A stretch of DNA of 64,000 nt from Peptoniphilus sp. (GTDB lineage Bacteria; Bacillota; Clostridia; Tissierellales; Peptoniphilaceae). The stretch's first letter is position 1; the number at the start of each line of letters is the position of its first letter. A model generated the notes under the pieces. That model was not told the origin of the DNA. It saw nothing but the letters and a program-made list of their open reading frames with translations, and did no database searches. Positions 1-64,000 of the stretch are shown in pieces. Position numbers and translations under genes: made by a program. The stretch lies in contig NZ_JBMNPQ010000001.1 of assembly GCF_050943655.1 (NCBI RefSeq), positions 15,238-79,237 on the forward strand. Direction: 5' to 3'.

Positions 1-2
1 TC

Positions 3-1196
3 TACGATGTAAAAATCGGTCTTTTTGGAGCTGCGTTTTTGTATCCATTTTTGCCAGATGCCGCAGGACTAATAATGCTTCTTTCTATGGGATTTTTTGT
101 CCTAATAAGATCAATTTTGTTTAAAGAAAAAATTGAAGTTATGGATATCACTCTTCCAATTGGACTATTTGGTTTTGTGGCAATCTTTGCGACAATTACA
201 TCAATTGAGCCCATGGGATCATTGCGTGACTTGGCTCTTAATGCAGCTGGACTGAGCTTTGTATTTGCAATGACAAACACAATAAAGAAGAAGAGCGAGC
301 TAAACGCATTTATTTCAGTCTTTTTAGTATCAGCTCTTTTAGTTGGACTAATTGGAATCTACCAAAGATTTACTGGAGTAGAGATGAGACCAGAGTGGCT
401 TGATGTTGAAAACAACACAGACATTGCCGTTCGTGTGTACTCAGTATTTCAAAATCCAAACATCTTGGCAGAGTATTTAGTAATGCTAATACCACTTGCA
501 GTTGGAGTTACATGGCACACCAAGAGCATGAGAAAAAAAATAGTATTTACTGGTGCAACTGGGTTACTTCTAGTATGTATCTTGCTGACTCTTTCTCGTG
601 GAGGCTGGGTTGGAATTGCCTTTGCAGCTCTTACTTTTATAATCTTAGTAGATCTTAGACTTTTAATTTTGGCAATACCAGTGGGACTTGGCGGACTTAT
701 GTTTTTGCCAGACCAAATGCTAAATAGAATTATCTCCATTGGATCAACTGTAGACTCGTCAAACTCATACAGAATAAAAATATGGGAGATAACTATGAAT
801 TTAATTCGCGACCACAAAGTTGGCGGAGTTGGCTTTGGTTATATTCCATTTAAAAAGACTTTCGAAACTTATATAAGAACAATGCCAATTTATCACGCAC
901 ACAACACTTATCTTGAAGTTGCGGCAGAAATTGGTATAGCTGGACTATTTATCTTCATGCTATTTATGCTATCAACGCTTAAATATGCCTATATAAATTT
1001 AGTAAAATCTGAAGATAAGTATTACAAATATATTGGAGCAGGACTATGCGCAAGTATAGTTGGTATTATGGCTCACGGACTTGTGGAACACTTCCTATAC
1101 ATTCCGAGAATAATTTTTACATTCTGGATAATTATAGGAATAATATTTACAGCAATTAAAGTTCAAAAAAATGAAAAAATAGAAATTCAAAATTAA
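3..1196 (+). CDS. O-antigen ligase/Wzy-like polysaccharide ligase-polymerase family membrane protein (5' end probably outside the window)
   Basis: Multi-TM protein with NPNILAEYL, LTLSRGGW and HAHNTYLEVAAEIG motifs. The frame stays open back to the window start, so the ORF-track start at 39 is probably internal. Confidence 0.8.
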   Translation, partial: YDVKIGLFGAAFLYPFLPDAAGLIMLLSMGFFVLIRSILFKEKIEVMDITLPIGLFGFVAIFATITSIEPMGSLRDLALNAAGLSFVFAMTNTIKKKSELNAFISVFLVSALLVGLIGIYQRFTGVEMRPEWLDVENNTDIAVRVYSVFQNPNILAEYLVMLIPLAVGVTWHTKSMRKKIVFTGATGLLLVCILLTLSRGGWVGIAFAALTFIILVDLRLLILAIPVGLGGLMFLPDQMLNRIISIGSTVDSSNSYRIKIWEITMNLIRDHKVGGVGFGYIPFKKTFETYIRTMPIYHAHNTYLEVAAEIGIAGLFIFMLFMLSTLKYAYINLVKSEDKYYKYIGAGLCASIVGIMAHGLVEHFLYIPRIIFTFWIIIGIIFTAIKVQKNEKIEIQN

Positions 1197-1226
1197 TATA
1201 AAAATCAATTAGAAAATGTGATTTGT

Positions 1227-2321
1227 ATGAAAAAAATTGTAATGTCTGGTTACTTTGGTTTTGACAATTCGGGAGATGACGCAATACTTAAGGCCATGGT
1301 GGCGGATTTTAAAAAAGTTAATAAGGATCTTTTTTTGACTGCTCTTTCAAATAATCCAGAGAAGACGAGGAAGGTCTATGGAATAAATGCCGTAAATAGA
1401 TTTAAGGTTTCAGAAGTTTGGAAGACTCTAGGAGAGTGCGACATCTTCCTTTCAGGAGGAGGGTCTTTGTTGCAAGACTTTACTTCAACAAGGTCAATCA
1501 TCTATTACTTGGCAGTGATTTTGATGGCGAAGATGCGCAAAAAAAAGGTCTATGTCTATGCAAATGGAATTGGACCAATTGACAAGGGCTTTAGCAGATT
1601 CTTGACAAAATTTGTCCTAAACCGAGTGGACTTCATAACTCTAAGAGATAGTTTTTCACAAGAATTTGTAAAAAAATTGGGAGTAAAAAATAAAAATATT
1701 TTAGTCACAGCCGATCCAGTTTTTTCACTTGAGTCTGCAACAGATACAAGAGTAAAAGAGATACTTGAAATTGAAAATATTAAGCTCACAGAAAACACTA
1801 TTGGGTTTTGCCTAAGGGATTATGAAAACAGCAAGAGTTTAAAAATAAAATTTGCAGAAGTTGTGGACATGTTAATTGAAGACGGATACGACGTGCTCCT
1901 CGTTCCCTTCCACATGCCTCGCGACAATGTTTATTCAAAAGACATTGCCGAGCTTTCAAGACATAAAGATAAGGTCCAGGTAGTGGAGAATACTTATTCT
2001 GCAGGAGAGCTTATGGGAATTTTTAAAGACTTAAAGCTTTTAGTTGCCATGAGGCTTCACTCCGTAATATATGGAGCCAATGTAAATCTTCCAATGGTTG
2101 GAGTAATTTATGATCCAAAGGTTAGGGCAATGGTGCACGAACTTGGAATTAAAGAATCTGTGGAAGTTAATGACTTTACTTCAAAAGAACTTTATGAAAA
2201 AATAAATAAAACTCTTTCAAGTTTAGAAGATAGCAAAGAAGTTCTTGAGAAGAATACAGAGATAATGAGACAAAAAGCTCACAAAAATGTAGAAATAGCA
2301 ATGGAGCTTTTGGAAAAATAA
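1227..2321 (+). CDS. csaB: Polysaccharide pyruvyl transferase CsaB
   Basis: SGYFGFDNSGDDAIL, GGGSLLQD, LRD and AMRLHS motifs. ATG at 1227 preferred over GTG at 1218. Confidence 0.9.
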   Translation: MKKIVMSGYFGFDNSGDDAILKAMVADFKKVNKDLFLTALSNNPEKTRKVYGINAVNRFKVSEVWKTLGECDIFLSGGGSLLQDFTSTRSIIYYLAVILMAKMRKKKVYVYANGIGPIDKGFSRFLTKFVLNRVDFITLRDSFSQEFVKKLGVKNKNILVTADPVFSLESATDTRVKEILEIENIKLTENTIGFCLRDYENSKSLKIKFAEVVDMLIEDGYDVLLVPFHMPRDNVYSKDIAELSRHKDKVQVVENTYSAGELMGIFKDLKLLVAMRLHSVIYGANVNLPMVGVIYDPKVRAMVHELGIKESVEVNDFTSKELYEKINKTLSSLEDSKEVLEKNTEIMRQKAHKNVEIAMELLEK

Positions 2322-2329
2322 AAAATCTT

Positions 2330-2358
2330 AGGACATATCGAAAGGTATGTCTTTTTTT
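2330..2358 (+). terminator. Intrinsic terminator after csaB
   Basis: AGGACATATC-GAAA-GGTATGTCTT followed by a T-tract. Confidence 0.75.
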
Positions 2359-2476
2359 AAGTTTTATTTATTAAAAAGAGAGAGTTAAATAAAAATTTTA
2401 AATAAGTGTGAAGTGCTCGATTAAAAAAATTAAAATTCATATAAAAAAGACTGCCACAAAAGTGACAGCCATAAAA

Positions 2477-3352
2477 CTAAATTGAAAGTTCTTTAAATCC
2501 CTTGCCCAGTATTTCGGAAGTGTCGTTAACCGCCATAAAGGCATCGGGATCAATTCTTTTTACGATTTGACGTACCTTTACTAGTTGCCTTGATGAACAA
2601 ATTACATAGGCCATGTAAAGGTCTTTTTTCTTATAAGCAGTTCTACAATTAATAAATGTAGCGCCTCTGTTAATTTCTTTATAAATTTCAGTTACAATTT
2701 CGTCGTATTTTTCAGAAATTATAAATATTTGCTTTTGAATTCCAACTCCAAGCTGCATTCTGTCGATTACACTGTAGGTTATATACATGAGTATCAAAGT
2801 GTAAAGAGCTTGGTCTGGCGTGTAGATAAAGGCAAGTGCACAGATAATCATAAAGTTTATTATCATTAGCACGCTTCCTATGCTCACGTTAAAATATTTT
2901 TTTATGATTGCAGCAATAATATCTAATCCGCCTGTTGAAGTTCCATGCATAAAGGCAATTCCTGCACCAATTCCGTTTAGTAGTCCGCCAAATACGGCAG
3001 CTAAAAATGGATCTTTAGTTATGTAGAAACCTGGTAGAAATCTTTCTATTAACGAAACAAAGAAAGATAAAAATAGCACAGAAATTCCAGAGAAAAAAGC
3101 AAAGTCTCTATCTAGAAAAATTATACTCAAAATAAATGTAGGCGTATTTAATAATAAAATTAATATTGATAGCTTCATCCCCGTCAGTCTACTAATTAGG
3201 ATTGACAGACCTGAAAGGCCACCTGATATTAAATCATTTGCCTTGATAAATACAACGATTGAAAAAGATGTAAAAATCATGCAGACAAGTACTGACATTA
3301 GCTTTACGAAAAATGTTTTCGAAAATATCCAATTTTTAAGATTTTTATTCAT
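2477..3352 (-). CDS. YitT family membrane protein
   Basis: GGLSGLSILI, GTSTGGLDIIA and the C-terminal IVKRIDPDAF (DUF2179-like) motif. Confidence 0.85.
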   Translation of the reverse strand: MNKNLKNWIFSKTFFVKLMSVLVCMIFTSFSIVVFIKANDLISGGLSGLSILISRLTGMKLSILILLLNTPTFILSIIFLDRDFAFFSGISVLFLSFFVSLIERFLPGFYITKDPFLAAVFGGLLNGIGAGIAFMHGTSTGGLDIIAAIIKKYFNVSIGSVLMIINFMIICALAFIYTPDQALYTLILMYITYSVIDRMQLGVGIQKQIFIISEKYDEIVTEIYKEINRGATFINCRTAYKKKDLYMAYVICSSRQLVKVRQIVKRIDPDAFMAVNDTSEILGKGFKELSI

Positions 3353-3614
3353 TGCATCAAACTCCCAAATCTATAATACTATATATGTACCTATAATTGA
3401 AGTACTAAAAGAACAATATTAACTATAAATAAAACCAAAATCGCGATTTAAATATATATTTTAAAAATGTAATTTAGCAGTTAAAAGCGTGAAATTACCT
3501 TTGTTTTAAAATATAAAATTAATGTTACTTTTTGAATAGTGATGTAACATTTTGAAACATTTGTAAAAACTAATAATATAATTTAAAACAATTCGTTAAA
3601 GTTACACTAGTTCC

Positions 3615-3643
3615 TTGAATTTAAAAAATCCCTTTGATATAAT
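3615..3643 (+). promoter_or_regulatory. Sigma-A promoter of gdh
   Basis: TTGAAT-17 nt-TATAAT, 56 nt upstream of the start codon. Confidence 0.7.
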
Positions 3644-3699
3644 AAATCTGGATGAAAAAGTTACCAATGTTTTATACATAGTAAAAGGAGAGTGTTAAA

Positions 3700-4965
3700 A
3701 TGACAGATACATTAAATCCATTAGTAGCAGCACAACAAAAAGTTAAAGCTGCTTGTGACAAATTAGGTGCAGATCCTGCAGTATATGAAATTTTAAAAGA
3801 ACCTGAAAGAGTTATTGAAATTTCTATTCCAGTTAAAATGGACGACGGATCAGTAAAAGTTTTCAAAGGTTGGAGATCAGCTCACTCAACAGCTGTAGGT
3901 CCTGCTAAGGGAGGATGTAGATTCCACCCTAACGTAAACATGGACGAAGTTAAAGCTCTTTCTCTTTGGATGACATTCAAAGGTGGAGCACTAGGTCTTC
4001 CATACGGTGGAGGTAAAGGTGGTATTTGTGTAGATCCATCTGAACTTTCTGATAGAGAACTTGAACAACTTGCAAGAGGATATGTAAGAGGACTTTACAA
4101 ATATCTTGGCGAAAGAATCGACATTCCAGCACCAGACGTAAACACTAATGGACAAATTATGTCTTGGTTCATGGACGAATATATTAAACTTAACGGCGAC
4201 AGAATGGACCTTGGTACATTCACTGGTAAACCAGTAGACTTCGGTGGATCTCAAGGAAGAAACGAAGCAACTGGATTTGGTGTTGCAGTAGTAACAAGAG
4301 AAGCTGCTAAACGTTACGGAATCGACTTTGCTACAGCTAAAATCGCTGTTCAAGGATTCGGAAACGTTGGATCTTTCACAGTTAAAAACATTGAAAGACA
4401 AGGCGGAAAAGTTTGCGCACTAGCTGAATGGGACAAAAAAGAAGGTAACTATGCTCTTTACAACGAAGACGGAATGAGCTTTAAAGAACTTCTTGCTTAC
4501 AAGAACGAACACAAAACTCTTATCGGATTCCCTGGAGCAAAACAAATTTCTAACGAAGAATTCTGGGAAGGCGAATATGACATTCTAATTCCAGCAGCTC
4601 TTGAAAATGTAATCACTGGCGAAGTTGCATCTAAACTTAACGTTAAATTAGTTTGTGAAGCAGCTAACGGTCCTACAACTCCAGAAGGAGACAAAGCTCT
4701 AGCTGAAAAAGGAATTCCACTAACTCCAGACATCTTAACTAACTCAGGTGGAGTACTTGTATCTTACTACGAATGGGTACAAAACCAATACGGATACTAC
4801 TGGACAGAAGCAGAAGTTGAAGAAAAACAAGAAGCTGACATGATGAAAGCTATCGAAGGCGTATTCGGCGTTTGCGATGAATATGATGTAGTTCCTAGAG
4901 AAGGAGTTTACATGTACGCTATTCAAGGAATTGAAAAAGCTATGAAACTTAGAGGATGGTTCTAA
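3700..4965 (+). CDS. gdhA: NAD-specific glutamate dehydrogenase
   Basis: GPAKGGCRFHP, GGGKGG, PAPDVNT, QGFGNVG and EAANGP motifs. Codon usage is strongly biased, as expected for a highly expressed gene. Confidence 0.95.
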   Translation: MTDTLNPLVAAQQKVKAACDKLGADPAVYEILKEPERVIEISIPVKMDDGSVKVFKGWRSAHSTAVGPAKGGCRFHPNVNMDEVKALSLWMTFKGGALGLPYGGGKGGICVDPSELSDRELEQLARGYVRGLYKYLGERIDIPAPDVNTNGQIMSWFMDEYIKLNGDRMDLGTFTGKPVDFGGSQGRNEATGFGVAVVTREAAKRYGIDFATAKIAVQGFGNVGSFTVKNIERQGGKVCALAEWDKKEGNYALYNEDGMSFKELLAYKNEHKTLIGFPGAKQISNEEFWEGEYDILIPAALENVITGEVASKLNVKLVCEAANGPTTPEGDKALAEKGIPLTPDILTNSGGVLVSYYEWVQNQYGYYWTEAEVEEKQEADMMKAIEGVFGVCDEYDVVPREGVYMYAIQGIEKAMKLRGWF

Positions 4966-4994
4966 TTAATTAGAATTAAAATTTAGATTTTAAA

Positions 4995-5019
4995 AGGCCA
5001 GTTTTTACTGGTCTTTTTT
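4995..5019 (+). terminator. Intrinsic terminator after gdh
   Basis: AGGCCAGT-TTTT-ACTGGTCT followed by Ts. Confidence 0.75.
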
Positions 5020-5337
5020 AATGCCCTTAATTAGTTGTGGATATGTTGGAGTCGCTTAGAGGTTTTTAAATTTTAAAAACTTTTATTACTTTTAAATCTT
5101 TAAAGGCCTGCGGATGTTGTCTTTTAAAAACTTTTAAAAAGATGAGGAAGTAAAAAATCTTAAAATTTATAATGCTCATGAATTTATTATGAAGTATTTT
5201 TGCATTGCTCTTTTTACGTTTTCATCAAAATACTTCTTAAAAAATAAAATAATACGATAACCTAACCAAGAAATTTTTAAAATTTCATCTATAACGCTCT
5301 TCTTGTTTTTGCAAGATTTTAATTATATAATTTAAGT

Positions 5338-6024
5338 ATGAAAAGAGATTATCCAATAATAGAGGCGCCCACTTCGAGATGGATATTGGGATATATTATT
5401 TCCATACTTTCTTTTGTCGTAGTGGCCTTCGCATCATATTTTTTAAAAATTGAAAGTTTAATTTTAAATGCAGTAATTCTTGCAGTAATAGGAATTTTGG
5501 CACTTTTAATTATCGACAAAAATTTCCTTTTAAAAATTTTTAAACCACTAAAGCTTAAGGATTTGGGATATATAGTCCTTGGTGTCATAATAATGTTTGT
5601 TGCAATAATTATCTCATCCATTGTCCTTTCAAAGGTCGAGATGAACGTGAGCAACAATCCAATTTTTGATATGATTGATAAAGAAAATCTAATCGAATTT
5701 TTTATTTCGTCTGTAATTCAGTTTATCACTGAGGAGATTATTTTTATTATTCCGTTTTTGTTTGTAATAAATAAAAGTAAAATCCAAAATAGGTTTTTAA
5801 AAGTTCTACTTGCAGTTTTACTTTCTTCAGTCACTTTTGGACTTATGCACCTTTCGACTTATGATTTTAATTTTCTGCAAGCTATTTTAATTATTTCTAT
5901 TGTTAGGACAGGACTAACTATGTCTTATATCATCAGCAAAAATTTAACTGTCACTTATATTGTCCACATTATCTATGACTGGAGCATAATCCTTGCGGGA
6001 CTTCAGTTTGCTGTAAATTTTTAG
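5338..6024 (+). CDS. CPBP (CAAX/Abi) family intramembrane metalloprotease
   Basis: EE, FGLMH and HIIYD motifs in a multi-TM protein. Confidence 0.85.
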   Translation: MKRDYPIIEAPTSRWILGYIISILSFVVVAFASYFLKIESLILNAVILAVIGILALLIIDKNFLLKIFKPLKLKDLGYIVLGVIIMFVAIIISSIVLSKVEMNVSNNPIFDMIDKENLIEFFISSVIQFITEEIIFIIPFLFVINKSKIQNRFLKVLLAVLLSSVTFGLMHLSTYDFNFLQAILIISIVRTGLTMSYIISKNLTVTYIVHIIYDWSIILAGLQFAVNF

Positions 6025-6076
6025 TAAATATTTACTTTTAGAAACAGAATTTTAAATACAAAACATTTTTACTTTA

Positions 6077-6252
6077 TGCTATAATGTTTTTATGATTTTA
6101 TGGAGGAATTAAGTTGAGATATAAATTTATTTTTAATTATCTTCACAATAAAATATTTTTATTTTTGTCAACAAACGCTATAAGTGCGGAATTTTTCCAT
6201 ACAGGAGATACTGTATAATTTAGGGAACTCTAGAGGAGTTCTCTATTTTTTT
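6077..6252 (+). promoter_or_regulatory. purF-purL leader: extended -10 promoter, hairpins and an intrinsic terminator (attenuator-like)
   Basis: TGcTATAAT at 6077-6085. Hairpin ATACAG/CTGTAT at 6199-6216. 9-bp terminator AGGGAACTC/GAGTTCTCT at 6222-6244 with T7, ending 22 nt before purF. Confidence 0.65.
6114..6218 (+). CDS. Candidate 34-aa leader peptide MRYKFIFNYLHNKIFLFLSTNAISAEFFHTGDTV
   Basis: GGAGG at 6102-6106, 7 nt before TTG. Open for 34 codons, with the stop 3 nt before the terminator stem. Confidence 0.35.
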   Translation: MRYKFIFNYLHNKIFLFLSTNAISAEFFHTGDTV

Positions 6253-6274
6253 AGAATTTATTTTAGGAGTTAAG

Positions 6275-7633
6275 ATGAGTGCAATAATTGGTATTTATTC
6301 GAATCAAGATGTTAGCAAAAAACTTTTTTATGGACTAAATTCTCTTCAACACAGAGGACAAGAAGCCAGTGGTATATGTGTATACAATGAAGATGGTTTA
6401 GTTTTGGACAAGGACAATGGACTTGTTTATGATCATTTTAATGACGAGAGCTTTGAAAGGCTTAGTGGAAAAATTGGAATTGGCCATGTGAGATATGCAA
6501 CTGCAAACAAACCTCATGTCTACAATGCACAACCACTACTTGCTTTTGCAAGGGGAAGAGAATTTGCCCTTGCTCACGACGGAAGTTTAGTAAACGACGA
6601 AGAACTTAGAAAAAAACTAAGCGATGAAGGTGCATTATTTCAAACTGCAATCGACACTGAAGTTATTTTGTCTCTAGTTGCAAGATCATACGACGGCGAC
6701 ATTGTTGAAGCCATCAAAAAAACTATGGATACTATTGAGGGAGCATACTCCGTTGTAATGTTATTTGACAACAAGCTAGTTGCCTTTAGAGATCCTAATG
6801 GATTTAGACCTCTTGTAATAGGCGAGTCCGTAGATGGTGAAATTATTATTGCATCTGAAAATGCGCCAATAGAAATTATTGGACGAGACGACAATATGAG
6901 AGATGTAGAACCAGGCGAGATAATCGTTGTAGATGAAACTGGTCTTCATTCTTATCACCACGGCAATGTCAATAAAAAGCACTGCATCTTTGAATATGTA
7001 TATTTTGCAAGAAACGATGCAAATTTAGACGGTGTCAATGCTTATAACTTCCGCAGAAGATGTGGAGAAGAATTGGCAAAAGAAGCACCTGTTGATGCAG
7101 ATCTTGTAATAGCAGTTCCAGACAGCGGCACTCCTGGTGCAATGGGTTATGCTCAAGAGTCAGGCATTCCATTTGCTGAGGGACTTGTTAAAAATAGATA
7201 TATGGGAAGAACTTTTATTAAGACTACTCAAGAGGAAAGAGAGCTTGCTGTTAAACTTAAACTAAATCCGCTTGAAGTTGTTTTAAAAGATAAAAAGATT
7301 ATTGTAGTTGACGACTCCATAGTAAGGGGAACTACTTCTCGCAATTTAATCAAGAGAATGAAAGAAGCTGGAGCAAAAGAGGTTCATTTTAGAATTATTT
7401 CCCCACCAGTTATGTATCCATGTTATTATGGTATTGATACTCCTTCTAGAAAGAAGTTAATTGCAGCCAACTATTCTATAGAAGAAATTAGAGAGAGAAT
7501 TGGAGCAGATAGTCTTGCTTTTATTTCTATGGAGGGGATGTTAAAGGCAAGTAAACTAGATGAAGATGTATTCTGCAAAGCTTGCTTTGACGGAGATTAT
7601 GCTGTATGGCCAAAAGAATCAGATGAGGTGTGA
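6275..7633 (+). CDS. purF: Amidophosphoribosyltransferase
   Basis: LQHRGQEASG, GHVRY, VPDSG and VVDDSIVRGTTS (PRPP-binding) motifs. Confidence 0.95.
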   Translation: MSAIIGIYSNQDVSKKLFYGLNSLQHRGQEASGICVYNEDGLVLDKDNGLVYDHFNDESFERLSGKIGIGHVRYATANKPHVYNAQPLLAFARGREFALAHDGSLVNDEELRKKLSDEGALFQTAIDTEVILSLVARSYDGDIVEAIKKTMDTIEGAYSVVMLFDNKLVAFRDPNGFRPLVIGESVDGEIIIASENAPIEIIGRDDNMRDVEPGEIIVVDETGLHSYHHGNVNKKHCIFEYVYFARNDANLDGVNAYNFRRRCGEELAKEAPVDADLVIAVPDSGTPGAMGYAQESGIPFAEGLVKNRYMGRTFIKTTQEERELAVKLKLNPLEVVLKDKKIIVVDDSIVRGTTSRNLIKRMKEAGAKEVHFRIISPPVMYPCYYGIDTPSRKKLIAANYSIEEIRERIGADSLAFISMEGMLKASKLDEDVFCKACFDGDYAVWPKESDEV

Positions 7634-7634
7634 T

Positions 7635-10600
7635 ATGGTAAATGTAAAAAGAATTTATGTATGCAAGAAAGATGAATTTGATTACAAATCTAAAAATCTA
7701 ATAAGTGAAATTAAAAACTCTCTAAAGATTGACCTAGAATATTTAAAAGCTTATAGAAGATATGACATTGAAATTGACGATGAGACTCTAGAGAAGACAA
7801 TCAACACTGTTTTTTCTGAGCCACCGGTTGATGAGGTGTTTTATAAAGATGTTAAAGAGCTAGAAGAAAGCTTTGAAAGTCCAATTGGAATTCAATTTTT
7901 GCCTGGACAATTCGACAATAGAGAAGCGGGACTTGTTCAAACTATTGCTTTATTTACAGATAAAGAAGTAAGGGCAAAAGTTACAGAAGTTTACGACTTA
8001 AAAGGCGTAAGTGGAGAAGAGCTCGAAAATATAAAGGCATTTTTAATTAATCCTGTTGACTCAACAGAAGTAGATGTGTTTAAAGTACAAAGCATGAGGG
8101 AATCAGGAAGACAAAATCTTGAAAATATTGTCTATGACGGATTTAATGAACTTGACGAAAAAGGACTTAAAAACTTCTTAGACGAAAAATCTTTGGCAAT
8201 GAGCCTTGAAGACTTAAAAGTTGTTCAAGAATATTTCAACAAAGAAAACAGAGACCCTAACGAAACTGAAATTGCAATAATAGATACTTATTGGTCTGAT
8301 CACTGCCGTCACACTACTTTTAACACAGAACTTGGCATTGATTTTAATGTTGCAACTGAACTTGATAAAGAAATAAAAGCGGCTTTTGATGAATACTTAA
8401 AAATTAGAGAAGAATTAAAAATACAAAAGCCAATTACTTTAATGAGCTTTGGAACAATTTTATCAAAATATCTTCGTGCAAATGGAAAACTTGACGATTT
8501 AGAAATTTCTTCAGAAATTAATGCCTGCTCAATTAAAATAAAGGCAAGAGTTGAAGTTGATGGAAAAGAAGAGTTAAGAGACTATCTTTTGATGTTTAAA
8601 AACGAAACTCACAACCACCCAACAGAAATCGAACCAGTTGGAGGAGCGAGCACTTGTCTTGGTGGAGCAATAAGAGACCCACTCTCTGGCAGAAGCTATG
8701 TATATCAAGCAATGAGAGTTACAGGAGCAGCCGATCCATTTACACCAGTTGAAGAGACTCTAGAAGGAAAGCTTCCACAAAAGAAAATAACAAGAGAAGC
8801 AGCCCTTGGCTACTCTTCTTACGGAAACCAAATCGGGGTTGCATCTGGACTAATTGATGAAATTTACCACCCAGGTTATGTTGCAAAGAGAATGGAAACT
8901 GGAGCAGTGATGGCTGCAGCGCCAATGGAAAATGTAAAGAGACTTGACCCAGTATGTGGCGATGTAGTAATACTTCTTGGTGGCAGAACTGGCCGTGACG
9001 GAATTGGTGGAGCGACAGGCTCATCTAAATCTCATAACGTTGAATCAATTGCAACAGAATCAGCACAAGTTCAAAAGGGAAATGCACCAGAAGAGAGAAA
9101 AATTCAAAGACTATTTAGAAACCCAGAAGCTGCAAAACTTATCAAAAAATGTAACGACTTCGGAGCAGGTGGAGTTTCTGTAGCAATTGGTGAACTTGCA
9201 GACTCAATTGAAGTGAGTCTTGACAAAGTGCCACTAAAATATGACGGACTAAAGCCAAAAGAAATCGCAATATCTGAGTCACAAGAGAGAATGGCAGTAG
9301 TTGTTGCAAAAAACGATGCAGAAAAATTCATGGCTCTTGCCGATGAAGAAAACCTAGAATCAACAATTGTTGCAAAAGTTACAGACGACAACAGACTTAG
9401 AATGTACTATGGCGATGAAATTATCTGCGACATGGGATATGACTTTATCAACTCAACTGGAGCAGATAGATACGAAGAAGTTTCTGTAGTATCAGAAGAC
9501 TTTGCACCAATGCTTGTAAGCGCAGACAAAGATCCAAAGAATTTATACGACTATTTGAGCGATTTAAATATAACTTCTAAGAAGAACATGATTGAACTTT
9601 TCGACTCATCTGTTGGAAGAAGCACTGTGCTTCAACCGCTTGGAGGAAAAAATCAAGAAACACCAATTGGCGCAATGGCAGCTCTTATTCCAACTCTAGA
9701 TGGAGTTTCCAAAACTGCATCACTTATGAGTTATGGATTTAACCCAATTCTTTCAGAAGAATCACAATTCTTGGGCGGATACTATGCAGTAATTGAATCT
9801 ATTGCAAAACTTGTGGCAGTTGGTTCACCAGTAGATGACATCAGACTTTCATTCCAAGAGTTTTACGAAAAAATGAGCTCAAAAGAAGCTTGGTCAAAAC
9901 CACTTAAATCTCTACTTGGAGCATTTGTGGCATCATCTGCCTTTGACGCACCTCCAATTGGAGGAAAGGACTCCATGAGTGGAACATTTGAAGATATAAA
10001 TGTGCCGCCAACATTAATTTCTTTTGCAGTAAACACACAAGATGCAGAAAAAATTATTGGACCAGAATTTAAGAGCAAGGGCAAAATTGGTCTTGTTACA
10101 ATTAAGAGAAATGTGACTGGAACAGTTGACTTAGATGAACTTAAAGAAAACTTCAAGAAAGTTAATAGGGAAATTGAAAGTGGAAATATAATTGCAGCAT
10201 CTGCAATTAATCACAAGGGAACACTTCCAGGAATTTATGAAATGGCAATTTCAAACACTGGATTTGAAGTAGAACTTGAGGACTTATATTCACCACTTTA
10301 CGGATCTTTTATCGTAGAATATTTAGAAGATAGAGACTTCATCGAAGAAGTTGGAGAATTTAAAGAAGTAGGAAACATCGTAGTTAATGGCGAAAAGCTA
10401 GATGATGAAAAATTAAAAGATGCTTACCTACACACATTAGATGAAATATTTAAACCAGTGGACAAAAACGAACTGGGAGAATTTAAACAAGGAAAAGCTG
10501 AAAAGAGAAAAATGAAATCAACTAAACCAGTTGATGAAGTAAAGGTAATCGTGCCAGCATTCCCTGGAACAAACTCTGAATGGGACACTGCAGATGCTTT

Positions 10601-11306
10601 TGAATTTGCGGGAGCAAAGGCAGAGGTTGTAGTGTTTAAAAATAGAGACGAAAAAGATATCGAAGAGTCTATAGAAAAACTTGCAGATAAGATTTCGGGT
10701 GCACAAATCCTTGCAATACCTGGAGGATTTTCACTTGGAGATGAACCGGACGGATCAGGCAAATTTATTGCCAATGTAATCAGATCACCTAAGGTTAAAG
10801 AAGCAATTGAAACACTTCTAGGGGAAAACGACGGACTAATCCTTGGAATATGTAACGGATTCCAAGCGTTAATCAAGACTGGACTTCTACCTTTTGGCGA
10901 AATAAAAGAAATGGACGAAGACGATCCAACAATAACATTTAACTCTTGCCACAGACACATTGCAAAAGTTGTTGACACAAAACTTGTAACAACAAATTCA
11001 CCATGGCTTGCAAATCTTAAAGAGGGACAAACTTACAAAGTTCCAATCTCTCACGGAGAAGGAAGACTTGTGGCTAAGAAAGAAGTAATGGACAAGATTT
11101 TAGAAAATGAACAGGTGGCAGCAGTTTATACAGATGCACCAAATGGATCCCTTGAAAATGTTGAGGCAATGATTTCTGCTGATGGAAAAATCCTCGGCAA
11201 AATGGGACACAGCGAAAGAATTGCAGACAATCTATTTAAGAACTTGGGTGAAATAGAAATGCAAGATATATTCACTGCAGGTGTAGAATACTTTAAAGAA
11301 GACTAA
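7635..11306 (+). CDS. purL: Phosphoribosylformylglycinamidine synthase (large fused PurL form)
   Basis: YWSDHCRH, ETHNHPTE, DFGAGG, GGKDSMSG, GICNGFQAL and SHGEGR motifs. Start placed at ATG 7635 after a GAGGTG RBS (the track start 7560 overlaps purF). Confidence 0.95.
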   Translation: MVNVKRIYVCKKDEFDYKSKNLISEIKNSLKIDLEYLKAYRRYDIEIDDETLEKTINTVFSEPPVDEVFYKDVKELEESFESPIGIQFLPGQFDNREAGLVQTIALFTDKEVRAKVTEVYDLKGVSGEELENIKAFLINPVDSTEVDVFKVQSMRESGRQNLENIVYDGFNELDEKGLKNFLDEKSLAMSLEDLKVVQEYFNKENRDPNETEIAIIDTYWSDHCRHTTFNTELGIDFNVATELDKEIKAAFDEYLKIREELKIQKPITLMSFGTILSKYLRANGKLDDLEISSEINACSIKIKARVEVDGKEELRDYLLMFKNETHNHPTEIEPVGGASTCLGGAIRDPLSGRSYVYQAMRVTGAADPFTPVEETLEGKLPQKKITREAALGYSSYGNQIGVASGLIDEIYHPGYVAKRMETGAVMAAAPMENVKRLDPVCGDVVILLGGRTGRDGIGGATGSSKSHNVESIATESAQVQKGNAPEERKIQRLFRNPEAAKLIKKCNDFGAGGVSVAIGELADSIEVSLDKVPLKYDGLKPKEIAISESQERMAVVVAKNDAEKFMALADEENLESTIVAKVTDDNRLRMYYGDEIICDMGYDFINSTGADRYEEVSVVSEDFAPMLVSADKDPKNLYDYLSDLNITSKKNMIELFDSSVGRSTVLQPLGGKNQETPIGAMAALIPTLDGVSKTASLMSYGFNPILSEESQFLGGYYAVIESIAKLVAVGSPVDDIRLSFQEFYEKMSSKEAWSKPLKSLLGAFVASSAFDAPPIGGKDSMSGTFEDINVPPTLISFAVNTQDAEKIIGPEFKSKGKIGLVTIKRNVTGTVDLDELKENFKKVNREIESGNIIAASAINHKGTLPGIYEMAISNTGFEVELEDLYSPLYGSFIVEYLEDRDFIEEVGEFKEVGNIVVNGEKLDDEKLKDAYLHTLDEIFKPVDKNELGEFKQGKAEKRKMKSTKPVDEVKVIVPAFPGTNSEWDTADAFEFAGAKAEVVVFKNRDEKDIEESIEKLADKISGAQILAIPGGFSLGDEPDGSGKFIANVIRSPKVKEAIETLLGENDGLILGICNGFQALIKTGLLPFGEIKEMDEDDPTITFNSCHRHIAKVVDTKLVTTNSPWLANLKEGQTYKVPISHGEGRLVAKKEVMDKILENEQVAAVYTDAPNGSLENVEAMISADGKILGKMGHSERIADNLFKNLGEIEMQDIFTAGVEYFKED

Positions 11307-11320
11307 AATGAATAATTAAG

Positions 11321-13210
11321 CAAACGAAAAAAGGTATGATGCGAGACACGCTCGAGGCCGCTCGGCCAAGCTAATGGTCTCTGCATCATATCCTTTTTTC
11401 TATTCACAAAGAATTTAAAAAGCTTTGGAAAAACCTTGCATTGCACAAGTCATAACCCCAACACTCGTCATCCCGAGCTTGTCGAGGGATCTGTACCTTA
11501 AGGAGAAACAGCCTAATCGTCTTGAATATAAAACCTTAAGGAGAACTGCAAAATAAAAATAAATAATAAAAAATTAAGCAAACGAAAAAAGGTATGATGC
11601 GAGACACGCTCAAGGCCGCTAGGCCAAGTACCGTTCCCCTGACATATCCTTTTTTCTATTCATAAAGAATTTAGAAAGCTTTGGAAAAATCTTGCATTGC
11701 ACAAGTCATAACCCCTACACTCGTCATTCTGAGCGAGCATGAAATGTGAGTCGCCGTGTACCCGGAAGGGTGAAGAATCTGCACCTTGTGGAGAAACAGC
11801 TTAATCGTCTTGAATAGAAAACCTCCACATCCGTCATCCCGAGCGAGCAGAGCGAGTCGAGGGATCTGCAAAGTGATCAAGCGAGACCTTATCGTCTTAA
11901 AGCAAAAGCACTACGGAGAAAAGCAAAATAAAAATCAAACAAACGAAAAAAGGTATGATGCGAGACACGCTCGAGGCCGCTCGGCCAAGCTAATGGTCTC
12001 TGCATCATATCCTTTTTTCTATTCATAAAGAATTTAGAAGGCTTTGGAAAAACCTTGCATTGCACAAGTCATAACACCTACACTCGTCATTCTGAGCGAG
12101 CATGAAATGTGAGTCGCCGTGTACCCGGAAGGGTGAAGAATCTGCACCTTGTGGAGAAACAGCTTAATCGTCTTGAATAGAAAACCTCCTCCCGTCATTC
12201 TTAGCGTCATCCCATCCACCGTCATCCCGAGCGAGCAGAGCGAGTCGAGGGATCTGCAAAGTGATCAAGCGAGACCTTATCGTCTTAAAGCAAAAGCACT
12301 ACGGAGAAAAGCAAAATAAAAATCAAACAAACGAAAAAAAGTATGATGGGAGACACGCTCGAGGTCGCTCGGCCAAGCTAATGGTCTCTGCATCATATCC
12401 TTTTTTCTATTCATAAAGAACTTAGAAAGCTTTGGAAAAACCTCGCATTGTACAAGTCATACCTCTACACTCGTCATTCTGAGCGAGCGTGAAATGCGAG
12501 TCGCCGTGTACCCGGAAGGGTGAAGAATCTGCACCTTGTGGAGAAACAACCTAATCGTCTTGAATAGAAAACCTCCACATCCGTCATCCCGAGCCAGCCC
12601 CCACACCGTCATCCAGAGCGAGCAAAGCGAGTCGAGGGATCTGTACCTTCTCAGCAAGAAGCATAAGCGTCTTAACAAGAAAACTTTAAGGAGTAAATAC
12701 TCCAAATCATAACTTAGTAAAGACAATAACACATCGCTTAACCACCCTACAGATCCTTCGACTCCGCCTCATGCTTCGCATTCAGCTCCGCTCAGGATGA
12801 CGTTGGAAGGGGATGCCTTCTCAGTATCATCTTGAAATTATCTGGACTATTTAAAATTTCTATTCATAAAGAATTTAGAAAGCATTAGGCACAATCGAGA
12901 CTTACACGATTCACAACCACAACACTTGTCATCCCGAGCGAGCAAAGCGAGTCGAGGGATCTGTAACTTCTCAGCAAGAAACCTAAGCGTCTTAACAAGA
13001 AAACTTTAAGGAGTAAATACTCCTAAGCATAACTTAGTAAAGACAACAACACATCGCTCGGCCACCCTACAGATCCTTCACCCTACCGGGTACACGGCGA
13101 TTCGCCTCATGCTTCGCATTCAGCTCCGCTCAGGATGACGTTGGAAGGGGATGCTTTCTCAGTATCGTCTTGAAATTATCTGCACTAATTAAATTTTCTA
13201 TTGATAAGAA
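11321..13210. repeat. Cluster 1 of CGTC-tagged palindromic repeats (REP/REPIN/BIME-like mosaic), including four copies of a second hairpin element
   Basis: CGTCATYYYGAG...GRRRATCTG units at about 11466, 11722, 11832, 12085, 12220, 12472, 12607 and 12927, inverted at 12750 and 13070. Tandem superunits of about 360-390 bp. Confidence 0.9.
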
Positions 13211-13317
13211 TTTAAAAATTTTTAGGCCAGTTATAATTAAACTCACAAAAACCACACTCTTAAGAAAACTTCAAAATAAAAAAGTTGTAAAAATTCGTAC
13301 AATATAATGACAATGTA

Positions 13318-13345
13318 TTGACAACGCACCAAAAAAGAATATAAT
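13318..13345 (+). promoter_or_regulatory. Consensus sigma-A promoter of the antitoxin gene
   Basis: TTGACA-16 nt-TATAAT. Confidence 0.75.
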
Positions 13346-13375
13346 AAGACTATACTAAATTTAAGGAGTAAAAAA

Positions 13376-13663
13376 ATGGCAAACACAAATACTAGTACTA
13401 GTACAAATTTAAACATTAGGGTAGATGCAGATGTTAAGGAACAATCTGAAGAAATTTTTGCAAAGTTGGGACTTAATATGACAACTGCAGTTAATATGTT
13501 TTTGAGAACTGTAATTAGAGAAAAGGGAATTCCTTTTGATTTATCTCTTGCTGAGCCAACTGAACAAGCTGTTAAGGCATTTGTTGCTGGCAAAAAAGTT
13601 GCAAGAAGTGAAATGAAAGGTCATTCAGACATAGAAGATTTAATAAGATCATTAAATGAGTAA
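13376..13663 (+). CDS. RelB/DinJ family antitoxin (no adjacent toxin)
   Basis: NLNIRVDADVKEQSEEIFAKLGLNMTTAVNMFLRTVIREKGIPFDL is the typical RHH RelB/DinJ signature. Confidence 0.9.
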   Translation: MANTNTSTSTNLNIRVDADVKEQSEEIFAKLGLNMTTAVNMFLRTVIREKGIPFDLSLAEPTEQAVKAFVAGKKVARSEMKGHSDIEDLIRSLNE

Positions 13664-13746
13664 TAAAAATTAATACCTTCCTTAAGATTTTTATCACTAA
13701 CAACCAATTATTTGGAAAAGAACTTATTTAATTAAAAAAGTTAACC

Positions 13747-13781
13747 AAAAAGGCCTTGAGCACAAACTCAAAGCCTTTTTT
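13747..13781. terminator. Bidirectional terminator between convergent genes
   Basis: AAAAAGGC-CTTGAG...CTCAAAGCC-TTTTT, with A and T tracts on both sides. Confidence 0.7.
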
Positions 13782-13798
13782 CTTTATTGCTTATTTTC

Positions 13799-14593
13799 TT
13801 ATTTTACAAATTCTTGTCCCATTTCGAATAATTCGTTGGCATCTACTTTTTCACTTGCCATTATTTCATATCTGATACCATCGATATCAAATATTATGTG
13901 ATTAGTTATGCATTCTTCTCTTTCTTGAGATGATCCTCCAATTCCAACGTTAAAGAATGGGTCGTTTTCTTTTCTTTCTCTCTCTTCTGGTGTCATGTCG
14001 TCTTCACTTGCTAAAAACAAATTGTGAAGTTGGAAATAATAGAACTTAACTCCATTGTATTCTCTTATTTCTTGATACTCATTTTCGACAAGTTCTTCAT
14101 GAACTTGTTGTAATTTGTCAGTATCTAGAGTAACAATGTCATTATTTTCATTCTTGTAATCTACGCTAACAGATTTTCTCTTGTTTTGCTCATTGTTATC
14201 TTCATCTACATCAGCAAGGTCAACAATTCTAATTCCATCAAATTTGTATTCTCCAAGTTTTTCTGGAATTATTGCATCAAATCCTGCCTTTTTTTCTGCT
14301 TTTGTTGTATCTTCATATGATGTGTAGTTGTAGAATGATGATGAAGATGAAATTATTCCAGTAGATTTTCCAATGGCAAACACTCCGCCACAAAGTACAA
14401 CTGCTGCTGCAAGTACTACACCAATTTTAGATTTTTTCATTTTAAACTCTCCTCTTCCTGAATTTCTATCTAGGTTCTTTATCTCGCTGTCGATTTTGTC
14501 TTTAAGAGAATCGGAAGGGAAAGTATTTTCGACACTTCTATTTAATTCTTCTCTAAGTTTATTATCAAAACTTTGATTCCAATCTTTTTTCAT
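13799..14593 (-). CDS. Putative anti-sigma factor (single TM, DUF4367-like extracytoplasmic domain)
   Basis: Overlaps the ECF sigma gene. One TM segment (IGVVLAAAVVLCGGVFAIG). Start at 14593 follows a GGGAGG RBS. Confidence 0.7.
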   Translation of the reverse strand: MKKDWNQSFDNKLREELNRSVENTFPSDSLKDKIDSEIKNLDRNSGRGEFKMKKSKIGVVLAAAVVLCGGVFAIGKSTGIISSSSSFYNYTSYEDTTKAEKKAGFDAIIPEKLGEYKFDGIRIVDLADVDEDNNEQNKRKSVSVDYKNENNDIVTLDTDKLQQVHEELVENEYQEIREYNGVKFYYFQLHNLFLASEDDMTPEERERKENDPFFNVGIGGSSQEREECITNHIIFDIDGIRYEIMASEKVDANELFEMGQEFVK

Positions 14594-15146
14594 AAATACC
14601 CTCCCTTTCAATTAAAAAAGATTCATTTGAATGTTCTAATTCTTTTTTTAAAACTTTTCTGGCCTTAAAGAGTCTTGACTTGACTGTTCCTTCAAAAACT
14701 CCAAGGGCCGATGCAATTTCTTTTATCGTAAGATCATTGTAGTAAAAAAGAACGATGACTTCGCGCTGCTTCTTATTTAGACTCATTAGAGCATCTTGTA
14801 TTTCACTCTTAACTACAAACTCGTCTTCAATTGTATAAGTCTCTTTATCTACTTTAAGCTGAATTTCTTCATCGGGAAGTTCCCTCTTTTTATTTTTATA
14901 TTTTTTGTAAGCAGAATTTTTTAAGATCGAAAACATCCAGGGCTTTAATTTGTCGGGATCTTTTAGAGACTTAATGTTTACATAAATGGAAACGAAGGCG
15001 TCTTGAGTGACATCCTCTGCATCGTAGGAATTTCCAAGTATTAGATAAGCTGTGCGAAATAACATTAAGTAATACTTATCATAAAGCTCATCAAAAGAAT
15101 TTTTGTCGCCGGCCTTTATTCCTTCAATTATTTTGCTGCCATCCAT
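14565..15146 (-). CDS. ECF-type RNA polymerase sigma factor
   Basis: DAEDVTQDAF (region 2) and IKEIASALGVFEGTVKSRLFKAR (region 4). Start at 15146 follows a GGAGGTGG RBS. Confidence 0.92.
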   Translation of the reverse strand: MDGSKIIEGIKAGDKNSFDELYDKYYLMLFRTAYLILGNSYDAEDVTQDAFVSIYVNIKSLKDPDKLKPWMFSILKNSAYKKYKNKKRELPDEEIQLKVDKETYTIEDEFVVKSEIQDALMSLNKKQREVIVLFYYNDLTIKEIASALGVFEGTVKSRLFKARKVLKKELEHSNESFLIEREGIYEKRLESKF

Positions 15147-15175
15147 TTTTACCACCTCCATCAGATGCATCTATA

Positions 15176-15206
15176 TATAAGAGCCTTTGGGGAAGAGAAA
15201 AGTTCA
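15176..15206 (-). promoter_or_regulatory. Candidate autoregulatory ECF promoter
   Basis: Minus strand TGAACTT-16 nt-CTCTTATA directly upstream of the ECF sigma gene. Confidence 0.45.
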
Positions 15207-15269
15207 TTTATTTTAAAAATTTTTAAAAATTATGTAAAAAATAAGGTAGCCAAAGCTACCTTTAAAATT

Positions 15270-15860
15270 TTATTTATTTTCTTCTAATACATGAGAAATT
15301 GTCGCATCCCATGTTTCAAAATTCATCGCACCGACGAATCCTCCAAGAACTACGCCGTCTTTGTCGACTATTAAAGTTGTTGGAATAACTGAAACTTTTG
15401 CCATATAGTCGTCCATTGTTGGGTTTGGCATAATATTTGTGTAAGTCACACCTTTTTTGTCCAAAATATTTAATGCTTCTTCAACATTTGTGTCGAGAGT
15501 TGCATTTGTATCAGACACGACGCCCAAAAAGTTCATGTCGTTTTTGTATTTTTGGTGTAGCTTTTCAAGATCTTCCATCTCTTCTATACATGGTGTGCAA
15601 AATGTTCCCCAAATGTTTACAAATGTGAGAGGCTTCTTGCCATAAAAATCTTTTGAGTCTACCATGTCGCCAGTTTTTATATCAAGAGTTTGGAAATTAA
15701 AATCGTTAAGTCCAACATCTTGCATCTTAGTTGCCTCTGCCATATTTTCTGCATTTCCTTTATTATTTGTATTTGCTTCGTTAGTTTCATTTTTTTTGCC
15801 ACAAGAAGCAAGTGTAAGTACTAAAGTAAATGCGAGCATTATTTTTAAAAACTTTTTCAT
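15270..15860 (-). CDS. TlpA-like thioredoxin-fold lipoprotein
   Basis: Lipobox LASC, NIWGTFCTPC CxxC motif and cis-Pro IPTT motif. Confidence 0.85.
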   Translation of the reverse strand: MKKFLKIMLAFTLVLTLASCGKKNETNEANTNNKGNAENMAEATKMQDVGLNDFNFQTLDIKTGDMVDSKDFYGKKPLTFVNIWGTFCTPCIEEMEDLEKLHQKYKNDMNFLGVVSDTNATLDTNVEEALNILDKKGVTYTNIMPNPTMDDYMAKVSVIPTTLIVDKDGVVLGGFVGAMNFETWDATISHVLEENK

Positions 15861-15939
15861 ATTATCACCTTCTATTTTAGTTTAATTATACAAAAAATGC
15901 CAAGTCTTGTCTAATTAAATGAAATATTATATAATTAAC

Positions 15940-15976
15940 GATACTTGTTCGAGAACTCCAAGTATAAAAAACTAAT
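15940..15976 (+). ncRNA. preQ1 class I riboswitch aptamer
   Basis: P1 ATACTTG/CAAGTAT, loop TTCGAGAACTC and tail AAAAAACTAA match preQ1-I architecture. Preceded by TTGTCT-17-TATAAT (15907-15935) and followed by an RBS-sequestering/terminator hairpin CTCCA/TGGAG plus T-tract. Confidence 0.85.
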
Positions 15977-16006
15977 CAGTTCTCCAAATTTAATGGAGGT
16001 TTTTTT

Positions 16007-16954
16007 ATGAAAAAAATTATTATTGACGCCGATCCTGGCATTGACGATTCTATTGCAATAATGCTTGCAGCAGGTCTTTCTCACTTTGACATTTTGGGTA
16101 TAACTATAGTATCTGGAAATGTATGTGTTGATAAGGGCGCTGTAAATGCTCTTAGACTTTCAAAATTTTTAAAGAAAGATTTCAATATTTACAAATCAAA
16201 TCCAAATCCCCTTGTAAAAGAATTAATAAACGCTGAAGACACTCACGGTGAAGACGGCCTTGGCGAAACTTATCTTCCTTATGAAGATAGAGAAGTTAAG
16301 GACGGTGCAGTTGACTTTATTATAGAAAATTTAAAAAAAGATGAAGTTACAATTTTTGCACTTGGACCGCTTACAAATATTGCAAGGGCAATGGAAAAAG
16401 ATATTGACGCCTTTAAATGTGCAAGAATTATTTCTATGGGAGGAAACTTCAAATCCTTTGGAAACATGAGTCCCGTTTCAGAATTTAATTACTATGTAGA
16501 CCCAGAAGCGGCAGATTATGTAATTCAAAATTCACCGAACCCAATTGAAATAATTCCGCTAGATGTCACGAGAAAATTTGTGCTGACTCCAAATATTATA
16601 GCTCTCATGAAAAGCATTAATAAAGACGTTGCAGACTTTTTAGAAAACATCACTAATTTTTATATGGATTTTCACCTAAAATATGAAAATATAATCGGTT
16701 CAGTGATAAACGACCCACTGGTAATTATGGCACACGAATTTCCAGAATACTTTGCAAAAGAAAAATATCACGCCGATGTAGTATGTGACGGGAAAGCTCG
16801 AGGCATGCTCATGGTAGATGAAAAGGACTTTTTAAAGAAAGAGAAAAACATTATTTTATATAGAGATATAAAAACTTTCCCAGTTTGGAAAAACTTTATA
16901 GAGATACTGACAGCTGGAGAAGTGGATGAAGAGATGTTGGAGAGAATATTATGA
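16007..16954 (+). CDS. queK: Nucleoside hydrolase, queuosine hydrolase QueK-like
   Basis: DADPGIDD IU-NH motif. DTHGEDG, DVTRKFVLTPNII and FYMDFH...VINDPL resemble my recollection of C. difficile QueK. The preQ1 riboswitch context supports the assignment. Confidence 0.75.
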   Translation: MKKIIIDADPGIDDSIAIMLAAGLSHFDILGITIVSGNVCVDKGAVNALRLSKFLKKDFNIYKSNPNPLVKELINAEDTHGEDGLGETYLPYEDREVKDGAVDFIIENLKKDEVTIFALGPLTNIARAMEKDIDAFKCARIISMGGNFKSFGNMSPVSEFNYYVDPEAADYVIQNSPNPIEIIPLDVTRKFVLTPNIIALMKSINKDVADFLENITNFYMDFHLKYENIIGSVINDPLVIMAHEFPEYFAKEKYHADVVCDGKARGMLMVDEKDFLKKEKNIILYRDIKTFPVWKNFIEILTAGEVDEEMLERIL

Positions 16955-17517
16955 AAATAAATTCTAGAAAACTTACAATACTTGCAATGTGTATTGCCAT
17001 AAACCTTGTAGGTGCGTGGATTGCACTTATTTTTAAACTGCCAATTTATCTAGACTCAATTGGAACAATAATGGCGGGATTTTCCTTTGGACCTGGCTTT
17101 GGCATAATTACGGGAGTAATAACGTCCTTTGTAAACATGTTGGGCGACCCAATAGCGATATATTTTCTTCCAACTCAGTTAATAGTTGGTTACATTGCAG
17201 GAGCAGTGACAGTGCTTAAAGAAAAAAATTCCTACAAAAAAATATATCAAGCATTTATAATGTCAATCCCAGCTGCAATATCATCAGCACTAATAGCGAC
17301 ATATGTATTTGGGACGGTTACAACAGCAGGATCAAGCTATATCGTGCAGTTCTTGAGGGCGACACTTAACATGAGCGACTTCCTTATAGTATTCATCGTT
17401 CAAATAGTTACAGATTATGCCGACAAATTTATTGGAATATTTTTGGTAGCAAAGATTTATAATATGGAAGCCTTTCAAAAAATACTTGAGAGGGATAGAT
17501 ATAGACTAAAAAAATAA
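16951..17517 (+). CDS. ECF transporter S component, probably for queuosine/queuine/preQ
   Basis: PIYLDSIGT...GP..G..TG motif in a 188-aa hydrophobic protein, translationally coupled to queK under the preQ1 riboswitch. Confidence 0.8.
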   Translation: MKINSRKLTILAMCIAINLVGAWIALIFKLPIYLDSIGTIMAGFSFGPGFGIITGVITSFVNMLGDPIAIYFLPTQLIVGYIAGAVTVLKEKNSYKKIYQAFIMSIPAAISSALIATYVFGTVTTAGSSYIVQFLRATLNMSDFLIVFIVQIVTDYADKFIGIFLVAKIYNMEAFQKILERDRYRLKK

Positions 17518-17529
17518 ATATTGGATTAA

Positions 17530-17569
17530 GAGGTATGCAAGATAGATTAATTTTGCATATCTTTTTTTT
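17530..17569 (+). terminator. Terminator of the queK operon
   Basis: AGAGGTATGCAAGA...TTTTGCATATCT followed by a T-tract. Confidence 0.7.
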
Positions 17570-17644
17570 ATAAAACATCTAAATTTAAAAATAATGATTA
17601 GAATAATCTAACTTCATATTAATTATAAAATAGCGCCACAAAAT

Positions 17645-17754
17645 AAAAACTGCTTAGTTTATCAACCAAGCAGTGTCTCTAAAAATAAGAAAACCGAATC
17701 ATCGACTCGGCTTTACAAAAGGAAATTAATTAAAAAAAGTGTATTAAATAATCT
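17645..17754 (-). ncRNA. Candidate ~110-nt small RNA
   Basis: Minus-strand promoter TTGTTT-17-TAAAAT (17761-17789) and two hairpins that pair fully only on the minus strand (G-U wobbles), ending in a U-tract. No ORF. Confidence 0.4.
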
Positions 17755-17889
17755 GTTACTATTTTAGCATAATAATACAATGAAAACAAGTAAAAAATAA
17801 TTAATTATTTGCAATTTAAAAATCTAACTTTTGTCTAAATTCGTGTAATTTTAAAAAATAGAGGTATTAATTTAATTAGTAAAAAAATT

Positions 17890-17930
17890 TTAGCAGAGGA
17901 CTTGAAAGAGTGCTAATAATGATGTATAAT
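17890..17930 (+). promoter_or_regulatory. Degenerate CIRCE (HrcA operator) overlapping a sigma-A promoter
   Basis: TTAGCAGAG-N9-GAGTGCTAA at 17890-17916. TTGAAA-17-TATAAT at 17902-17930. Confidence 0.7.
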
Positions 17931-17936
17931 AATGAT

Positions 17937-17953
17937 AGTCAAAGAACGTCAAA
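17937..17953 (+). promoter_or_regulatory. CtsR-type heptad direct repeat
   Basis: AGTCAAA-GAA-CGTCAAA, close to the RGTCAAA-NAN-RGTCAAA consensus, plus an inverted TTTGAC at 17965-17970. Confidence 0.7.
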
Positions 17954-17994
17954 GTTAATTATTCTTTGACAAATAACCGTGAGGAGGAAGTTAT

Positions 17995-18903
17995 TTGAAA
18001 TACAAAGATTATTATGAAATCTTAGGTGTCTCTAAAGATGCCGATGAAAAGGAGATTAAGAGTGCCTACAGAAAGCTCGCAAAAAAATATCACCCCGACC
18101 TAAACAAAGGCGACGAGGGTGCTGCCGACAAATTCAAAGAAATTTCCGAAGCTTACGAGGTCTTATCAGACAAGGACAAGAGAAAGAAATATGATACATT
18201 TGGATCTAATTACGATTTTAGTTCCGGTTATGACTTTGATCCTTCTCAGTATGGTTATACTTACCAAACCGGAGGAAGCGGTGCAGATTTCTCTGACTTT
18301 TTTGAGACAATTTTTGGTTCATCCCATGGAGGCTCCAGGGGATTTAATATAGATGATATTTTTTCAGGCTTTTCTGGAGGTGGCGCTTCTAATAGAGCAA
18401 GACCAAAGAAGGCAAAGTTTGAATCTGAACTTTCAATTTCTATTAAAGAGGCCTACGAAGGGTGTGAAAAGAATGTAAGCCTAAGTTATGGCGGAGAAGT
18501 TTATGACATCAAAGTTAAAGTGCCAAAGGGCATCACTCGTGGAAAGAAGATAAGAGTAAGTGGCAAAAAATTCGGTATTTCTGGCGACATAATGTTTAAG
18601 ATAAAAATAAAAGACGAAAAGCACATGACTCTTGATGGATTAGATATTGAGCTTACAGAAAATATTTATCCATGGACTGCTGCTCTTGGTGGCACAAAAA
18701 CTGTCGATGCTCTCGACGGAAAGTTAAAATTAAAAATTCCAAAGAACTTCATCGGAGGAAACAAAATGAGAATTCCTTCAAGAGGATTTAAGGATTTGAA
18801 AGGAAAAGTTGGAGACTTGTATGTTAAGTTTAACATCGTAAATCCAACAAACTTAACTGAAGAACAATTAAAATTATATAAAGAGCTTAACGAAATAAGC
18901 TAA
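17995..18903 (+). CDS. cbpA: DnaJ-class co-chaperone CbpA (J domain with HPD, no zinc finger)
   Basis: KDYYEILGV...KYHPDLN, a G/F-rich linker and a DnaJ C-terminal domain. TTG start after GAGGAGG. Confidence 0.8.
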
Positions 18904-18915
18904 AGAGGTGTTAAT

Positions 18916-21495
18916 ATGAATTTTGAAAAATTTACTCAAAAATCACTAGAGGCAGTGCAAGGTGCATACAACACTGCTAAAGAGTATGGAAACCCTGAGG
19001 TTAAAGAAATTCACGTAAATTATGCACTTTTAAATGACAGCGAAGGACTTATTCCTAGGGTTTTAACCTATATGGACAAAAATCCTGAAATGATTAAGGC
19101 GGATGTATTAAAAGTTATTGAAAGACTTCCAAAACAATCTGGCTCAAGTTTATATGCCGACGAATCTTATAGAAAAGTTTTTCAAAAAGCTGAAGAGTTT
19201 AAGGAAAAACTAGGCGATGAATATTTATCTGTTGAGCATATTTATTTGGCGCTAATTGCAACTAAGGGAACTGATTCTGCATCTGTTTTTAACAGATTTT
19301 CTATAGATTTAGATTCATTTTTAAAGGCCCTTCAAAAAATTAGGGGCAATCAACATGTCACTACAGATAATCCTGAAGGAACATACGACGCCCTTAAAAA
19401 ATATGGAGAGGACCTTACAGAACTTGCCCGCGACGGCAAACTTGACCCAGTAATTGGTCGTGACGAAGAAGTTAGAAATGTTATAAGAATTCTTTCAAGA
19501 AGGACAAAGAATAACCCAGTTTTAATCGGGCCTCCAGGAGTTGGTAAAACAGCAATTGCAGGAGGACTTGCCCAAAGAATTGTATCAGAAGATGTGCCCG
19601 ATGGACTTAAAAACAAAACAGTCTTCTCCCTTGACATGGGAGCACTAGTTGCTGGTGCAAAGTATAGAGGTGAGTTCGAAGAGAGACTTAAAGCCGTTCT
19701 AAACGAAATTAAAAAATCTGAAGGCGACATTATTCTTTTCATAGACGAAATTCACAACATCGTCGGAGCAGGCAAGACTGACGGCGCAATGGACGCATCA
19801 AACTTACTAAAACCTATGCTTGCTCGTGGCGAACTTCACGCAATTGGTGCAACAACTCTTGATGAATATAGAAAGTATATCGAAAAGGACCCAGCACTTG
19901 AGAGAAGATTCCAAAAAGTTTTGGTAACTGAGCCAACTGTGGAAGACACAATTGCAATTCTTCGTGGACTAAAAGATAAATACGAAATCTATCACGGAAT
20001 TAGAATTTCAGACTCTGCAGTAATTGCTGCAGCAACTTTATCTGATAGATATATTACAGATAGATACTTGCCAGATAAGGCAATTGACTTGATGGATGAG
20101 TCCTGTGCAATGCTTAGGACAGAAATCGACTCAATGCCTACAGAAATCGACGAAGTTAGAAGAAAAATTCTTCAACTAGAAATCGAAAATGAGGCTCTTA
20201 AAAAAGAAACTGACGAGGCAAGTAAAGTAAGACTTGAAAAGCTTCAAAAAGAACTTTCAGAAGAAAAGGCCGAGTACGACAGATTAAAATCTAAATGGGA
20301 AACTGAAAAGAAAGGCCTTGACTCATTAAAGGACATCAAAAAACAAATTGAAGATGTAAACCACGAAATAGAAGAAGCTGAAAGAAATTACAATCTTGAA
20401 AAACTTTCTGAATTAAAATACGGAACTCTTCCAAAATTAAAAGAAGAGCTTGCCGAAAAAGAAAAAGGCGTAAAAGACGGCTCATCAATGGTAAAAGAAG
20501 AAGTTACAGAAGATGAAATTGCCTATGTAGTTAGCCGCTGGACAGGAATACCTGTAGAAAAATTAAACGAAAGCGAAAGAGATAAACTTCTAAGCCTTGA
20601 AGATATTTTACACAAGAGAGTTGTTGGTCAAGACGAGGCAATTGAAGTTGTATCTGATGCCGTATTAAGAGCAAGGGCAGGACTTAAGGACAAAAATAAA
20701 CCAATTGGCTCCTTCATATTCCTAGGACCAACTGGTGTTGGTAAGACAGAAACTGCCAAGGCACTTACTGAGGCACTTTTCGATGACGAGAGAAATATGA
20801 TAAGAATAGATATGTCTGAATATATGGAAAAACACTCCGTATCTAGACTTGTTGGTTCTCCTCCAGGATATGTTGGATACGACGAAGGTGGACAACTAAC
20901 AGAAGCAGTTAGGAGAAAACCATATAGCGTAATACTATTTGACGAAATCGAAAAGGCTCATCCTGATGTATTTAACATTTTGCTTCAAGTGCTAGATGAC
21001 GGACGACTTACAGACAACCAAGGAAGAACTGTGGACTTTAAAAACACAGTCATCATCATGACATCAAATATTGGATCACATTATCTAATTGATGGAATAA
21101 GCGAAAGTGGAGAGATACTTGAATCAGCTCGTGAAAATGTAATGAGAGATTTGAGAATGGAATTTAGACCAGAATTTTTAAATAGAGTTGACGAGACAGT
21201 TCTATTTAAACCACTTGGAAGATCTGAAATATTTGAAATCATAAAACAAAGCGTTCGCGAAGTTGAAGATAAACTTAGAGATAGAAATATTAAAATTGAA
21301 ATCACAGACTCTGCTCTTGAATTCATACTAGAATCTTCCTTCAACGCACAATATGGCGCTCGTCCAGTTAAGAGATTTATTGGACACAGCTTAGAGACTG
21401 ACCTTTCTAAGATGCTAATTAAAGGCGACATAACAGATGGAGATACAATAGAAGTAGATAGCCTTGCAGGTAAGCTAACTGTAAATAAGAAATAA
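18916..21495 (+). CDS. clpB: ATP-dependent disaggregase ClpB
   Basis: Two AAA+ modules ([16 protein letters not shown]) and a long coiled-coil middle domain, 859 aa. Confidence 0.95.
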
Positions 21496-21561
21496 ATAAA
21501 AATAAAATAAGCCCAAGAACTTTAAATCACTTAAAGCTCTCGAGCTTTTATATTAAGAAAA

Positions 21562-21578
21562 TGTTAAAAAAATGTTAA
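21562..21578 (+). promoter_or_regulatory. WalR/OmpR-type direct repeat upstream of SLH gene 1
   Basis: TGTTAA-AAAAA-TGTTAA matches TGTWAH-N5-TGTWAH. Confidence 0.5.
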
Positions 21579-21690
21579 GATTAGTAAATATTCACCATTT
21601 TTTCACATATTGGGGGTACTATAGTAAATAGTTAGTCGAAAAAAACAGACTAATGTTAAATCTAGGGCGAAAGAATTTAGGAGGAATAAA

Positions 21691-23414
21691 ATGAAACTAT
21701 ATTCTAAAAAATATTTAGCAATGTTACTTGCAGGAGTTATGGTTACATCAATGCCAGTTGCAGCTTTTGCAGGAGAAAACACAGATAATGATTTAAATAA
21801 TCCACAATCACAAGAAAAAACAGTTGAAAATAATAACAATAACACTTCAGAAGAAAACAAAGACAAAGAAGACAAAGATGAAAAAGAATTAGAAGATAAA
21901 AAAAAGACGCAAAAGATGATGTTGATGGTTTAAGATATCTATCAGATTCTAAAAGAAGACAAATAAAAAGAGATATTGACAAAGCAACAAGCAAATCTGA
22001 AGTTGAAAGAATATTAAGAGATGCAAGAGATGACAATTACGACAACAGAAAAGATGACGTATCTAAAAGAGATCTTGACATCACAAAATTAAAGTATGAC
22101 GGCAAAAGAGTAACAGGAAAGACTCTTAAGAAAGCAGAAATCTATGTATCTATAGACGGCGGAAGATTTAAATATGAAACAACTGCTGATAGAGATGGCG
22201 AATTTGATTTTAAATTAGATCTTAAAAAAGGTGAAAAAGCTGAAATTCGTGCAGAAAAAGATGACGTCGAAGGATATTCTGAAACAATTAGACACAATGA
22301 CTACGATGGCAAAGAAGTAGACGCAAGAAATCTAGAAATTTCTGGATATGAACTTTCTGGTACTATCAAAAATCATCCATGGGAAGATGTAAAAATTTAT
22401 CTAAATGGAAGATACCTTACAACAACAAGAACTGACAAAGACGGAGACTTCTCTGTAAGACTTAGCGAAAAACTTAAAAACTCTGACTTAGACGACTTAT
22501 CTTTCTATACAGAAAAGTCAACAACAGTTGAAAACAAAGACCTAAAAGTAACAAGAGCAATCGAAGGCGAAAAACTTGTAATGGGTACAACAAAAGGTCT
22601 TGAAGAAGTAAGAGTATTATCTGGAAGTAAAGAACTTGGTAAGAGTGATGCAGTTAGAACTGGAGACTTTACAGTATTCTTAGACAGAACTTTAGTATCA
22701 GGAGAAAAATTAACTCTTGAATCAAAAGACTCTGACGGAAAAGTTTCAAAAATTGATTTCGTTGTAACTAAAAAGGCCGAAGCACAAAAACAACTTGCAT
22801 ATATCGAAGGATATCCAGATGGAACATTTAAACCTTCTGATAATATGACAAGAGCAGAAGCAGCAAAGATGTTTGCAACATTAATAAATGGTGGAACAAA
22901 CTTTGGAACTTCAAAGACAACTAAGTTTACAGACGCAAGTAACGATTGGTACTCTGAAGCAATTAACTATGTTGTTGAAAAAGGATTCATTAACGGCTAC
23001 GAAGACGGAACATTTAAACCAAATGAAAAAATCACAAGAGCAGAATTTGCTAAGATGATTTCTGGATATATTAAAGACAGTAACACTACAAAAGCAAGCT
23101 TTGCAGATACAAAAGATCACTGGGCACAAGATGCAATCGACAAACTTTATGGAAACAAAAACATTAAAGGCTACCCAGATGGAACATTTAAACCAAATGC
23201 AAACATCACAAGAGCAGAAGCAGTAACAATCCTAAACTCTGTATTTAACAGATACACAACAGGCGCTTCACTTTCTGATGTGAACACATCTGGACTAAAA
23301 ACTTATAAAGACGTAGATTCATCACACTGGGCATACTACAGTATCCTAGATGCATCTAACACTCATAATAGTGAAAAACTAAATCCAAACTCAGACATTG
23401 ACATTTGGAAATAA
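21691..23414 (+). CDS. SLH-anchored surface protein (signal peptide, helical GA-like module, Ig-like domains, 3 SLH) interrupted by a -1 frameshift at the A8 tract 21898-21905
   Basis: The 80-aa N-terminal ORF has a signal peptide. The -1 frame from about 21906 reads open without stops into the 22581-23414 ORF containing GYPDGTFKP...TRAE SLH repeats. Adding one A gives about 574 aa. Confidence 0.85.
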
Positions 23415-23589
23415 AAAATAAAAATTAGATAAAATATTAAGTGCAGGTAGAAATACTTGCACTTTTTTATTGCTAAGCCTAAGTGCATTATTATTTGTAT
23501 AATGAAACGCTTAGATGTTATTATATTAATTGAGGGTTAAAGCATCTATAGACTTATTTAAAATTAAGAGAAACTGTTGATGTGATGAT

Positions 23590-25368
23590 ATGGATAAAGT
23601 AAAAAACAATTTTAATATTATTTACAAAGAATTTTTTAAATTTTCAAAAAAGGGAGCAGTGGCATTTTTAATAAATGCTATTCTAGAGCCTCTCCCTTCT
23701 TTTTTGATTGCAATTTTAAGTAAGAGCTTGTTAAATTTTTTGACAAATAATAGAGAACTAAATTTCATACTAAAATATTTATTGTCTTTTGTAGTATTCT
23801 TGTTTGCAATAAATGTAGTTATAAATCTAACTTATAATATTTTGTGGCCGATTGTCGTAAATTTTAGATTTCAAAAACTTACAGAGCTTGGACAAACTGC
23901 AATGAATCTAGATTACTCACTGCTTGAAGATTATGAAGTAATGGAAGAATTTGAAATTGCAAAATCATCTTCATCAGATAATCAAAATGGATTTGCAGGT
24001 TATATTTTTAATTTGAGCAAAACTTTTAAGGGGATAATTTCTTTTATATTAAATGGGTTAGTTTTAATATTTTATCTGCCTCTTCTAATAATTCCAGCAA
24101 TTCTTTTATTTGTACATAATTTGAAAAAGTCTCTTGCATCTAGAAACAAAACCCACGAGATAAAGGATATGATAACTAAAGATTTTGACAGGAAAGAGGA
24201 GTATATCAACAGCACGATTTGGGATTTTAGCACGGGAAAAGAGATAAGGATATTTAACATTTCCTCTATGCTTTTAAATAAACTTGAAAAAATTTTTGGT
24301 GATAAGAATAAAAATGTTGGCGAAATTTTAAAAATTGAAAAAGATTTATTTATTTCTAACAATATTCTTTGGATTGTTTTTGAAATAATTACTTACCTCT
24401 ATATTTTCATTTTATTTGCAAGTGGCAGGCTTCAAGTTGACTCAATTGTGATGTTAATAATGGTATTCTCTTTGTTCCAAAAATCTTTAAGCGATATATC
24501 CGATGACTTCAGCAAATTGTATCAAAATAGTTTAGAGATAGAAAATTACTTCTCATTTGTAGATAAATATCCTAGCGGCAAAGAAGAAAATTCAAGAAAA
24601 ATAAAAATTTCTCGAATAGATTCTGTAGAATTTAAGAATGTGTGGTTTAGGTATTCAAAGAAAAGTCCATATGTACTAAAAAATATAAATTTCAGTCTAA
24701 AAAATAATGAAAAACTTGCCATAGTTGGAATAAACGGCAGTGGAAAAAGTACAATCATAAAACTTCTTCTTAATTTTTACAAGCAAGATAAAGGTCAAAT
24801 TTTGATAAATGGTTTTGATATAAACGATATTGAAAAGAAGAGCTTGTATTCTTTAGTTTCTTCGATGTTCCAAGAATCTATAATTTATTCTTTTCCAGTT
24901 GCCCAAAATGTTGCTATGTCAGATTCATTTGACAAAAGAAAAGTAATATCTGCGCTCGAAGAAGCAAATATTTATAAAGAAATTGATAAATTTGATGAAA
25001 ATATAGACAAGATGATGCTTAGGTTAATAGATGATAAAGGATTTGTTCCTTCAGGAGGGCAGAGTCAAAAAATAAACTTCGCGAGAAGTCTATATAGAGA
25101 TTCTGATTTATTAATTTTAGACGAACCATCAGCTTTCTTAGATCCATTCTCAGAGGAGAAAATGATACGATCCATTACCGATGCTACCAAGGATAAAATG
25201 GCAATTTATATTTCTCACAGACTGACAACTGTAAAGTTTTGCGATAAAATTATTCTTCTTAAAGATGGTGGGATAATTGAGCGTGGAAACTGTGATGAGA
25301 TGATTGATAAAAAAGCTCAGTTCTACAATATGTACATGAGTCAGAAGAAGCTTTTTGTTAAGCAGTAG
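23590..25368 (+). CDS. ABC exporter, fused permease/ATPase
   Basis: N-terminal TM domain, Walker A GINGSGKST, SGGQ signature and LILDEP. Confidence 0.9.
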   Translation: MDKVKNNFNIIYKEFFKFSKKGAVAFLINAILEPLPSFLIAILSKSLLNFLTNNRELNFILKYLLSFVVFLFAINVVINLTYNILWPIVVNFRFQKLTELGQTAMNLDYSLLEDYEVMEEFEIAKSSSSDNQNGFAGYIFNLSKTFKGIISFILNGLVLIFYLPLLIIPAILLFVHNLKKSLASRNKTHEIKDMITKDFDRKEEYINSTIWDFSTGKEIRIFNISSMLLNKLEKIFGDKNKNVGEILKIEKDLFISNNILWIVFEIITYLYIFILFASGRLQVDSIVMLIMVFSLFQKSLSDISDDFSKLYQNSLEIENYFSFVDKYPSGKEENSRKIKISRIDSVEFKNVWFRYSKKSPYVLKNINFSLKNNEKLAIVGINGSGKSTIIKLLLNFYKQDKGQILINGFDINDIEKKSLYSLVSSMFQESIIYSFPVAQNVAMSDSFDKRKVISALEEANIYKEIDKFDENIDKMMLRLIDDKGFVPSGGQSQKINFARSLYRDSDLLILDEPSAFLDPFSEEKMIRSITDATKDKMAIYISHRLTTVKFCDKIILLKDGGIIERGNCDEMIDKKAQFYNMYMSQKKLFVKQ

Positions 25369-25386
25369 GAAGCTCAGGTGATTTGA

Positions 25387-27144
25387 ATGATAAAAAGAAT
25401 TTATAAAGAAGTATCTGAAATGTCCAAAGAATATTTGTACTTTTCAGTTTTTATAATAATTATAAAAAGTATTTATCCAATAATCCTCGTCCTATTTCCA
25501 AAAATAATTATTGAGAGCATAACTTCTGGTATTAGCTATAAATCTATCATCCCAATAATTTCAATTATTCTAATTAAATTTGTATCTACAAGTGTGATTA
25601 AAATTCTGGAAAACAAGCTTCTTTTTATAGGCACAGAATTAAATCAAAAATTTGAGACAAAAATTTTAAAAAAATTAATGACAGTGGATTATGAAACTTT
25701 AGAGAATCCACAAATTTTAGATATGAAGGACGAGGCACTGGAAGGAATTTCCATAAGTGAGGGCTCAAGCATTTCCATTTATAATGAAAAGTTTATTGAA
25801 ATTATTTCGTCTATTATTTCAATTGTTGGAGTTGCATACATAATAACAAAAATAAGTGCAATTTATCTGATTGTTTTAATCATTATACTTACTCTTGATT
25901 TTGTAATTGAAAAAATCATTGCAGATTTTGAGATGAAAAATTGGAGCAAGTGGATACCAATCAACAGACAGTTTCGAATGGTTTACGACTTGATGTATAA
26001 TTTCAAAAACGGGCCAGATATAAGAATGTTTAGTGCAGAAGACTTTTTTACGAGAAAGGTTAATTCTGCAAACAAAAACATGTACGAAGTTATGAGTGAC
26101 GAGGCAAGAACTGTTTCGAGATACGGTATTTTTACAGCAATATTAGAATCATTAAAGATATTTGTAATTGGGTACTTGGCGATAGATGGTCTTTTTAAAA
26201 AAATTCTCTCCATTGCAGATTTTGGGGCATACCTTGTCGCCGTCAATGTTTTTATTGATTCAGTAAAGTCGATAACTCATGCAGTTGTAGATATAAATAA
26301 ATTATCTCGCTACATGAAGAGTTATTTTACTTTTCTAGACCTTGATACTTCTAAAAAGAAAATTGAGGAAAGAACTGTTTTAAATAAAGATGATAAAGTT
26401 TCTAAGATTGAATTTAAAAATGTGTACTTCAAGTATCCTTCAATGGACGAGTACACTCTTTTAGATATTAATTTTAAAATTGAAGAGAACGAAAAAATTA
26501 GTTTAGTTGGATTAAATGGTGCTGGCAAGTCTACGATTATAAAACTTCTAACAGGTCTTTATAAACCGACTAAAGGAGAAATTTTAATCGACGGAGTTAG
26601 CACTGTTAATTATAACAAGGATGATTTATTTAAAAAGTTTGCGGCAGTGTTTCAAGATTTTAACATCTTTCCGCTATCAGTTGCAGAAAATATTTCGATG
26701 AATGGTGCAAGAGACGAGTCCAAAATAGAAGAGCTATTATATAAAACTGATTTGTTAAAGAGAGTAAAGAGTTTAGAGTATGGACTTGATGAAAATTTGT
26801 ACAGAGCTTACGACAGCTCATCTACAGATTTATCCATGGGCCAAAAGCAAAAGATAGCACTTGCAAGGGCGCTATATAGTGATAGAGAATTTTTATTATT
26901 AGATGAGCCGACTGCATCAGTTGATGTTTACACTGAACTAAACTTTTACAAAAACTTGGAGCAATTTGCCAAGGACAAGACTTCTATTTTTATTTCACAC
27001 AGACTTATAAGTTCAAAATTTTGTGACAGAATTATTGTTTTGGAAAATGGAAAAATCATCGAGAGTGGAAGCTTTGAAGATTTATTAAAAGAAGACAGCA
27101 GATTTAAAGAAATGTTTCAAATGCAAAGGGAAAAGTTCATATAG
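25387..27144 (+). CDS. ABC exporter, fused permease/ATPase (degenerate signature LSMGQ)
   Basis: GLNGAGKST, LSMGQKQK and LLLDEP. Probable heterodimer partner of the upstream gene. Confidence 0.9.
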   Translation: MIKRIYKEVSEMSKEYLYFSVFIIIIKSIYPIILVLFPKIIIESITSGISYKSIIPIISIILIKFVSTSVIKILENKLLFIGTELNQKFETKILKKLMTVDYETLENPQILDMKDEALEGISISEGSSISIYNEKFIEIISSIISIVGVAYIITKISAIYLIVLIIILTLDFVIEKIIADFEMKNWSKWIPINRQFRMVYDLMYNFKNGPDIRMFSAEDFFTRKVNSANKNMYEVMSDEARTVSRYGIFTAILESLKIFVIGYLAIDGLFKKILSIADFGAYLVAVNVFIDSVKSITHAVVDINKLSRYMKSYFTFLDLDTSKKKIEERTVLNKDDKVSKIEFKNVYFKYPSMDEYTLLDINFKIEENEKISLVGLNGAGKSTIIKLLTGLYKPTKGEILIDGVSTVNYNKDDLFKKFAAVFQDFNIFPLSVAENISMNGARDESKIEELLYKTDLLKRVKSLEYGLDENLYRAYDSSSTDLSMGQKQKIALARALYSDREFLLLDEPTASVDVYTELNFYKNLEQFAKDKTSIFISHRLISSKFCDRIIVLENGKIIESGSFEDLLKEDSRFKEMFQMQREKFI

Positions 27145-27305
27145 AAATAAAGTCCTCTATAAGTAGAGGATTTTTTTATTTTAAAGTATTATCTACAAAG
27201 TTTAATATAAATAAGATCGAGAAAATTTTATTTACTTCTTGTAAATTTTATTTAAATCATGCCTTTGATATAATATAGATGTATTAATTTATAGAGGATG
27301 ATTTT

Positions 27306-30300
27306 ATGGGAGAGTTTGTTCATCTACATTTGCACAGTGAGTATTCACTACTTGATGGTTCGACGAGAATTAGCGAGCTTGCGAAAAGAGTAAGAGAGCT
27401 TGGAATGGATTCTGTCGCTCTAACTGATCACGGCAATATGTATGGTGCCATTGCTTTTTATAAGGAATGTTTAAAGGAAGGCGTAAAGCCCATAATGGGC
27501 TGCGAGATTTATGTTTCTGAAAAGGACATGAATATCAAAGACAAGACGAATAAGAGATACCACTTAATTTTGTTGGCAGAGAATAACACTGGTTACAAAA
27601 ATATTATGAAAATTGTTTCAGAAGGTTTTGTAAGAGGTTATTATTACAAGCCTAGAGTGGATAAGCAAGTGCTTAGGAAATATTCTGAAGGTGTAATTGC
27701 AACTTCAGCCTGCCTTGGTGGCGAAGTGCAAAGAAAGCTAATGGATAGAGACATTGACGGCGCGAGAAAGGCTGCCCTTTTATACGAAGAAATTTTTGGC
27801 AAAGGGAACTTCTTTTTGGAACTACAAGACCACGGCATACCAGAGCAGGCTAGAGTAAATAGAGAGCTCGTCAAGCTTTCGAATGAACTCGAAATTGGAT
27901 TAGTTGCGACAAATGACGTGCACTATTTAAATAAAGATGACGCCAAAAGTCACGACATCCTTTTGTGCATTCAGACGGGAAAAACTGTAAACGACGAGTA
28001 CAGAATGAAGTTTCCTTCAGATGAATTTTATTTAAAATCTCCTGACGAGATGAAGTCGCTTTTCCCAGAAAATCTTGATGCAATAAAAAACACTGTAGAA
28101 ATTGCCAATAGGTGCAATGTTGAGATAAAGTTTCACGACTTGCATCTACCTGAGTTTAGAGTGCCAAGTGGCTTTACTCACGCAGAGTATTTGGAAAAAC
28201 TTGCGCGCGACGGGTTAGAAGAAAAGTACGACGAGATAACTCCTGAGATTTTAGATAGATTTAATTATGAGCTCGACACGATTAAAAGCATGGGATATGT
28301 GGACTACTTTTTAATTGTTTGGGACTTTATTAATTATGCGAAGAAAAACAAAATTGAAGTTGGACCAGGTCGTGGTTCTGCTGCTGGATCAATTGTATCT
28401 TATGGACTAGGAATAATCGATGTCGATCCACTTGAATTTGACCTTCTGTTTGAAAGATTTTTAAATCCTGAGAGAGTTTCCATGCCCGATATTGATATAG
28501 ACTTCTGCTACGAGAGGCGCGAAGAAGTAATCGAATATGTTACAGAAAAATACGGCGCAAGTCACGTTGCACAGATCGCAACTTTTGGAACTATGGCTGC
28601 AAGAAATGCCATAAGAGATGTTGGACGTGCCATTGACATGAGCTATGCAAAGGTCGACTACATCGCAAAGCAGGTGCCGCAGGCTCTAAACATCACAATC
28701 GATAAGGCCCTAGAAATTTCTGACTCCTTTAGGACAATTTATGAGGAAGAAGAGGAGAGCAAATTTTTAATCGACATGGCAAGAAAGTTAGAGGGACTTC
28801 CACGCCACACTTCAACTCACGCGGCGGGCGTTGTAATTTCAAAGGACGAGCTGACTGAATATGTTCCACTAACTAGAAACGACGACATCATTGCGACTCA
28901 GTTTAACATGATTGAGCTGGAAGAGCTGGGACTTTTAAAGATGGACTTTTTGGGACTTAGGACTCTTACTGTAATTAGGGACACGCTAAGGCTCATTAAA
29001 GAAAATTACGGCAAGGAGATTTACTTTGACAATTTAGACTACAACGACAAAAATGTTTTGGACATGTTTGCAAGAGCCGAGACTCTTGGGATTTTTCAAT
29101 TTGAGTCTGGCGGCATGAGACAATTTTTGAAGGAATTAAAACCCGATGAGTTCTCAGACCTTTACGCTGCCAACGCACTCTTTAGGCCGGGTCCTATGAA
29201 GCAAATTCCAAAATTTGTGGAGTCAAAACACGACAAGAGCAAAATTTCATATCTACATCCAAAGCTTGAGCCAATTCTAAAATCAACTTATGGCTGTATA
29301 GTCTACCAAGAGCAGGTTATGCAAATCGTGCAACAAATTGGTGGATATTCCCTAGGAAGAGCCGACATCGTAAGGCGTGCCATTTCCAAAAAGAAGATGG
29401 CAATAATGGAAGAGGAAAGGCGAAACTTTATTTATGGAAATGAAGAAGAGGGAGTCTGCGGTGCAATTGCAAATGGAGTCGACGAAAAAACTGCAAATGC
29501 AATTTACGATTTGATAATCGACTTTGCCGACTACGCCTTTAACAAATCCCACTCCGTTGCCTATTCTGTAGTTGCATACAGAACGGCGTGGTTAAAATAT
29601 TATTATCCAAAAGAATTTATGGCTGCACAAATTTCAACCTACACTCAGGACATAAAACAGGTTAGTCTATACATTGAAGAGATAAAAAGACTTGGAATTG
29701 AACTTTTGCCGCCGAATATAAATTATTCCTACAAAAAGTTTACTGTTGAAGATGGCAAGATAAGATTTGGAATGAAGGCCGTAAAAAATGTGGGAGACCA
29801 TTTAATTGATACAATGGTTTCTGCAAGAGAAAAGGGTGGCAAGTTCAAAAACTTGACGGACTTTGTGACGAGAATAAATAAAGAAAACCCACAAGTTTTA
29901 AACAAGAGAGCTGTTGAGAGTTTGATAAGATGCGGCGCCATGGACGATTTTGAGGGTAACAGGGCACAATATTTAGCAATTTATGAAAAAACTCTTCTTT
30001 CGTCATCAAATAGGGTAAAAAATAATATAGCAGGACAGTTTTCACTTTTTGAAACGACAGAGATGAAAGAGGACTTGCCAAAACTTAAAGACTTCTCGCA
30101 AAAGGACAAGCTCGACATGGAAAGAGAAGTTATCGGAATTTACGTATCTGGCCATCCGCTTGATCCTTATCGAGAGATGATAGAAAAATCCAGCACAATG
30201 AACACCAACGAAATTTTTGAAAAGTATAGAGAAAATTTGCTCGGCTCAAGAAAAGTAAAAATTGGTGGGATTTTAAAAGGCAAGAGAACCATGATTACAA

Positions 30301-30734
30301 AAAATAAAAAGCTCATGGCCTTTGCAGTTTTGGAGGACTTATTTGGAGTAATTGAGCTTGTAATCTTTCCAAATGTCTTTTCTAAATACAAGGAGCTAAT
30401 TGAAGATGAGAAGGTAGTCTTTATCGACGGACATTTTTCAGCATCTGAAGTGGAAGAGCCAAAGATTTTAGTCGACGCGATTTCTGAAATTAAAATGCCA
30501 AACGAGAGAAAGTTATATTTAAGCGTTCCTTCAATGACTGGTGGAAATATTAATAAAATTAGAGAGACTCTTCATGATTTTGGGGGCAACACTCCAGTAA
30601 TATTTTATGCAGAAGACGAAAAGAAGGCCTTTGGGACAGAGAGTGAATTTTGGATAGATGAAAAGTCCATGAAAGATTTAAAGGAAATACTTTTGGAATA
30701 CATCGATAGTCCTGGAAAAATTATTTTAAAATAG
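27306..30734 (+). CDS. dnaE: DNA polymerase III alpha subunit
   Basis: PHP domain HLHLHSEYSLLDG, GRGSAAGS, PDIDIDF and FNKSH motifs. Confidence 0.97.
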   Translation: MGEFVHLHLHSEYSLLDGSTRISELAKRVRELGMDSVALTDHGNMYGAIAFYKECLKEGVKPIMGCEIYVSEKDMNIKDKTNKRYHLILLAENNTGYKNIMKIVSEGFVRGYYYKPRVDKQVLRKYSEGVIATSACLGGEVQRKLMDRDIDGARKAALLYEEIFGKGNFFLELQDHGIPEQARVNRELVKLSNELEIGLVATNDVHYLNKDDAKSHDILLCIQTGKTVNDEYRMKFPSDEFYLKSPDEMKSLFPENLDAIKNTVEIANRCNVEIKFHDLHLPEFRVPSGFTHAEYLEKLARDGLEEKYDEITPEILDRFNYELDTIKSMGYVDYFLIVWDFINYAKKNKIEVGPGRGSAAGSIVSYGLGIIDVDPLEFDLLFERFLNPERVSMPDIDIDFCYERREEVIEYVTEKYGASHVAQIATFGTMAARNAIRDVGRAIDMSYAKVDYIAKQVPQALNITIDKALEISDSFRTIYEEEEESKFLIDMARKLEGLPRHTSTHAAGVVISKDELTEYVPLTRNDDIIATQFNMIELEELGLLKMDFLGLRTLTVIRDTLRLIKENYGKEIYFDNLDYNDKNVLDMFARAETLGIFQFESGGMRQFLKELKPDEFSDLYAANALFRPGPMKQIPKFVESKHDKSKISYLHPKLEPILKSTYGCIVYQEQVMQIVQQIGGYSLGRADIVRRAISKKKMAIMEEERRNFIYGNEEEGVCGAIANGVDEKTANAIYDLIIDFADYAFNKSHSVAYSVVAYRTAWLKYYYPKEFMAAQISTYTQDIKQVSLYIEEIKRLGIELLPPNINYSYKKFTVEDGKIRFGMKAVKNVGDHLIDTMVSAREKGGKFKNLTDFVTRINKENPQVLNKRAVESLIRCGAMDDFEGNRAQYLAIYEKTLLSSSNRVKNNIAGQFSLFETTEMKEDLPKLKDFSQKDKLDMEREVIGIYVSGHPLDPYREMIEKSSTMNTNEIFEKYRENLLGSRKVKIGGILKGKRTMITKNKKLMAFAVLEDLFGVIELVIFPNVFSKYKELIEDEKVVFIDGHFSASEVEEPKILVDAISEIKMPNERKLYLSVPSMTGGNINKIRETLHDFGGNTPVIFYAEDEKKAFGTESEFWIDEKSMKDLKEILLEYIDSPGKIILK

Positions 30735-30742
30735 GTGATATT

Positions 30743-31696
30743 ATGAGAATCGCAATTCTTACAAGTGGTGGCGATGCGCCAGGAATGAATGCTGCAATAA
30801 GGGCAGTTGTTAGAAGTGCAATTTATAAAGATATAGAAGTTTATGGAATTTATGAAGGATATGAGGGACTAATCGATGCCAAGTTTGAGAAGATGGTGGA
30901 GGCATCTGTTGCCGACATCATCCAAAGGGGCGGAACAATCCTTAGGACTTCGAGATCCGAGAGATTTATGACTGAAGAAGGATTTCAAAAGGCACTTAAC
31001 TCTCTTAAGATTTTTGAAATTGATGTTTTAATTGCCTGTGGAGGCGATGGAACTCTTCGCGGAGCAAAGAAGTTAAGTGAAGCTGGAGTAAATGTAATTG
31101 GAATTCCTTGCTCCATCGACAACGACCTTGCCTACACAGATTACACAATTGGATTTATGACGGCAGTAAAAACTGTGACTGAGGCCGTTTCAAATATAAG
31201 AGACACAACAGAATCTCACGGCAGGGCAAATGTAGTTGAAGTTATGGGCAGAAGCTGCGGAGACATTGCACTTTATTCTGGAGTCTCCTCTGGGGCAGAG
31301 TCAATAATCATTCCAGAAAAAGAATTTAATATAAATGAAATTGCCGAGAAGGCTCTTATTGGAAAAAATAGAGGCAAGAGACATCATATAATTTTAATGG
31401 CAGAAGGTCGCGGATCGGCCTTTGACTTTGCAAAAGATTTTGAGAATCTTACGGGAATCGACACAAAGGTCACAGTTCTTGGCTACTTGCAAAGAGGCGG
31501 AGCACCGAGCATCTTCGATAGAATTTTGGCATCAGAGATGGGATATAGGGCTGTGGAAGAAGCAGAGCACTTAAACTCATCTGCCATAGCGACAAACGAT
31601 GGACACATTAGGACTATGCCTTTTGAAGAAATATATGAAATGAAGAAAGAATTCCGAGACGACTTGTTAGAAATTTTAAAAACAGTTTCGATTTAG
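30743..31696 (+). CDS. pfkA: 6-phosphofructokinase
   Basis: ILTSGGDAPGMNAAIR, GGDGT, SIDND and EVMGR motifs. Confidence 0.96.
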   Translation: MRIAILTSGGDAPGMNAAIRAVVRSAIYKDIEVYGIYEGYEGLIDAKFEKMVEASVADIIQRGGTILRTSRSERFMTEEGFQKALNSLKIFEIDVLIACGGDGTLRGAKKLSEAGVNVIGIPCSIDNDLAYTDYTIGFMTAVKTVTEAVSNIRDTTESHGRANVVEVMGRSCGDIALYSGVSSGAESIIIPEKEFNINEIAEKALIGKNRGKRHHIILMAEGRGSAFDFAKDFENLTGIDTKVTVLGYLQRGGAPSIFDRILASEMGYRAVEEAEHLNSSAIATNDGHIRTMPFEEIYEMKKEFRDDLLEILKTVSI

Positions 31697-31704
31697 GAGG
31701 ATTT

Positions 31705-33435
31705 ATGAAAAGGACAAAAATCGTTGCAACAATTGGACCTGCCAGCGAAGATGAAAATATTTTAAGAGAATTAATTTTATCGGGAGTAAATGTGTGCAGG
31801 TTAAACTTCTCTCACGGCAATCACGAAGAACACAAAAAGAGAATTGATACAATAAAAAAACTTAGAAAAGAGCTTGATATTCCCGTTGGAATAATGCTAG
31901 ATACAAAGGGACCGGAAATTAGGCTTGGAGATTTTAAACACGAAGTTGATTTAAAACTTGGAGACATCTACACGCTTACGCCAGATTCATACATTGGAGA
32001 CGAAAATAAGGCAGAAATTTCATACAAAGAATTATATAAAGATGTATCTCCTGGAGATAGGATTTTAATTGACGACGGACTAGTTGAACTTGCAGTAAAA
32101 GAAATTGTTGGAAAAGATATAGTAGCAGAAGCCAAAAATTATGGCACAATATCTGCTCACAAGGGAGTAAATGTTCCAAGTGCAAACCTAAATCTTCCGA
32201 TTTTAACAGAGCGCGATGTAGACGATTTGCTCTTTGGAGTAAAAGAAGACATCGACTTTATTGCAGTCTCCTTCGTAAGAAGTGTGGACGATGTTCTTGC
32301 AATAAGAAAAGTTTTGGAAGATGCGGGAGATTACTCTACAAAAATTATTTCAAAAATTGAATCTAAAAAAGCTGTTGAAGTAATCGACGATATAATCGAT
32401 GTATCCGATGGAATAATGGTTGCAAGGGGAGATTTGGGAGTAGAAATTGAAACAGAGCGCGTGCCGATGGTTCAAAAAGAAATTATAAGAAAGTGTAACG
32501 ACAGAGGCAAGGCAGTTATAACTGCGACACAAATGCTCGACTCAATGATTAGAAATCCAAGGCCAACTCGTGCCGAGACAAATGACGTCGCCAACGCTGT
32601 ATTAGACGGCTCCGGTGCAGTTATGTTATCAGGTGAGACTGCAAGCGGAAAATATCCAATTGAATCTGTAAAGACAATGGGAAGAATTTTGGAATACACT
32701 GAGATGAGCATAGACCACGGCGACTTTTTCAAATTTAGAGTAGAGAATATGGAAAAGACAATGACAAATGCCATTGGAAAGTCTGCCTGCGAAATTGCAG
32801 AAGAACTTGACGCCAGCGCAATAATTACTGCAACAACTTCAGGCAACACCTCTCGTGCAATTGCAAAATTTAGACCTCACGCACCAATAATTGCATCAAC
32901 TCCTTTTGAAAAAATCAAAAACCAACTAAGCCTTGAGTGGGGTGTCACACCAATAAAAGTGGAAAATCACGAAGACACCGATGCAATTTTAGAAACATCA
33001 ATTGAGTCAGCTCTAGAAAGAGATTTAATAGAACCAGGAGATACAGTAGTTTTAACTGCGGGAGTTCCAGTTGGGATAGCAGGTTCAACTAACCTCTTAA
33101 AAGTTGAGACAGTTTCAGAAATTGTGGGACGAGGAACGCCAATTGGAAGAGAAAAAGTAAAGGCAAGAGCTGTTGTAATAAAAACAGAAAAAGACTTAAA
33201 CGACTTCAAAGAGGGAGACATCATAATAGCAAATTCAACAAATAAGGACATGATAAAACTTATGGAAAAATCTTCTGGATTTGTGACAGAAGAAGCAGGC
33301 TTTACATCTCACGGAGCAATAACTGCAATTTCACTTGAAAAAACTGCAATAGTTGGCGTTGACAATGCCTTAATTAAGATAAAAACGGGAGATTATGTGA
33401 CAATTGATCCAACAGATGGCACAGTTAGGATTTAA
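31705..33435 (+). CDS. pyk: Pyruvate kinase with C-terminal PEP-utiliser domain
   Basis: RLNFSHG, DTKGPEIR, MVARGDLG, ATQMLDSM and GFTSHGAI motifs. Confidence 0.96.
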   Translation: MKRTKIVATIGPASEDENILRELILSGVNVCRLNFSHGNHEEHKKRIDTIKKLRKELDIPVGIMLDTKGPEIRLGDFKHEVDLKLGDIYTLTPDSYIGDENKAEISYKELYKDVSPGDRILIDDGLVELAVKEIVGKDIVAEAKNYGTISAHKGVNVPSANLNLPILTERDVDDLLFGVKEDIDFIAVSFVRSVDDVLAIRKVLEDAGDYSTKIISKIESKKAVEVIDDIIDVSDGIMVARGDLGVEIETERVPMVQKEIIRKCNDRGKAVITATQMLDSMIRNPRPTRAETNDVANAVLDGSGAVMLSGETASGKYPIESVKTMGRILEYTEMSIDHGDFFKFRVENMEKTMTNAIGKSACEIAEELDASAIITATTSGNTSRAIAKFRPHAPIIASTPFEKIKNQLSLEWGVTPIKVENHEDTDAILETSIESALERDLIEPGDTVVLTAGVPVGIAGSTNLLKVETVSEIVGRGTPIGREKVKARAVVIKTEKDLNDFKEGDIIIANSTNKDMIKLMEKSSGFVTEEAGFTSHGAITAISLEKTAIVGVDNALIKIKTGDYVTIDPTDGTVRI

Positions 33436-33449
33436 TTAAAGGTGATCTT

Positions 33450-33953
33450 ATGAAAAAAATACTTTTAGTAGTTGCCGTGATATTATTTTTCATCCCAATT
33501 GTCATGAATTTAAATTTGGGAAATAATGGACACGACGCAGGCGAAATGACAAAAGATTATTCAGAACAGATACAAAGAGACGCAAACCATCGTCTTTTGA
33601 CGGCTATAGTAGATAATGACGGATTAAAAATTCGCGTAAATGCGCTGATAAAAATTAAAGATGTAAAATCTAAAGAAGTAGAAGAAGTAAATGACTACTA
33701 TATTGAAGTAATCAATTCGCCCGTACCAATAGAATTTAAAAACCTAAGCCTTGACGTGTGGGCAGATGATCCGCAGTCAAAAGAAGTGTCCTATGCCTTT
33801 AGTGCAGATGCAAGGGCGATAGTAAAAAGATTTTCAAGTCCTCAAGTATCGAAGAGATTAGAAAGCATGGGATTTAGTGAGACAGATAAGACGAATGAAG
33901 GATATATTTACAGCAAGTATGTAGAAGGCGCTGGGAAAATGAATGTTAAGTAG
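33450..33953 (+). CDS. Hypothetical exported or membrane-anchored protein
   Basis: AAGGTG RBS and a hydrophobic N-terminus. No recognised domain. Confidence 0.7.
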   Translation: MKKILLVVAVILFFIPIVMNLNLGNNGHDAGEMTKDYSEQIQRDANHRLLTAIVDNDGLKIRVNALIKIKDVKSKEVEEVNDYYIEVINSPVPIEFKNLSLDVWADDPQSKEVSYAFSADARAIVKRFSSPQVSKRLESMGFSETDKTNEGYIYSKYVEGAGKMNVK

Positions 33954-33990
33954 GACTTTAATGGATTTGTAAGTTGTCGTGTTTGGGATC

Positions 33991-35300
33991 CCCACACTCG
34001 TCATCCTAAATGAACGAAGTGAGTTGAAGTGCTATGGTTTATCGACGTTATATGGAGAACACTTCCTCCAACGTCATCCTGAGCGAACGAAGTGAGTCGC
34101 CGTGTATCCAGAAGAGTCAAGGATCTGTAAAGGCACAGAAATGATGTGCCGTAATCTTGACGTAATCCCCACACTCGTCATCCTAAATGAACGAAGTGAG
34201 TTGAAGTGCTATGGTTTATCGACGTTATATGGAGAACACCATATCAGACGTCATCCTGAGCGAAGCTGAATGCGAAGCATGAGGCGCAGTCGAAGGATCT
34301 GTAGATGGTAGGGAGCGATGTGTCGTCGTCTTAACCAAGTTGTGTCTTGGAGTAATTCCCCTTAGAGTTATCTCATCAAAACGACAAGGCTGTTTCACCT
34401 AAAGGTGCAGATCCCTCGACTAACGCTCGGGATGACGGAGTGTAGAAGTTTTCACTCATATAGGTCGTTACTGTGCCAAAGTTTACAATTTAATAGCTTA
34501 AAAAAGTTGTAATCCCATCCAATGTCATCCTGAGCGAACGAAGTGAGTCGCCGTGTATCCAGAAGAGTCAAGAATCTGAAAAGACATAGAAATGATGTGC
34601 CGTCATTTTGACGTAATCCCCACACTCGTCATCCTGAGCGGAGCTAAATGCGAAGCATGAGGCGCAGTCGAAGGATCTGTAGATGGTAGGGAGCGATGTG
34701 TCGTCGTCTTAACCAAGTTGCGTCTTGGAGTAATTCCCCTTAGAGTTATCTCATCAAAACGCATAGATCGTTTCCCCAAAAGGTGCAGATCCCTCGACAA
34801 GCTCGGGATGACGGAGTGTGAAAGCTATGGCTCATATAGGTAGTTACTGTGCCAAAGTTTACAATTTAATAGCTTAAATAAAGTTGTAATCCTATCCAAC
34901 GTCATCCTGAGCGGAGCTGAATGCGAAGCATGAGGCGCAGTCGAAGGATCTGTAGGGTCGAGATGGCGATGTGTGGTCGTCTTATTGCGAAAGTGTTTTG
35001 AAGTTTTCTCCTTTACGCTTTTTCATTAAGACGATTAGTTCTCGCTCGATGGCTTTGCAGATCTTTCACCCTTCCGGGTACACAGCGGCCCAGAAAATTT
35101 TTGTGAATTTTCTTCCGCTCAAAATGACGCGGGGGAGGCTTTTTCTTTAAGACAATCAAGCTGTTTTTCCAAAAGGTGCAGATCCCTCGACTAACGCTCG
35201 GGATGACGGAGTGTGAAAGCTATGACCCTAAAAAGCTTCTACTGTGCCGAAGTTTACAATTTAATAGCTTAAAAAAGTTGTAACCCAATCCAACGTCATC
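33991..35300. repeat. Cluster 2 of CGTC-tagged repeats (tandem REPIN-like inverted pairs)
   Basis: Forward units at about 33999, 34072, 34176, 34249, 34523, 34627 and 34900, inverted at 34408, 34786, 35058 and 35179, truncated copy at 35294. Confidence 0.9.
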
Positions 35301-35437
35301 TTCAATATAAAAACCCCAAACTTCCCATTAATACTGGGAAGTTTTTAAATAAAATATCTGCCAAGGCTCTGTACTCACCTTGGCAGATATTTTTGGGATT
35401 ATTTAGTTAGAATTTTAAGAGAATATTATTTATAAAT

Positions 35438-36634
35438 TTATTTTGCGGCATCTATTAGTGCTTTAGAAAATTCTACAGTTGATTCTAAGAATTCTCCGTC
35501 TGGCATCCACATTGCTTTTACTTCAGGCTCAATTACTTTAAAGCCTGCCCCTTCAAGTTTTTCTCTAAGGACTTTATTGCCTTCTCCAGACCATCCGTAT
35601 GATCCAAAGACTCCCGCTACTTTTCCTTTAAATTTTAATTCTTGAAGGAAGTGAAGCCAGCCTGCAACGCTTGTTATTATTGATCTTCCAACTGTAGGGG
35701 AACCTACGGCAATTGCTTTTGATTTAAATACCTCTGTCATTATGTCGTTCTTGTCTACGTCGGCAATGTTTAAGACTTTGACTTTGGTGTCTGGACTGAG
35801 TTCTCTTAAGTCCGATGCAATTTTGTGAGCAATCTTTTTTGTTGCTCCCCACATTGAGTCGTAGATTATTGTTACTTGGTCCTCTTTATATTCATCTGCC
35901 CACTCTGCGTACTTTTCTACGATTTGCATAGCGTTATCGCGCCAAATTGTTCCGTGGCTTGTTGCGATTATATCTATTTGTATATTCATCTTTTGAATTT
36001 CTTCAAGCTTTCTTGTTACAAAAGATGAGAAAGGATTTAAAATATTTGCATAATATTTCATTGCCTCTTCCCAAAGCACACATTCGTCTGCCTTGTCGTT
36101 GAAGAGCTCGTTAAGGGCATAGTGTTGACCAAAGGCGTCGTTTGAGAATAGGATGTTGTCGCCTGTTAAATATGTTGCCATGGAATCTGGCCAGTGTAGC
36201 ATCATCATTTCTACAAAGACGAGCTGTTTTCCGCCTCCTATGTCCAAAGTGTCTCCAGTTTTTACAGTTCTAAAGTCCCATTCTGGGTGATGATACTGTC
36301 CAGTCAAAGATTTCTTCGCATTGTTTGTGCAATATATTGGCGTGTTTGGAATCTCCTTCATCAGTGCTGGAAGTGATCCACTGTGATCAGGCTCGCCGTG
36401 GTTTATTACGATGTAGTCAATTTCATTTAAGTCAATTTCTTTTTTTAAGTTTTCTACAAATTCATCTCTGTGAGGACCCCACACAGTGTCAATTAATACA
36501 GTTTTTTCTTCTTGAATTAAATAGGCATTTTGACTTGAGCCGTTGTTGATTGAATATTCTGATCCGTGGAACTCTGTAAGTTCCCAATCAATTTTGCCGA
36601 CCCAGTAAACATTATTTTTGACTAACTTTTTCAT
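35438..36634 (-). CDS. fprA: Flavodiiron protein (FprA/flavorubredoxin-type NO/O2 reductase)
   Basis: HGEPDHSGS, HWPDSM, FSNDAFGQH and a flavodoxin domain (SMWGAT, GSYGWSG). Confidence 0.9.
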   Translation of the reverse strand: MKKLVKNNVYWVGKIDWELTEFHGSEYSINNGSSQNAYLIQEEKTVLIDTVWGPHRDEFVENLKKEIDLNEIDYIVINHGEPDHSGSLPALMKEIPNTPIYCTNNAKKSLTGQYHHPEWDFRTVKTGDTLDIGGGKQLVFVEMMMLHWPDSMATYLTGDNILFSNDAFGQHYALNELFNDKADECVLWEEAMKYYANILNPFSSFVTRKLEEIQKMNIQIDIIATSHGTIWRDNAMQIVEKYAEWADEYKEDQVTIIYDSMWGATKKIAHKIASDLRELSPDTKVKVLNIADVDKNDIMTEVFKSKAIAVGSPTVGRSIITSVAGWLHFLQELKFKGKVAGVFGSYGWSGEGNKVLREKLEGAGFKVIEPEVKAMWMPDGEFLESTVEFSKALIDAAK

Positions 36635-36644
36635 AATTTTCTCC

Positions 36645-37340
36645 TTATTTATTATATTTTAAAAACAATATTGAGTTCTCTTTAAATATGTGGACGAAAA
36701 TGTCTTTTGTGAGAGCATCAAGCTCTTTAAAAGTTTTTTCGTAAGTTTTGCATCCATCTTCTGGTGGAGTAAAGCCGTCAGTTAGATCTATCATTTTCTT
36801 TATTATATCGCCGGCCTTTTCGTGGTCAGTTTCAAGTTCGTGAATTTTTTCTTTAATTTCAGGGCTTGGGTTTGGATTTTCAAGCATTAGTGGGAAGGTA
36901 ATCTTCTCTTCTTTTACAAAATGCTCCTCTAGTTCTGTTTTTAGTGCTCCAAACAATTTGTGAAGTTCTAAAAGTTCTTCGCCGTGATGCTCAAAGTGAA
37001 CTTTTAATATTTTGTTTAAGAGCTTGTCGATGTAAAAGAGCATTTCAGCTTCTTTTTCGTGATGATTTTTTATTATCGACTCTATCATCTCTTCTACGCT
37101 TAAATTTTTAAAATCATCTAAAGAAATATCCTCGTCTACTTTTTCAGTTGTTTTTAATGAGTTAAGCTCATCTTCGATGGAATTTATAAGCTTTGCTGCG
37201 TCAATATTCTTTTCTTTTGCAACTTCTTCGACGCTCATGTATCCGTTACAGCAGTAGTCAATTCTTTTGTCATTAAAAAAGTTTATCAGTCTGTCGTCAA
37301 TTTTTACGATATCTTCAATCTTTGTATTTAGAGTAATCAT
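36645..37340 (-). CDS. ric: Iron-sulfur cluster repair di-iron protein (ScdA/YtfE)
   Basis: IDYCCNG ScdA N-terminal motif and hemerythrin-like HH, HFVKEE and HIFKEN motifs. Confidence 0.9.
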   Translation of the reverse strand: MITLNTKIEDIVKIDDRLINFFNDKRIDYCCNGYMSVEEVAKEKNIDAAKLINSIEDELNSLKTTEKVDEDISLDDFKNLSVEEMIESIIKNHHEKEAEMLFYIDKLLNKILKVHFEHHGEELLELHKLFGALKTELEEHFVKEEKITFPLMLENPNPSPEIKEKIHELETDHEKAGDIIKKMIDLTDGFTPPEDGCKTYEKTFKELDALTKDIFVHIFKENSILFLKYNK

Positions 37341-37361
37341 TTCAAATCCCCCTTTAACTAT

Positions 37362-37404
37362 ATACTAAAGCTCAGGGAGATTTATTTCTGTGACTCTAGT
37401 CACA
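37362..37404 (-). promoter_or_regulatory. Crp/Fnr box with class II promoter for ric-fprA
   Basis: Perfect palindrome TGTGA-CTCTAG-TCACA at 37389-37404, 21 nt from a TAGTAT -10 (centre about -41.5). Confidence 0.75.
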
Positions 37405-37406
37405 AT

Positions 37407-38093
37407 TTATATTTCTGCAAGTTCAATTAGTGCTGGCAGGTTTACTATTTTAATTTTTTTGTAAGCCAAGAGCTTGATATAGCCGTCTCTTTCGAGTTCA
37501 GAGAGTTTTCTCGATACAGTTTCTCTTGCCATATTAATTGATGATGCGATATTTTCTTGGTTTAGCTCTATTGTGTTTTTGTTTATAAGTCTCGACCTTT
37601 GGAGCAAGAAGGAAGCGACTCTCTTGTAAGGGTCTTTAATTGACATTATCTCAAGCTGTTTGTTAGTCTGGTAGAGTTTTTTACTCAAGTTTTCGATCAT
37701 CTTGATGGAAAAGCTCGGGTTATTTAGGAGAACTTTTTTTATTGCGTCCTTTTCAATTTCGCAGACTCCAGTTTTTTCTATGGTAATTCCATTTGTCTCG
37801 TAAGTTTTTTCCAAAAAGATGCTGTCCTCTCCGATTGTATCTCCTTCGTTTAAGATGTTTCCAATATATTCTTTGCCGTCTTCATCGTAGAGACTCGTTT
37901 TAATTTTTCCGTATCTTATGATGATTATTTTCTCTATCAAATCATTGGAAGTAAAAATTGTTTCGTTCTTCTCATAATCTTTATGTACGGCAGAAAGCAT
38001 GAGACTATCTTTATCGTCCATTTCCAAATCTTTAAATAGTTTAATTTTATTTATGCATCCGCCCTTTGATGCGCAAGTATTACAAACTTTCAT
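37407..38093 (-). CDS. Crp/Fnr family regulator with an N-terminal Cys cluster
   Basis: MKVCNTCASKGGC, a cNMP-binding fold and HTH recognition helix ARETVSRKL. Confidence 0.9.
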   Translation of the reverse strand: MKVCNTCASKGGCINKIKLFKDLEMDDKDSLMLSAVHKDYEKNETIFTSNDLIEKIIIIRYGKIKTSLYDEDGKEYIGNILNEGDTIGEDSIFLEKTYETNGITIEKTGVCEIEKDAIKKVLLNNPSFSIKMIENLSKKLYQTNKQLEIMSIKDPYKRVASFLLQRSRLINKNTIELNQENIASSINMARETVSRKLSELERDGYIKLLAYKKIKIVNLPALIELAEI

Positions 38094-38195
38094 AAGCCCT
38101 CCATCACTTTCATATTCTTATTAAATTATATTTACCCAGAACAGCAATTAAAGAAAGAATTTTAAAAAGTTATGTCTATTAAAAAAAGCTCTTCA

Positions 38196-38930
38196 TCATT
38201 TTAAAAATCGAAGAGCTTTTAATTTTAGAAATTTTTGAGTTTTATATGTTTTTATTTTTTCTTCTTTATCTTTTAGGTGATCGTTAAATATTTCTAATTT
38301 TTCTTTCACAATTCCGGAGTCTTTAAAGTGATCGAGCTTCGAAAGTTTATCTGAATTGTTTAAATTTATAAAATATTCTCGGTTTTTGTCGTCAAAGTAT
38401 TCGTAAATTCTATCGAGAAAATATATAGAGCCTTTTAAGTGATTTACAGTAAGGATAATATCAACTAAAAGTACTAGATACAAGACGGCAGAAATATTTA
38501 TTAAAGTTTTATATGTTGCAAGAGATAAAAATATTAAAAATCCTGGCGTAAGTAATTTTACTATAAAAAGATTTGCCCATCCGAATAGCATAAAGCCATA
38601 TAGACAGACTCTGCCATTGATGTGGAAGGGGTAATTTTCGTAATTCCACCATTTTTGGTGAAAATATTTTTCCAAAATTGTTCCAATAATGTATTCCAAA
38701 AAGCATGACGAAATTGACGACAATAGGAAAACATAAATTGGAGAGTTTATATTCTTAAGAAGTAAGTAAGATACTGTGGCGCCCATGCCATAAATTGGGC
38801 AGTAGGGACCAAGGAGAAATCCACGGCTCTTTATTTTATTTAGCTCGACTGGGGAGCATATAAAACTTTCCCAGAGCCAGCCGAAGAAGGAGTAAATATA
38901 AAATATTAAAAATAATTCAATGGATTTCAT
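38196..38930 (-). CDS. Putative ABC transporter permease family (PF06541-like) membrane protein
   Basis: YSFFGWLWES, RGFLLGPYCPIYG and WWNYENYPFHINGRVCL motifs. Confidence 0.8.
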   Translation of the reverse strand: MKSIELFLIFYIYSFFGWLWESFICSPVELNKIKSRGFLLGPYCPIYGMGATVSYLLLKNINSPIYVFLLSSISSCFLEYIIGTILEKYFHQKWWNYENYPFHINGRVCLYGFMLFGWANLFIVKLLTPGFLIFLSLATYKTLINISAVLYLVLLVDIILTVNHLKGSIYFLDRIYEYFDDKNREYFINLNNSDKLSKLDHFKDSGIVKEKLEIFNDHLKDKEEKIKTYKTQKFLKLKALRFLK

Positions 38931-39424
38931 ATATTTGCTCCAACATTCGCCTTGTTCTTAAACATAAAGCCTACACTTTCGCGAGTTGCAACAGTCTTAT
39001 CTGCCATCACAACAATCCAAGATTCAATGTACTTTGGTGGAATTGGCGTTAGGGGGAACATGTGCTTTTTAATTATGTCCTCCTCAATTTCATTAAGCAG
39101 AAGCTCTTTTTTTGCGTTTATTAGAGCAAGCCTTGGGTGAAATATTCCGTGAAGATGAGGTCTATTGTCCTTGTCGTGCCAGTCGTAGAGAAAATAGTCG
39201 TGGAGCAGGGCACCTCTTATTAGCGAGTCGTAATCAACATCAAGATTATATTTTTCTGCGATTTCAATTGATCTTAGACTTACGCTTATTACATGGTCGT
39301 AGACAGTTGTCGTTCCGTGTTGGATAAAATTTTTGTTTTCTAAAAATTTGGTGTTTTCATTTAAGTCTTTTAAAATAAGTTCTAGCTTTTCTTTAGGGTC
39401 AATACTTCTATTCATAATCACCAT
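38927..39424 (-). CDS. HD domain phosphohydrolase
   Basis: QHGTTTVYDH, ALLHDYFLYDWH, KHMFPL and ADK motifs. Confidence 0.85.
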   Translation of the reverse strand: MVIMNRSIDPKEKLELILKDLNENTKFLENKNFIQHGTTTVYDHVISVSLRSIEIAEKYNLDVDYDSLIRGALLHDYFLYDWHDKDNRPHLHGIFHPRLALINAKKELLLNEIEEDIIKKHMFPLTPIPPKYIESWIVVMADKTVATRESVGFMFKNKANVGANI

Positions 39425-39586
39425 CCTCAGTTATTATTTTACAAATAAAAGTTAAAGATTTAGTTAAGACATTATTAAAATTTGTTAAAATTTTTATGTA
39501 ATTTTTGCGAAAAATTTTAATGCGTAAATTTTAATGCACAGGTTAAAAAAAGACCACAGCATCTGCTGTGATCTTCGCACTACTTA

Positions 39587-40723
39587 TTATTTATTTACAA
39601 AATAAAAAGCTTCTTTGTCGTTATAAACTTTGTCAGTAAAAGTTATTATCTTTCCAGTTTCCTTTTGAACTTCAAAGAGTGAGTTGACTTGGTTAAGTCC
39701 CTTTGTCTTTATTCCATATCTTTTAATTGCATTTTTTACATCTTTTTCATCAGAAGAGATGAACTGATAAACTATTTTGTCTTTCTTTGTAAGTTTTGTC
39801 GGAACTTTTTCTGTTCCGTTTAAAAAGTCTAGTATGCTCTCGTTAGATAGTTTTATATTGCTGAAGTCTTCATTGCAATCATCTAAGTTGCACTCAGGAT
39901 AAATTTTATAAGTCTTGTGATTTACAAAGTCTTCGTACTTAACTGTTGTGTCCATGTCCTCTATGTCATAATCTTTAAGTGCAGAAGTAATAAATTCAAA
40001 GTGTTTATTAGTTGGTTTATCTGTTATATCGAGGTTCTCTGTGGTTTTTTCATCTAAAGCTGTAGATTCTTTTTTATTTTCCTTATCATCATCTGAATTT
40101 GAAGCGTCTAATTTTTCTTCTTTGTCTTTAACTTCTTCTTTCTTTTCTTCTTTAGGTTTAGACTCTTCTTTAATTTCTTGAGACTTTTCAATAATTTTAT
40201 CTTCTTCTATATTATTTTTTAAATCTTCTGTTTTAATTTCTTGAGCATCTTTTTCTGCATAAGATTCATCTGTCGTAGCTTTTGTGTCCGATGCCTTCGT
40301 ATCAGAAGTTTTAAGTTTTCTTTCTTCTTTTGCTTTTTCTGCCTTTATTATCTTTTCGTCTTCTTTTTTCTGTTCTTCTTTTAAATTTTCAAAAGCATTT
40401 TCCATTGCTTCAAGAGGCTTATCATCAACATAAGTATTTTCTAGAGAATCAGTTGATTCTACATTTTCTTTAGAAAGCTTTTCGTTTTTCTTTTTTCTGT
40501 TCTTTGACCTATCTTTTTTTCTGCTGTCATCATAAGTCTTCGGACCTTTAGGTTTTTCACTTTCTAAATTTTTAGCTACTACATTTTCTTCTTTGTGAAC
40601 TTCTTTCTTTTCAATTTTTTTAGATTCTAAAGCCGCATTATTCTTCTCTTTCTTATCTTCATTTTTCTTTTTCATGTAGTAGATAATAAGTAAGATTACG
40701 ACTATCGAAATAATAACGCCCAT
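39587..40723 (-). CDS. Hypothetical membrane-anchored protein with a long K/E/D-rich low-complexity region
   Basis: N-terminal TM anchor, charged linker and an ordered-looking C-terminal ~140 aa. GGAGG RBS. Confidence 0.75.
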   Translation of the reverse strand: MGVIISIVVILLIIYYMKKKNEDKKEKNNAALESKKIEKKEVHKEENVVAKNLESEKPKGPKTYDDSRKKDRSKNRKKKNEKLSKENVESTDSLENTYVDDKPLEAMENAFENLKEEQKKEDEKIIKAEKAKEERKLKTSDTKASDTKATTDESYAEKDAQEIKTEDLKNNIEEDKIIEKSQEIKEESKPKEEKKEEVKDKEEKLDASNSDDDKENKKESTALDEKTTENLDITDKPTNKHFEFITSALKDYDIEDMDTTVKYEDFVNHKTYKIYPECNLDDCNEDFSNIKLSNESILDFLNGTEKVPTKLTKKDKIVYQFISSDEKDVKNAIKRYGIKTKGLNQVNSLFEVQKETGKIITFTDKVYNDKEAFYFVNK

Positions 40724-40905
40724 AACGCACCTCCTAAATTACATATATAATATACCAAAAGTCTATATTTTGGAATACTTTATTCAAATAATTATATAAA
40801 AAGTTAAATAAATATCATAAGACATTAAATTTCGATAATTATTTATAAGAAAGTGCTTATAAATTTTTAAAGTTTAAATATAAAAAAGCATAAATCCAAC
40901 TGGAT

Positions 40906-42501
40906 CTATGCTTTAGATTTTCTTTTATTTTCAATTTTTGTTTTCATAATTCCCACAACGTCTCTGATTTCACGAACTCCTAAGTAGTATAGGCAGATTA
41001 CATAAATCACTGCGGCAATTAAAATTACAATTAAAAGAGCAATTAGCTTTAATAGAGTTGCTGTTCCGCCACTTGCAAAAGTCATAATCAGCTTTTCGTA
41101 TGGGAAGTAGGAAAGTGAAACCACTCCCATTACAACTGATGCCATGGCAGTCTTTATAAGAGCCTTTACAAAAGACCTTGCGCCCAACTTTCCAATCTTC
41201 TTTCTAAGAAGTATAAAGGAAATAATCACGGCAACAGTTGTGGAAATTGAAACTGATGCAGCAAGTCCATTTGTGCCATAGTGTTTTGCAACGGCAAGGT
41301 TAAGTCCAACGTTTAAAACTACGTTTACGACACCGATATAAAATGGAGTCTTCGTATCCTCTATTGAATAGAAAATTCTGTTAAGAACATTCGATAGCGA
41401 AATAGAGATAAGAGAGAGTGAATAGAATCTCAGTGTCGAAGTCGTCATAAGACCATCTGCAGATGTAAATGAACCTCTTACAAAGGCAATCTCAATTAAA
41501 GGACGAGCAAGGATTATCATTCCAATAGTTGCCGGCACTGTCAAGAAGAGAACTGACTTGATTGAGGCGTTCATAACTTTTTTGCCTCTAACCATGTCTC
41601 CACTTCCAAGAGTCCTTGTAAGTATAGGAAAGACTATGGCAGTTATTGCAGTTATAAATACTCCAATAATCATCGTGTTCATTTTATTTGCAAAGTATAA
41701 AATTGATGCTGCGCCTTTTCCCATTCCCGAAGCAAGGTTTCTATTTACGATAGTATTGATGTCATTTACAGAAACAGAAATAAATACTGGAAGGGCAAGG
41801 ACTATTGCATCCTTTACATACTTGTCGTTAAAGTCCAATATAAATTTTGGTCTGTAGCCAATTCTATAAGCACTTGGAAGAAGGAATATAAACTGTGCAA
41901 GAATACCAAGAACTGATGCCACAGTAAGTCCAATTATTCCAACATGATGTGAGAATAAAAGTAAGTAGACGATGTATGTCATGTTAAGTGGTATTGCAAT
42001 TGCTCCTGCAGCGGCGAACTTGCCACCATGTTGAAGATATCCTGTCAAAACTCCAACCCATGCTGAGAATAAAACTACGGGCATTCCAACTTGTATTAAT
42101 TTTACGACTATTTCGTAAGTTTCTGGGTCTGCTTGAGATGCAGTTAAAAGTGCAATCTCCTGTGGAAAAATTATTCCAAGAGCAATTATGACAAAAGAAA
42201 CTAGAGTCGAAATCACAAGTAAGTTATTTGTAAAATAATTTTTGCGTTCGTGTCCAAGGTCTGTCTCGGCTTTTTGGACAGAAGGTATATATGTTGTTGC
42301 GATAGCTTGTGTTACAAAACCTGCAATCATAGCTGTGGCAGCTTGTGCAAGTGAGAAGGCATCCATTTCAGTGCCTGCTCCAAAGACATATGCAGTTAAG
42401 GATTCTCTAGCAAAACCAAAGACTTTTCCTATTAAAGAAAATATTATAATTGCCAGAGTGGATTTTGCAATTTTGCTACCTGTGGTACTATTATTTTCCA
42501 A
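40906..42501 (-). CDS. murJ: MurJ/MviN family flippase
   Basis: GKVFGFARE, MDAFSLA, LYFANKM and IFYSIEDTKTP motifs. TTG start. Confidence 0.85.
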   Translation of the reverse strand: MENNSTTGSKIAKSTLAIIIFSLIGKVFGFARESLTAYVFGAGTEMDAFSLAQAATAMIAGFVTQAIATTYIPSVQKAETDLGHERKNYFTNNLLVISTLVSFVIIALGIIFPQEIALLTASQADPETYEIVVKLIQVGMPVVLFSAWVGVLTGYLQHGGKFAAAGAIAIPLNMTYIVYLLLFSHHVGIIGLTVASVLGILAQFIFLLPSAYRIGYRPKFILDFNDKYVKDAIVLALPVFISVSVNDINTIVNRNLASGMGKGAASILYFANKMNTMIIGVFITAITAIVFPILTRTLGSGDMVRGKKVMNASIKSVLFLTVPATIGMIILARPLIEIAFVRGSFTSADGLMTTSTLRFYSLSLISISLSNVLNRIFYSIEDTKTPFYIGVVNVVLNVGLNLAVAKHYGTNGLAASVSISTTVAVIISFILLRKKIGKLGARSFVKALIKTAMASVVMGVVSLSYFPYEKLIMTFASGGTATLLKLIALLIVILIAAVIYVICLYYLGVREIRDVVGIMKTKIENKRKSKA

Positions 42502-42644
42502 TTTAAAATCTCCTTTGATATCTTTATTGATTATAAATTGTAGAGATTTTTATGTCAAGAAAATACAGTTCAAAAGGAAGGCAGATGTAAATACTTTGTA
42601 AATATGTTATTATTGATAGTGTATATCATGTAAAGGAGGAAAAG

Positions 42645-44390
42645 ATGAGCAATACAAAACTTATAAAGAAAATATTACCTTATTTTCATAAATACAGATT
42701 TACTTTAATGCTCGATTTAATTTGTGCGGCTTTTACGACGGCAAGTGAAATGATACTTCCACTACTTCTTAGAAAACTCACAAGCGTTGGGATGGAAGAT
42801 ATAACTCTTATAACGGCATCATTTATAACAAAGCTTGCACTAATATATTTAGTTATAAAAGTAATCGAAGTAATCGCTCAGTATTTTATGACAAATATAG
42901 GTCATATTATGGGTGCAAAAATTGAAACGGACATGAGGCGCGACCTTTATTCACATCTTCAAACTCTTTCCTATTCATTCTACAATGAGACAAAAGTCGG
43001 CGTCATTATGTCAAGGATCACAAACGACCTATTCGACATAACTGAATTTGCCCATCACTGTCCAGAGGAATATTTTATAGGCGCAATAAAAATATTAATA
43101 TCAATGATTATTCTTCTATCTATAAATGTAAAGATGACCATCTTAATTTATCTCATGATACCTCTTATGATTTATTTTGCTGGTCACTATAGAACGAAGA
43201 TGCGAGAAGCGCAAAAGGCTCAAAAAGTTCACGTCGGACACTTAAACTCTGCAATCGAAGACTCACTTCTTGGAATAAGAGTGGTAAAATCTTTTGCCAA
43301 CGAAGATATTGAAAATGAAAAATTCATGTACGAAAACAACAAGTTTTTGGGAATCAAAAAATCATTTTACAAGTCCATGGCAGGTTTTAACACAGTTACA
43401 AGAATTTTTGATGGGCTCATGTACATTGTATTAATCGTAACAGGTGGATATTTCATGATGAATGGAGAGATCCATCCACAGGACTTAATCGTCTATGTAA
43501 TGTATGTTCAATCACTTCTTGCAACAGTAAAGAGAATTGTAGAATTTACAGAGCAGTTCCAAAAGGGAATGACTGGAATCGAAAGATTTACAGAGATAAT
43601 GAGCATAAAGCCAGAAATTTACGACAAAGACGGTGCAATATCTTACGACAATGTTAAGGGAGATATTGAATTTAGAGATGTAACTTTTGCCTACGAAAAG
43701 GGAGATAGGAATGTACTAGAAAACTTTAACTGCGACATTAAAGCTGGTCAAAAACTTGCAATAGTTGGGCCAAGTGGAGCGGGCAAGACTACAATCTGTA
43801 ACCTAATACCGAGATTTTACGACGTAAATAGCGGAAGCATTTTAGTTGATGGTCACGATGTGCGAGACATTAAACTTAAATCCCTTAGAGAAAATATTGG
43901 AATAGTTCAGCAAGATGTATATTTATTCTCGGGAACTGTTAAGGATAACATTGCCTATGGAAAGCCGGGAGCAAGTGATGTAGAAATCATAGAAGCAGCC
44001 CGACTTGCTGGAGCTTATGATTTTATAATGGCACTTCCCGATGGATTTGACACTTATGTTGGAGAGAGGGGAGTAAAACTTTCTGGAGGACAAAAGCAAA
44101 GAATTTCTATTGCAAGAGTCTTTTTAAAGAACCCACCAATCTTAATACTCGACGAGGCAACTTCTGCACTTGATAACAAGAGCGAGATGGTAGTTCAGGA
44201 CTCAATCGAAAAATTATCAAAGGGAAGAACTACACTTACAATTGCACACAGACTAACAACTGTTCAAAATGCAGATTTAATTCTTGTCATGACAAAAGAC
44301 GGAATAGTTGAGCGCGGTACTCACGAAGATCTCATGAAAAACAGAGGATACTACTACAATTTATATACAAAGGGCGGAAGGCTTGAGTAG
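42645..44390 (+). CDS. ABC exporter, fused permease/ATPase (MdlB-like)
   Basis: GPSGAGKTT, LSGGQKQR and LILDEATSALD motifs. Confidence 0.92.
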   Translation: MSNTKLIKKILPYFHKYRFTLMLDLICAAFTTASEMILPLLLRKLTSVGMEDITLITASFITKLALIYLVIKVIEVIAQYFMTNIGHIMGAKIETDMRRDLYSHLQTLSYSFYNETKVGVIMSRITNDLFDITEFAHHCPEEYFIGAIKILISMIILLSINVKMTILIYLMIPLMIYFAGHYRTKMREAQKAQKVHVGHLNSAIEDSLLGIRVVKSFANEDIENEKFMYENNKFLGIKKSFYKSMAGFNTVTRIFDGLMYIVLIVTGGYFMMNGEIHPQDLIVYVMYVQSLLATVKRIVEFTEQFQKGMTGIERFTEIMSIKPEIYDKDGAISYDNVKGDIEFRDVTFAYEKGDRNVLENFNCDIKAGQKLAIVGPSGAGKTTICNLIPRFYDVNSGSILVDGHDVRDIKLKSLRENIGIVQQDVYLFSGTVKDNIAYGKPGASDVEIIEAARLAGAYDFIMALPDGFDTYVGERGVKLSGGQKQRISIARVFLKNPPILILDEATSALDNKSEMVVQDSIEKLSKGRTTLTIAHRLTTVQNADLILVMTKDGIVERGTHEDLMKNRGYYYNLYTKGGRLE

Positions 44391-44452
44391 TATAATATAA
44401 ATATGGGTACTTTGTACTATAGCAGAATAAATTTTAAACTGAGGGGTGCCAT

Positions 44453-45028
44453 ATGCAAAATTATTTTGAGATGATTAAAAATAGAAGATCTTACTACAAT
44501 TTATCAGAAGGAATTGATCTTTCAAACGAAGAAGTAAAATATATTTTTGAAGATATATTAAACACAACTCCTTCTGCAATGAATTCTCAACCAGTTAGAG
44601 TAGTGTTATTATTCGATGACAAGTCAAAAGAATTTTGGACAAAAGTAAATGAAACTTACGACAACAAAATCGACAAGGACAAATTTCACGGATTTTTCCA
44701 CGCAAAGGGAACTGCGCTTTACTTTATTGACGACGATGTAGTTAGAAAGATGGAAAAAGATATTCCAAGTTATGCCGACAGGATGGAGCAGTGGGCAGAG
44801 CACGGATGTGCAATGATTCAGCTTAACGCTTGGCAAGGACTAAGAGAAGAAAACATTGGAGCAAGCCTTCAACATTATAATCCACACATTGACAAGTGGG
44901 TTAGAGATCTATATGATCTTCCAGAAAATTATAGACTTGTTGCACAAATGCCTTTTGGAAAAATTGAAGAAGAGCCAGAAGAAAAAGATAAAGCTCCAAT
45001 GGATAAGTTATTAAAAGTATTTGAATAA
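44453..45028 (+). CDS. Nitroreductase family protein (Frm2/Hbn1-like)
   Basis: NRRSYY, TPSAMNSQ, GASLQHYNP and AQMPFG motifs. Confidence 0.85.
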   Translation: MQNYFEMIKNRRSYYNLSEGIDLSNEEVKYIFEDILNTTPSAMNSQPVRVVLLFDDKSKEFWTKVNETYDNKIDKDKFHGFFHAKGTALYFIDDDVVRKMEKDIPSYADRMEQWAEHGCAMIQLNAWQGLREENIGASLQHYNPHIDKWVRDLYDLPENYRLVAQMPFGKIEEEPEEKDKAPMDKLLKVFE

Positions 45029-45242
45029 ATTAATTTTAGTTAAAAACTTTTAAATTTCCAAAAAAATTTACAAATACTCTAAAAGTTGTATTTCAATGGG
45101 AAAACGTAGATTTTTCTTAAATAAATAACCATTTGTAATACTTTAATCAGTTGAATAATATTATTTTATTTATTATAATAGTGTTGTAGCAAATTTTTGT
45201 TTACAGCATTATTTTTATTATTTATTTAAGGAGGAGAATGTA

Positions 45243-46016
45243 ATGACTTATTTTGTTGACTTAAACAGTGATATCGGAGAATCTTTTGGTGCATACAAAA
45301 TTGGTATGGATGAAGAGATAGTAAAGCATGTCACTAGTATTAACTGTGCATGTGGTTTTCACGCAGGTGACCCATTAATTATGGACAAGACTGTTGCCGC
45401 AGCTGTTGAAAACGATGTACAAATTGGAGCTCACCCTGGATATCCAGACCTAATGGGATTCGGTAGAAGAAAAATGGCGGTAAAACCTGAGGAAGCAAGA
45501 GCTTATATGCTTTATCAAGTTGGAGCGCTTGATGCTTTTGCTAAAGCTCACGGAAGAAGACTTCAACACATGAAACTTCACGGTGCATTCTACAACACTG
45601 CTTGTAACGACGAAGCGCTTGCAAACGCAGTTCTAGATGCAGTAGAAGAGTATGACAAAGATTTAATCCTTATGGTTTTAAGTGGCTCATACATAGCTAA
45701 AGAAGGTAAGAAGAGAGGACTTAGAGTTGCTCAAGAAGTATTTGCAGACAGAGGCTACAATGAAGATGGATCTCTTGTAAATAGATCACTTCCAGGAGCA
45801 TTCGTAAAAGATCCTAAAGAAGCAATTCCTAGAGTAATCAAAATGATTAAGGAAAACAAAGTAGTTACTGCTGATGGAAAAGAAATTGACATCGTAGCAG
45901 ATTCAATCTGTGTTCACGGTGACAACCCACAAGCAATTGAGTTCGTTAAAAATATTAGAAAAGGTTTAGAAGAAGAAGGCATTGTTGTTAAACCTTTAGT
46001 TGATTTCTTAAAATAG
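45243..46016 (+). CDS. pxpA: 5-oxoprolinase subunit A (LamB/YcsF)
   Basis: DLNSDIGESFG, ACGFHAGDP, HMKLHGA and SICVHGD motifs. Confidence 0.92.
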   Translation: MTYFVDLNSDIGESFGAYKIGMDEEIVKHVTSINCACGFHAGDPLIMDKTVAAAVENDVQIGAHPGYPDLMGFGRRKMAVKPEEARAYMLYQVGALDAFAKAHGRRLQHMKLHGAFYNTACNDEALANAVLDAVEEYDKDLILMVLSGSYIAKEGKKRGLRVAQEVFADRGYNEDGSLVNRSLPGAFVKDPKEAIPRVIKMIKENKVVTADGKEIDIVADSICVHGDNPQAIEFVKNIRKGLEEEGIVVKPLVDFLK

Positions 46017-46026
46017 GAGGATAATC

Positions 46027-47223
46027 ATGACAGAAAAAAAAGCTAACTGGTCGGTACTATTAGGTGCTGCATTTTTGATGGCAACATCTGCAATTGGACC
46101 AGGATTTATGACTCAAACTGCTACTTTTACAACAAGTCTTGGAGCAGACTTTGCAGCAGTAATTCTATTTTCAATTCTTATGTCTTATGTAGCGCAACTT
46201 AACGTATGGAGAGTAATTGCCGTTTCTAAAATGAGAGGGCAAGATATTGCAAATAAAGTTTTACCAGGTCTTGGATATGTAATAGCAATCCTAGTAGCAC
46301 TTGGCGGTCTTGCATTTAACATCGGTAACGTTGGTGGAGCAGGACAAGGTCTTAATGTAATTTTTGGCATTGACATTAGAATCGGTGCAGCAATTGGTGG
46401 ACTAATCGGAATCATCATTTTCTCATCTAAATCTGCAAGTACAGCAATGGATAAACTTACACAAGTTTTAGGTGCAGCAATGATTATACTTATAGCTTTT
46501 GTAGCTATAAAAACTAAACCTCCTGTTGGAGAAGCAGTTGCATCAGCTGTAGTTCCAAAGGGCGGATACAACTCAATCATCCCAGCAACTCTTACACTAA
46601 TCGGTGGTACTGTTGGTGGATACATTGTATTCTCTGGTGGTCACAGACTTATTGATGCTGGTATCGTTGGTGAAGAACACTTACCAGATGTAAACAGATC
46701 AGCTTCTCTTGGAGTATTAGTAGCATTCATAGTTAGAGTACTTCTATTCCTAGCTATCCTTGGTGTTACAAAAATGGCTAATGCTGATATCGACCCTGAT
46801 AACATCGCAGCTTCTTCATTTAAAGCAGCATCTGGTATCGTTGGTTACAAGATATTCGGTATAGTTTTCGCTTCAGCAGCTTTCACATCTGTTGTAGGGG
46901 CAGCTTATACTTCAGTATCTTTCTTAAAGACATTATTTAAACCAGTAGCTGAAAGAGAAAATTTAGTAACAATATTATTTATCGTTGTTTCAACAATAAT
47001 ATTTATATTTATCGGTCAACCACAAACTCTACTTGTTGTTGTAGGAACACTTAACGGATTTATCTTGCCGATAACTCTAGCAGTAATTCTTGTAGCATCT
47101 AAGAAGAAGAGCATTGTTGGAGACTATAAACACTCTAATTTACTTTTCGTTCTTGGCTGGATAGTAGTAGCTATTACAGCTTTCATGGGAATTAAGACAT
47201 TAATAGGAAACCTTGGACTATAA
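46027..47223 (+). CDS. NRAMP-like YcsG transporter (probable 5-oxoproline uptake)
   Basis: ATSAIGPGFMTQTA and GGTVGGY motifs, located in the pxp operon. Confidence 0.8.
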   Translation: MTEKKANWSVLLGAAFLMATSAIGPGFMTQTATFTTSLGADFAAVILFSILMSYVAQLNVWRVIAVSKMRGQDIANKVLPGLGYVIAILVALGGLAFNIGNVGGAGQGLNVIFGIDIRIGAAIGGLIGIIIFSSKSASTAMDKLTQVLGAAMIILIAFVAIKTKPPVGEAVASAVVPKGGYNSIIPATLTLIGGTVGGYIVFSGGHRLIDAGIVGEEHLPDVNRSASLGVLVAFIVRVLLFLAILGVTKMANADIDPDNIAASSFKAASGIVGYKIFGIVFASAAFTSVVGAAYTSVSFLKTLFKPVAERENLVTILFIVVSTIIFIFIGQPQTLLVVVGTLNGFILPITLAVILVASKKKSIVGDYKHSNLLFVLGWIVVAITAFMGIKTLIGNLGL

Positions 47224-47241
47224 AGAGAAAAGGAGAGTTAA

Positions 47242-47988
47242 ATGTATAAAGAAATAAAATTTCTACCAGCAGGCGATAGTGCTCTAGTAATGGAATTTGG
47301 AGATACTATCGAAAAAGAAATTAACGCAAATATTGCAGCAGTGGTAGAAAATTTAAAAAAAGAAAAAGTAGACGGAGTAGTAGACATATTGCCTACTTAC
47401 AGATCTATTTTAATCAACTATGACCCTATAAAATTAACTTTTAACGAGCTAGTTGATATATTAAATAACTTAAAAACAGGCGGAGCAGGAAATGTAAGTG
47501 AATATGTAAGGCTTGTAGAAATTCCTACACTTTATGGTGGAGAATATGGCCCTGATATCGCATTTGTTGCAGAGCACGCTAATATGAGTGAAGATGAAGT
47601 AATAAAAATTCACTCTGGAACAGATTATTTAGTTTACATGATGGGATTCATGCCAGGCTTTACTTACCTTGGAGGACTAGATGAAAGAATAGCAACACCA
47701 AGACTAAAGAGCCCAAGACTTAAAATTGAACCAGGGTCTGTAGGTATTGCATCTAACCAAACAGGTATGTATCCACTAGAATCACCTGGAGGATGGCAAT
47801 TAATAGGACGAACACCTGTAAAACTATTCGACGAAACTGTAAACCCACCAGTATTCATCCAAGCTGGAGACTACATTAGATATGTCCCAATAACTGAAGA
47901 TGAATATAACAAAATAAAAAAACAAGTAGACAACAAAGAGTACAAAGTCAAGATCGAGAAGGTTAAAAGGAGTGAGCTAAATGAGTAG
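47242..47988 (+). CDS. pxpB: 5-oxoprolinase subunit B (KipI)
   Basis: GFMPGFTYLGG, GSVGIA and SPGGWQLIGRT motifs. Confidence 0.92.
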   Translation: MYKEIKFLPAGDSALVMEFGDTIEKEINANIAAVVENLKKEKVDGVVDILPTYRSILINYDPIKLTFNELVDILNNLKTGGAGNVSEYVRLVEIPTLYGGEYGPDIAFVAEHANMSEDEVIKIHSGTDYLVYMMGFMPGFTYLGGLDERIATPRLKSPRLKIEPGSVGIASNQTGMYPLESPGGWQLIGRTPVKLFDETVNPPVFIQAGDYIRYVPITEDEYNKIKKQVDNKEYKVKIEKVKRSELNE

Positions 47989-48928
47989 TATTGATGTAAT
48001 AAATGGTGGAATACTGACAACTATTCAAGACAGTGGAAGATATGGCTATCAAGAACTAGGCATTCCTACTTCTGGAGTTATGGACGATTACAACTATAAA
48101 CTTGCTAACATTCTTGTTGGAAATGATTTAAAAGAGGCAGTCCTTGAAACAATTTATTTTGGACCAACTCTTAAATTTAACGAGGACTTAGTTATTGCAC
48201 TAACAGGTGCAAACATGAGCCCAAAAATAAATGGAAAAGATGCTCCAATGTTTGAATCAATAGAAGTAAAAGCAGGAGACACTCTACAATTTGGCAAAAT
48301 GAAAGAAGGCCTTAGAGGTTACATTGCTTTTGCAGGTTCAATTGATGTTCCCGTAGTAAACGGATCAAAGTCAACTCACATAAAAACAAAAATGGGTGGA
48401 CTTGACGGAAGAGCATTAAAACCAAAAGATGAACTTAACATCATAAAACCAAAATCAAAACCAAAGATGAGAAAAATTCCTGCAAAATACTTGCCTAAAT
48501 TCTCACACTTTAATATCTTAAGAGTTGTACTTGGACCACAAGACGATTACTTTACAGAAAAGGGAATCCACGATTTATTTAGATCTGGGGGATATCAAGT
48601 TACAAAAGAACTTGACAGAATGGGAATAAGACTTAAAGGTGAAAAGATTGAACACAAAGAAACTGCAGATATAATATCTGATGGTACAGCATTTGGTTCA
48701 ATTCAAGTACCAGCAAACGGACAACCTATTATCCTATGTGCTGACAGACAAACAACTGGTGGATATACAAAAATAGGAACTGTAATAAGCGCCGACTTGC
48801 ACAAATTAGCACACATGAACTTCCTTGACAAAATAGTTTTTGACAGAGTAAGTGTAGAAGAAGCAAATAAAATTGCAAGAGAATATGATGCACAGTTTAA
48901 GAAAATTATTGAGGAGTCAGTAATATGA
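47981..48928 (+). CDS. pxpC: 5-oxoprolinase subunit C (KipA)
   Basis: TTIQDSGRYG, DRMGIRL and DRQTTGGYTKI motifs. Confidence 0.92.
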   Translation: MSSIDVINGGILTTIQDSGRYGYQELGIPTSGVMDDYNYKLANILVGNDLKEAVLETIYFGPTLKFNEDLVIALTGANMSPKINGKDAPMFESIEVKAGDTLQFGKMKEGLRGYIAFAGSIDVPVVNGSKSTHIKTKMGGLDGRALKPKDELNIIKPKSKPKMRKIPAKYLPKFSHFNILRVVLGPQDDYFTEKGIHDLFRSGGYQVTKELDRMGIRLKGEKIEHKETADIISDGTAFGSIQVPANGQPIILCADRQTTGGYTKIGTVISADLHKLAHMNFLDKIVFDRVSVEEANKIAREYDAQFKKIIEESVI

Positions 48929-49722
48929 AATTAAGTGAACTAGCAAAGATGAGCCCAAAAGAAGTAAGAGAACTTATTAGAAAAGGCGAAGTTAATGCGC
49001 CAACTTCTGGCATGAGTGAAGGATACTTGCAAGCAAACCTTGCAATACTTCCAAAAAAATATGCCTATGACTTCTTGCTATTTGCACAAAGAAATCCAAA
49101 ACCATGTCCAATACTTGAAGTACTAGATGAAGGATCATCTCTTACAAAAATAATGGCAGATGGCGCGGATATAAAGACAGACGTGCCAAAATATAGAATC
49201 TATAAAAATGGAGAATATGAAAAAGAAGTAACTGATCTTAAAGACGTATGGCAAGATGACTTCGTAACATTTGTAATAGGATGCTCATTCTCCTTTGAAA
49301 AAGCAATGCTTGAAGCAGATGTACCTGTAAGACACATTGAAGACGAACACAATGTTCCAATGTATATTACAAATATAGAATGTGAAAGCGCAGGAGTATT
49401 CCACGGAAACACTGTAGTATCAATGAGACCTATACCTTATAAAGATGTAGTAAAAGCAACTACAGTAACAGCAAGATTCCCTGCAACACATGGTGCACCA
49501 ATTCACATTGGAGACCCATCTGTAATAGGAATTAAAGACATTGACAAACCTGACTTTGGCGAAAGAAGTGAAATAAGAGAGGGCGAAGTGCCAGTATTCT
49601 GGGCTTGTGGAGTAACACCTCAAGCAGTGGCTATGGCATCTAAACCTGACATTATGATAACTCACGCACCAGGACATATGCTTATCTTAGATAAAAAAGA
49701 CGCATACGTTTCAGTATTTTAA
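48925..49722 (+). CDS. DUF1445/YcsI putative hydro-lyase (D-glutamate cyclase-like)
   Basis: QANLAILP, RNPKPCP, GCSFSFE, FWACGVTPQ and ITHAPGHM motifs. Confidence 0.88.
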   Translation: MKLSELAKMSPKEVRELIRKGEVNAPTSGMSEGYLQANLAILPKKYAYDFLLFAQRNPKPCPILEVLDEGSSLTKIMADGADIKTDVPKYRIYKNGEYEKEVTDLKDVWQDDFVTFVIGCSFSFEKAMLEADVPVRHIEDEHNVPMYITNIECESAGVFHGNTVVSMRPIPYKDVVKATTVTARFPATHGAPIHIGDPSVIGIKDIDKPDFGERSEIREGEVPVFWACGVTPQAVAMASKPDIMITHAPGHMLILDKKDAYVSVF

Positions 49723-49826
49723 TTAAATATAATTAGAAAGTAGAAAGATTTTGACTGAGCTTAATTGGTCAAAATCTTTTTTTGCTTACATGAATCCATG
49801 TAGAGTTGAAAAAATAAAAAATAGAA

Positions 49827-51130
49827 CAAACGAAAAAAGGTATGATGCGAGACACGTCAGGGGCCGCTCGGCCAAGTGACGTTCCCCTGACATATCCTTT
49901 TTTCTATTTTTAAAGAATTTAAAAAACCTCTCGACCGTCATCCCGAGCTTGCCGAGGGATCTGCACCTTCTGGAGAAATAACCTCATCGTCTTAAAGAAA
50001 AAACCTCCCTACCGTCATCCCGAGCGAACGTGAAACGCGAGTCGAGGGATCTGCAAAGTTATCAAGCGAGAACTAATCGTCTTGACTAAAAAACCTTATG
50101 GAGATCCTTAAAAGAATAAAAAATAATTAAACAAACGAAAAAAGGTATGATGCGAGACACGCTCGAGGCCGCTCGGCCAAGCTAATGGTCTCTGCATCAT
50201 ATCCTTTTTTCTATTTATGAAGAATTTGGAAAACTTCCCGGTCGTCATCACGAGCGTTCTCTGAGGGATCTGCACCTTACGTAAAAAACCTAATTGTCTT
50301 AACGAGAAGTCTCTCACTCGTCATCTTGAGCGAGAGCTTTGCTCGAGTCGAAAGATCTGCACCTTCTGGAGAAACAACCTCATCGTCTTAAAGAAAAAAT
50401 CTCCCACCCGTCATCCCGAGTGAGCGTGAAACGCGAGCCGAGGGATCTGCACCTTACTGAGAAATAACCTAATCATCTTAACGAGAAGTCTCTCACTCGT
50501 CATCTTGAGCGTAAAAAAATTCGTAAGAATTTTTTGAAGTCGAAAGATCTGCAACTTGTGAAGAAACAGCCCCATCGTCTTAAAGAAAAAACCTCCCACC
50601 CGTCATCCCGAGCTTGCCGAGGGATCTGCAAAGTCATCGAGCGAGAATTAATCGTATTAAAGAGACAATTTAAAGGAGAGACTCCAAAACACTTTTCTGT
50701 CAAGACGATAACACATCGTTCCCTAGTCTCCACAGATCCTTTATAGACCTAACAGAAATCTTTGATTTCGTTGTAGGTCTTATGCTGTAAGTGCGACTCC
50801 ACTTCAGGCTATGCCTTCCGTTCCGCTCAGAATGACGTTGAATGGGATAGTTTTCTATATAAAGCCGATAAATCATAGGCGCAGTAGCGCTCTATTTAAG
50901 TCTCAACCTTTACACACCAGTCATCCCAAGCGAGCAAAGCGAGTCGAAAGATCTGCACCTTCTGGAGAAACAACCTCATCGTCTTAAAGAAACAACCTCC
51001 CGACCGTCATCCCGAGCTTGCCGAGGGATCTGCAAAGTAATCTAACGAGAACTAATCGTCTTAATGTAAAAGCGTAAAGGAGAAGACCTCAAAAACCCTT
51101 TCTCTTCAAAACGCCAACACATCACTTCCG
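49827..51130. repeat. Cluster 3 of CGTC-tagged repeats (mainly a head-to-tail array) with two copies of the second hairpin element
   Basis: Forward units at 49936, 50013, 50243, 50319, 50409, 50498, 50601, 50919 and 51005, inverted unit at 50733-50837. Confidence 0.9.
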
Positions 51131-51378
51131 CAACCCTATAGCTCCTTAAATTTTAATAGCTTCGTTTTACAATCTCTCTTTCCAATCCTTAGTCCCAACA
51201 ACATCAAGGTAATATTTTCTCAATTAAAAATCCAAATTCCAACAAAATTGTACTTTTAAAGTATAAAATTTCAAAAAATTAATTAAATTTTACAAAAATT
51301 ATATTAAATCAAAAAAACCTCAATCTTAAAACAGTGTTAATTAAAGCCTTTGTTTTTATTAAGTGTTGTTAAAGGAAT

Positions 51379-51395
51379 TGTTACAAATTTGTTAA
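51379..51395 (+). promoter_or_regulatory. WalR/OmpR-type direct repeat upstream of SLH gene 2
   Basis: TGTTAC-AAATT-TGTTAA, with an extra TGTTAA at 51367. Confidence 0.5.
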
Positions 51396-51493
51396 ATTAT
51401 CAAAGAATTGTTTAAAATTGTATTTTTGCGTTTTGTATGGGGTATAATCTAACCAAGGGAAAATGTTTTATATAATTAAAAAGGAGGTTAATC

Positions 51494-53866
51494 ATGAAAC
51501 ATAAAAGACTCATAAGCTTATTGCTTGCAATGATTATGTTATTGGCAGTGCCAATTGGCGTATTTGCAGAAGACGGAACAGGTTCAGAAGCACCTGCAGC
51601 TGACACTACGTTTAAAGTAACGGTTAATGGTGGAACAACTGAAAATAACCCAGCAGCAGAAAATGATACAGTTACAATAAAAGCTAATGCTGCTGAACCA
51701 GGTAAAAAATTTGACAAATGTACTACTCAGTCTGACGAAGTTGTTTTTGCAAATGAAAATGACGAAGAAACAACGTTTAAAATGCCTGCTCATGAAGTGA
51801 CTGTTACAGCAACTTATAAAGATAAAGATTATTCAATTGGCATGACTAAGGGTACGGCAACACCAACTAAAGCAGATGAAGGAGACCAAGTAACCATAGT
51901 TGCTAATACCCCAGAAGCGGGTGAAGAATTTGTTAAGTGGGAGGCAACAGGTATTACAATTGATAATCTAACTGAATCTACATTAACTTTTATAATGCCT
52001 GCTAACAATGTAACTTTTACAGCTACTTATGAGAAAATAACTTATAATGTAAATGTTGAAGGTGAAACAGCAAATCCAAATAAAGGAAAAATGGGAGAAG
52101 AAATAACATTAAAAGCTACAGTTCCAGAAGATAAAGATTTTGTTAAATGGAATGTAACTAGTGATAATGTGGAATTAAGAGATTCCAACAAAGAAGAAAC
52201 AACATTCACAATGCCAGCTGGTGACGTAAATATTACAGCTGTATTTAAAAATAAATCAGAACCAGCACAAAAATATGATATAACAGTAAATAGTGATGGA
52301 AATGGTACAGCAAAAGCAAATCCTGCAACAGCTGCAAAGGATGAAACTGTTACATTAACAGCTGAACCAAATTCTGGTTATAAATTTAAAGAGTGGAAAG
52401 TTATTACACCTACAAGTTTATCAATTAAGAATGATAAGTTCACAATGCCAGGAGAAGAAGTAGAAGTTAAAGCTATATTTGAAAAGAAATCTACTCCATC
52501 TACAAAAGAACGTTTATATATCAGAGATGAATATGTAAGTGGAAATTATGTATATGGTTATGTTGAAGATGAAGACGACTACAGAGTAAAAAATGCAACT
52601 GTAACTGCATACGACAGATATGACGACAAAGAAATTGACAACGATAAAACTGATTCTAATGGTAAGTTTAAGATTTGGATAGGCGACAGATATTATAGGG
52701 ATTACGACTATTATTATGATGGATATTACTTCGACAGAAGCGATGTAAAATATGATAGCAATGACGATCCATATATCAGCACTTCTAATGGTAGAAAATG
52801 GTTACCATCTGACTGGAGTTCAAAATATTATAGAAGCGGTAGAAGATATTATGATTATGATATTTATCTAATTGCAGAAAAAACTGGATATCATGACTCT
52901 AGTAAATATTATCTAGATGACAAATATTATGACGATTATTGGCACGACGGAAAATATTACAATGGTAAATATTCTCTAACTCCATCAATCGAATCAGCTT
53001 ATGCTGGTGAAAAGAATGTTAAGGGTAGTGCAGGAGACTATGCAGACATTACAGTTTATGACGATGACGGATATAAACTTGGTACTGCAACTGCAGATAG
53101 AGATGGAGACTTCACTGTATATCTAGACAGAGCTTTAAAATATGGTGAAAAGATTAAAGTTGAAGCTAAAGACGGAAGTCGTTATTCTAGCTCTACAACT
53201 TACACTGTAAAATATAAAGACAGTACAGATGTTACAAGCTTTGTAAGACCTGCTTACATCAAGGGTTATCCAGATGGAACATTTAAACCAGGTGCAACTA
53301 TTACAAGAGCAGAAGCTGTTAAGATGTTTGTTGGACTAATCAATAACGGCAAGGACGTTGCTCACAGTTCTAATACAGGATTTAGCGACGCAGATAACAT
53401 GTGGTATTCAAGTGTTATTAAATACGCAGTGGATAAAGGTTATATCAAAGGATATGGCGACGGAACATTTAAACCAAATGAAGAAATTACTAGAGCAGAA
53501 TTTGCTGCAATGATTTCTAAATTTGTTGACAAGGGATATCCAGGAAGCACAAACTTTAAGGACATCAAGGGCCACTGGGCATCTGATGCAATAAGTGCTC
53601 TTTATGGCAACAAGAACATTAAAGGTTATCCAGACGGAACATTTAAACCAAATTCTAAACTAACAAGAGCAGAAGCTGTTACTATTTTAAACTCTGTATT
53701 TGGCAGAGACACTAGAGTAAATTCTCTATACAACATCAACACTTCTGGACTAAAGACATTTAGTGATGTTTCTAGTGGATACTGGGCATATTATGAAATT
53801 CTAGATGCTTCAAACACTCACTCAACTTCTAAAGTTGGCACAGATGGATTTGAAGTTTGGAAATAA
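51494..53866 (+). CDS. SLH-anchored surface protein with four divergent InlB-B-repeat-like domains, a Tyr/Asp-rich segment, an Ig-like domain and 3 SLH
   Basis: Signal peptide, repeated VT(I/L)xA...F..W...TFxMPAxxVTxTA units and GYPDGTFKP...TRAE repeats. Confidence 0.9.
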   Translation: MKHKRLISLLLAMIMLLAVPIGVFAEDGTGSEAPAADTTFKVTVNGGTTENNPAAENDTVTIKANAAEPGKKFDKCTTQSDEVVFANENDEETTFKMPAHEVTVTATYKDKDYSIGMTKGTATPTKADEGDQVTIVANTPEAGEEFVKWEATGITIDNLTESTLTFIMPANNVTFTATYEKITYNVNVEGETANPNKGKMGEEITLKATVPEDKDFVKWNVTSDNVELRDSNKEETTFTMPAGDVNITAVFKNKSEPAQKYDITVNSDGNGTAKANPATAAKDETVTLTAEPNSGYKFKEWKVITPTSLSIKNDKFTMPGEEVEVKAIFEKKSTPSTKERLYIRDEYVSGNYVYGYVEDEDDYRVKNATVTAYDRYDDKEIDNDKTDSNGKFKIWIGDRYYRDYDYYYDGYYFDRSDVKYDSNDDPYISTSNGRKWLPSDWSSKYYRSGRRYYDYDIYLIAEKTGYHDSSKYYLDDKYYDDYWHDGKYYNGKYSLTPSIESAYAGEKNVKGSAGDYADITVYDDDGYKLGTATADRDGDFTVYLDRALKYGEKIKVEAKDGSRYSSSTTYTVKYKDSTDVTSFVRPAYIKGYPDGTFKPGATITRAEAVKMFVGLINNGKDVAHSSNTGFSDADNMWYSSVIKYAVDKGYIKGYGDGTFKPNEEITRAEFAAMISKFVDKGYPGSTNFKDIKGHWASDAISALYGNKNIKGYPDGTFKPNSKLTRAEAVTILNSVFGRDTRVNSLYNINTSGLKTFSDVSSGYWAYYEILDASNTHSTSKVGTDGFEVWK

Positions 53867-53997
53867 TTAAAAAAAATAACAAGGGGTCTTGATGGCCCTT
53901 TGTTTTTTTATTGCAATAAAGGGTATATAAATTAAAAGAAATATTTTAAAATTATTTTAGGATAATTATGGAATATAGAAGGAAAGGAGATTTATTT

Positions 53998-54432
53998 ATG
54001 AAAATATTAGTTCCTATTGATGGCTCTAAGAGTTCAGCTAAATGTATTGAAGTTGCAAGAGGTATGGGAGAAAAGTTAGAGGCAGATTTGATTATACTTA
54101 CTGTCACTCCTGAAACATCAGTCTTTGAACAATATCCTGCAAACTTTGCATACACTTTGGAAGTTGAAAAGGCAAATGTGGAAAGAGCTGAGTCAATTTT
54201 AAAGGATGCTGAAAATGAATTGTCAGATTATCCATATGGAGTGGAGACATATTACACAACAGGAAGTCCAAGTGAACAAATTTGTACTTTCTCTGAAGAC
54301 AAAGACGTAGACCTTATTGTTATGGGTAACCGTGGACTAGGAGCATTTTCTAGAACTCTCCTTGGATCTGTTTCAAACAAGGTATTAAACCACTCAAGAA
54401 AATCTGTATTAGTTGTTAAGGCTGATATTTAA
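53998..54432 (+). CDS. Universal stress protein
   Basis: KILVPIDGS and DLIVMGNRGLG...LLGSVSNKVL motifs. Start at 53998 follows an AGGAGA RBS. Confidence 0.92.
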   Translation: MKILVPIDGSKSSAKCIEVARGMGEKLEADLIILTVTPETSVFEQYPANFAYTLEVEKANVERAESILKDAENELSDYPYGVETYYTTGSPSEQICTFSEDKDVDLIVMGNRGLGAFSRTLLGSVSNKVLNHSRKSVLVVKADI

Positions 54433-54499
54433 AATTATTAAAATTAATAGATTGGGATGAAGAGGCTTCGGCCTCTTTTTTCTTTGCTTTGGGTAGCGT

Positions 54500-55720
54500 A
54501 TACTTCGTTATTCTGAGCGAGAGCTTCGCTCGAGTCGCTGTGTACCCTGAAGGGTGAAAGAGTCTGCACTTTTAGGGGAAACAACATAAGCGTCTTAATG
54601 AAAAAGCCTGCCCCTCATCATCTTGAGCGAAAGAAAATTCACAAGAATTTTCTGAAGCCGAAAGATCTGCAAAGCGGTCTAGCGAGAATTATTTGTCTGA
54701 AAAAAATGACGTATAGGAGAATTACTCCAATGCACAACTTGGTCAAAACGACAACACATCGCTTTCTCTACCCTACAGATCCTTCGACTCACTTCGTTCG
54801 CTCAGGATGACGCCCTCACACTCCGTCATTCTGAGCGAGAGCTTTGCTCGAGTCGAAGAATCTGCACCTTTTAGAAGAGACAGCCTAAGCGTCTTAACAA
54901 GAAAACCTCACTGAGAAAACTCCAAAACTCGTTCGTATTAAGACGACCGCACATCGCCACATCTACTCTACAGATACTTCGACGCGGAAAATAAATTTTC
55001 CTTGCTCAGAATGACGTATGAAGAGGTGTCTTCCATATAACGTGTACAAATCATAGGCACAGTAGTGACCTATTTGAGCCTCGACCTCTACACTCCGTCA
55101 TCTTGAGCGAAAGAAAATTCACAAGAATTTTCTGAAGTCGAAAGATCTGCACCTTTAAGGGAAACAGTCTAAGCGTCTTAATAAAAAAGCGTGAGGGAGG
55201 ATTACTCCAAGACATTTTTGCAATAAGACGAAAACACATCACAAGAATACTCTACAGATCCTTCGACGCGGAAAATAAATTTTCCTTGCTCAGGATGACG
55301 TATGAAGAGGTGTCTTCCATATAACGTGTACAAATCATAGGCACAGTAGCGAACTATTTGAGCCTCAACTTCTACACTCCGTCATCTTGAGCGGAAAAAA
55401 TCCGTAAGGATTTTTGGAGTCGAAAGATCTGCACTTTTAGGGAAAACAACATAAGCGTCTTAATAAAAAAGCGTGAGGGGGGATTACTCTAATACACTTT
55501 TAAAATAAGACGAAAACACATCGCAAGAATACTCTACAGATCCTTTATAGACCTAACAGAAATCTTTGATTTCGTTGTAGGTCTTATGCTGTAAGTGCGA
55601 CTGCGCCTCATGCTTCGCATTCGTCTCCACTCAGGATGACGACCCCACACTCGTCATCTTGATTAGATAACTTTAAGGGGCATTACTCCAAAATTCTTTT
55701 TCAATAAGACAAACACATCA
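54500..55720. repeat. Cluster 4 of CGTC-tagged repeats (four REPIN-like inverted pairs)
   Basis: Forward units at 54506, 54616, 54824, 55096 and 55380, inverted at 54776, 54971, 55255 and 55537, truncated copy at 55652. Confidence 0.9.
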
Positions 55721-55953
55721 CCCCAAAAGTTTTATTTTAATAATAATTTATTTAATTAAATCAAAATTATATTAAATAATTTTTTCGGAATGTTATTAAT
55801 CTATTATTCTTTTTCGGCTGCTTTTGTTATCTTTTTAACTTAAAAGCTTTATTTATTTTAACTTTAAGTAGACGGAGGGCAATTTTTTTTAATTTTTATG
55901 CTTTTATTTTTGTCTTGATAAGGCCCCTGAAAGCGTTAATTTAAAAGTATTTG

Positions 55954-56011
55954 TTGAAAAACACTCAATTAGTGTTATAATATAAACGATGGTATGTTAA
56001 TTAAATAACAT
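55954..56011 (+). promoter_or_regulatory. Sigma-A promoter plus Rex-like operator for acd-etfBA
   Basis: TTGAAA-16-TATAAT at 55954-55981. ATGTTAA-TTAA-ATAACAT at 55994-56011 resembles the clostridial Rex consensus TTGTTAA-N4-TTAACAA. Confidence 0.55.
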
Positions 56012-56042
56012 TCTTTATAAAATTTGTTAGGGGGATATTAGA

Positions 56043-57185
56043 ATGGATTTTAGAATGGATAAGGAACATCTACTTTTAAAACAAATGTATGAGCAATTTG
56101 CTGAAACTGAAGTAGAACCTATTGCTGCAGATGTAGATGCAACAGAAGAAGTTCCTATGGAAAATGTTAAAAAGCTAGCTAGATACGGATTTTTCGGAAT
56201 TCCATTTCCAAAAGAATATGGTGGCCAAGGAGCTGACTATTTAGCATATGCAATGGCAGTAGAAGAACTTTCTAAAAAATGTGCTACTACTGGTGTTATT
56301 GTTTCTGCACATACTTCACTATGCTGTGCACCAATTTACGAAAATGGTACTGAAGAACAAAAACAAAAGTATCTTCCAGATCTTCTTTCAGGAAAGAAAA
56401 TCGGAGCATTCGGACTTACTGAACCAGGTGCAGGTACTGATGCAAGTGGACAAAGAACAACAGCTGTTTTAGATGGCGACGAATATATACTTAATGGTTC
56501 AAAAATATTTATTACAAACGCAGGATTTGCTGATGTATTTATCGTTATTGCAATGACTGACAGATCTAAAGGAAACCACGGAATTTCTGCATTCATCGTT
56601 GAAAGAGGAACTCCAGGATTTACTGTTGGTGAACCTGAAGACAAAATGGGAATTAGAGGTTCTTCAACTTGCGAACTTATTTTTGAAGACTGCAGAATTC
56701 CTAAAGAAAATCTTCTTGGTAAAGAAGGTAAAGGATTCAAGATTGCTATGAAGACTCTTGATGGTGGTAGAATTGGTATCGCTTCTCAAGCTCTTGGAAT
56801 TGCTGAAGGTGCAATTGATGCAACTGTTGAATATACTAAAGAAAGAAAACAATTTGGAAGAAGAATTTCTCAATTCCAAAATACTCAATTTGAACTTGCT
56901 AATATGAAGACTGATGCTGATGCAGCAAAGCTTCTTGTTTACAGAGCAGCAGATGCTAAACAAAATGGCGAAGCATACAGCCACTACGCAGCTATGGCAA
57001 AATTATTTGCAGCTGAAGCAGCAAGTGATATTACTAGAAGATGTCTACAATTATTCGGTGGATACGGCTACACTAGAGACTATCCAATCGAAAGAATGAT
57101 GAGAGATGCTAAGATTACTGAAATCTACGAAGGTACTTCTGAAGTTATGAGAATGGTAATCTCTAGCTGGATGGGCGTTAAATAA
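56043..57185 (+). CDS. bcd: Acyl-CoA dehydrogenase (butyryl-CoA dehydrogenase-like)
   Basis: GAFGLTEPGAGTDA, NGSKIFIT, GGRIGIA and DAKITEIYEGTSEV motifs. The exact substrate is not determinable from sequence. Confidence 0.8.
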   Translation: MDFRMDKEHLLLKQMYEQFAETEVEPIAADVDATEEVPMENVKKLARYGFFGIPFPKEYGGQGADYLAYAMAVEELSKKCATTGVIVSAHTSLCCAPIYENGTEEQKQKYLPDLLSGKKIGAFGLTEPGAGTDASGQRTTAVLDGDEYILNGSKIFITNAGFADVFIVIAMTDRSKGNHGISAFIVERGTPGFTVGEPEDKMGIRGSSTCELIFEDCRIPKENLLGKEGKGFKIAMKTLDGGRIGIASQALGIAEGAIDATVEYTKERKQFGRRISQFQNTQFELANMKTDADAAKLLVYRAADAKQNGEAYSHYAAMAKLFAAEAASDITRRCLQLFGGYGYTRDYPIERMMRDAKITEIYEGTSEVMRMVISSWMGVK

Positions 57186-57203
57186 TTGGAGGGAGTATTA
57201 TAA

Positions 57204-58004
57204 ATGAATATAGTAGTATGTATTAAACAAGTACCCGACACTAATGAAGTTAGACTAGATCCTGTTACTAACACACTTATTAGAGAAGGTGTACCTAGTA
57301 TTATAAACCCTGACGATAAAGCAGGACTTGAAGTTGCTCTTAGACTTAAAGATGAAAATCCAGATGATGTTAAAGTTACAGTTCTTTCAATGGGACCTCC
57401 ACAAGCAGATGCTGCTCTTAGAGAAGCTCTAGCTATGGGAGCTGACGATGCTATTCTTGTAAGTGACAGAGCTTTTGGTGGAGCTGATACTTGGGCTACA
57501 TCATGTACAATCACTGCAGCCCTTGAACACCTTGATTTCGACCTAATCGTATGTGGTAGACAAGCTATCGATGGAGATACTGCACAAGTAGGTCCACAAA
57601 TTGCTGAACACATTGGTGTGCCACAAGTTTCTTATGTTGAAAAACTTGAACTTGATGAAGATAAAAAAGGTGTTACAGTTGAAAGACAATACGAAGACAG
57701 ATATCACACAATCAATGTTAAGTTCCCATGCCTAATCACTGCTATTACTGAACTTGCAGAACCTAGATACATGAGCGTTGGTAAAATCTTTGAAGCTTAC
57801 CAAAAAGAAATTCCTGTTTGGGGTCTTGAAGATATTAAAGACAAACTTGATCTTTCTAATATCGGACTTAAAGGATCTCCTACAAGAGTTAAAAAATCAT
57901 TCCCTAAACAAGGTAAAGGTAAGGGAGTTCTTCTTACAGACTTAACAGCAGACGAAGCAGCACAAGCAATTGTTGCTAAGCTTCAAGAAAAGTATATTAT
58001 CTGA
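57204..58004 (+). CDS. etfB: Electron transfer flavoprotein beta subunit
   Basis: VCIKQVPD, DRAFGGADT and GRQAIDGDTAQVGP motifs. Confidence 0.93.
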   Translation: MNIVVCIKQVPDTNEVRLDPVTNTLIREGVPSIINPDDKAGLEVALRLKDENPDDVKVTVLSMGPPQADAALREALAMGADDAILVSDRAFGGADTWATSCTITAALEHLDFDLIVCGRQAIDGDTAQVGPQIAEHIGVPQVSYVEKLELDEDKKGVTVERQYEDRYHTINVKFPCLITAITELAEPRYMSVGKIFEAYQKEIPVWGLEDIKDKLDLSNIGLKGSPTRVKKSFPKQGKGKGVLLTDLTADEAAQAIVAKLQEKYII

Positions 58005-58018
58005 TGGGGGTTATGAAA

Positions 58019-59026
58019 ATGAGTAAAGATGTATTTGTATTTGTAGAACAAAGAGATAATAAACTTGAAAAAGTAGGTATAGAACTTCTAGGTAAAGCAA
58101 GAGAACTTGCTGACAATCTAGGACAAGATGTAGTTGCAATGCTTATCGGCGAAAATGTAAAAGAACACTCTGATATTCTTATTAAACACGGCGCTGACAA
58201 AGTTATTGTTATTGAAGATGAAATGCTTAAAGAATATGTTACTGAACCATATGCAAAAGCAGTTACTGCTGTAATTGAAAAATATGATCCTGAAATTGTT
58301 CTATTTGGAGCTTCTTCAATTGGACGTGACCTTGCTCCAAGACTAGCAGCAAGAATTCACACAGGACTTACTGCAGACTGTACTAAACTTGATATCGAAG
58401 AAGAATCTAAACTTCTTCTTATGACAAGACCAGCTTTTGGTGGTAACCTAATGGCTACTATCGTTTGTGAAAACTTTAGACCTCAAATGGCTACAGTTAG
58501 ACCAGGCGTTATGCAAGCAATGGATGCTGATGATTCAAGAACTGGAGAAGTTATTGAAGAAAAAGTTGAATTCACTGATGAAGATATGAATGTTAAAATT
58601 GTTAACATTGATAAACACGAATCTAAGAAAAAAGATATCACAGAAGCAGCTATCCTTGTTTCTGGTGGACGTGGAATCGGTGGACCAGAAGGATTTGGAC
58701 CTCTTCAAGAACTTGCTGAAACACTTGAAGCTGAAATTTCTTCTTCAAGAGCAGCAGTTGATGCTGGATGGATCACAAAAGATCACCAAGTTGGACAAAC
58801 TGGTAAAACAGTTAGACCAGAACTTTATTTCGCAATGGGTATTTCAGGAGCAATCCAACACTTAGCTGGTATGGAAGATTCTGATCTAATCATCGCTGTT
58901 AATAAAGACGCTGATGCTCCAATCTTCGAAGCAGCTGACCTTGGAGTTGTTGGAGATATCAACGCAATTGTTCCAAAGCTTACTGAAGCTATTAAAAGAG
59001 AACAACAAATTAAAGCTGAAATTTAA
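58019..59026 (+). CDS. etfA: Electron transfer flavoprotein alpha subunit
   Basis: GLTADC, RPAFGGN, QVGQTGK and GISGAIQH motifs. Start placed at 58019 on RBS spacing. Confidence 0.93.
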   Translation: MSKDVFVFVEQRDNKLEKVGIELLGKARELADNLGQDVVAMLIGENVKEHSDILIKHGADKVIVIEDEMLKEYVTEPYAKAVTAVIEKYDPEIVLFGASSIGRDLAPRLAARIHTGLTADCTKLDIEEESKLLLMTRPAFGGNLMATIVCENFRPQMATVRPGVMQAMDADDSRTGEVIEEKVEFTDEDMNVKIVNIDKHESKKKDITEAAILVSGGRGIGGPEGFGPLQELAETLEAEISSSRAAVDAGWITKDHQVGQTGKTVRPELYFAMGISGAIQHLAGMEDSDLIIAVNKDADAPIFEAADLGVVGDINAIVPKLTEAIKREQQIKAEI

Positions 59027-59102
59027 TTTAATATAAAAAAATGAGAGGCCTCGTGCCTCTCTTTTGTTTATAGAATCTGCTGGGAAACTCTTAGCAGATT
59101 TT

Positions 59103-60125
59103 TTATTGCATAAATTTTTCTATTAATTTTTTTGCGGACTCTTTTGGCGATGAGTTATCTAAAGTAAAATCATATCCTGAATTTTTTAGTTTATAGGAGA
59201 TGTCGTAATAATTTTTGATAAGGTCTTCTATAATCACTTCGTATTCTTCGGTGTCTATTAATTCTTTATACTTTGCCACTCTTTTTTTGCCGATAAACTT
59301 TGAGAGTTCTTCTAAAGATTTTGACAAGCTCTTTTTAAAGTGCTCGTCATAATTTACATACTCATCCTTAATATTTTTAACTCTCTTATCGATTGGAAGT
59401 GTGACGAGAACCTGCGCCCCGTCGTTATAGTAACTGTCGTGAAGCGTCTTGGGAACAAATAACTTGCCGATTTTATAGGACTCACATTCGACGAATACAT
59501 ATTTTCCGCTGAAGCTTTCGAATTTATTTTCGATTAGAGCCTCGAAGTCTTTTTGCGAAGGTTGGATGTTTTCTTCTAGATTTCCCAAAAGGGAGCCTCT
59601 GTGACTTGCGAGTTCTTCTAAATTTAGTACATTTGCGCCTAGCTTCTCAAGCTCTTTTAATATTTTTGTCTTGCCCACGCCTGTGTATCCATTTAAGTTT
59701 ATGAACTTAAAGTTTTTGGAATATTCTTCCAAGTTTTTCATAATATATTTTCGATAAGATTTGTAGCCGCCCTTTAATTTGTATACTCCCATTGATAGCG
59801 AATTTAAAAGATAAAATGGCGCAGTTGAACGGTAGCCTCCCCTTGAACAGTAAAGAACTATATCTTTTTCTTTTGCATTATCTGCTATAAAATTAAAAAA
59901 CTCTGGGAGTCTGTCGCTTGCATACTTTACGGCTTCTTTTTTTGATTCTAAAACCTCTCCGCTGTCGTAGAGGATGCTGACATTTTTGTGTTCTTCTGTG
60001 TTTAGAATTGGAAAGTTCACGCTTCCGATTATTTTTGCTCCTTCGTGCTCTGTTTCAGATCTCATATCTATTAAGAGTGGATTATTTAATTTTTTTATTT
60101 CTTCGTAATTTATTTCTTTATTCAT
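59103..60125 (-). CDS. mnmH: tRNA 2-selenouridine synthase
   Basis: Rhodanese domain (YCSRGGYRS), P-loop GYTGVGKT and LASHRGS motifs. Confidence 0.9.
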   Translation of the reverse strand: MNKEINYEEIKKLNNPLLIDMRSETEHEGAKIIGSVNFPILNTEEHKNVSILYDSGEVLESKKEAVKYASDRLPEFFNFIADNAKEKDIVLYCSRGGYRSTAPFYLLNSLSMGVYKLKGGYKSYRKYIMKNLEEYSKNFKFINLNGYTGVGKTKILKELEKLGANVLNLEELASHRGSLLGNLEENIQPSQKDFEALIENKFESFSGKYVFVECESYKIGKLFVPKTLHDSYYNDGAQVLVTLPIDKRVKNIKDEYVNYDEHFKKSLSKSLEELSKFIGKKRVAKYKELIDTEEYEVIIEDLIKNYYDISYKLKNSGYDFTLDNSSPKESAKKLIEKFMQ

Positions 60126-60308
60126 GTTTTTATTATAGTCACTTTATTTTTAAAGTTCAAATCTTATGTATTATTAAGTTTTTAATATAAAATTAATAGA
60201 TGACAAGTTAAATAAAATTTATGGTAAAATTCTATATAGGGAAAACTCCTATGATTATATTAACTTTATAAAAATTCTAAGGAGTAGTAATATATAAGAG
60301 GTGATGTA

Positions 60309-61376
60309 ATGAAAAAAATTAAAATAGCTTTTTTGGCATTTCTTTTAATTTTTGTAACGGGCTGTTCTAAAAAAGAGGCCAAGGTCGAAAGATATACGTC
60401 TCAATTTTATGAAACTTTTGACACAGTTGTTGATGTTACTATATATTCTGATGACGAGAACTTTGCCATAGAAAATTTAAAATATACAGAAGATAGGTTT
60501 AAAGAGCTTTCAATGCTCTTTGACAATTACAAGAGTTATCCGAACCTTGCAAATGTAAAAACTATAAATGAAAACGCAGGGATAAAACCAGTTGTAGTTG
60601 ATGATGTTTTATACGAACTTATTAAAGAATCTATTGATAACTATCACAATTATTCAAAGAAGAACAACATTGCTCTTGGACCAGTGATTGATACATGGAA
60701 CGCATATAGGGATCTTTATGACGAAGGAAGGACAAAGGAAGAAGTAAAAGCAGTTACAGGCTCATACATTCCAGATAAAGAGATGCTCGAGGGCTTTAAA
60801 AATGATTTGAATGTTGATAATATAAAGCTAGATGATGAGGAGAAATCTGTATACATTGACAGTGGAATGAAAATAGATCTTGGGGCGACAGCAAAGGGAT
60901 ATGCCACTGAGCTTGTTGCAAAAGAGCTTGAAGAAAGGGGCGTTAAGTCCTGTATAATTTCAGCTGGTGGAAATGTTAGAGTAATTGGAGAGCCAGGAGA
61001 CGGACGAGACACATATAAGATTGGCATCCAAAACCCAGATCTTTCAAGTTCAAATAAAGCAATTGCTGTAATGAGACTTAAGGGCGATGTGGCAGCTGTT
61101 ACAAGTGGAGATTATCAGAGATTTTTTGAAGTAGACGGAGTGAGATACCCTCACATAATTGATCCAGACACACTTGAGCCTTCACACAGAATAAAGTCTC
61201 TTACTGTAATAAATAAAGACTCAGCTCTTGCTGACTTTTTGTCAACAGCAGGATTTAACTCAACCAATGAAGAGATAGAAAAGTTATCGATTCTCACAGA
61301 CTCTGGAATAATTTGGGTCGATGAAAAGGGCGATCTTCACTACACAAAGAACGCAGAAGAGTATTTAGAAAAATAG
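60309..61376 (+). CDS. apbE: FAD:protein FMN transferase lipoprotein
   Basis: Lipobox VTGC, IDLGATAKG, TSGDYQRFF and HIIDP motifs. Confidence 0.92.
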   Translation: MKKIKIAFLAFLLIFVTGCSKKEAKVERYTSQFYETFDTVVDVTIYSDDENFAIENLKYTEDRFKELSMLFDNYKSYPNLANVKTINENAGIKPVVVDDVLYELIKESIDNYHNYSKKNNIALGPVIDTWNAYRDLYDEGRTKEEVKAVTGSYIPDKEMLEGFKNDLNVDNIKLDDEEKSVYIDSGMKIDLGATAKGYATELVAKELEERGVKSCIISAGGNVRVIGEPGDGRDTYKIGIQNPDLSSSNKAIAVMRLKGDVAAVTSGDYQRFFEVDGVRYPHIIDPDTLEPSHRIKSLTVINKDSALADFLSTAGFNSTNEEIEKLSILTDSGIIWVDEKGDLHYTKNAEEYLEK

Positions 61377-61383
61377 GTGCATA

Positions 61384-61902
61384 ATGAGAAACAACACTCG
61401 CGGATTAATTTTTCACTTTTTAATTGTCGCAATAGTTTTTGCAATTTCTTTTGTAATTAACTTAAGCGAAAGTGTGAGAAATTTAGTTTATGGAAATTTA
61501 ATATTTAAAATCGTATTTGTATTCTTGATAGTGCTCTTGTACTACAATTTTGGCAAGGGACTTTCTAAAAAGAATGCAAAGTCACTGGATTTTTTTGCAG
61601 GTAATTTGATTTTTTTAATTGGAATAATTCTATTTGCCTTTGCATTTTTGGGAATGGGAATGGACTTTTTTGATAAACCAATTGGATCATCTTATTGGAA
61701 GTTTCCAGTGGAGCTCTTTCTAATGCCACAGGTTTATGCGATAAAAGTTTTGGGCATAGATTATAATATACTTAGCTTTTTAGTATCTGCTCTTATTCCT
61801 GGGTTTATTTATGGATTTAGCATAAAAAATTCTAGAAACAAGATGATGAGGCGAAAGAGACAGATGAGAAACAGAAAAAATTCACCAAATAGGAGGGTGT
61901 AG
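61384..61902 (+). CDS. Hypothetical membrane protein with a basic C-terminal tail
   Basis: About 4 TM segments and an AGGTG RBS, within the apbE-pgpA run. Confidence 0.75.
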   Translation: MRNNTRGLIFHFLIVAIVFAISFVINLSESVRNLVYGNLIFKIVFVFLIVLLYYNFGKGLSKKNAKSLDFFAGNLIFLIGIILFAFAFLGMGMDFFDKPIGSSYWKFPVELFLMPQVYAIKVLGIDYNILSFLVSALIPGFIYGFSIKNSRNKMMRRKRQMRNRKNSPNRRV

Positions 61903-62397
61903 ATGTATAAATATAATTCCGAAGAACTTTATGAATACACTGTCGAAAAACTAAGAGGTGTTGGAGTTGAACTAGAAGAGATTGCAGAAATAGTTCAGGA
62001 ACTTCAAAAACCTTATATACCTGATCTTTCATTAGACAGATGTTTGGAAAGTGTAAAGAGTGTAATCTCAAAAAGAGAATCTATTCACGCGATACTAACA
62101 GGTCTTGCAATCGACGAGATGTGCGAGAAGAATCTACTTGATGAACCTCTTCAATCAATTATCTATGACGATGAAGGTCTATATGGAATTGATGAGATAT
62201 TGCCACTTGGCATAATAAATATGTATGGCACAATTGGACTTACAAATTTTGGTTATCTCGACAAGAAAAAAATTGGCGTAATCGACGAACTCGACAAGAA
62301 AAAGAGGACTGACAAAGTCACAACTTTTGCCGACGACTTAATCGCTGCAATAGCAGCTGCAGCAGCTGCAAGAATTGCACACTCAAATCAAAAATAA
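61903..62397 (+). CDS. pgpA: Phosphatidylglycerophosphatase A family (YutG-like)
   Basis: YGIDEIL, YGTIGLTNFGYLDK and FADDLIAAIAA motifs. Confidence 0.85.
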   Translation: MYKYNSEELYEYTVEKLRGVGVELEEIAEIVQELQKPYIPDLSLDRCLESVKSVISKRESIHAILTGLAIDEMCEKNLLDEPLQSIIYDDEGLYGIDEILPLGIINMYGTIGLTNFGYLDKKKIGVIDELDKKKRTDKVTTFADDLIAAIAAAAAARIAHSNQK

Positions 62398-62399
62398 AT

Positions 62400-62640
62400 T
62401 AGCTCCCTTCGAGGAGTTTTAGATTCTCGACAAAGCTCAAAAAATCTTATCTCATTACAGAAATTGGAAAGGTTCATGCTTTTGCAAATCTGAAAATCAC
62501 AAACTCGCTTACGCTCAAACAGTGTGATTTTTATGCGTTTGCTTCAAGTTGAACTTTCTACAATTTCTTCCATAGGATAAGATTTTTTTAGAGCTTTGTT
62601 ACTTTGTCATCAGTCTGTAGCTCCCTTTGGGGAGTTTTTT
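62400..62640. repeat. 170-nt imperfect palindrome (62430-62599) flanked by two direct copies of a terminator hairpin
   Basis: Arms ACAAAGCTC-AAAAAATCTTATC...GATAAGATTTTTT-AGAGCTTTGT. TAGCTCCCTT(C/T)G(A/G)GGAGTTTT at 62400 and 62618. Confidence 0.75.
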
Positions 62641-62751
62641 ATTTTTTAAAGAGTAAAACTCTACTCCTACAATTAAAACCAAGTAAAGTCTTAGGTTTTA
62701 AATTTTCTTAAGTTAAGATTAAATATAAAATATTGTTCCATTAGTATAGAT

Positions 62752-62794
62752 TGTGAAGATAATCACAAAATGATTGAAGAAAGCTTAGTATAAT
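62752..62794 (+). promoter_or_regulatory. TGTGA-N6-TCACA box plus -10 upstream of the ferredoxin-hydrogenase operon
   Basis: TGTGA-AGATAA-TCACA at 62752-62767, 21 nt before TATAAT (62789-62794). Confidence 0.65.
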
Positions 62795-62830
62795 GTTAAA
62801 CTAACTATATAGAAATCTTTAGGAGGCAAT

Positions 62831-63112
62831 ATGAAAGTAACTATATGTATGGGAGCAAGATGTACCTTGATGGGTGCAAATGCTATTTATGATGCAGTAG
62901 AGTATTTACAAGAGCAACTTTGTGGACCAGACTCAGAACTTTGCTCTGCGGAAAATTTAGAGGTTGAATTTGCACATTGCATGAACTATTGCAAGAGTCA
63001 CGAAATTAACCAGGCCTCACCTGTTGTAATCGTCGATGACGAGATTATGTTTAAAGCAACAGCACAAGAGGTCAGTGAGAAAATACTTAACAAACTAAGA
63101 ATAGATAAATAA
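62831..63112 (+). CDS. Thioredoxin-like [2Fe-2S] ferredoxin (NuoE-like)
   Basis: C-x4-C and C-x3-C motifs (CMGARC, CMNYC). Confidence 0.8.
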   Translation: MKVTICMGARCTLMGANAIYDAVEYLQEQLCGPDSELCSAENLEVEFAHCMNYCKSHEINQASPVVIVDDEIMFKATAQEVSEKILNKLRIDK

Positions 63113-63131
63113 AAAGATTGAGGAAGAAACG

Positions 63132-64000
63132 ATGAAAGAAATTTATGGTACTCTTGTAGATATTAGGAGAAAAGTTTTTGCTGAAGTAGCACGAATTGCT
63201 TATAACGATTTAGATATATCTGCACTTGAAGACTCAAGCTATAGAATTGTGCCAGGTGAGGTTGCAAAATATAGAGGAGATATATTTAGAGAAAGAGCAG
63301 TCGTAGACGAAAGACTAAGGCTTGCAATGGGCCTTGATGTTAGAGAGATTGGTGTATTTAAAAAGATAACTGACGGATTCGACAAGGTTGATATTGACAC
63401 AAACGCATACGAAAAACCACTTATAAACGTAATTAAATTTGCCTGCGAAGCCTGTCCAGAAAAATCTTACTATACTACAAATAATTGTAGAAATTGCCTA
63501 GCTCACCCTTGTACAAATGTGTGTCCAGTTAACGCCATATCAATGGGTAAACACGGATCAATAATTGATGATGAAAAATGTATAAGATGCGGAAGATGTA
63601 AAGACGCATGTCCATATAGCGCAATAGTAATGTATGAGAGACCTTGCGCAGCAGCTTGTGGAGTTAACGCAATTGGTTCAGATACATATAACCGTGCAGA
63701 TATTGATCAAGACAAGTGTGTGGCTTGTGGAAGATGTATTGCAGAATGTCCATTCGGAGCAATATCTGATAAGACACAGATTTTCCAACTTATAAAAGCA
63801 ATTAAATCAGGCAAAAGAGTATATGGGGCAATAGCACCATCATATATTGGACAGTTTGGTATGACAACAAGTCCTGAACAAATAATAGAAGCAATTAAGA
63901 TGCTTGGATTTGTGGATGTAATTGAAGTTGCACTTGGAGCAGACTTAACAACTCTACACGAAGCAAAAGAATACTTGGAAAGAGTTCCAGAGGACATTCC
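63132..64000 (+). CDS. [FeFe]-hydrogenase, group B-like (3' end beyond the window; not in the ORF track)
   Basis: My translation from ATG 63132 gives RKVFAEVAR...IKFACEACP...CRNCLAHPCTNVCP...CIRCGRCKDACP...CVACGRCIAECPFGAI...AIAPS...EVALGAD: multiple 4Fe-4S motifs, then the start of the H-cluster domain. Confidence 0.88.
   Translation, partial: MKEIYGTLVDIRRKVFAEVARIAYNDLDISALEDSSYRIVPGEVAKYRGDIFRERAVVDERLRLAMGLDVREIGVFKKITDGFDKVDIDTNAYEKPLINVIKFACEACPEKSYYTTNNCRNCLAHPCTNVCPVNAISMGKHGSIIDDEKCIRCGRCKDACPYSAIVMYERPCAAACGVNAIGSDTYNRADIDQDKCVACGRCIAECPFGAISDKTQIFQLIKAIKSGKRVYGAIAPSYIGQFGMTTSPEQIIEAIKMLGFVDVIEVALGADLTTLHEAKEYLERVPEDI

Follow-up and report, generated by a model that had tools for sequence, protein, structure and literature searches.

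The four intergenic repeat clusters within the 64,000-nt stretch of Peptoniphilus sp. DNA analyzed here (the window) are probably mosaic arrays of the family of CGTC-tagged REPs and Ssn-related motifs (SRMs), in which spacing is inherited along with the linkers and for which the cognate enzyme would be a nuclease of the Ssn type. SRM is the current name of the family, whose hairpins are what Ssn proteins, small GIY-YIG nucleases specific to single-stranded DNA, recognize. The arrays thus represent a Gram-positive member of a known system, and a new kind of mechanism is not revealed.

The head motif CGTCATYYYGAG (at most one mismatch) occurs 41 times in the window versus 0.99 expected, approximately 40-fold over chance, and at least 41 matches were found in 0 of 100 shuffles of the window. 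All of the matches fall in the four intergenic clusters, in agreement with the approximately 40 units counted by the first-pass annotation, and the ordered arrays of CGTC-tagged REPs that it had recognized are supported. The unit assumed there was, however, too small: each unit is composed of a short or approximately 50-nt leader, a core of the form CGTCAT-YYY-GAGCG[variable hairpin]AGTCGA-RRR-ATCTG, and a tail of approximately 52 nt belonging to class A, B, or C. One core and one tail serve as examples:

50013..50053, + strand: core unit of 41 nt, CGTCAT-CCC-GAGCG[AACGTGAAACGCG]AGTCGA-GGG-ATCTG, with the CGTC tag, a 5-bp AT-YYY/RRR-AT stem, a variable distal hairpin and a possible tandem G.A/A.G step
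50054..50110, + strand: class-C 3' tail, CAAAGTtATCAAGCGAGAACTAATCGTCTTGA..., in which a CGTC-like motif of the CGTCTTAA type, the second of the unit, starts 24 nt past the core and precedes the GGAG half of a central mini-palindrome

In the 1.67-Mb Peptoniphilus genome to which the window belongs (G000), approximately 294 units, each required to possess the ATCTG motif with at most one mismatch (such a motif lies within 140 nt of 305 of the 342 heads), make up 2.2% of the sequence and form 62 clusters of up to 13 units. The CGTCAT tag of these units is invariant or carries at most one mismatch, the stem starts with A and T, and the RRR-ATCTG 3' end has C or T as the next base in most units; TGTCAT variants are present in the related species G003. 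The stem triplets, of which there are five main complementary YYY/RRR pairs, are fully paired in 271 of the 294 units, compared with 170 ± 5 when the 3' halves were shuffled (maximum of 187 over 2000 shuffles), and these compensatory changes support an inverted repeat. Nearest-neighbor DNA folding of single cores was no better than that of shuffles (z between -1.2 and +0.8), and the putative core structure is based on this covariation and on presumed non-canonical G.A pairs.

The units are arranged in the window, together with a terminator-like hairpin designated the T-module, as follows:

11307..13240: cluster 1, between purL (7560-11306, + strand; Pfam) and the next + strand gene; approximately 3.5 tandem copies of a block of approximately 360-390 nt (T-module hairpin, leader, A-type unit, tail, C-type unit, tail), then two B-containing tail-to-tail dimers; map A28> 228 A60> 50 C37> 216 A60> ... 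A37> 106 <B53 124 A37> 106 <B71
33990..35300: cluster 2, between the convergent genes for a 167-aa ORF (+ strand) and a flavodiiron-type protein (35438-36634, - strand; Pfam); three B> 105-106 <A/C tail-to-tail heterodimers and head-to-tail units; map B56> 121 B53> 106 <A30 85 x56> 48 B53> 106 <A28 86 B53> 105 <C72 49 <A30
49800..51140: cluster 3, between a D-glutamate cyclase gene (+ strand) and an SLH-domain surface protein gene (51494-53866, + strand; Pfam); two T-modules plus a series of units in the same orientation whose A/C tails measure 46-49 nt, the loop insert differing from unit to unit; map A28> 49 C41> 189 A30> 46 A41> 49 A41> 48 C54> 49 C28> 104 <x105 167 C28>
54480..55720: cluster 4, between a Usp gene (53968-54432, + strand) and an acyl-CoA dehydrogenase gene (56043-57185, + strand); tail-to-tail heterodimers linked head-to-head by modules of 11 and 79 nt, with one 284-nt stretch duplicated in tandem; map C54> 106 <B37 11 A41> 231 A54> 105 <B46 79 A52> 105 <B105
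11321..11400, + strand: T-module, a long A6-stem-T6 hairpin, AAACGAAAAAAGGTATGATGCGAGAC...GTCTCTGCATCATATCCTTTTTT

Five further copies of the T-module are located in the window near 11578, 11941, 12328, 49830, and 50140. Its 3' motif has 23 matches genome-wide, 21 of which carry the full hairpin and lie within 150 nt of a CGTC unit, and its two stem variants covary; the T-module is a third module of the mosaic, in which hairpin repeats are interleaved with a limited set of recurrent linker families in long intergenic arrays.

Spacing in these arrays is strict. Nine of the ten forward/inverted pairs noted in the first-pass annotation at 104-106 nt were reproduced; for the tenth (54864-54971), the head of the inverted unit was located at 55005-55016 and its 3' motif was not found. 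Histograms by orientation of the 294 units genome-wide are tight rather than broad: tail-to-tail gaps measure 103-108 nt in 83 of 88 pairs, head-to-tail gaps 44-51 nt in 27 and 99-101 nt in 13 of 65 pairs, and head-to-head gaps (n = 73) 7-12 nt (19), 60-65 nt (18), or 78-81 nt (20). From the spacing it had been proposed that an enzyme measuring fixed distances from the REP builds and amplifies the arrays, with the linker sequence being irrelevant. Besides the very tight spacing itself, the position of the second CGTC-like motif fits this proposal: the CGTCTTAA-type motif begins exactly at +24 in all 82 class-C tails, again at +24 in 62 of 65 class-A tails, and at +24 or +25 in those of class B, even though the A and C prefixes have, as judged by eye, only approximately 8 of 24 positions in common. 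The absence of indels from the tails could alternatively reflect selection on geometry and not only recent common descent. However, the linkers do not drift in sequence at constant length as had been stated, because each length class possesses its own conserved consensus. The first approximately 35 nt of the three tail classes are 80-99% conserved, head-to-head spacers of 11, 62, and 79 nt and head-to-tail modules of approximately 49 and 100 nt, the latter used in same-orientation runs, each have a consensus sequence, and mean pairwise identity within each spacing class is 48-73%. What looked like three spacing rules thus comes down to the lengths of conserved sequence modules that were passed on through copying.

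The copying is visible at the level of dimers and of larger blocks. Dimers are homologous over their full length; the closest relative of each dimer (at least 80% of the length covered) has a median identity of 86.6%, and for 63 of 81 dimers this relative is located in another cluster. Tandem blocks are 90-91% identical, as exemplified in cluster 1 by 11569-12256 versus 11930-12643 (90% identity over 717 nt) and in cluster 4 by a 284-nt period repeated 2.1 times at 54964-55545 (91% matches), and cluster 3 contains a 90-nt period repeated 2.8 times. Whole dimers and multi-unit blocks have thus been copied both in tandem and to other loci. Arrays grow when blocks of several modules are duplicated in tandem, presumably by unequal recombination, and whole heterodimers are also found dispersed at other loci. 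Because the conserved linker sequences were copied along with the hairpins, the spacing is strict and a distance-measuring enzyme is not needed; local growth is explained by block duplications. Moreover, the core is shared with two sister species in which the spacings differ, tail-to-tail gaps being 95-99 nt in G010 and head-to-head gaps 28-30 nt in G003, despite Ssn-type proteins that are 72% identical to each other, and the activity published for Ssn consists of cutting a few nucleotides to the 5' side of the motif, without measuring or joining (PMC11893778). The distance-measuring model is thus already disfavored and quite improbable, and from the conserved modules, block copying, and different spacings of the sister species, it follows that the array geometry is inherited.

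The pairing of unit types is also regular. B-type units, which have a CCT/AGG stem, are paired with A- or C-type units, mostly with CCC/GGG or CTT/AAG stems, in 81 of the 88 tail-to-tail pairs, approximately 105 nt apart around a central GGAG..CTCC mini-palindrome, so that the heterodimer reads leader, core, tail, GGAG..CTCC, tail', core', leader'. Successive dimers are connected through their heads by one of the 11-, 62-, or 79-nt modules. It is conceivable, albeit unlikely, that this B+A/C heterodimer of approximately 250-300 nt is itself the mobilized unit and that its frozen geometry, in which every core is followed at exactly 24-25 nt by a second CGTC-like motif across three otherwise different tail classes, is a requirement of an Ssn-type nuclease that would engage two opposed hairpins of single-stranded DNA. 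In that case, the role of Ssn would go beyond that of a restriction-like nuclease, and the protein would belong to a GIY-YIG-based mechanism by which REP-like elements are copied, in analogy to RAYT/REPIN.

Evidence for the cognate nuclease comes from the genus. Only three of 22 Peptoniphilus species are rich in the repeat, namely G000 (279 matches), G003 (185), and G010 (69), and the rest have at most six. No candidate enzyme is present in the window, as had been noted, and the earlier advice to search for GIY-YIG genes with the repeats on either side proved to be the right lead, since G010 and G003 each contain an intact gene for a 95-aa single-domain GIY-YIG protein (PF01541, E = 2.3e-19 and 2.2e-17, respectively; residues 2-75 of 95) embedded in a repeat array. 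Direct reading of both sequences, matched by position number, identified Y6, Y17, and E64, and Y6A, Y17A, and E64A are the substitutions made in SsnA (PMC11893778). This Ssn-type gene is absent from all 19 repeat-poor congeners. In addition, GTCATYYYGA[GC] occurs within 3 kb of 53 of 80 loci encoding homologs of the Peptoniphilus Ssn protein in many phyla, as opposed to 2 of 80 after shuffling, and the exact pattern CGTCATCCYGAGCG..GTCGARGGATCTG (27 specified bases) was found in more than 110 DNA stretches from many phyla, including Acidobacteriota, Gemmatimonadota, Bacteroidota, Verrucomicrobiota, Actinomycetota, Chloroflexota, Planctomycetota, Patescibacteria, Proteobacteria, and Clostridia.

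In G000 itself (92% complete, 121 contigs, none under 2.6 kb), no Ssn homolog was detected by HMM or by tblastn at E ≤ 100. The sole small GIY-YIG protein of this genome is encoded by a YazA/UPF0213-like housekeeping gene, which is present in 36 of 41 relatives with or without repeats. The ssn gene of G000 may be located in an assembly gap or may have been lost recently; the neighbor of the G010 ssn array lies in G000 440 nt from a contig end, which consists of AT-rich unique sequence and not of array. Of the genomes with more than 200 SRMs, 19% are reported to have no Ssn homolog (PMC11893778). The connection of the G000 repeats to Ssn is therefore indirect. Their cognate protein would be an Ssn-type nuclease, which, like SsnA of Neisseria (PMC11893778), may bind the hairpin when the DNA is single-stranded and cleave a few bases to the 5' side of the CGTC tag.

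The link to HUH-type RAYT transposases drawn in the first-pass annotation was not supported. In that reading the dimers are REPINs, non-autonomous elements mobilized by a domesticated HUH (Y1) transposase, which they resemble in their inverted, fixed-spacing arrangement and in the dispersal of whole dimers between loci. However, the tag is CGTC or TGTC and not GTAG or GTGG, PF01797 (Y1_Tnp) has no match in G000 while positive controls were matched, and the one Y1_Tnp gene of G010 is approximately 10 kb from the nearest unit. CGTC REPs are reported to lack a dedicated transposase (PMC3733652), and membership in the REPIN/RAYT system is highly improbable.

A primary function at the RNA level, with the units conserved for RNA structure as transcribed 3' UTR elements (mRNA stabilizers, terminator accessories, or small RNAs), must also be considered. 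The clusters lie downstream of genes, with 18 convergent and 2 divergent settings in G000 compared with a background of 114 and 104, which indicates a preference for gene 3' ends, the mosaic includes terminator-like T-modules, and the stem covaries. Against this, no Rfam family matches the units, and their all-or-none occurrence among the species of the genus follows a single-stranded DNA nuclease gene rather than conserved gene context. Furthermore, GCGNAGC, a very stable DNA mini-hairpin, is found in many 37-nt cores of other phyla, although the 37-nt cores of the window mostly carry GCAAAGC or GCAGAGC. REPs similarly favor gene 3' ends and many are regarded as transcribed by Di Nocera et al. 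(PMC3733652), whereas SsnA does not bind RNA (PMC11893778). Such a function appears unlikely, and it would not exclude the DNA-level explanation.

That the arrays are collapsed or chimeric repeats of a metagenome-assembled genome, for which the 121 contigs and the eight contig ends within 300 nt of a unit might speak, is hardly credible. Two independent metagenome assemblies from JGI (L153 and L156) contain cluster 4 (1.6 kb) together with both flanking genes, 100% identical in sequence, and a similar array exists in the isolate genome of a sister species, P. olsenii DSM 21460 (locus L238). Array copies differ by 9-25% and are therefore assemblable.

Taken as mosaic SRM arrays, the clusters extend the Ssn/SRM system and NIME-like arrays to a Gram-positive genus of gut and skin anaerobes. 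They also define a core subtype, a predicted target hairpin for Ssn judging from its sequence, whose bases are conserved across many phyla and yet whose loop tolerates nested hairpin inserts of tens of bases, a tolerance useful for engineering Ssn nucleases as single-strand DNA tools. Three repeat-rich species, each with its own array geometry, and 19 repeat-poor congeners offer a natural comparison that could address the spread and function of the repeats, for example in limiting transformation or recombination near surface-protein genes.

One of the closest known systems is SRM/NTS with Ssn (Chenal et al. 2025, PMC11893778). In the NTS the oriented 3' end is ATCYRG, and its critical C comes directly after the palindrome. 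Shared features are the CGTCAT tag, the hairpin, the ATCYRG-like 3' end, the gene for a single-domain GIY-YIG protein of approximately 95 aa flanked by repeats (here in the sister species), the co-occurrence of repeats and gene across genomes, and a loop tolerant of change, which for the SRM can be removed or extended in vitro. By eye, 28-nt cores fit the published degenerate motif HGTCWYN(0-2)YYVSBRHN(0-5)WNVSBRGN(0-2)RNCYNB except for the A of the GA step. In contrast to the published motif, the Peptoniphilus stem has a GA/AG step rather than full Watson-Crick pairing, and cores with long inserts reach 121 nt and exceed its 0-5-nt loop; the host is Gram-positive, no Firmicutes being named in the main text of PMC11893778, and no ssn gene was found in the G000 assembly. 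The CGTC-tagged REPs (Di Nocera, De Gregorio & Rocco 2013, PMC3733652) likewise have a CGTC/TGTC tag, a stem of 8-9 positions whose first two are AT, and a 3' tail that is short and unpaired; they occur as dimers, in many cases heterodimers, whose spacers (20-100 bp) are either conserved or similar in length. These REPs lie downstream of genes, and no dedicated transposase is known for them. Their dimers were reported to be mostly head-to-head and rarely tail-to-tail, whereas in G000 the 88 tail-to-tail pairs dominate and head-to-tail runs are common.

The geometry, which the first-pass annotation did not recognize as described, has counterparts in ordered REP mosaics with fixed linker families, namely E. 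coli BIMEs and Neisseria NIMEs (PMC1797815, PMC3733652). NIMEs (dRS3 + RS; Bentley et al. 2007, PMC1797815), not observed outside Neisseria as of 2007, form intergenic arrays on the kb scale, built from a CGTC-type hairpin in alternation with families of repeat modules of 50-150 bp; approximately half of the dRS3 copies overlap an NTS, other repeat types are included as in the present arrays, and some arrays adjoin surface-protein genes, as clusters 3 and 4 flank the SLH-domain protein gene. On the other hand, NIMEs comprise more than 100 RS families, compared with three tail classes and approximately five junction modules here, and the strict two-type heterodimer grammar (B versus A/C) is a feature of the Peptoniphilus arrays. 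In E. coli BIMEs, two REP types alternate in orientation, separated by a small set of linker motifs of fixed length, and are amplified as composites. The REP (PU) types of BIMEs are named Y and Z, with extra-PU linker motifs between them. BIMEs and REPINs are GTAG-tagged and tied to HUH Y1 transposases (RAYTs), whereas the arrays described here are CGTC-tagged, without a RAYT, and associated with the GIY-YIG enzyme family; as with the BIMEs and NIMEs, their geometry is inherited.

The head motif of the repeat unit, CGTCATYYYGAG, was found 41 times in the window with at most one mismatch, against about one occurrence expected, and all 41 matches are confined to the four intergenic clusters. The host is a Peptoniphilus, with a pyruvate kinase that shares 87% identity with the enzyme of a Peptoniphilus sp. 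MAG and 83% with that of P. olsenii DSM 21460. Across the source assembly (1.67 Mb, 34% G+C, 121 contigs), of which the window is C1:15238-79237, 294 complete units were identified in 62 clusters, which together span 37 kb or 2.2% of the genome. These clusters prefer the 3' ends of genes, since 18 lie between convergent and 2 between divergent genes, compared with a background of 114 and 104, respectively. The concern of the first-pass annotation that the arrays could be assembly artefacts was dismissed by two other metagenome assemblies, in which cluster 4 and both flanking genes are 100% identical; the only contig of a diverged strain (L155, 97.9% identity) stops 215 nt inside the array. Clusters 3 and 4 bracket the gene of an SLH-domain surface protein (51494-53866; InlB B-repeat, Big_6, SLH) and a Usp gene (53968-54432), a placement that recalls, as a single case without statistics, the adjacency of Neisseria NTS/NIME clusters to surface-protein genes. 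Cluster 2 follows pyk and one more small ORF, and an array of P. olsenii DSM 21460 (L238) is also located downstream of pyk.

The core consensus is CGTCAT-YYY-GAGCG[variable]AGTCGA-RRR-ATCTG, in which the stem triplets covary as CCT/AGG (103 units), CCC/GGG (81), CTT/AAG (39), TCT/AGA (19), and TCC/GGA (9). All three stem positions are paired in 271 of the 294 units, compared with 170 +/- 5 (maximum 187) when the 3' halves were shuffled 2000 times. The structure rests on this covariation because nearest-neighbour DNA folding energies of single cores were no better than those of shuffles. The invariant GA...GA beside the stem could form tandem G.A/A.G pairs. The loop interior comprises 124 different sequences, ranging from 4 nt up to nested hairpins, with which the core reaches 121 nt.

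The oriented design of the core is shared with the CGTC-tagged REPs and with the Neisseria NTS. The former possess a CGTC or TGTC tag, a stem of 8-9 positions starting with AT, and a short tail, frequently form heterodimers with 20-100 bp spacers that are conserved or merely similar in length, lack a dedicated transposase, and were reported from five phyla, Firmicutes not among them (Di Nocera et al. 2013, PMC3733652). SsnA, a single-domain GIY-YIG nuclease of 94 aa, binds the NTS (CGTCATTCCCGCGMAVGCGGGAATCYRG) on single-stranded DNA, cleaves a few nucleotides 5' of it, and acts on neither double-stranded DNA nor RNA; the NTS loop tolerates removal or extension, and ssn genes typically have repeats on their flanks (Chenal et al. 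2025, PMC11893778). Exact matches to CGTCATCCYGAGCG-N(4-34)-GTCGARGGATCTG were detected in more than 110 DNA stretches, a lower bound, and the hosts among the matches listed belong to Acidobacteriota, Gemmatimonadota, Bacteroidota, Verrucomicrobiota, Actinomycetota, Chloroflexota, Planctomycetota, Patescibacteria, Proteobacteria, and Clostridia, with distal hairpins that covary freely among these copies. The 27 specified bases recur exactly (L001-L112) in AT-rich lineages (Peptoniphilus, Patescibacteria) and in the GC-rich Gemmatimonadota and Acidobacteriota, and, among the matches listed, the adjoining tails vary with lineage (CACC.. in Gemmatimonadaceae and CGGTT.. in Acidobacteriaceae). Recurrence of the exact core in such different lineages, with tails that differ, implies that the core is strongly constrained or that the nuclease-motif pair has spread horizontally. 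No Rfam family matched the whole window at gathering thresholds, a search of clusters 3-4 at E<=5 yielded noise only, and a literature search with core sequence strings returned unrelated primer matches only.

The genome-wide spacing histogram proposed in the first-pass annotation gave a tight distribution. Of 88 tail-to-tail gaps, 83 measure 103-108 nt; among 65 head-to-tail gaps, 27 measure 44-51 nt and 13 measure 99-101 nt; and the 73 head-to-head gaps include 19 of 7-12 nt, 18 of 60-65 nt, and 20 of 78-81 nt. Nine of the ten forward/inverted pairs listed earlier for the window were recovered with gaps of 104-106 nt; for the tenth, at 54864-54971, the inverted head was found and the 3' motif was missed. 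The unit extends past the core, and the 60 nt beyond ATCTG fall into three tail classes, each 80-99% conserved across the first ~35 nt:

Tail class A, 72 units, CACCTTttGGAGAAACAGCCTAAGCGTCTTAA...
Tail class B, 114 units, TAGGGTcatGGgAGCGATGTGTtGTCGTCTTAATGAGAAAGTGTTTTGGAGT
Tail class C, 94 units, CAAAGTAaTCgAGCGAGAACTAATCGTCTTAA...

Counted from the core, a second CGTC-like motif, CGTCTTAA, begins at exactly +24 nt in 82 of 82 C tails and in 62 of 65 A tails; in B tails it begins at 24-25 nt. The motif is followed 14 nt beyond by GGRG. This CGTC-like motif (e.g. window 50078-50085) looks like a unit head in degenerate form (CGTCTT-AAn-GAG, compared with CGTCAT-YYY-GAG), and the tails may derive from decayed units. 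The CCT/AGG stem is carried by 98 of the 114 B units. Tail-to-tail pairs are composed of B+A (34) or B+C (47), with only two B+B and one A+C; the gap of about 105 nt is thus a B tail followed by an A or C tail in reverse complement, the two meeting at a GGAG..CTCC mini-palindrome. Among the other linkers, the 11-nt head-to-head module is GAGTGTGGGGG, the 62-nt and 79-nt head-to-head modules have a consensus each (mean pairwise identity 73% and 63%, respectively), and the 49-nt and 100-nt head-to-tail modules are tail-derived. The earlier statement that linker lengths are conserved while linker sequences drift is therefore contradicted, as every spacing class is its own conserved sequence module.

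Copying of whole dimers and blocks is evident. In 81 of 83 dimers, at least 80% of the length is covered by the nearest relative (median identity 86.6%), and in 63 of those 81 cases this relative sits in another cluster. Tandem duplications were found in cluster 1 (11569-12256 versus 11930-12643, 90% over 717 nt) and in cluster 4 (a 284-nt block repeated 2.1 times at 54964-55545, 91% matches). The arrays, mosaics built from a small set of conserved modules, grow by tandem block duplication, and whole heterodimers are present at many loci. The spacing values differ between species: tail-to-tail gaps are 95-99 nt in G010, a repeat-rich sister species, about 20 head-to-head pairs are spaced at 28-30 nt in G003, another such species, and the same core is paired at different distances in other phyla among the matches listed. 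An enzyme that measures fixed distances from the repeat, as proposed in the first-pass annotation, is unneeded, since the linkers are conserved modules, the dimers and blocks are copied, and the values vary among species. The spacing rules are therefore the lengths of inherited sequence modules.

Further modules accompany the units. The T-module, a second repeat family, forms a long A6-stem-T6 hairpin resembling a bidirectional terminator, with the following copies in the window:

11321-11400, T-module
11578-11660, T-module
11941-12020, T-module
12328-12410, T-module
49830-49910, T-module
50140-50215, T-module

It occurs as two covarying stem variants, ATGCGAGAC/GTCTCTGCAT and TCAGAGGAAC/GTTCCCCTGAC, which enclose the inner hairpin GGCCGCTCGGCC. 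None of the 21 full copies in the genome is more than 150 nt away from a CGTC unit, and a related copy is present in G010. Outside the window, six tail-to-tail spacers of the source genome measure 425-428 nt instead of about 105 nt:

C2:3771-4198 (locus L317, C2:3600-4300), long spacer
C2:26929-27353, long spacer
C2:31560-31985, long spacer
C2:55925-56349, long spacer
C12:14624-15051, long spacer
C25:10114-10540, long spacer

These contain a conserved non-coding insert of about 320 nt at the central GGAG point, with about 90% identity among copies and a long GC-rich hairpin (GCGAGGAGAGGGAAGGGG...CCCCTTCCCTTCCTCGC); the insert holds no ORF and matched no Rfam family, with meaningless miRNA-hairpin matches only. 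In G003, a third Peptoniphilus species (L135, G003:C6:19000-23000; P. olsenii DSM 21460, L238), some 185 units tagged TGTC fall into two alternating types, TGTCATTCCGAG and TGTCATCTCGAC, with head-to-head gaps that stay at 28-30 nt; one of the arrays encloses an intact ssn gene.

The first-pass annotation had suggested a search for RAYT/Y1_Tnp genes or a repeat-flanked GIY-YIG gene; neither was found in the source assembly, and such a GIY-YIG gene was found inside arrays of G010 and G003. A profile search of the source genome detected no Y1_Tnp gene and only two GIY-YIG matches, a 547-aa frame, which we take to be UvrC, and a 100-aa protein on contig C63. The latter (C63:7772-8071), which matched no NCBIfam family, was rejected as the cognate enzyme because it is a YazA/UPF0213-like housekeeping protein, present in 36 of 41 relatives, with no flanking units. 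The second small GIY-YIG gene of G010 sits in a dense array (18 heads in 2.4 kb), in which the closest units lie 89 nt and 242 nt from the ORF, and encodes an intact 95-aa Ssn-type protein with Y6, Y17, and E64; the intact copy of G003, 72% identical, lies within an array of TGTC-tagged units. By plain-pattern matches in 22 species of the genus, only the source genome (279), G003 (185), and G010 (69) are repeat-rich, all others being at background (six or fewer), and Ssn-type genes are present in G003 and G010 and in 0 of the 19 repeat-poor species. Homologues of the G010 protein occur in many phyla at 51-66% identity; GTCATYYYGA[GC] lies within 3 kb of the homologue at 53 of the 80 best loci, versus 2 of 80 after shuffling, and five of seven exact-core genomes from other phyla also hold an Ssn homologue.

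A tblastn search of the source genome with the G010 protein (E<=100) found no ssn gene, the sole match being the YazA-like gene. The assembly is 92% complete, with no contig shorter than 2.6 kb, and if an ssn gene were embedded in repeats, it would probably have been lost in assembly. The right-hand neighbour of the ssn array in G010 maps to C2:441-3264 of the source genome, 440 nt from the contig end, and the terminal 440 nt are unique and AT-rich. The Ssn study itself reports that, where a genome carries more than 200 Ssn-related motifs (SRMs), a homologue of the nuclease is missing in 19% of cases (PMC11893778).

By analogy with the family, the cores probably serve as recognition hairpins for an Ssn-type nuclease acting on single-stranded DNA, which, given that the units alternate in orientation, would cut an array on either strand. 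In Neisseria, such cutting reduces integration of repeat-bearing transforming DNA; a ComEC gene is present in the source genome and does not imply competence. It seems improbable that the element mobilised by an Ssn-type enzyme is the heterodimer, the internal geometry of which is frozen.

In organisation, the Peptoniphilus arrays are close to the E. coli BIMEs, in which two REP types alternate with fixed linker motifs. Closest are the Neisseria NIMEs, in which dRS3/NTS hairpins are interleaved with RS modules in kb-scale arrays and which were unobserved outside Neisseria as of 2007 (PMC1797815). Unlike NIMEs and BIMEs, the Peptoniphilus arrays reside in a Gram-positive host and follow a small, strict module grammar of B versus A/C heterodimers, and their cores differ from known systems in a putative GA/AG step in the stem and in long nested loop inserts.

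Follow-up and report, generated by a model that had tools for sequence, protein, structure and literature searches.

The CGTC-tagged REP superfamily described by Di Nocera, De Gregorio & Rocco (BMC Genomics 2013, PMC3733652) includes Neisseria dRS3, Rickettsia RPE-4 and RPE-6, and the CGTC-3 repeats of Kosmotoga and Mesotoga. The superfamily is defined by an unpaired CGTC (or TGTC/CCTC) directly 5' of a palindrome; it was reported from five phyla, Bacillota not among them, and no transposase flanked by the repeats was found. A second described system pairs the NTS/SRM hairpins with the Ssn nucleases, small single-domain GIY-YIG enzymes (cd10448) that act on ssDNA (Chenal et al., Nat Commun 2025, PMC11893778). 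In Neisseria, SsnA binds and cuts the NTS as ssDNA only, not as RNA or dsDNA. Binding to the foot of the hairpin and nicking were shown for Neisseria, Wolbachia, and other homologues, and the activity of Nm SsnA was lost when the palindrome was given another sequence but could still form the hairpin. Among the genomes with more than 200 SRMs, 19% are without an ssn gene (PMC11893778).

Here we analysed a window of 64,000 nucleotides from Peptoniphilus sp. (NZ_JBMNPQ010000001.1:15238-79237) together with the 1.67-Mb genome to which it belongs (G000). The REP units and interior modules listed in a preliminary description of the window are all present at their coordinates, including the minimal unit and the minus-strand units of 103–105 nt (Table 1), and their identity as REP-type elements is supported. 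We consider it likely that the units are lineage-specific, highly amplified CGTC-tagged REPs, namely NTS/SRM-like hairpins and putative recognition sites of Ssn-family GIY-YIG nucleases.

Anatomy and arrangement of the units

Four intergenic clusters in the window comprise about 36 units with the plan CGTC-AT-YYY-GAGC…GTCGA-RRR-AT-CTG, and the left-arm motif GTCATCCCGAGC occurs 36 times with two or fewer mismatches, compared to 1.2 expected occurrences. In G000 as a whole, 281 units were parsed in 51 clusters; 278 of them are clustered, three are singletons, and only five lie inside genes. The 5' tag is CGTC in 253 units, TGTC in 15, AGTC in 7, and GGTC in 6, and it stands unpaired directly 5' of the palindrome, as in the superfamily. 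After the palindrome, 265 of the 281 units continue with CTGC or CTGT, and at least 272 have a C directly 3' of it (after …AT); the combination of an HGTC tag and this invariant C characterizes the SRM system.

A GTCAT…ATC frame surrounds every parsed unit, the first two stem pairs being A-T and T-A. The fully paired stem comprises 5 bp and is followed by tandem G·A pairs and by 2 bp with a bulged T. Among 295 GTCAT-YYY-GAG left arms, 247 have a complementary triplet in an RRR-ATCT right-arm motif within the following 200 nt. The interiors (11–90 nt, nested or branched) are short self-complementary fillers that fall into about a dozen recurring low-complexity classes common to several species, and many of their loops are GNRA-like. 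The modules combine variously, as had been described. In two related species, the interior of the unit at 55096 is enclosed by different stems, which are again complementary. The "linkers" of about 48 nt are conserved tails and part of the unit, with YGTYTT at +27/28 in 241 of the 281 units. Once 25-nt flanks are counted, 279 of the 281 units are unique, and whole-block duplication, which could have accounted for the module combinations, therefore fails to explain the pattern.

Table 1. Clusters, units, and interior modules in the window (positions from its first nucleotide)
Feature	Position	Strand	Description
Cluster 1	11466–13140		~10 units, their tails, and another repeat (A6…T6 hairpin); purL stop (11306) on one side, relB/dinJ antitoxin gene (13376) on the other
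Minimal unit	11466–11491 (end 11491/93)	+	CGTC-ATCCC-GAGCTTGTCGA-GGGAT-C
Conserved 48-nt tail	11490–11537	+	TCTG-N25-CGTCTTRA…; 16 copies in window
Unit	11722–11779	+	Stem ATTCT/AGAAT; interior GCAT-GAA-ATGT; side arm ACCC-GGAA-GGGT after GTCG (three-way junction)
Unit	11832–11866	+	Stem ATCCC/GGGAT; interior GC-AGA-GC flanked by two tandem G·A motifs
Tail-to-tail heterodimer	12603–12806		Plus unit 12607 and minus unit 12752; alternative fold is one long hairpin
Unit	13072–13140	-	Stem ATCCT/AGGAT; interior ATGC-GAA-GCAT; ACCC side arm
Cluster 2	34072–35208		~9 units, orientation alternating; convergent intergenic region 33953–35438
Unit	34249–34299	+	Stem ATCCT/AGGAT; interior ATGC-GAA-GCAT
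28-nt unit	34410–34437	-	Stem ATCCC/GGGAT; interior GAGCGTTAGTCGA
Unit	35060–35129	-	Stem ATTTT/AAGAT (one T·G pair); GAAAATTC-type interior; ACCC side arm
Cluster 3	49936–51030		~10 units, mainly head-to-tail; conserved tails of 46–49 nt
Unit	50013–50051	+	Stem ATCCC/GGGAT; interior CGT-GAA-ACG
Unit	50319–50357	+	Stem ATCTT/AAGAT; interior GAGC-TTT-GCTC
Unit	50498–50549	+	Stem ATCTT/AAGAT; interior AAAAAATTC-GTAA-GAATTTTTT
103-nt unit	50735–50837	-	Stem ATTCT/AGGAT (one T·G pair); interior AGGC-ATA-GCCT; AGACCT…AGGTCT arm
Cluster 4	54505–55641		~8 units, orientation alternating; between Usp-like and acyl-CoA dehydrogenase genes
Unit	54778–54812	-	Stem ATCCT/AGGAT; interior AC-GAA-GT
Unit	54824–54862	+	Stem ATTCT/AGAAT; interior GAGC-TTT-GCTC; head-to-head heterodimer with unit 54778
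Unit	54973–55016	-	Stem ATTCT/AGTAT (one mismatch); interior GGAAAAT-TT-ATTTTCC
Unit	55096–55147	+	Stem ATCTT/AAGAT; interior AGAAAATTC-ACAA-GAATTTTCT
Unit	55380–55429	+	Stem ATCTT/AAGAT; interior AAAAATCC-GTAA-GGATTTTT (compensatory variant)
103-nt unit	55539–55641	-	Stem ATCCT/AGGAT; interior ATGC-GAA-GCAT; AGACCT arm
Module GCGT-GAA-ACGC	50013, 50409
Module GAGC-TTT-GCTC	50319, 54824
Module ATGC-GAA-GCAT	12752, 34249, 34627, 34900, 55539
Side arm ACCC-GGAA-GGGT	11722, 12085, 12472, 13072, 35060
Module AAAATTC-GTAA-GAATTTT	50498		Compensatory variant AAAATCC-GTAA-GGATTTT at 55380
Module GAAAATTC-ACAA-GAATTTTC	55096
Module GGAAAAT-TT-ATTTTCC	54973, 55257
Arm AGACCT…AGGTCT	50735, 55539

Neighbouring units in G000 are arranged tail-to-tail (87 pairs), head-to-tail (75), or head-to-head (68). 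Two unit types can be distinguished: one with the ATCCT stem and a CTGT tail, and the other with CCC, CTT, TCT, or TCC stems and a CTGC tail. Nearly all of the commonest pairings join an ATCCT unit to a non-ATCCT unit, as in a BIME-like mosaic. Inverted neighbours share the same stem in only 1 of 146 pairs, versus 26% expected (binomial P 5e-18), and they practically never have a common interior either. The alternation of two unit types, the stereotyped spacers, and the folding of doublets as long hairpins resemble the BIMEs of E. coli (Y/Z REP mosaics) and the REPIN-RAYT system; the heterodimer at 12603–12806 has an ssDNA MFE of -41.8 kcal/mol (z -8.3).

Like CGTC REPs, the units bear an unpaired CGTC (or TGTC) at one end and begin the stem with A-T and T-A pairs; they fall into sub-families whose stem residues differ but stay complementary, form inverted heterodimers, lie between genes and mainly downstream of them, occur patchily over phyla, and lack a flanking transposase gene. 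The published families, however, have stems of 8–9 bp, loops of 4–5 nt, and a CCA-like tail, whereas the units described here have a 5-bp stem, an interior of 11–90 nt, and CTG(C/T) followed by the tail of about 48 nt. Moreover, in the published families head-to-head dimers prevail, clusters are few, and head-to-tail pairs are negligible, whereas head-to-tail and tail-to-tail pairs are common here and nearly all units are clustered. The layout CGTC-AT…AT-C-Y-R is also that of the Neisseria NTS, CGTCATTCCCGCGMAVGCGGGAATCYRG. The published SRM search string, HGTCWYN(0-2)YYVSBRHN(0-5)WNVSBRGN(0-2)RNCYNB, has no match in the G000 genome, either within the 281 units or elsewhere; the SRM definition allows a loop of N(0-5), and the interiors here are far longer.

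Distribution and the Ssn-like gene

A scan of 22 Peptoniphilus genomes found 248 repeats in G000, 102 in G003, 38 in G010, one in G008, and none in the other 18; thus, only three of the 22 genomes carry many repeats. In a sample of the phylum, 35 of 401 genomes had a match, and the count in G000 was more than three times the next-highest one. A strict pattern retrieved more than 116 loci in Bacteroidota, Gemmatimonadota, Acidobacteriota, Planctomycetota, Armatimonadota, Chloroflexota, Bacillota, Patescibacteria, and Proteobacteria. This patchy, mobile-like distribution is that of an ordinary mobile-repeat family. At the orthologous purL-relB spacer, the window has about 1.98 kb with repeats, versus about 128 bp without repeats in the nearest relative, G010. 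Some local blocks of cluster 1 are tandemly duplicated despite the uniqueness of the units.

An Ssn-like GIY-YIG gene encoding a single-domain protein of 94–95 residues was found within the genus only in G003 and G010 (E 7e-59 and 2e-44). Both proteins carry Y6, Y17, and E64, which are the residues mutated in Nm SsnA (PMC11893778). Each of the two genes lies inside a repeat cluster, with 13 units within ±1.5 kb. All other genomes of the genus, including G000, yielded only a match of about 30% identity. The 92%-complete assembly of G000 contains no Ssn-like gene, and tblastn detected just a UPF0213-type paralogue on contig C63. The syntenic position of the gene in both relatives falls just past the start of contig C2 of G000, and the nuclease gene of G000 may be located in the missing part (about 8%) of the genome or may have been lost.

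In other phyla, 10 of 12 repeat-bearing genomes possess Ssn-like homologues with 48–56% identity. Hairpins were found within 1.5 kb of the homologue at 28 of 32 such loci, and on both sides at 21 of the 32; paralogues in one genome often have different hairpin variants alongside. The repeat-ssn-repeat architecture is thus present in the relatives and in other phyla, though not in the window. The co-occurrence of gene and repeats across phyla, this arrangement, and the hundreds of copies clustered around genes are all features of the Ssn/SRM system.

Pairing within a single strand

The outer stem is perfectly Watson-Crick paired in 246 of the 281 units, compared to 75.8±6.7 after global shuffling of the right arms and 188±4.2 when the right arms were shuffled inside interior classes. 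In the seven interior classes with at least two stem types, 115 of 132 stems are perfect (56.6±4.2 after shuffling). Across the genome, each of the three variable stem positions is about 94% Watson-Crick with both C-G and T-A pairs present, and seven fully complementary stem types exist. An alignment of one interior class from three species gave 98.3% pairing with five pairs changed on both sides, which none of 500 shuffles reached; with slid partners as controls, pairing dropped to 26–65%. The covariation of the outer stems proposed in the preliminary description was thereby confirmed. Nearest-neighbour folding fails to single out short units, which showed no excess stability over shuffled sequence when folded singly (z -0.06 to -1.2), and the case for pairing thus rests on covariation and not on energy.

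With RNA parameters, folding favours the tagged strand over its complement in 248 of 271 units, and with DNA parameters in 232 of 271. On the complement strand, the tandem purine pairs of C-GA-G/C-GA-G turn into T·C/C·T. The structure of the unit is strand-specific, and these results support pairing within a single strand as the conserved feature, as had been suggested.

The strand preference under RNA parameters would also be expected if the units acted mainly as RNA, whether by stabilising 3'-UTRs, as signals for termination or processing, or as small structured RNAs, with the covariation reflecting RNA structure. The clusters are found downstream of genes, and 16 of 39 occupy a gap between convergent genes, an enrichment over the 9% background. 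Where the neighbouring genes run in tandem, more units point the same way as the genes than against them (78:45). Among the intermediates, T·G is commoner than C·A (24:14), many loops are GNRA-like, and Di Nocera et al. also argued that transcription of many REPs is possible (PMC3733652). However, the bias in orientation is weak, and each cluster has half of its units on the opposite strand. A search of Rfam gave no match at gathering thresholds and one chance-level match at E<1. In the tested case, the associated protein family does not bind RNA (PMC11893778). The absence of the family from 18 of the 22 congeneric genomes indicates that it is not a conserved regulatory RNA. We therefore regard an RNA role as improbable. 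The preliminary description had allowed either RNA or ssDNA; ssDNA fits better, given that NTS are cut by SsnA only as ssDNA, that the orientation bias is weak, and that G·T intermediates are barely more frequent than C·A, while the idea of an RNA cargo was not borne out.

Complementarity of the arms could also be kept by a mutational process, such as intra-strand template switching or gene conversion between arms, with no selection on the fold. Arm-to-arm correction is known for palindromes generally, and single-mismatch intermediates are rare (about 6% per stem position). Such correction, however, would erase the non-complementary invariants (the two C-GA-G/C-GA-G motifs and the bulged T), which almost every unit retains, also across phyla, and it would not yield the avoidance of identical inverted neighbours, making this explanation very unlikely.

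Still less probable is that the units are REPINs or BIMEs moved by a RAYT (an IS200/IS605-type Y1 transposase), like the GTAG REPs of Enterobacteria and Pseudomonas. The general anatomy fits, in that a tetranucleotide tag precedes the hairpin on its 5' side, doublets are inverted, and clusters are mosaic, and the relative G010 has one Y1_Tnp gene. On the other hand, no Y1_Tnp (PF01797) was found in G000 or G003, no unit lies within ±1.5 kb of any of 12 Y1_Tnp loci taken from genomes with repeats, and the tag is CGTC instead of the GTAG of REPIN-RAYT; Di Nocera et al. found no transposase flanked by CGTC repeats either (PMC3733652). The involvement of a Y1/RAYT transposase is thus largely refuted. 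The least credible reading is an "inside-out CRISPR" or cargo system, with the variable information inside the repeat as acquired sequences: the interiors are diverse, the flanks constant, and the linkers of cluster 3 nearly so, but the interiors are the recurring self-complementary classes common to species, the linkers are unit tails, and no particular neighbouring gene is associated (126 neighbouring ORFs across phyla, no family occurring more than three times). The earlier interpretation is, overall, partly supported.

Proposed mode of action and its meaning

The reading as Ssn-recognized REP hairpins suggests the following mechanism. When the tagged strand becomes single-stranded, during replication, repair, or in incoming transforming or conjugative DNA, each unit would fold into the 5-bp stem (A-T, T-A, and three Y-R pairs), tandem sheared G·A pairs, and two G-C pairs split by the bulged T, usually topped by a second purine-purine loop and a self-folding interior. 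The stem pairing is shown by covariation, and the sheared geometry of the G·A pairs is suggested by their conserved 5'-C-GA-G-3' context. By analogy with the characterized homologues, a cognate Ssn would bind the foot of the stem, including the invariant C 3' of the palindrome, and nick the strand a few nucleotides 5' of the CGTC tag. If Ssn reads the foot and flanks alone, the interior would be free to vary as long as it is self-folding and the outer stem closes, which would explain the interchangeable nested hairpins with compensatory changes. Since a change of the palindrome abolishes the activity of Nm SsnA, the seven coexisting stem types would need either an enzyme that tolerates them or more than one specificity. 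Multiplication would most plausibly proceed by recombination stimulated by nicks, or by template switching from one copy to another. In the BIME-like mosaics of two alternating unit types, inverted neighbours almost never have a common stem or interior; this statistically evident avoidance may lead to fewer long perfect palindromes and less inter-unit pairing, and may maintain stem diversity. As a working analogy only, integron attC sites are likewise recombination sites folded from a single strand, with extrahelical bases and a terminal structure that varies; unlike attC, the units have no RYYYAAC/GTTRRRY R boxes and no gene cassettes between them, and are spaced by 40–120 nt.

The repeats are a known cross-phylum kind that is unusually dense and elaborately branched in Peptoniphilus. 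They depart from published descriptions in the 5-bp stem with G·A pairs and a bulged T, the nested interiors, the lack of a match to the SRM string, and the avoidance of the same stem by inverted neighbours. It is conceivable, though rather unlikely, that the diversity of stems and interiors is itself functional, as an anti-pairing code or through differential reading or cutting by nucleases, or that the hairpins have a role independent of the nuclease. With an anti-pairing code, each unit would fold on itself alone, and inverted neighbours could not make long palindromes. If several hundred intact units persist in G000 without an Ssn gene, the hairpins would have a nuclease-independent role. 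If different nucleases recognize the unit types, or if the types differ in how efficiently they are cut, the repeats would constitute graded, programmable ssDNA nicking sites.

Stem covariation and fold of the tagged unit

The assembly of the Peptoniphilus genome under study (G000; 1.67 Mb in 121 contigs, 92% complete, G+C of about 35%) yielded 281 parsed units over its whole length. The window corresponds to positions 15238–79237 of its contig C1. Each is a CGTC-tagged REP hairpin of the form CGTC-AT-YYY-GAGC[…]GTCGA-RRR-AT-C-TG(C/T); behind it comes a conserved tail, some 48 nt long, that has (C/T)GT(C/T)TT at +27/28. The preliminary description, a model's reading of the sequence alone, had proposed covarying REP stems with interchangeable nested hairpins; all of its modules were found in the window at their coordinates, and the observation was confirmed. 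Each of the three variable stem positions is about 94% Watson-Crick across the 281 units, with both C-G and T-A pairs in use. Stem complementarity is perfect in 246 units, far above both the 75.8±6.7 (maximum 102) obtained when the right arms were shuffled globally and the 188±4.2 (maximum 205) for shuffling within interior classes (the interior being the hairpin nested in the outer stem). For the seven interior classes having at least two stem types, 115 of 132 stems are perfect, compared with 56.6±4.2 after shuffling. Duplication of whole blocks had been regarded as a possible full explanation of the module combinations, but 279 of the 281 units are unique when 25-nt flanks are counted, which rules against it.

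Covariation extends across genomes and into the inner part of the unit. The interior AGAAAATTC-N4-GAATTTTCT is enclosed by ATCTT/AAGAT or ATTCT/AGAAT in G000, by ATCCT/AGGAT in the congener G010, and by ATTCC/GGAAT in the congener G003. In an alignment of 22 sequences with this interior from the three genomes, 98.3% of cells pair, and both bases are changed in five of the pairs. In 500 shuffles this result was never reached, and slid-partner controls were only 26–65% paired. The covarying pairs include C12-G41 ↔ T12-A41, which spans a bulged T and thus backs the inner part of the fold model.

According to this model, both arms carry 5'-C-GA-G-3' beyond the 5-bp stem, pairing as G·A and A·G. 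Next come two G-C pairs, with one extra T in the 3' arm, and most classes have a second purine-purine loop ahead of the interior hairpin. The non-complementary core positions are the best-conserved part of the unit. The fold is strand-specific because the complement of the G·A core would read T·C/C·T, and among 271 units the tagged strand, that is, the strand reading CGTC, is more stable than its complement in 248 under RNA parameters and in 232 under DNA parameters. Folding energy by itself is a weak argument for unit folding and not a persuasive one: as ssDNA, the short units fold no better than shuffled sequences (z from -0.06 to -1.2), the sole outliers being the unit of 105 nt (z -4.1) and a complete tail-to-tail dimer (z -8.3). 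The covariation and the strand-specific fold, on the other hand, support the earlier proposal that single-stranded structure is what is conserved.

The interiors belong to roughly a dozen classes, 11–37 nt in length. Two optional arms, CCGTGTACCCGGAAGGGTG and a hairpin AGACCT…AGGTCT of about 50 nt, share one insertion point directly after GTCG. In the long arm, the two species G000 and G010 differ by a compensatory change, with GAAATC/GATTTC in the former and GGAATC/GATTCC in the latter. The modules are indeed interchangeable, as each optional arm is combined with several different interiors and the interior class GCGT-GAA-ACGC is found inside six distinct complementary stems. The claim that the variable information lies inside the repeat was not supported, since the interiors are recurring classes. 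Of the suggestion of a structured RNA or ssDNA cargo, the single-strand structure is supported, with ssDNA favored over RNA, and the cargo is not.

Arrangement of the units and their neighbors

The 281 units form 51 clusters, and only three are singletons. Tail-to-tail neighbors are separated by 100–119 nt in 75 of 87 pairs, head-to-tail neighbors mostly by 40–59 nt, and head-to-head neighbors by 60–79 or 0–19 nt. Of 146 pairs of inverted neighbors, just one has identical stems, where 26% would be expected (P = 5e-18), and three have interiors of one class; among direct neighbors, the stem is shared in 15 of 46 pairs. With few exceptions, the commonest inverted pairings join an ATCCT unit with a unit of another stem type; the 3' flank is CTGT on the window's ATCCT units and CTGC on units of other stem types. 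The arrays thus resemble BIMEs, in which two unit types likewise alternate. By crude gene calls, five of the 281 units lie inside genes. Among the 39 clusters with both flanks defined, 16 lie between convergent genes (background 9%) and two between divergent genes. Unit orientation is mildly biased, 78:45 relative to genes and 154:121 relative to the G-rich strand.

Three other accounts of the units did not hold. An integron attC core and a hammerhead-like core were ruled out on inspection of the sequence. Peel-and-paste insertion, in which a unit would enter 3' of a CGTC target and itself end in CGTC, was not supported because the next unit begins about 22 nt past the CGTC of the tail and not directly after it.

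The REP arrays contain a second repeat of about 119 nt, an A6GG…CCT6 hairpin with a stem of about 21 bp that looks like a bidirectional terminator; a conserved stretch of about 60 nt follows this hairpin and runs up to the next CGTCAT. The RelB/DinJ-family antitoxin gene beside cluster 1, the array separating it from purL, has a promoter matching TTGACA-16-TATAAT perfectly and is followed by a terminator-like hairpin. No toxin ORF was apparent beside it, and the gene also lies next to purL in G010. Two surface-protein genes contain SLH-domain repeats (…GYPDGTFKP…ITRAEA…), which appear as direct-repeat families.

Features of the window and of contig C63 of the same genome
Feature	Position	Remarks
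Repeat-bearing intergenic regions	11.3–13.2 kb; 34.0–35.4 kb; 49.7–51.5 kb; 54.4–56.0 kb	
Copies of the second repeat	11307–11425; 11565–11683; 11926–12044; 12314–12432; 49813–49931; 50118–50236	about 119 nt
RelB/DinJ-family antitoxin gene	13318–13663	95 aa; TIGR02384, E 8e-23
Terminator-like hairpin	13747–13780	after the RelB/DinJ gene
Surface-protein genes with SLH-domain repeats	22581–23414; 51494–53866	
SLH-domain repeats	22793–23249; 53248–53530	
UPF0213-type GIY-YIG paralogue	C63:7790–8062	about 100 aa; outside the window

Distribution and relation to known repeats

A strict pattern identified more than 116 loci among the matches listed, which came from Pedobacter and other Bacteroidota, Gemmatimonadaceae, Acidobacteriota, Planctomycetota, Armatimonadota, Chloroflexota, Clostridia, Parcubacteria, Verrucomicrobiota, and Proteobacteria; these matches often formed inverted doublets and often had long nested interiors. 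In the genus (22 genomes), a looser pattern gave 248 matches in G000, 102 in G003, 38 in G010, one in the congener G008, and none in the other 18, and the reversed-pattern control gave none. G000, G003, and G010 are mutual closest relatives by purL identity (84% and 77%, versus 74–76% for most others). The purL-relB spacer is about 128 bp in G010 without any of cluster 1, compared with about 1.98 kb in G000. Among 401 Bacillota genomes sampled evenly from the phylum, the loose pattern occurred in 35 (about 9%), the second-highest count being 74, below that of G000. The commonest form in this sample is a 26-nt unit, GTCAT-YYY-GA-GCGAAGC-GA-RRR-ATCT, whose core is the d(GCGAAGC) mini-hairpin between tandem G·A pairs; it may be the basic form behind the elaborated Peptoniphilus units.

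This distribution is that of a mobile repeat family and not of a conserved host RNA. Rfam gave no match in the whole window at gathering thresholds, an E-value search of cluster 3, another of the intergenic arrays, gave one chance-level miRNA match only, and no tRNA or tmRNA was present in the window.

Literature searches with raw sequence words and spurious-ORF peptides returned nothing relevant; the units are nonetheless of an already known REP kind, of which they are a structurally distinct and very dense variant. CGTC-tagged REPs were defined by Di Nocera et al. 2013 (PMC3733652) in five phyla, with an unpaired CGTC tag, stems almost invariably starting A-T, T-A, alternative complementary stem residues, and heterodimers. 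The family takes in Neisseria dRS3 as well as RPE-4 and RPE-6 of Rickettsia, and it was catalogued without a dedicated transposase or partner protein (PMC3733652). As its partner, Ssn, a family of site-specific ssDNA nucleases, was reported by Chenal et al. 2025 (PMC11893778), mostly in Gram-negative bacteria and with a short-loop search motif. In that work, dRS3 was extended to the 28-nt NTS (CGTCATTCCCGCGMAVGCGGGAATCYRG), which is bound by SsnA, a 94-aa single-domain GIY-YIG protein of Neisseria, and cut a few nucleotides upstream. SsnA requires the tagged strand in ssDNA form and acts on neither RNA nor dsDNA; binding depends critically on the C immediately 3' of the palindrome, and the three nucleotides upstream are important for cutting (PMC11893778). 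Homologues across phyla are flanked by related hairpins termed SRM (PMC11893778). Owing to their G·A core and long interiors, not one of the 281 units matched the published SRM search string. Seven stem types coexist in G000, whereas a change of palindrome sequence left the Neisseria enzyme inactive (PMC11893778).

A candidate nuclease partner

A 94-aa GIY-YIG ORF lies inside a G003 repeat cluster, and only G003 and G010 have close homologues within the genus (E 7e-59 and 2e-44). Each of these two genes sits in a cluster and has 13 units in the surrounding ±1.5 kb, and their products keep Y6, Y17, and E64, the residues mutated in Neisseria SsnA. In all other genomes of the genus, including G000, the GIY-YIG match is only about 30% identical and about 100 aa long. 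NCBIfam and PDB sequence searches placed the Ssn-like protein apart from UPF0213 and no more finely. In G000 the match is the UPF0213-type paralogue on contig C63, which is distinct from the Ssn-like protein and has no association with the repeats; of the 21 further genomes in the genus, 20 have a match of similar size and about 30% identity.

In other phyla, 10 of 12 repeat-bearing genomes have homologues at 48–56% identity, often multi-copy. CGTCAT-type hairpins occur within 1.5 kb at 28 of 32 Ssn-like loci, and on both sides at 21. Different Ssn-like paralogues often carry different hairpin variants, which suggests that nuclease and site pairs co-diversify within one genome. Paralogue-specific variants at loci L147–L176 (Pedobacter, Parcubacteria, Armatimonadota, a betaproteobacterium, and others) include TGTCATTCCCGACTCGATCGGGAATCCA, CGTCATACTGAACTTGTTTCAGTATCTA, and CGTCATTGCGA…GCAATCTT. 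A Y1/RAYT transposase is a far weaker candidate, since none was found in G000 or G003 and none of the 12 Y1 loci fetched was flanked by units. In a Pfam search of the 126 ORFs nearest to the hairpins at 116 listed loci of many phyla, the families found were all of housekeeping type, and none was represented more than three times.

The 92%-complete G000 assembly contains no Ssn-like gene despite having the most units; a permissive tblastn search for a fragment recovered the UPF0213 paralogue on contig C63 and a spurious match at the beginning of contig C78, in a primase-like ORF. In G003 and G010, ssn sits just upstream of the orthologue of G000 C2:433-3264, and this synteny places the G000 position at, or beyond, the start of contig C2. 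The first approximately 430 bp (C2:1-433) are AT-rich and contain no unit, and the next gene is the orthologue of the gene directly downstream of ssn and the repeat cluster. Only nine of 242 contig ends lie within 500 bp of a unit, with 5.2% of the genome that close, so assembly breakage at repeats is no general explanation for the missing gene. We presume that a cognate nuclease is either present in G000 but unassembled or was lost recently.

The units would probably serve, in ssDNA form, as recognition hairpins for an Ssn-type nuclease, which may read the CGTC tag, the foot of the stem, and the 3' C. All that the interior would need to do is form its own fold and thereby let the short outer stem close; such freedom would explain why the modules are nested, covarying, and interchangeable. 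Alternation of unlike units may limit long perfect palindromes. Substrates may include ssDNA arising from replication and repair, and imported ssDNA is possible, as in Neisseria, since G000 has a ComEC homologue. Copies may have multiplied by nick-stimulated recombination or by template switching between copies.

The distinctive points of this branch are its conserved non-canonical core, branched interiors, heterodimer rule, and escape from the published motif. The branch is widespread, yet the published counts across genomes would have missed it, implying that the SRM totals in the literature are underestimates. The rule against like-with-like inverted neighbors provides a quantitative handle on the diversification of REP families. 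The G·A core and the bulged T are conserved while large branched inserts are tolerated, which makes these units natural substrates for defining what Ssn enzymes read, and the branch offers compact pairs of ssDNA nuclease and site from Gram-positive anaerobes.

What the first reader, a model, noticed from the sequence alone, without database searches (positions are those of the whole stretch)
15907..17569. preQ1-riboswitch queuosine salvage operon without an adjacent queL
Seen: promoter, preQ1-I aptamer and expression hairpin (GTTCTC at 15979 can alternatively pair with GAGAAC in the aptamer loop), then a QueK-like hydrolase, an ECF S component and a terminator. Established: in C. difficile the analogous operon includes the radical-SAM queuine lyase QueL, which converts queuine to preQ1 for a bacterial TGT. 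Inference: this organism either encodes queL elsewhere or inserts queuine directly with a TGT of altered specificity. In the latter case the riboswitch might sense a different ligand.
Basis: partly seen in the sequence, partly recalled or inferred. Interest (0 to 1): 0.55.

Follow-up and report, generated by a model that had tools for sequence, protein, structure and literature searches.

The report
Queuosine salvage operon; queL elsewhere
This is an ordinary riboswitch-controlled operon for scavenging the tRNA nutrient queuosine, and the "missing" lyase gene queL sits intact on another contig beside a normal set of downstream enzymes, so the known Clostridioides difficile-type pathway explains it.

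Summary
Window 15907-17573 carries a promoter, a preQ1-I (type I) aptamer, a hairpin that sequesters the ribosome-binding site, a QueK-like nucleoside hydrolase, a QrtT-like ECF S component and a terminator.

The exciting inference does not hold. A full-length queL lies at G000:C106:2927-3607 (-). It is 54-61% identical to the third gene of riboswitch-queK-qrtT-queL operons in other Firmicutes, and it keeps every invariant residue, including the CxxxxCxxC cysteines.

The genome also has:
- a canonical bacterial tgt (DEC and GGLSVGE, with the valine kept);
- queA;
- queH;
- an ECF T component.

No convincing queC, queF or queG was found. This is the published indirect queuine salvage route: Q -> q -> preQ1 -> tRNA -> oQ -> Q.

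The aptamer core is nearly identical to those in front of complete queK-qrtT-queL operons, so nothing points to a changed ligand.

The split gene order recurs in a same-genus genome, two Peptoniphilus genomes, one more genome of the family and Clostridium perfringens.

The real "QueK without QueL" puzzle exists in Streptococcus and is already published. It does not apply here. Interest is low.

Minor open points are the queL start codon and the loop/anti-SD pairing of the expression platform.

The parts
15907..15935 (+). sigma-70-type promoter-like site (TTGTCT, 17 nt, TATAAT). The predicted transcript start falls at the 5' edge of the aptamer.
   Evidence: 10 of 12 matches. The position is inferred and was not tested.
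15938..15981 (+). preQ1-I riboswitch aptamer, type I. P1 is 15943-15947 paired with 15959-15963 and can extend to 15941/15965. UU at 15948-15949 follows the 5' strand. UC at 15957-15958 precedes the 3' strand. The tail is AUAAAAAACUAAUC, 15964-15977.
   Evidence: Type I criteria are taken from the review read.
15951..15984 (+). Proposed anti-sequestor pairing: loop GAGAAC (15951-15956) with GUUCUC (15979-15984). It excludes both the folded aptamer and the SD hairpin.
   Evidence: Sequence. The forced alternative fold is -7.9 kcal/mol against an MFE of -10.8. The same GUUCUCC...GGAGG arrangement occurs in L031, L032, L050 and L052, and with a G-U wobble in L024, L025 and L083. This is an inference.
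15981..15999 (+). SD-sequestering hairpin (UCUCCA / UGGAGG). It contains the ribosome-binding site GGAGG at 15995-15999, 7 nt before the ATG at 16007.
   Evidence: It is conserved in the Peptoniphilus leaders L024 and L025, which lack the following T run.
16007..16954 (+). queK: queuosine hydrolase-like member of the inosine-uridine nucleoside hydrolase family, 315 aa.
   Evidence: PF01156 at 260.9 bits. The DxDxxxDD motif and other invariant residues are kept. It is 37-67% identical to the hydrolases of the 80 related loci, 73 of which have a QrtT-like gene downstream and 32 a queL as well.
16951..17517 (+). qrtT-like substrate-specific (S) component of an ECF transporter, 188 aa. Its start overlaps the queK stop (ATGA).
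   Evidence: PF12822 at 49.1 bits. NCBIfam CD3073 family at 67 bits, below the cut-off. It is 33-67% identical to the S component found downstream of queK in 73 of 80 loci. An ECF T component is present at C22:8472-9134.
17528..17573 (+). Intrinsic terminator-like hairpin followed by a T run, ending the two-gene operon.

Best explanation
This is the uptake and hydrolysis half of the indirect queuine salvage pathway first described in Clostridioides difficile. It is carried by a Peptoniphilus-like Firmicute that cannot make preQ1 itself.

Proposed pathway:
1. The ECF transporter, using the QrtT S component, imports queuosine, queuine or preQ1.
2. QueK cleaves queuosine to the queuine base.
3. 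The radical-SAM lyase QueL, encoded separately at G000:C106:2927-3607, converts queuine to preQ1.
4. A canonical bacterial TGT inserts preQ1 into tRNA.
5. QueA and QueH finish the modification to Q.

Proposed regulation: a class I, type I preQ1 aptamer at the 5' end of the queK-qrtT mRNA senses preQ1, the product of the pathway. With ligand bound, the aptamer folds. That frees GUUCUCC to pair with the GGAGG ribosome-binding site, and translation is shut off. Without ligand, the loop GAGAAC can pair with GUUCUC and keep the ribosome-binding site open.

Shown here: presence and intactness of all the genes, the aptamer signature, and the conservation of the arrangement. Inferred: enzyme activities, transporter substrate, ligand binding and the switching mechanism.
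For: Operon parts.

queL elsewhere:
- tblastn with 34 QueL ORFs taken from queK-qrtT-queL loci gives a full-length hit at 54-61% identity, E down to 3e-93.
- All 64 invariant columns are kept, including C41/C46/C49 of the CxxxxCxxC motif.
- There are weak radical-SAM and RaSEA-like profile matches.

Other pathway genes:
- tgt: 584 bits to PF01702 and TIGR00430 at 582 bits, with FDEC and GGLSVGE. It matches bacterial TGT structures at 462 bits and human QTRT1 at 365 bits.
- The q-type motif GG[LS][AS]G versus E. coli GGLAVG comes from the paper read.
- queA: 485 bits.
- queH: 224 bits.
- ecfT.

No de novo route: queC gives only hits at 22-24 bits, barely over Pfam's 22-bit cut-off and covering part of the profile, which I take for other ATP-pyrophosphatase-type enzymes. 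queF gives 20 bits, below the cut-off.

The published C. difficile operon is preQ1-I riboswitch-queK-qrtT-queL.

The aptamer is nearly identical to those in front of complete operons, and P1 covaries.

The same split arrangement is found in same-genus G035, in family genome G042, in the genomes of L024 and L025 (Peptoniphilus) and in C. perfringens.
Against: - The aptamer is below Rfam's gathering score (34.4 against 39).
- QueL was identified through synteny-defined orthologues, not by direct comparison with CD1684, whose sequence I could not obtain.
- queL has no clean canonical start. The codon aligned with Met1 of other QueLs is ATC, preceded by AGGTGG. The only in-frame ATG lies 18 codons upstream and has no ribosome-binding site.
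- queL carries no detectable riboswitch, but the contig ends 24 nt upstream of that ATG.
- The genome is 92% complete, so the absences of queC, queF and queG are not proven.
- No activity or ligand binding was measured.
Confidence: 0.9

Rival explanations
1. Direct queuine salvage: TGT has shifted specificity and inserts queuine itself, as in Chlamydia trachomatis, so queL is not needed and the riboswitch may sense another ligand.
For: The only support is the lack of queL next to queK-qrtT. TGT has Ser at the Ala232-equivalent position (GGLSVGE), a residue that also occurs in q-type motifs.
Against: The valine and the DEC cysteine that mark preQ1-type enzymes are kept. The q-type motif is GG[LS][AS]G. 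queA and queH are present, and known direct salvagers lack them. An intact queL exists. The aptamer core equals those of full queK-qrtT-queL operons.
Confidence: 0.03
2. queL on C106 is not expressed or is decaying because its start codon is lost. The organism would then release queuine with no known fate, like Streptococcus, or rely on imported preQ1 only.
For: The codon at the conserved Met1 position is ATC. The upstream in-frame ATG lacks a ribosome-binding site and overlaps a divergent gene start. Streptococcus has QueK but no QueL, and the fate of the released queuine there is unknown.
Against: The 227-codon frame is open and keeps every invariant residue. The same-genus copy is 79% identical and has ATT at the same position after an AAAGGAG ribosome-binding site. 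That pattern suggests a conserved unusual start or a short N-terminal extension rather than decay.
Confidence: 0.05
3. The hydrolase is a general nucleoside hydrolase (RihA/RihC-like) with a vitamin-type ECF S component, and the riboswitch match is chance.
For: The best NCBIfam hits are RihC and RihA, all far below their cut-offs. The aptamer is below the gathering score.
Against: The aptamer is the only credible RF00522 hit in the genome (E 2e-5). By regex it precedes the orthologous gene in 60 of 80 loci, and its P1 helix covaries. The hydrolase-S component pair is conserved, and 32 of 80 loci also carry queL.
Confidence: 0.02

Closest known systems
Clostridioides difficile CD1682-CD1684 (queK-qrtT-queL) operon with a preQ1-I riboswitch: indirect queuine salvage (Yuan et al. 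2019, as described in PMC11130926 and PMC11477304)
   Same: It has the same riboswitch class in the same position and the same queK then qrtT order. The same downstream enzymes are present in the genome: queL, a preQ1-type tgt, queA and queH. De novo preQ1 genes are likewise not found.
   Different: queL is not the third gene of the operon. It lies on another contig with no detectable riboswitch, so only uptake and hydrolysis are under preQ1 feedback. queL also has an unusual start region.
preQ1-I type I riboswitches (Carnobacterium antarcticum, Haemophilus influenzae, Neisseria gonorrhoeae; PMC11625349, PMC8752633, PMC10018353)
   Same: It shares the UU after the 5' strand of P1, the UC before the 3' strand, the A-rich tail with the conserved C, and translational control.
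   Different: The tail ends CUAAUC rather than CUAAGG, so the ribosome-binding site is not part of the aptamer. A separate hairpin 14 nt downstream sequesters it. The aptamer loop itself may serve as the competing strand.
Streptococcus queK-transporter loci without queL (bioRxiv 10.1101/2025.10.13.681863)
   Same: A preQ1 aptamer motif precedes queK plus an ECF S component, with no adjacent queL and a canonical TGT.
   Different: Those genomes have no QueL anywhere, which one search confirmed for S. equinus. This genome has one.
Chlamydia trachomatis direct queuine salvage (q-specific TGT plus QPTR)
   Same: Both salvage a host- or diet-derived Q precursor.
   Different: Chlamydia has a q-type TGT motif and lacks queA and queG/H. 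Here TGT is preQ1-type and queA and queH are present.

Membership tests
preQ1-I riboswitch (RF00522), type I | Match to the Rfam covariance model at or above the gathering score (39 bits) | tested here: not met
   34.4 bits. E is still 2e-5 genome-wide, and it is the only credible hit.
preQ1-I riboswitch (RF00522), type I | 5-bp P1 helix supported by covariation, with an A-rich 3' tail containing ACUA | tested here: met
   95% of cells paired, 4 of 5 pairs with compensatory changes, and 0 of 500 shuffles reaching the observed covariation score. The tail is invariant in 25 sequences.
preQ1-I riboswitch (RF00522), type I | Type I signature: UU after the 5' strand of P1 and UC (the specificity cytosine) before the 3' strand | tested here: met
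   UU at 15948-15949 and UC at 15957-15958. The criterion comes from PMC11625349.
preQ1-I riboswitch (RF00522), type I | Binds preQ1 (two molecules for type I) and represses the downstream gene | not testable with these tools
   Needs ITC, in-line probing and a reporter assay.
QueK (queuosine hydrolase subgroup of IU nucleoside hydrolases) | IU_nuc_hydro fold with the N-terminal DxDxxxDD calcium-binding motif | tested here: met
   PF01156 at 260.9 bits. D7, D9, D13 and D14 are invariant.
QueK (queuosine hydrolase subgroup of IU nucleoside hydrolases) | Orthology to the hydrolase of riboswitch-queK-qrtT-queL operons, judged by gene neighbourhood | tested here: met
   It is 37-67% identical to the hydrolases of the 80 related loci. 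A QrtT-like gene lies downstream in 73 of 80 loci, queL is adjacent in 32 of 80, and the aptamer is upstream in 60 of 80.
QueK (queuosine hydrolase subgroup of IU nucleoside hydrolases) | Hydrolyses queuosine to queuine | not testable with these tools
   Needs an enzyme assay.
QrtT (ECF S component for Q precursors) | PF12822 S component encoded next to queK, with a shared ECF module in the genome | tested here: met
   PF12822 at 49.1 bits, adjacency and EcfT at C22. The NCBIfam CD3073-family cut-off is not reached: 67 against 180 bits.
QueL (radical-SAM queuine lyase) | Full-length orthologue of the third gene of queK-qrtT-queL operons, with the cluster cysteines conserved | tested here: met
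   G000:C106:2927-3607, 54-61% identity over 226-231 aligned residues. The CxxxxCxxC motif and all invariant columns are kept.
QueL (radical-SAM queuine lyase) | Direct sequence comparison with the characterised CD1684 | not tested
   No reference sequence was available.
QueL (radical-SAM queuine lyase) | Pfam Radical_SAM at the gathering score | tested here: not met
   22.4 bits against 29.5. The motif is CxxxxCxxC rather than CxxxCxxC in all 12 aligned QueLs, so the family as a whole fits the general model poorly.
Bacterial preQ1-type TGT | Tgt equivalog match, with the DEC cysteine and a valine in GGL[AS]VGE | tested here: met
   TIGR00430 at 582 bits. FDEC and GGLSVGE are present.
Direct queuine salvage (Chlamydia type) | TGT pocket GG[LS][AS]G, and absence of queA and queG/queH | tested here: not met
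   TGT has GGLSVGE. queA and queH are present.

The most novel reading that the evidence does not exclude
The expression platform may be a distinct design for type I preQ1-I riboswitches. The aptamer's own loop (GAGAAC) would act as the competitor strand for a downstream GUUCUCC anti-SD element. Ligand-induced compaction of a 34-nt pseudoknot would then be relayed to a ribosome-binding site lying outside the aptamer. In this genus the switch also gates only import and hydrolysis, while queL, which has a conserved non-AUG (AUC/AUU) start or a short N-terminal extension, is expressed independently.
Probability: 0.3. Interest if true: 0.3.

Novelty: new member of a known kind. Interest (0 to 1): 0.12.

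Why it matters
It matters little beyond annotation. The result shows that a Peptoniphilus-like gut or skin anaerobe has the complete C. difficile-type indirect queuine salvage route. It also shows that queL need not be linked to queK-qrtT, so genome surveys should search the whole genome before calling QueL absent.

It belongs to Streptococcus and some lactobacilli and is already in the literature.

Tried and rejected
- A Pfam Radical_SAM search of the genome listed 19 radical-SAM genes. NCBIfam named most of them (MoaA, MiaB, MtaB, RimO, HemW, HemZ, BioB, HydE, HydG, RlmN, NrdG, a SCIFF maturase, two MnmL/YtqA and others). None was QueL. QueL is too divergent for that model and was found only by tblastn with synteny-derived queries.
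- My first regex for CxxxCxxC in neighbouring ORFs found nothing, because QueL has CxxxxCxxC.
- The radical-SAM gene just downstream of queA-tgt-yajC on C57 looked promising, but it is a SCIFF peptide maturase.
- No riboswitch was found near queL or tgt, nor near queL in relatives.
- No queL remnant was found in the gap after qrtT, and there was no Rfam hit there.
- The primary paper, Yuan et al. 2019, is not held.
- The earlier-findings look-up returned nothing relevant.
- QueT (PF06177) and YhhQ/QPTR (PF02592) were not searched.

Full report
**Observation**

- A promoter-like site, TTGTCT-17-TATAAT, lies at 15907-15935.
- It is followed by a match to the preQ1-I aptamer model RF00522 at 15938-15981.
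- The match scores 34.4 bits, under Rfam's gathering score of 39, so the default scan of the window found nothing.
- It is nevertheless the only credible RF00522 hit in the whole 1.67 Mb assembly, with E = 2e-5. The next best hits have E of 0.3 to 0.9.
- The sequence shows P1 (15943-15947 with 15959-15963), UU after its 5' strand, UC before its 3' strand, and the tail AUAAAAAACUAAUC.
- According to the review read, UU plus UC is the signature of class I, type I aptamers. These bind two stacked preQ1 molecules, and the C of UC is the specificity base.

**Evidence that the aptamer is real**

I fetched 80 loci encoding relatives of the hydrolase.
- A simple regex finds the same motif upstream of the hydrolase in 60 of them.
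- On a 25-sequence alignment the loop and tail are almost invariant.
- P1 is 95% paired, with compensatory changes in 4 of 5 pairs. None of 500 shuffles reaches the observed covariation score, and every slid register collapses to 33-46% paired.

**Expression platform**

- GUUCUC overlaps the CUCC anti-SD arm of a hairpin (15981-15999) that buries the GGAGG ribosome-binding site, 7 nt before the ATG at 16007.
- The predicted minimum-energy fold has P1 plus this hairpin at -10.8 kcal/mol.
- Forcing the GAGAAC:GUUCUC helix gives -7.9 kcal/mol, so both states are accessible.
- The two Peptoniphilus leaders (L024, L025) keep GUUCUCC...GGAGG but lack the T run after it. I therefore read the hairpin as a translational sequester rather than a terminator.
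- The same GUUCUCC...GGAGG element, with a perfectly complementary loop, recurs in Peptacetobacter, Romboutsia and Niameybacter leaders.
- The switching mechanism is an inference.

**Genes of the operon**

- ORF 16007-16954 is an inosine-uridine nucleoside hydrolase: PF01156 at 260.9 bits, with the DxDxxxDD motif.
- ORF 16951-17517 overlaps it by ATGA and is an ECF S component: PF12822 at 49.1 bits.
- The closest named homologues are from Peptoniphilus, at 64-67% identity.
- A homologue of the S component lies downstream of the hydrolase in 73 of the 80 related loci, directly after it in nearly all.
- In 32 of the 80 loci a 229-aa protein with a PCxWGKCxFCDY motif follows.
- This three-gene order behind a preQ1-I riboswitch is the one published for C. 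difficile queK-qrtT-queL. It occurs in the same family, Peptostreptococcaceae: Peptacetobacter L032 and Romboutsia L050.
- A terminator follows at 17528-17565.

**The missing queL**

- No radical-SAM gene found through Pfam is QueL.
- tblastn with the 34 synteny-defined QueL ORFs gives one strong, full-length hit at G000:C106:2927-3607 on the minus strand. It is 54-61% identical, with E down to 3e-93.
- Aligned with 11 QueLs, it keeps all 64 invariant columns, including the three cluster cysteines.
- Profile searches give only weak radical-SAM (22.4 bits) and RaSEA-like (47 bits) matches, and no QueL or QueK model matched in NCBIfam.
- The operon sits 31 kb inside the 89.7-kb contig C1, so queL is truly unlinked.
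- The gap after qrtT holds no queL remnant.

**Rest of the pathway**

- queA and tgt are adjacent on C57.
- TGT matches the bacterial Tgt equivalog at 582 bits.
- It aligns better with bacterial TGT structures (462 bits) than with human QTRT1 (365 bits).
- It has FDEC and GGLSVGE.
- The paper read gives GG[LS][AS]G as the pocket of queuine-inserting TGTs and GGLAVG for E. coli. Here the valine is kept.
- From my own knowledge of the Zymomonas TGT mutagenesis work, Val233 and Cys158 are the residues whose replacement opens the pocket for queuine.
- queH is present at 224 bits.
- queG was not found.
- queC and queF give only marginal hits: 22-24 bits against Pfam's 22-bit cut-off over part of the QueC profile, and 20 bits, below the cut-off, for QueF. 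I take these to be other enzymes.
- An ECF T component is present, along with several other S components.
- The genome is 92% complete, so the absences are not proven.
- Having queA and queH makes sense only if preQ1 is what TGT inserts.

**How general the split arrangement is**

Among 61 sampled genomes of the family, 14 have QueL and 9 have a hydrolase match at E <= 1e-40. The arrangements found are:
- queK-qrtT-queL (G015, G019);
- qrtT-queL without queK (G010, G023, G056, G058);
- queL alone with queK-qrtT elsewhere (the same-genus genome G035, and G042).

The genomes behind L024 (a Peptoniphilus MAG), L025 (P. ovalis) and L029 (C. perfringens) also carry an unlinked queL. S. equinus and Ligilactobacillus hayakitensis have none. 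That last case matches a published statement that Streptococcus has QueK, a canonical Tgt and QueA but no QueL, with the fate of queuine unknown.

**Verdict**

- This is a new instance of a known pathway with a different gene order.

**Open points**

- The queL start is unclear. ATC follows an AGGTGG ribosome-binding site at the conserved Met1 position, and the same-genus genome has ATT there. Alternatively, translation starts at an ATG 18 codons upstream that has no ribosome-binding site.
- Whether the aptamer loop truly acts as the anti-sequestor is untested.
QueL identity therefore rests on synteny-defined orthologues rather than on CD1684 itself.

Noticed in passing
G000:C106 (L104) 3596-3685, minus strand: queL has no clean start. 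The codon aligned with Met1 of other QueLs is ATC, 7 nt after AGGTGG. The only in-frame ATG is 18 codons upstream, lacks a ribosome-binding site and overlaps the ATG of a divergent gene (TCATGA palindrome). The same-genus genome has ATT at the same position after AAAGGAG, plus an in-frame ATG 9 codons upstream. This may be a conserved non-AUG start or a short genus-specific N-terminal extension.
   Followed up: partly
L117 (G023:C1:416686-420366) compared with window 16951-21495: In another genus of the family the order is qrtT-queL-cbpA(dnaJ-like)-clpB on one strand. The window has queK-qrtT, then a 478-bp AT-rich gap, then cbpA-clpB. This suggests queL once sat in that gap and moved or was replaced. 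No remnant is detectable.
   Followed up: partly
L055 (Streptococcus equinus) and L038 (Ligilactobacillus hayakitensis) genomes: Both have the preQ1 aptamer motif (regex), then queK and an S component, but no QueL anywhere at E <= 1e-5 with a 12-sequence profile. This matches the unresolved 'QueK without QueL' case published for Streptococcus and extends it to a lactobacillus.
   Followed up: partly
L117, L119, L120, L121 (family genomes G023, G010, G058, G056): These carry qrtT-queL pairs without any queK in the genome at E <= 1e-40. Such organisms would salvage the queuine base but not the nucleoside. In total, 9 of the 14 QueL-positive genomes sampled lack a QueK match.
   Followed up: no
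window 17649-17714, minus strand: Two strong terminator-like hairpins on the minus strand lie in the ORF-free gap between qrtT and the dnaJ-like gene, with no minus-strand gene upstream of them. There is no Rfam match. They may be bidirectional terminators or relics.
   Followed up: partly
L032, L050, L052 leaders (about 110 nt between aptamer and start codon): In Peptostreptococcaceae and Niameybacter, the preQ1-I aptamer is followed by two extra hairpins, one of them terminator-like, before the same GUUCUCC...GGAGG sequester. This is a longer and possibly dual transcriptional/translational platform.
   Followed up: no
G000:C2:50115-50996 and G000:C65:5771-6931: Two Elp3/MiaB-type radical-SAM proteins (288 and 387 aa) reach no NCBIfam cut-off; their best hit is a weak MnmL/YtqA match. 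The genome also has two full MnmL/YtqA paralogues (C10, C32).
   Followed up: no
window 13799-15860, minus strand: Divergent from the operon are a TlpA/ResA-like thiol-disulfide oxidoreductase lipoprotein, an ECF sigma factor and a 270-aa ORF with no family match that overlaps the sigma gene, possibly its anti-sigma factor. The redoxin gene is also the upstream neighbour of queK in both Peptoniphilus loci.
   Followed up: no
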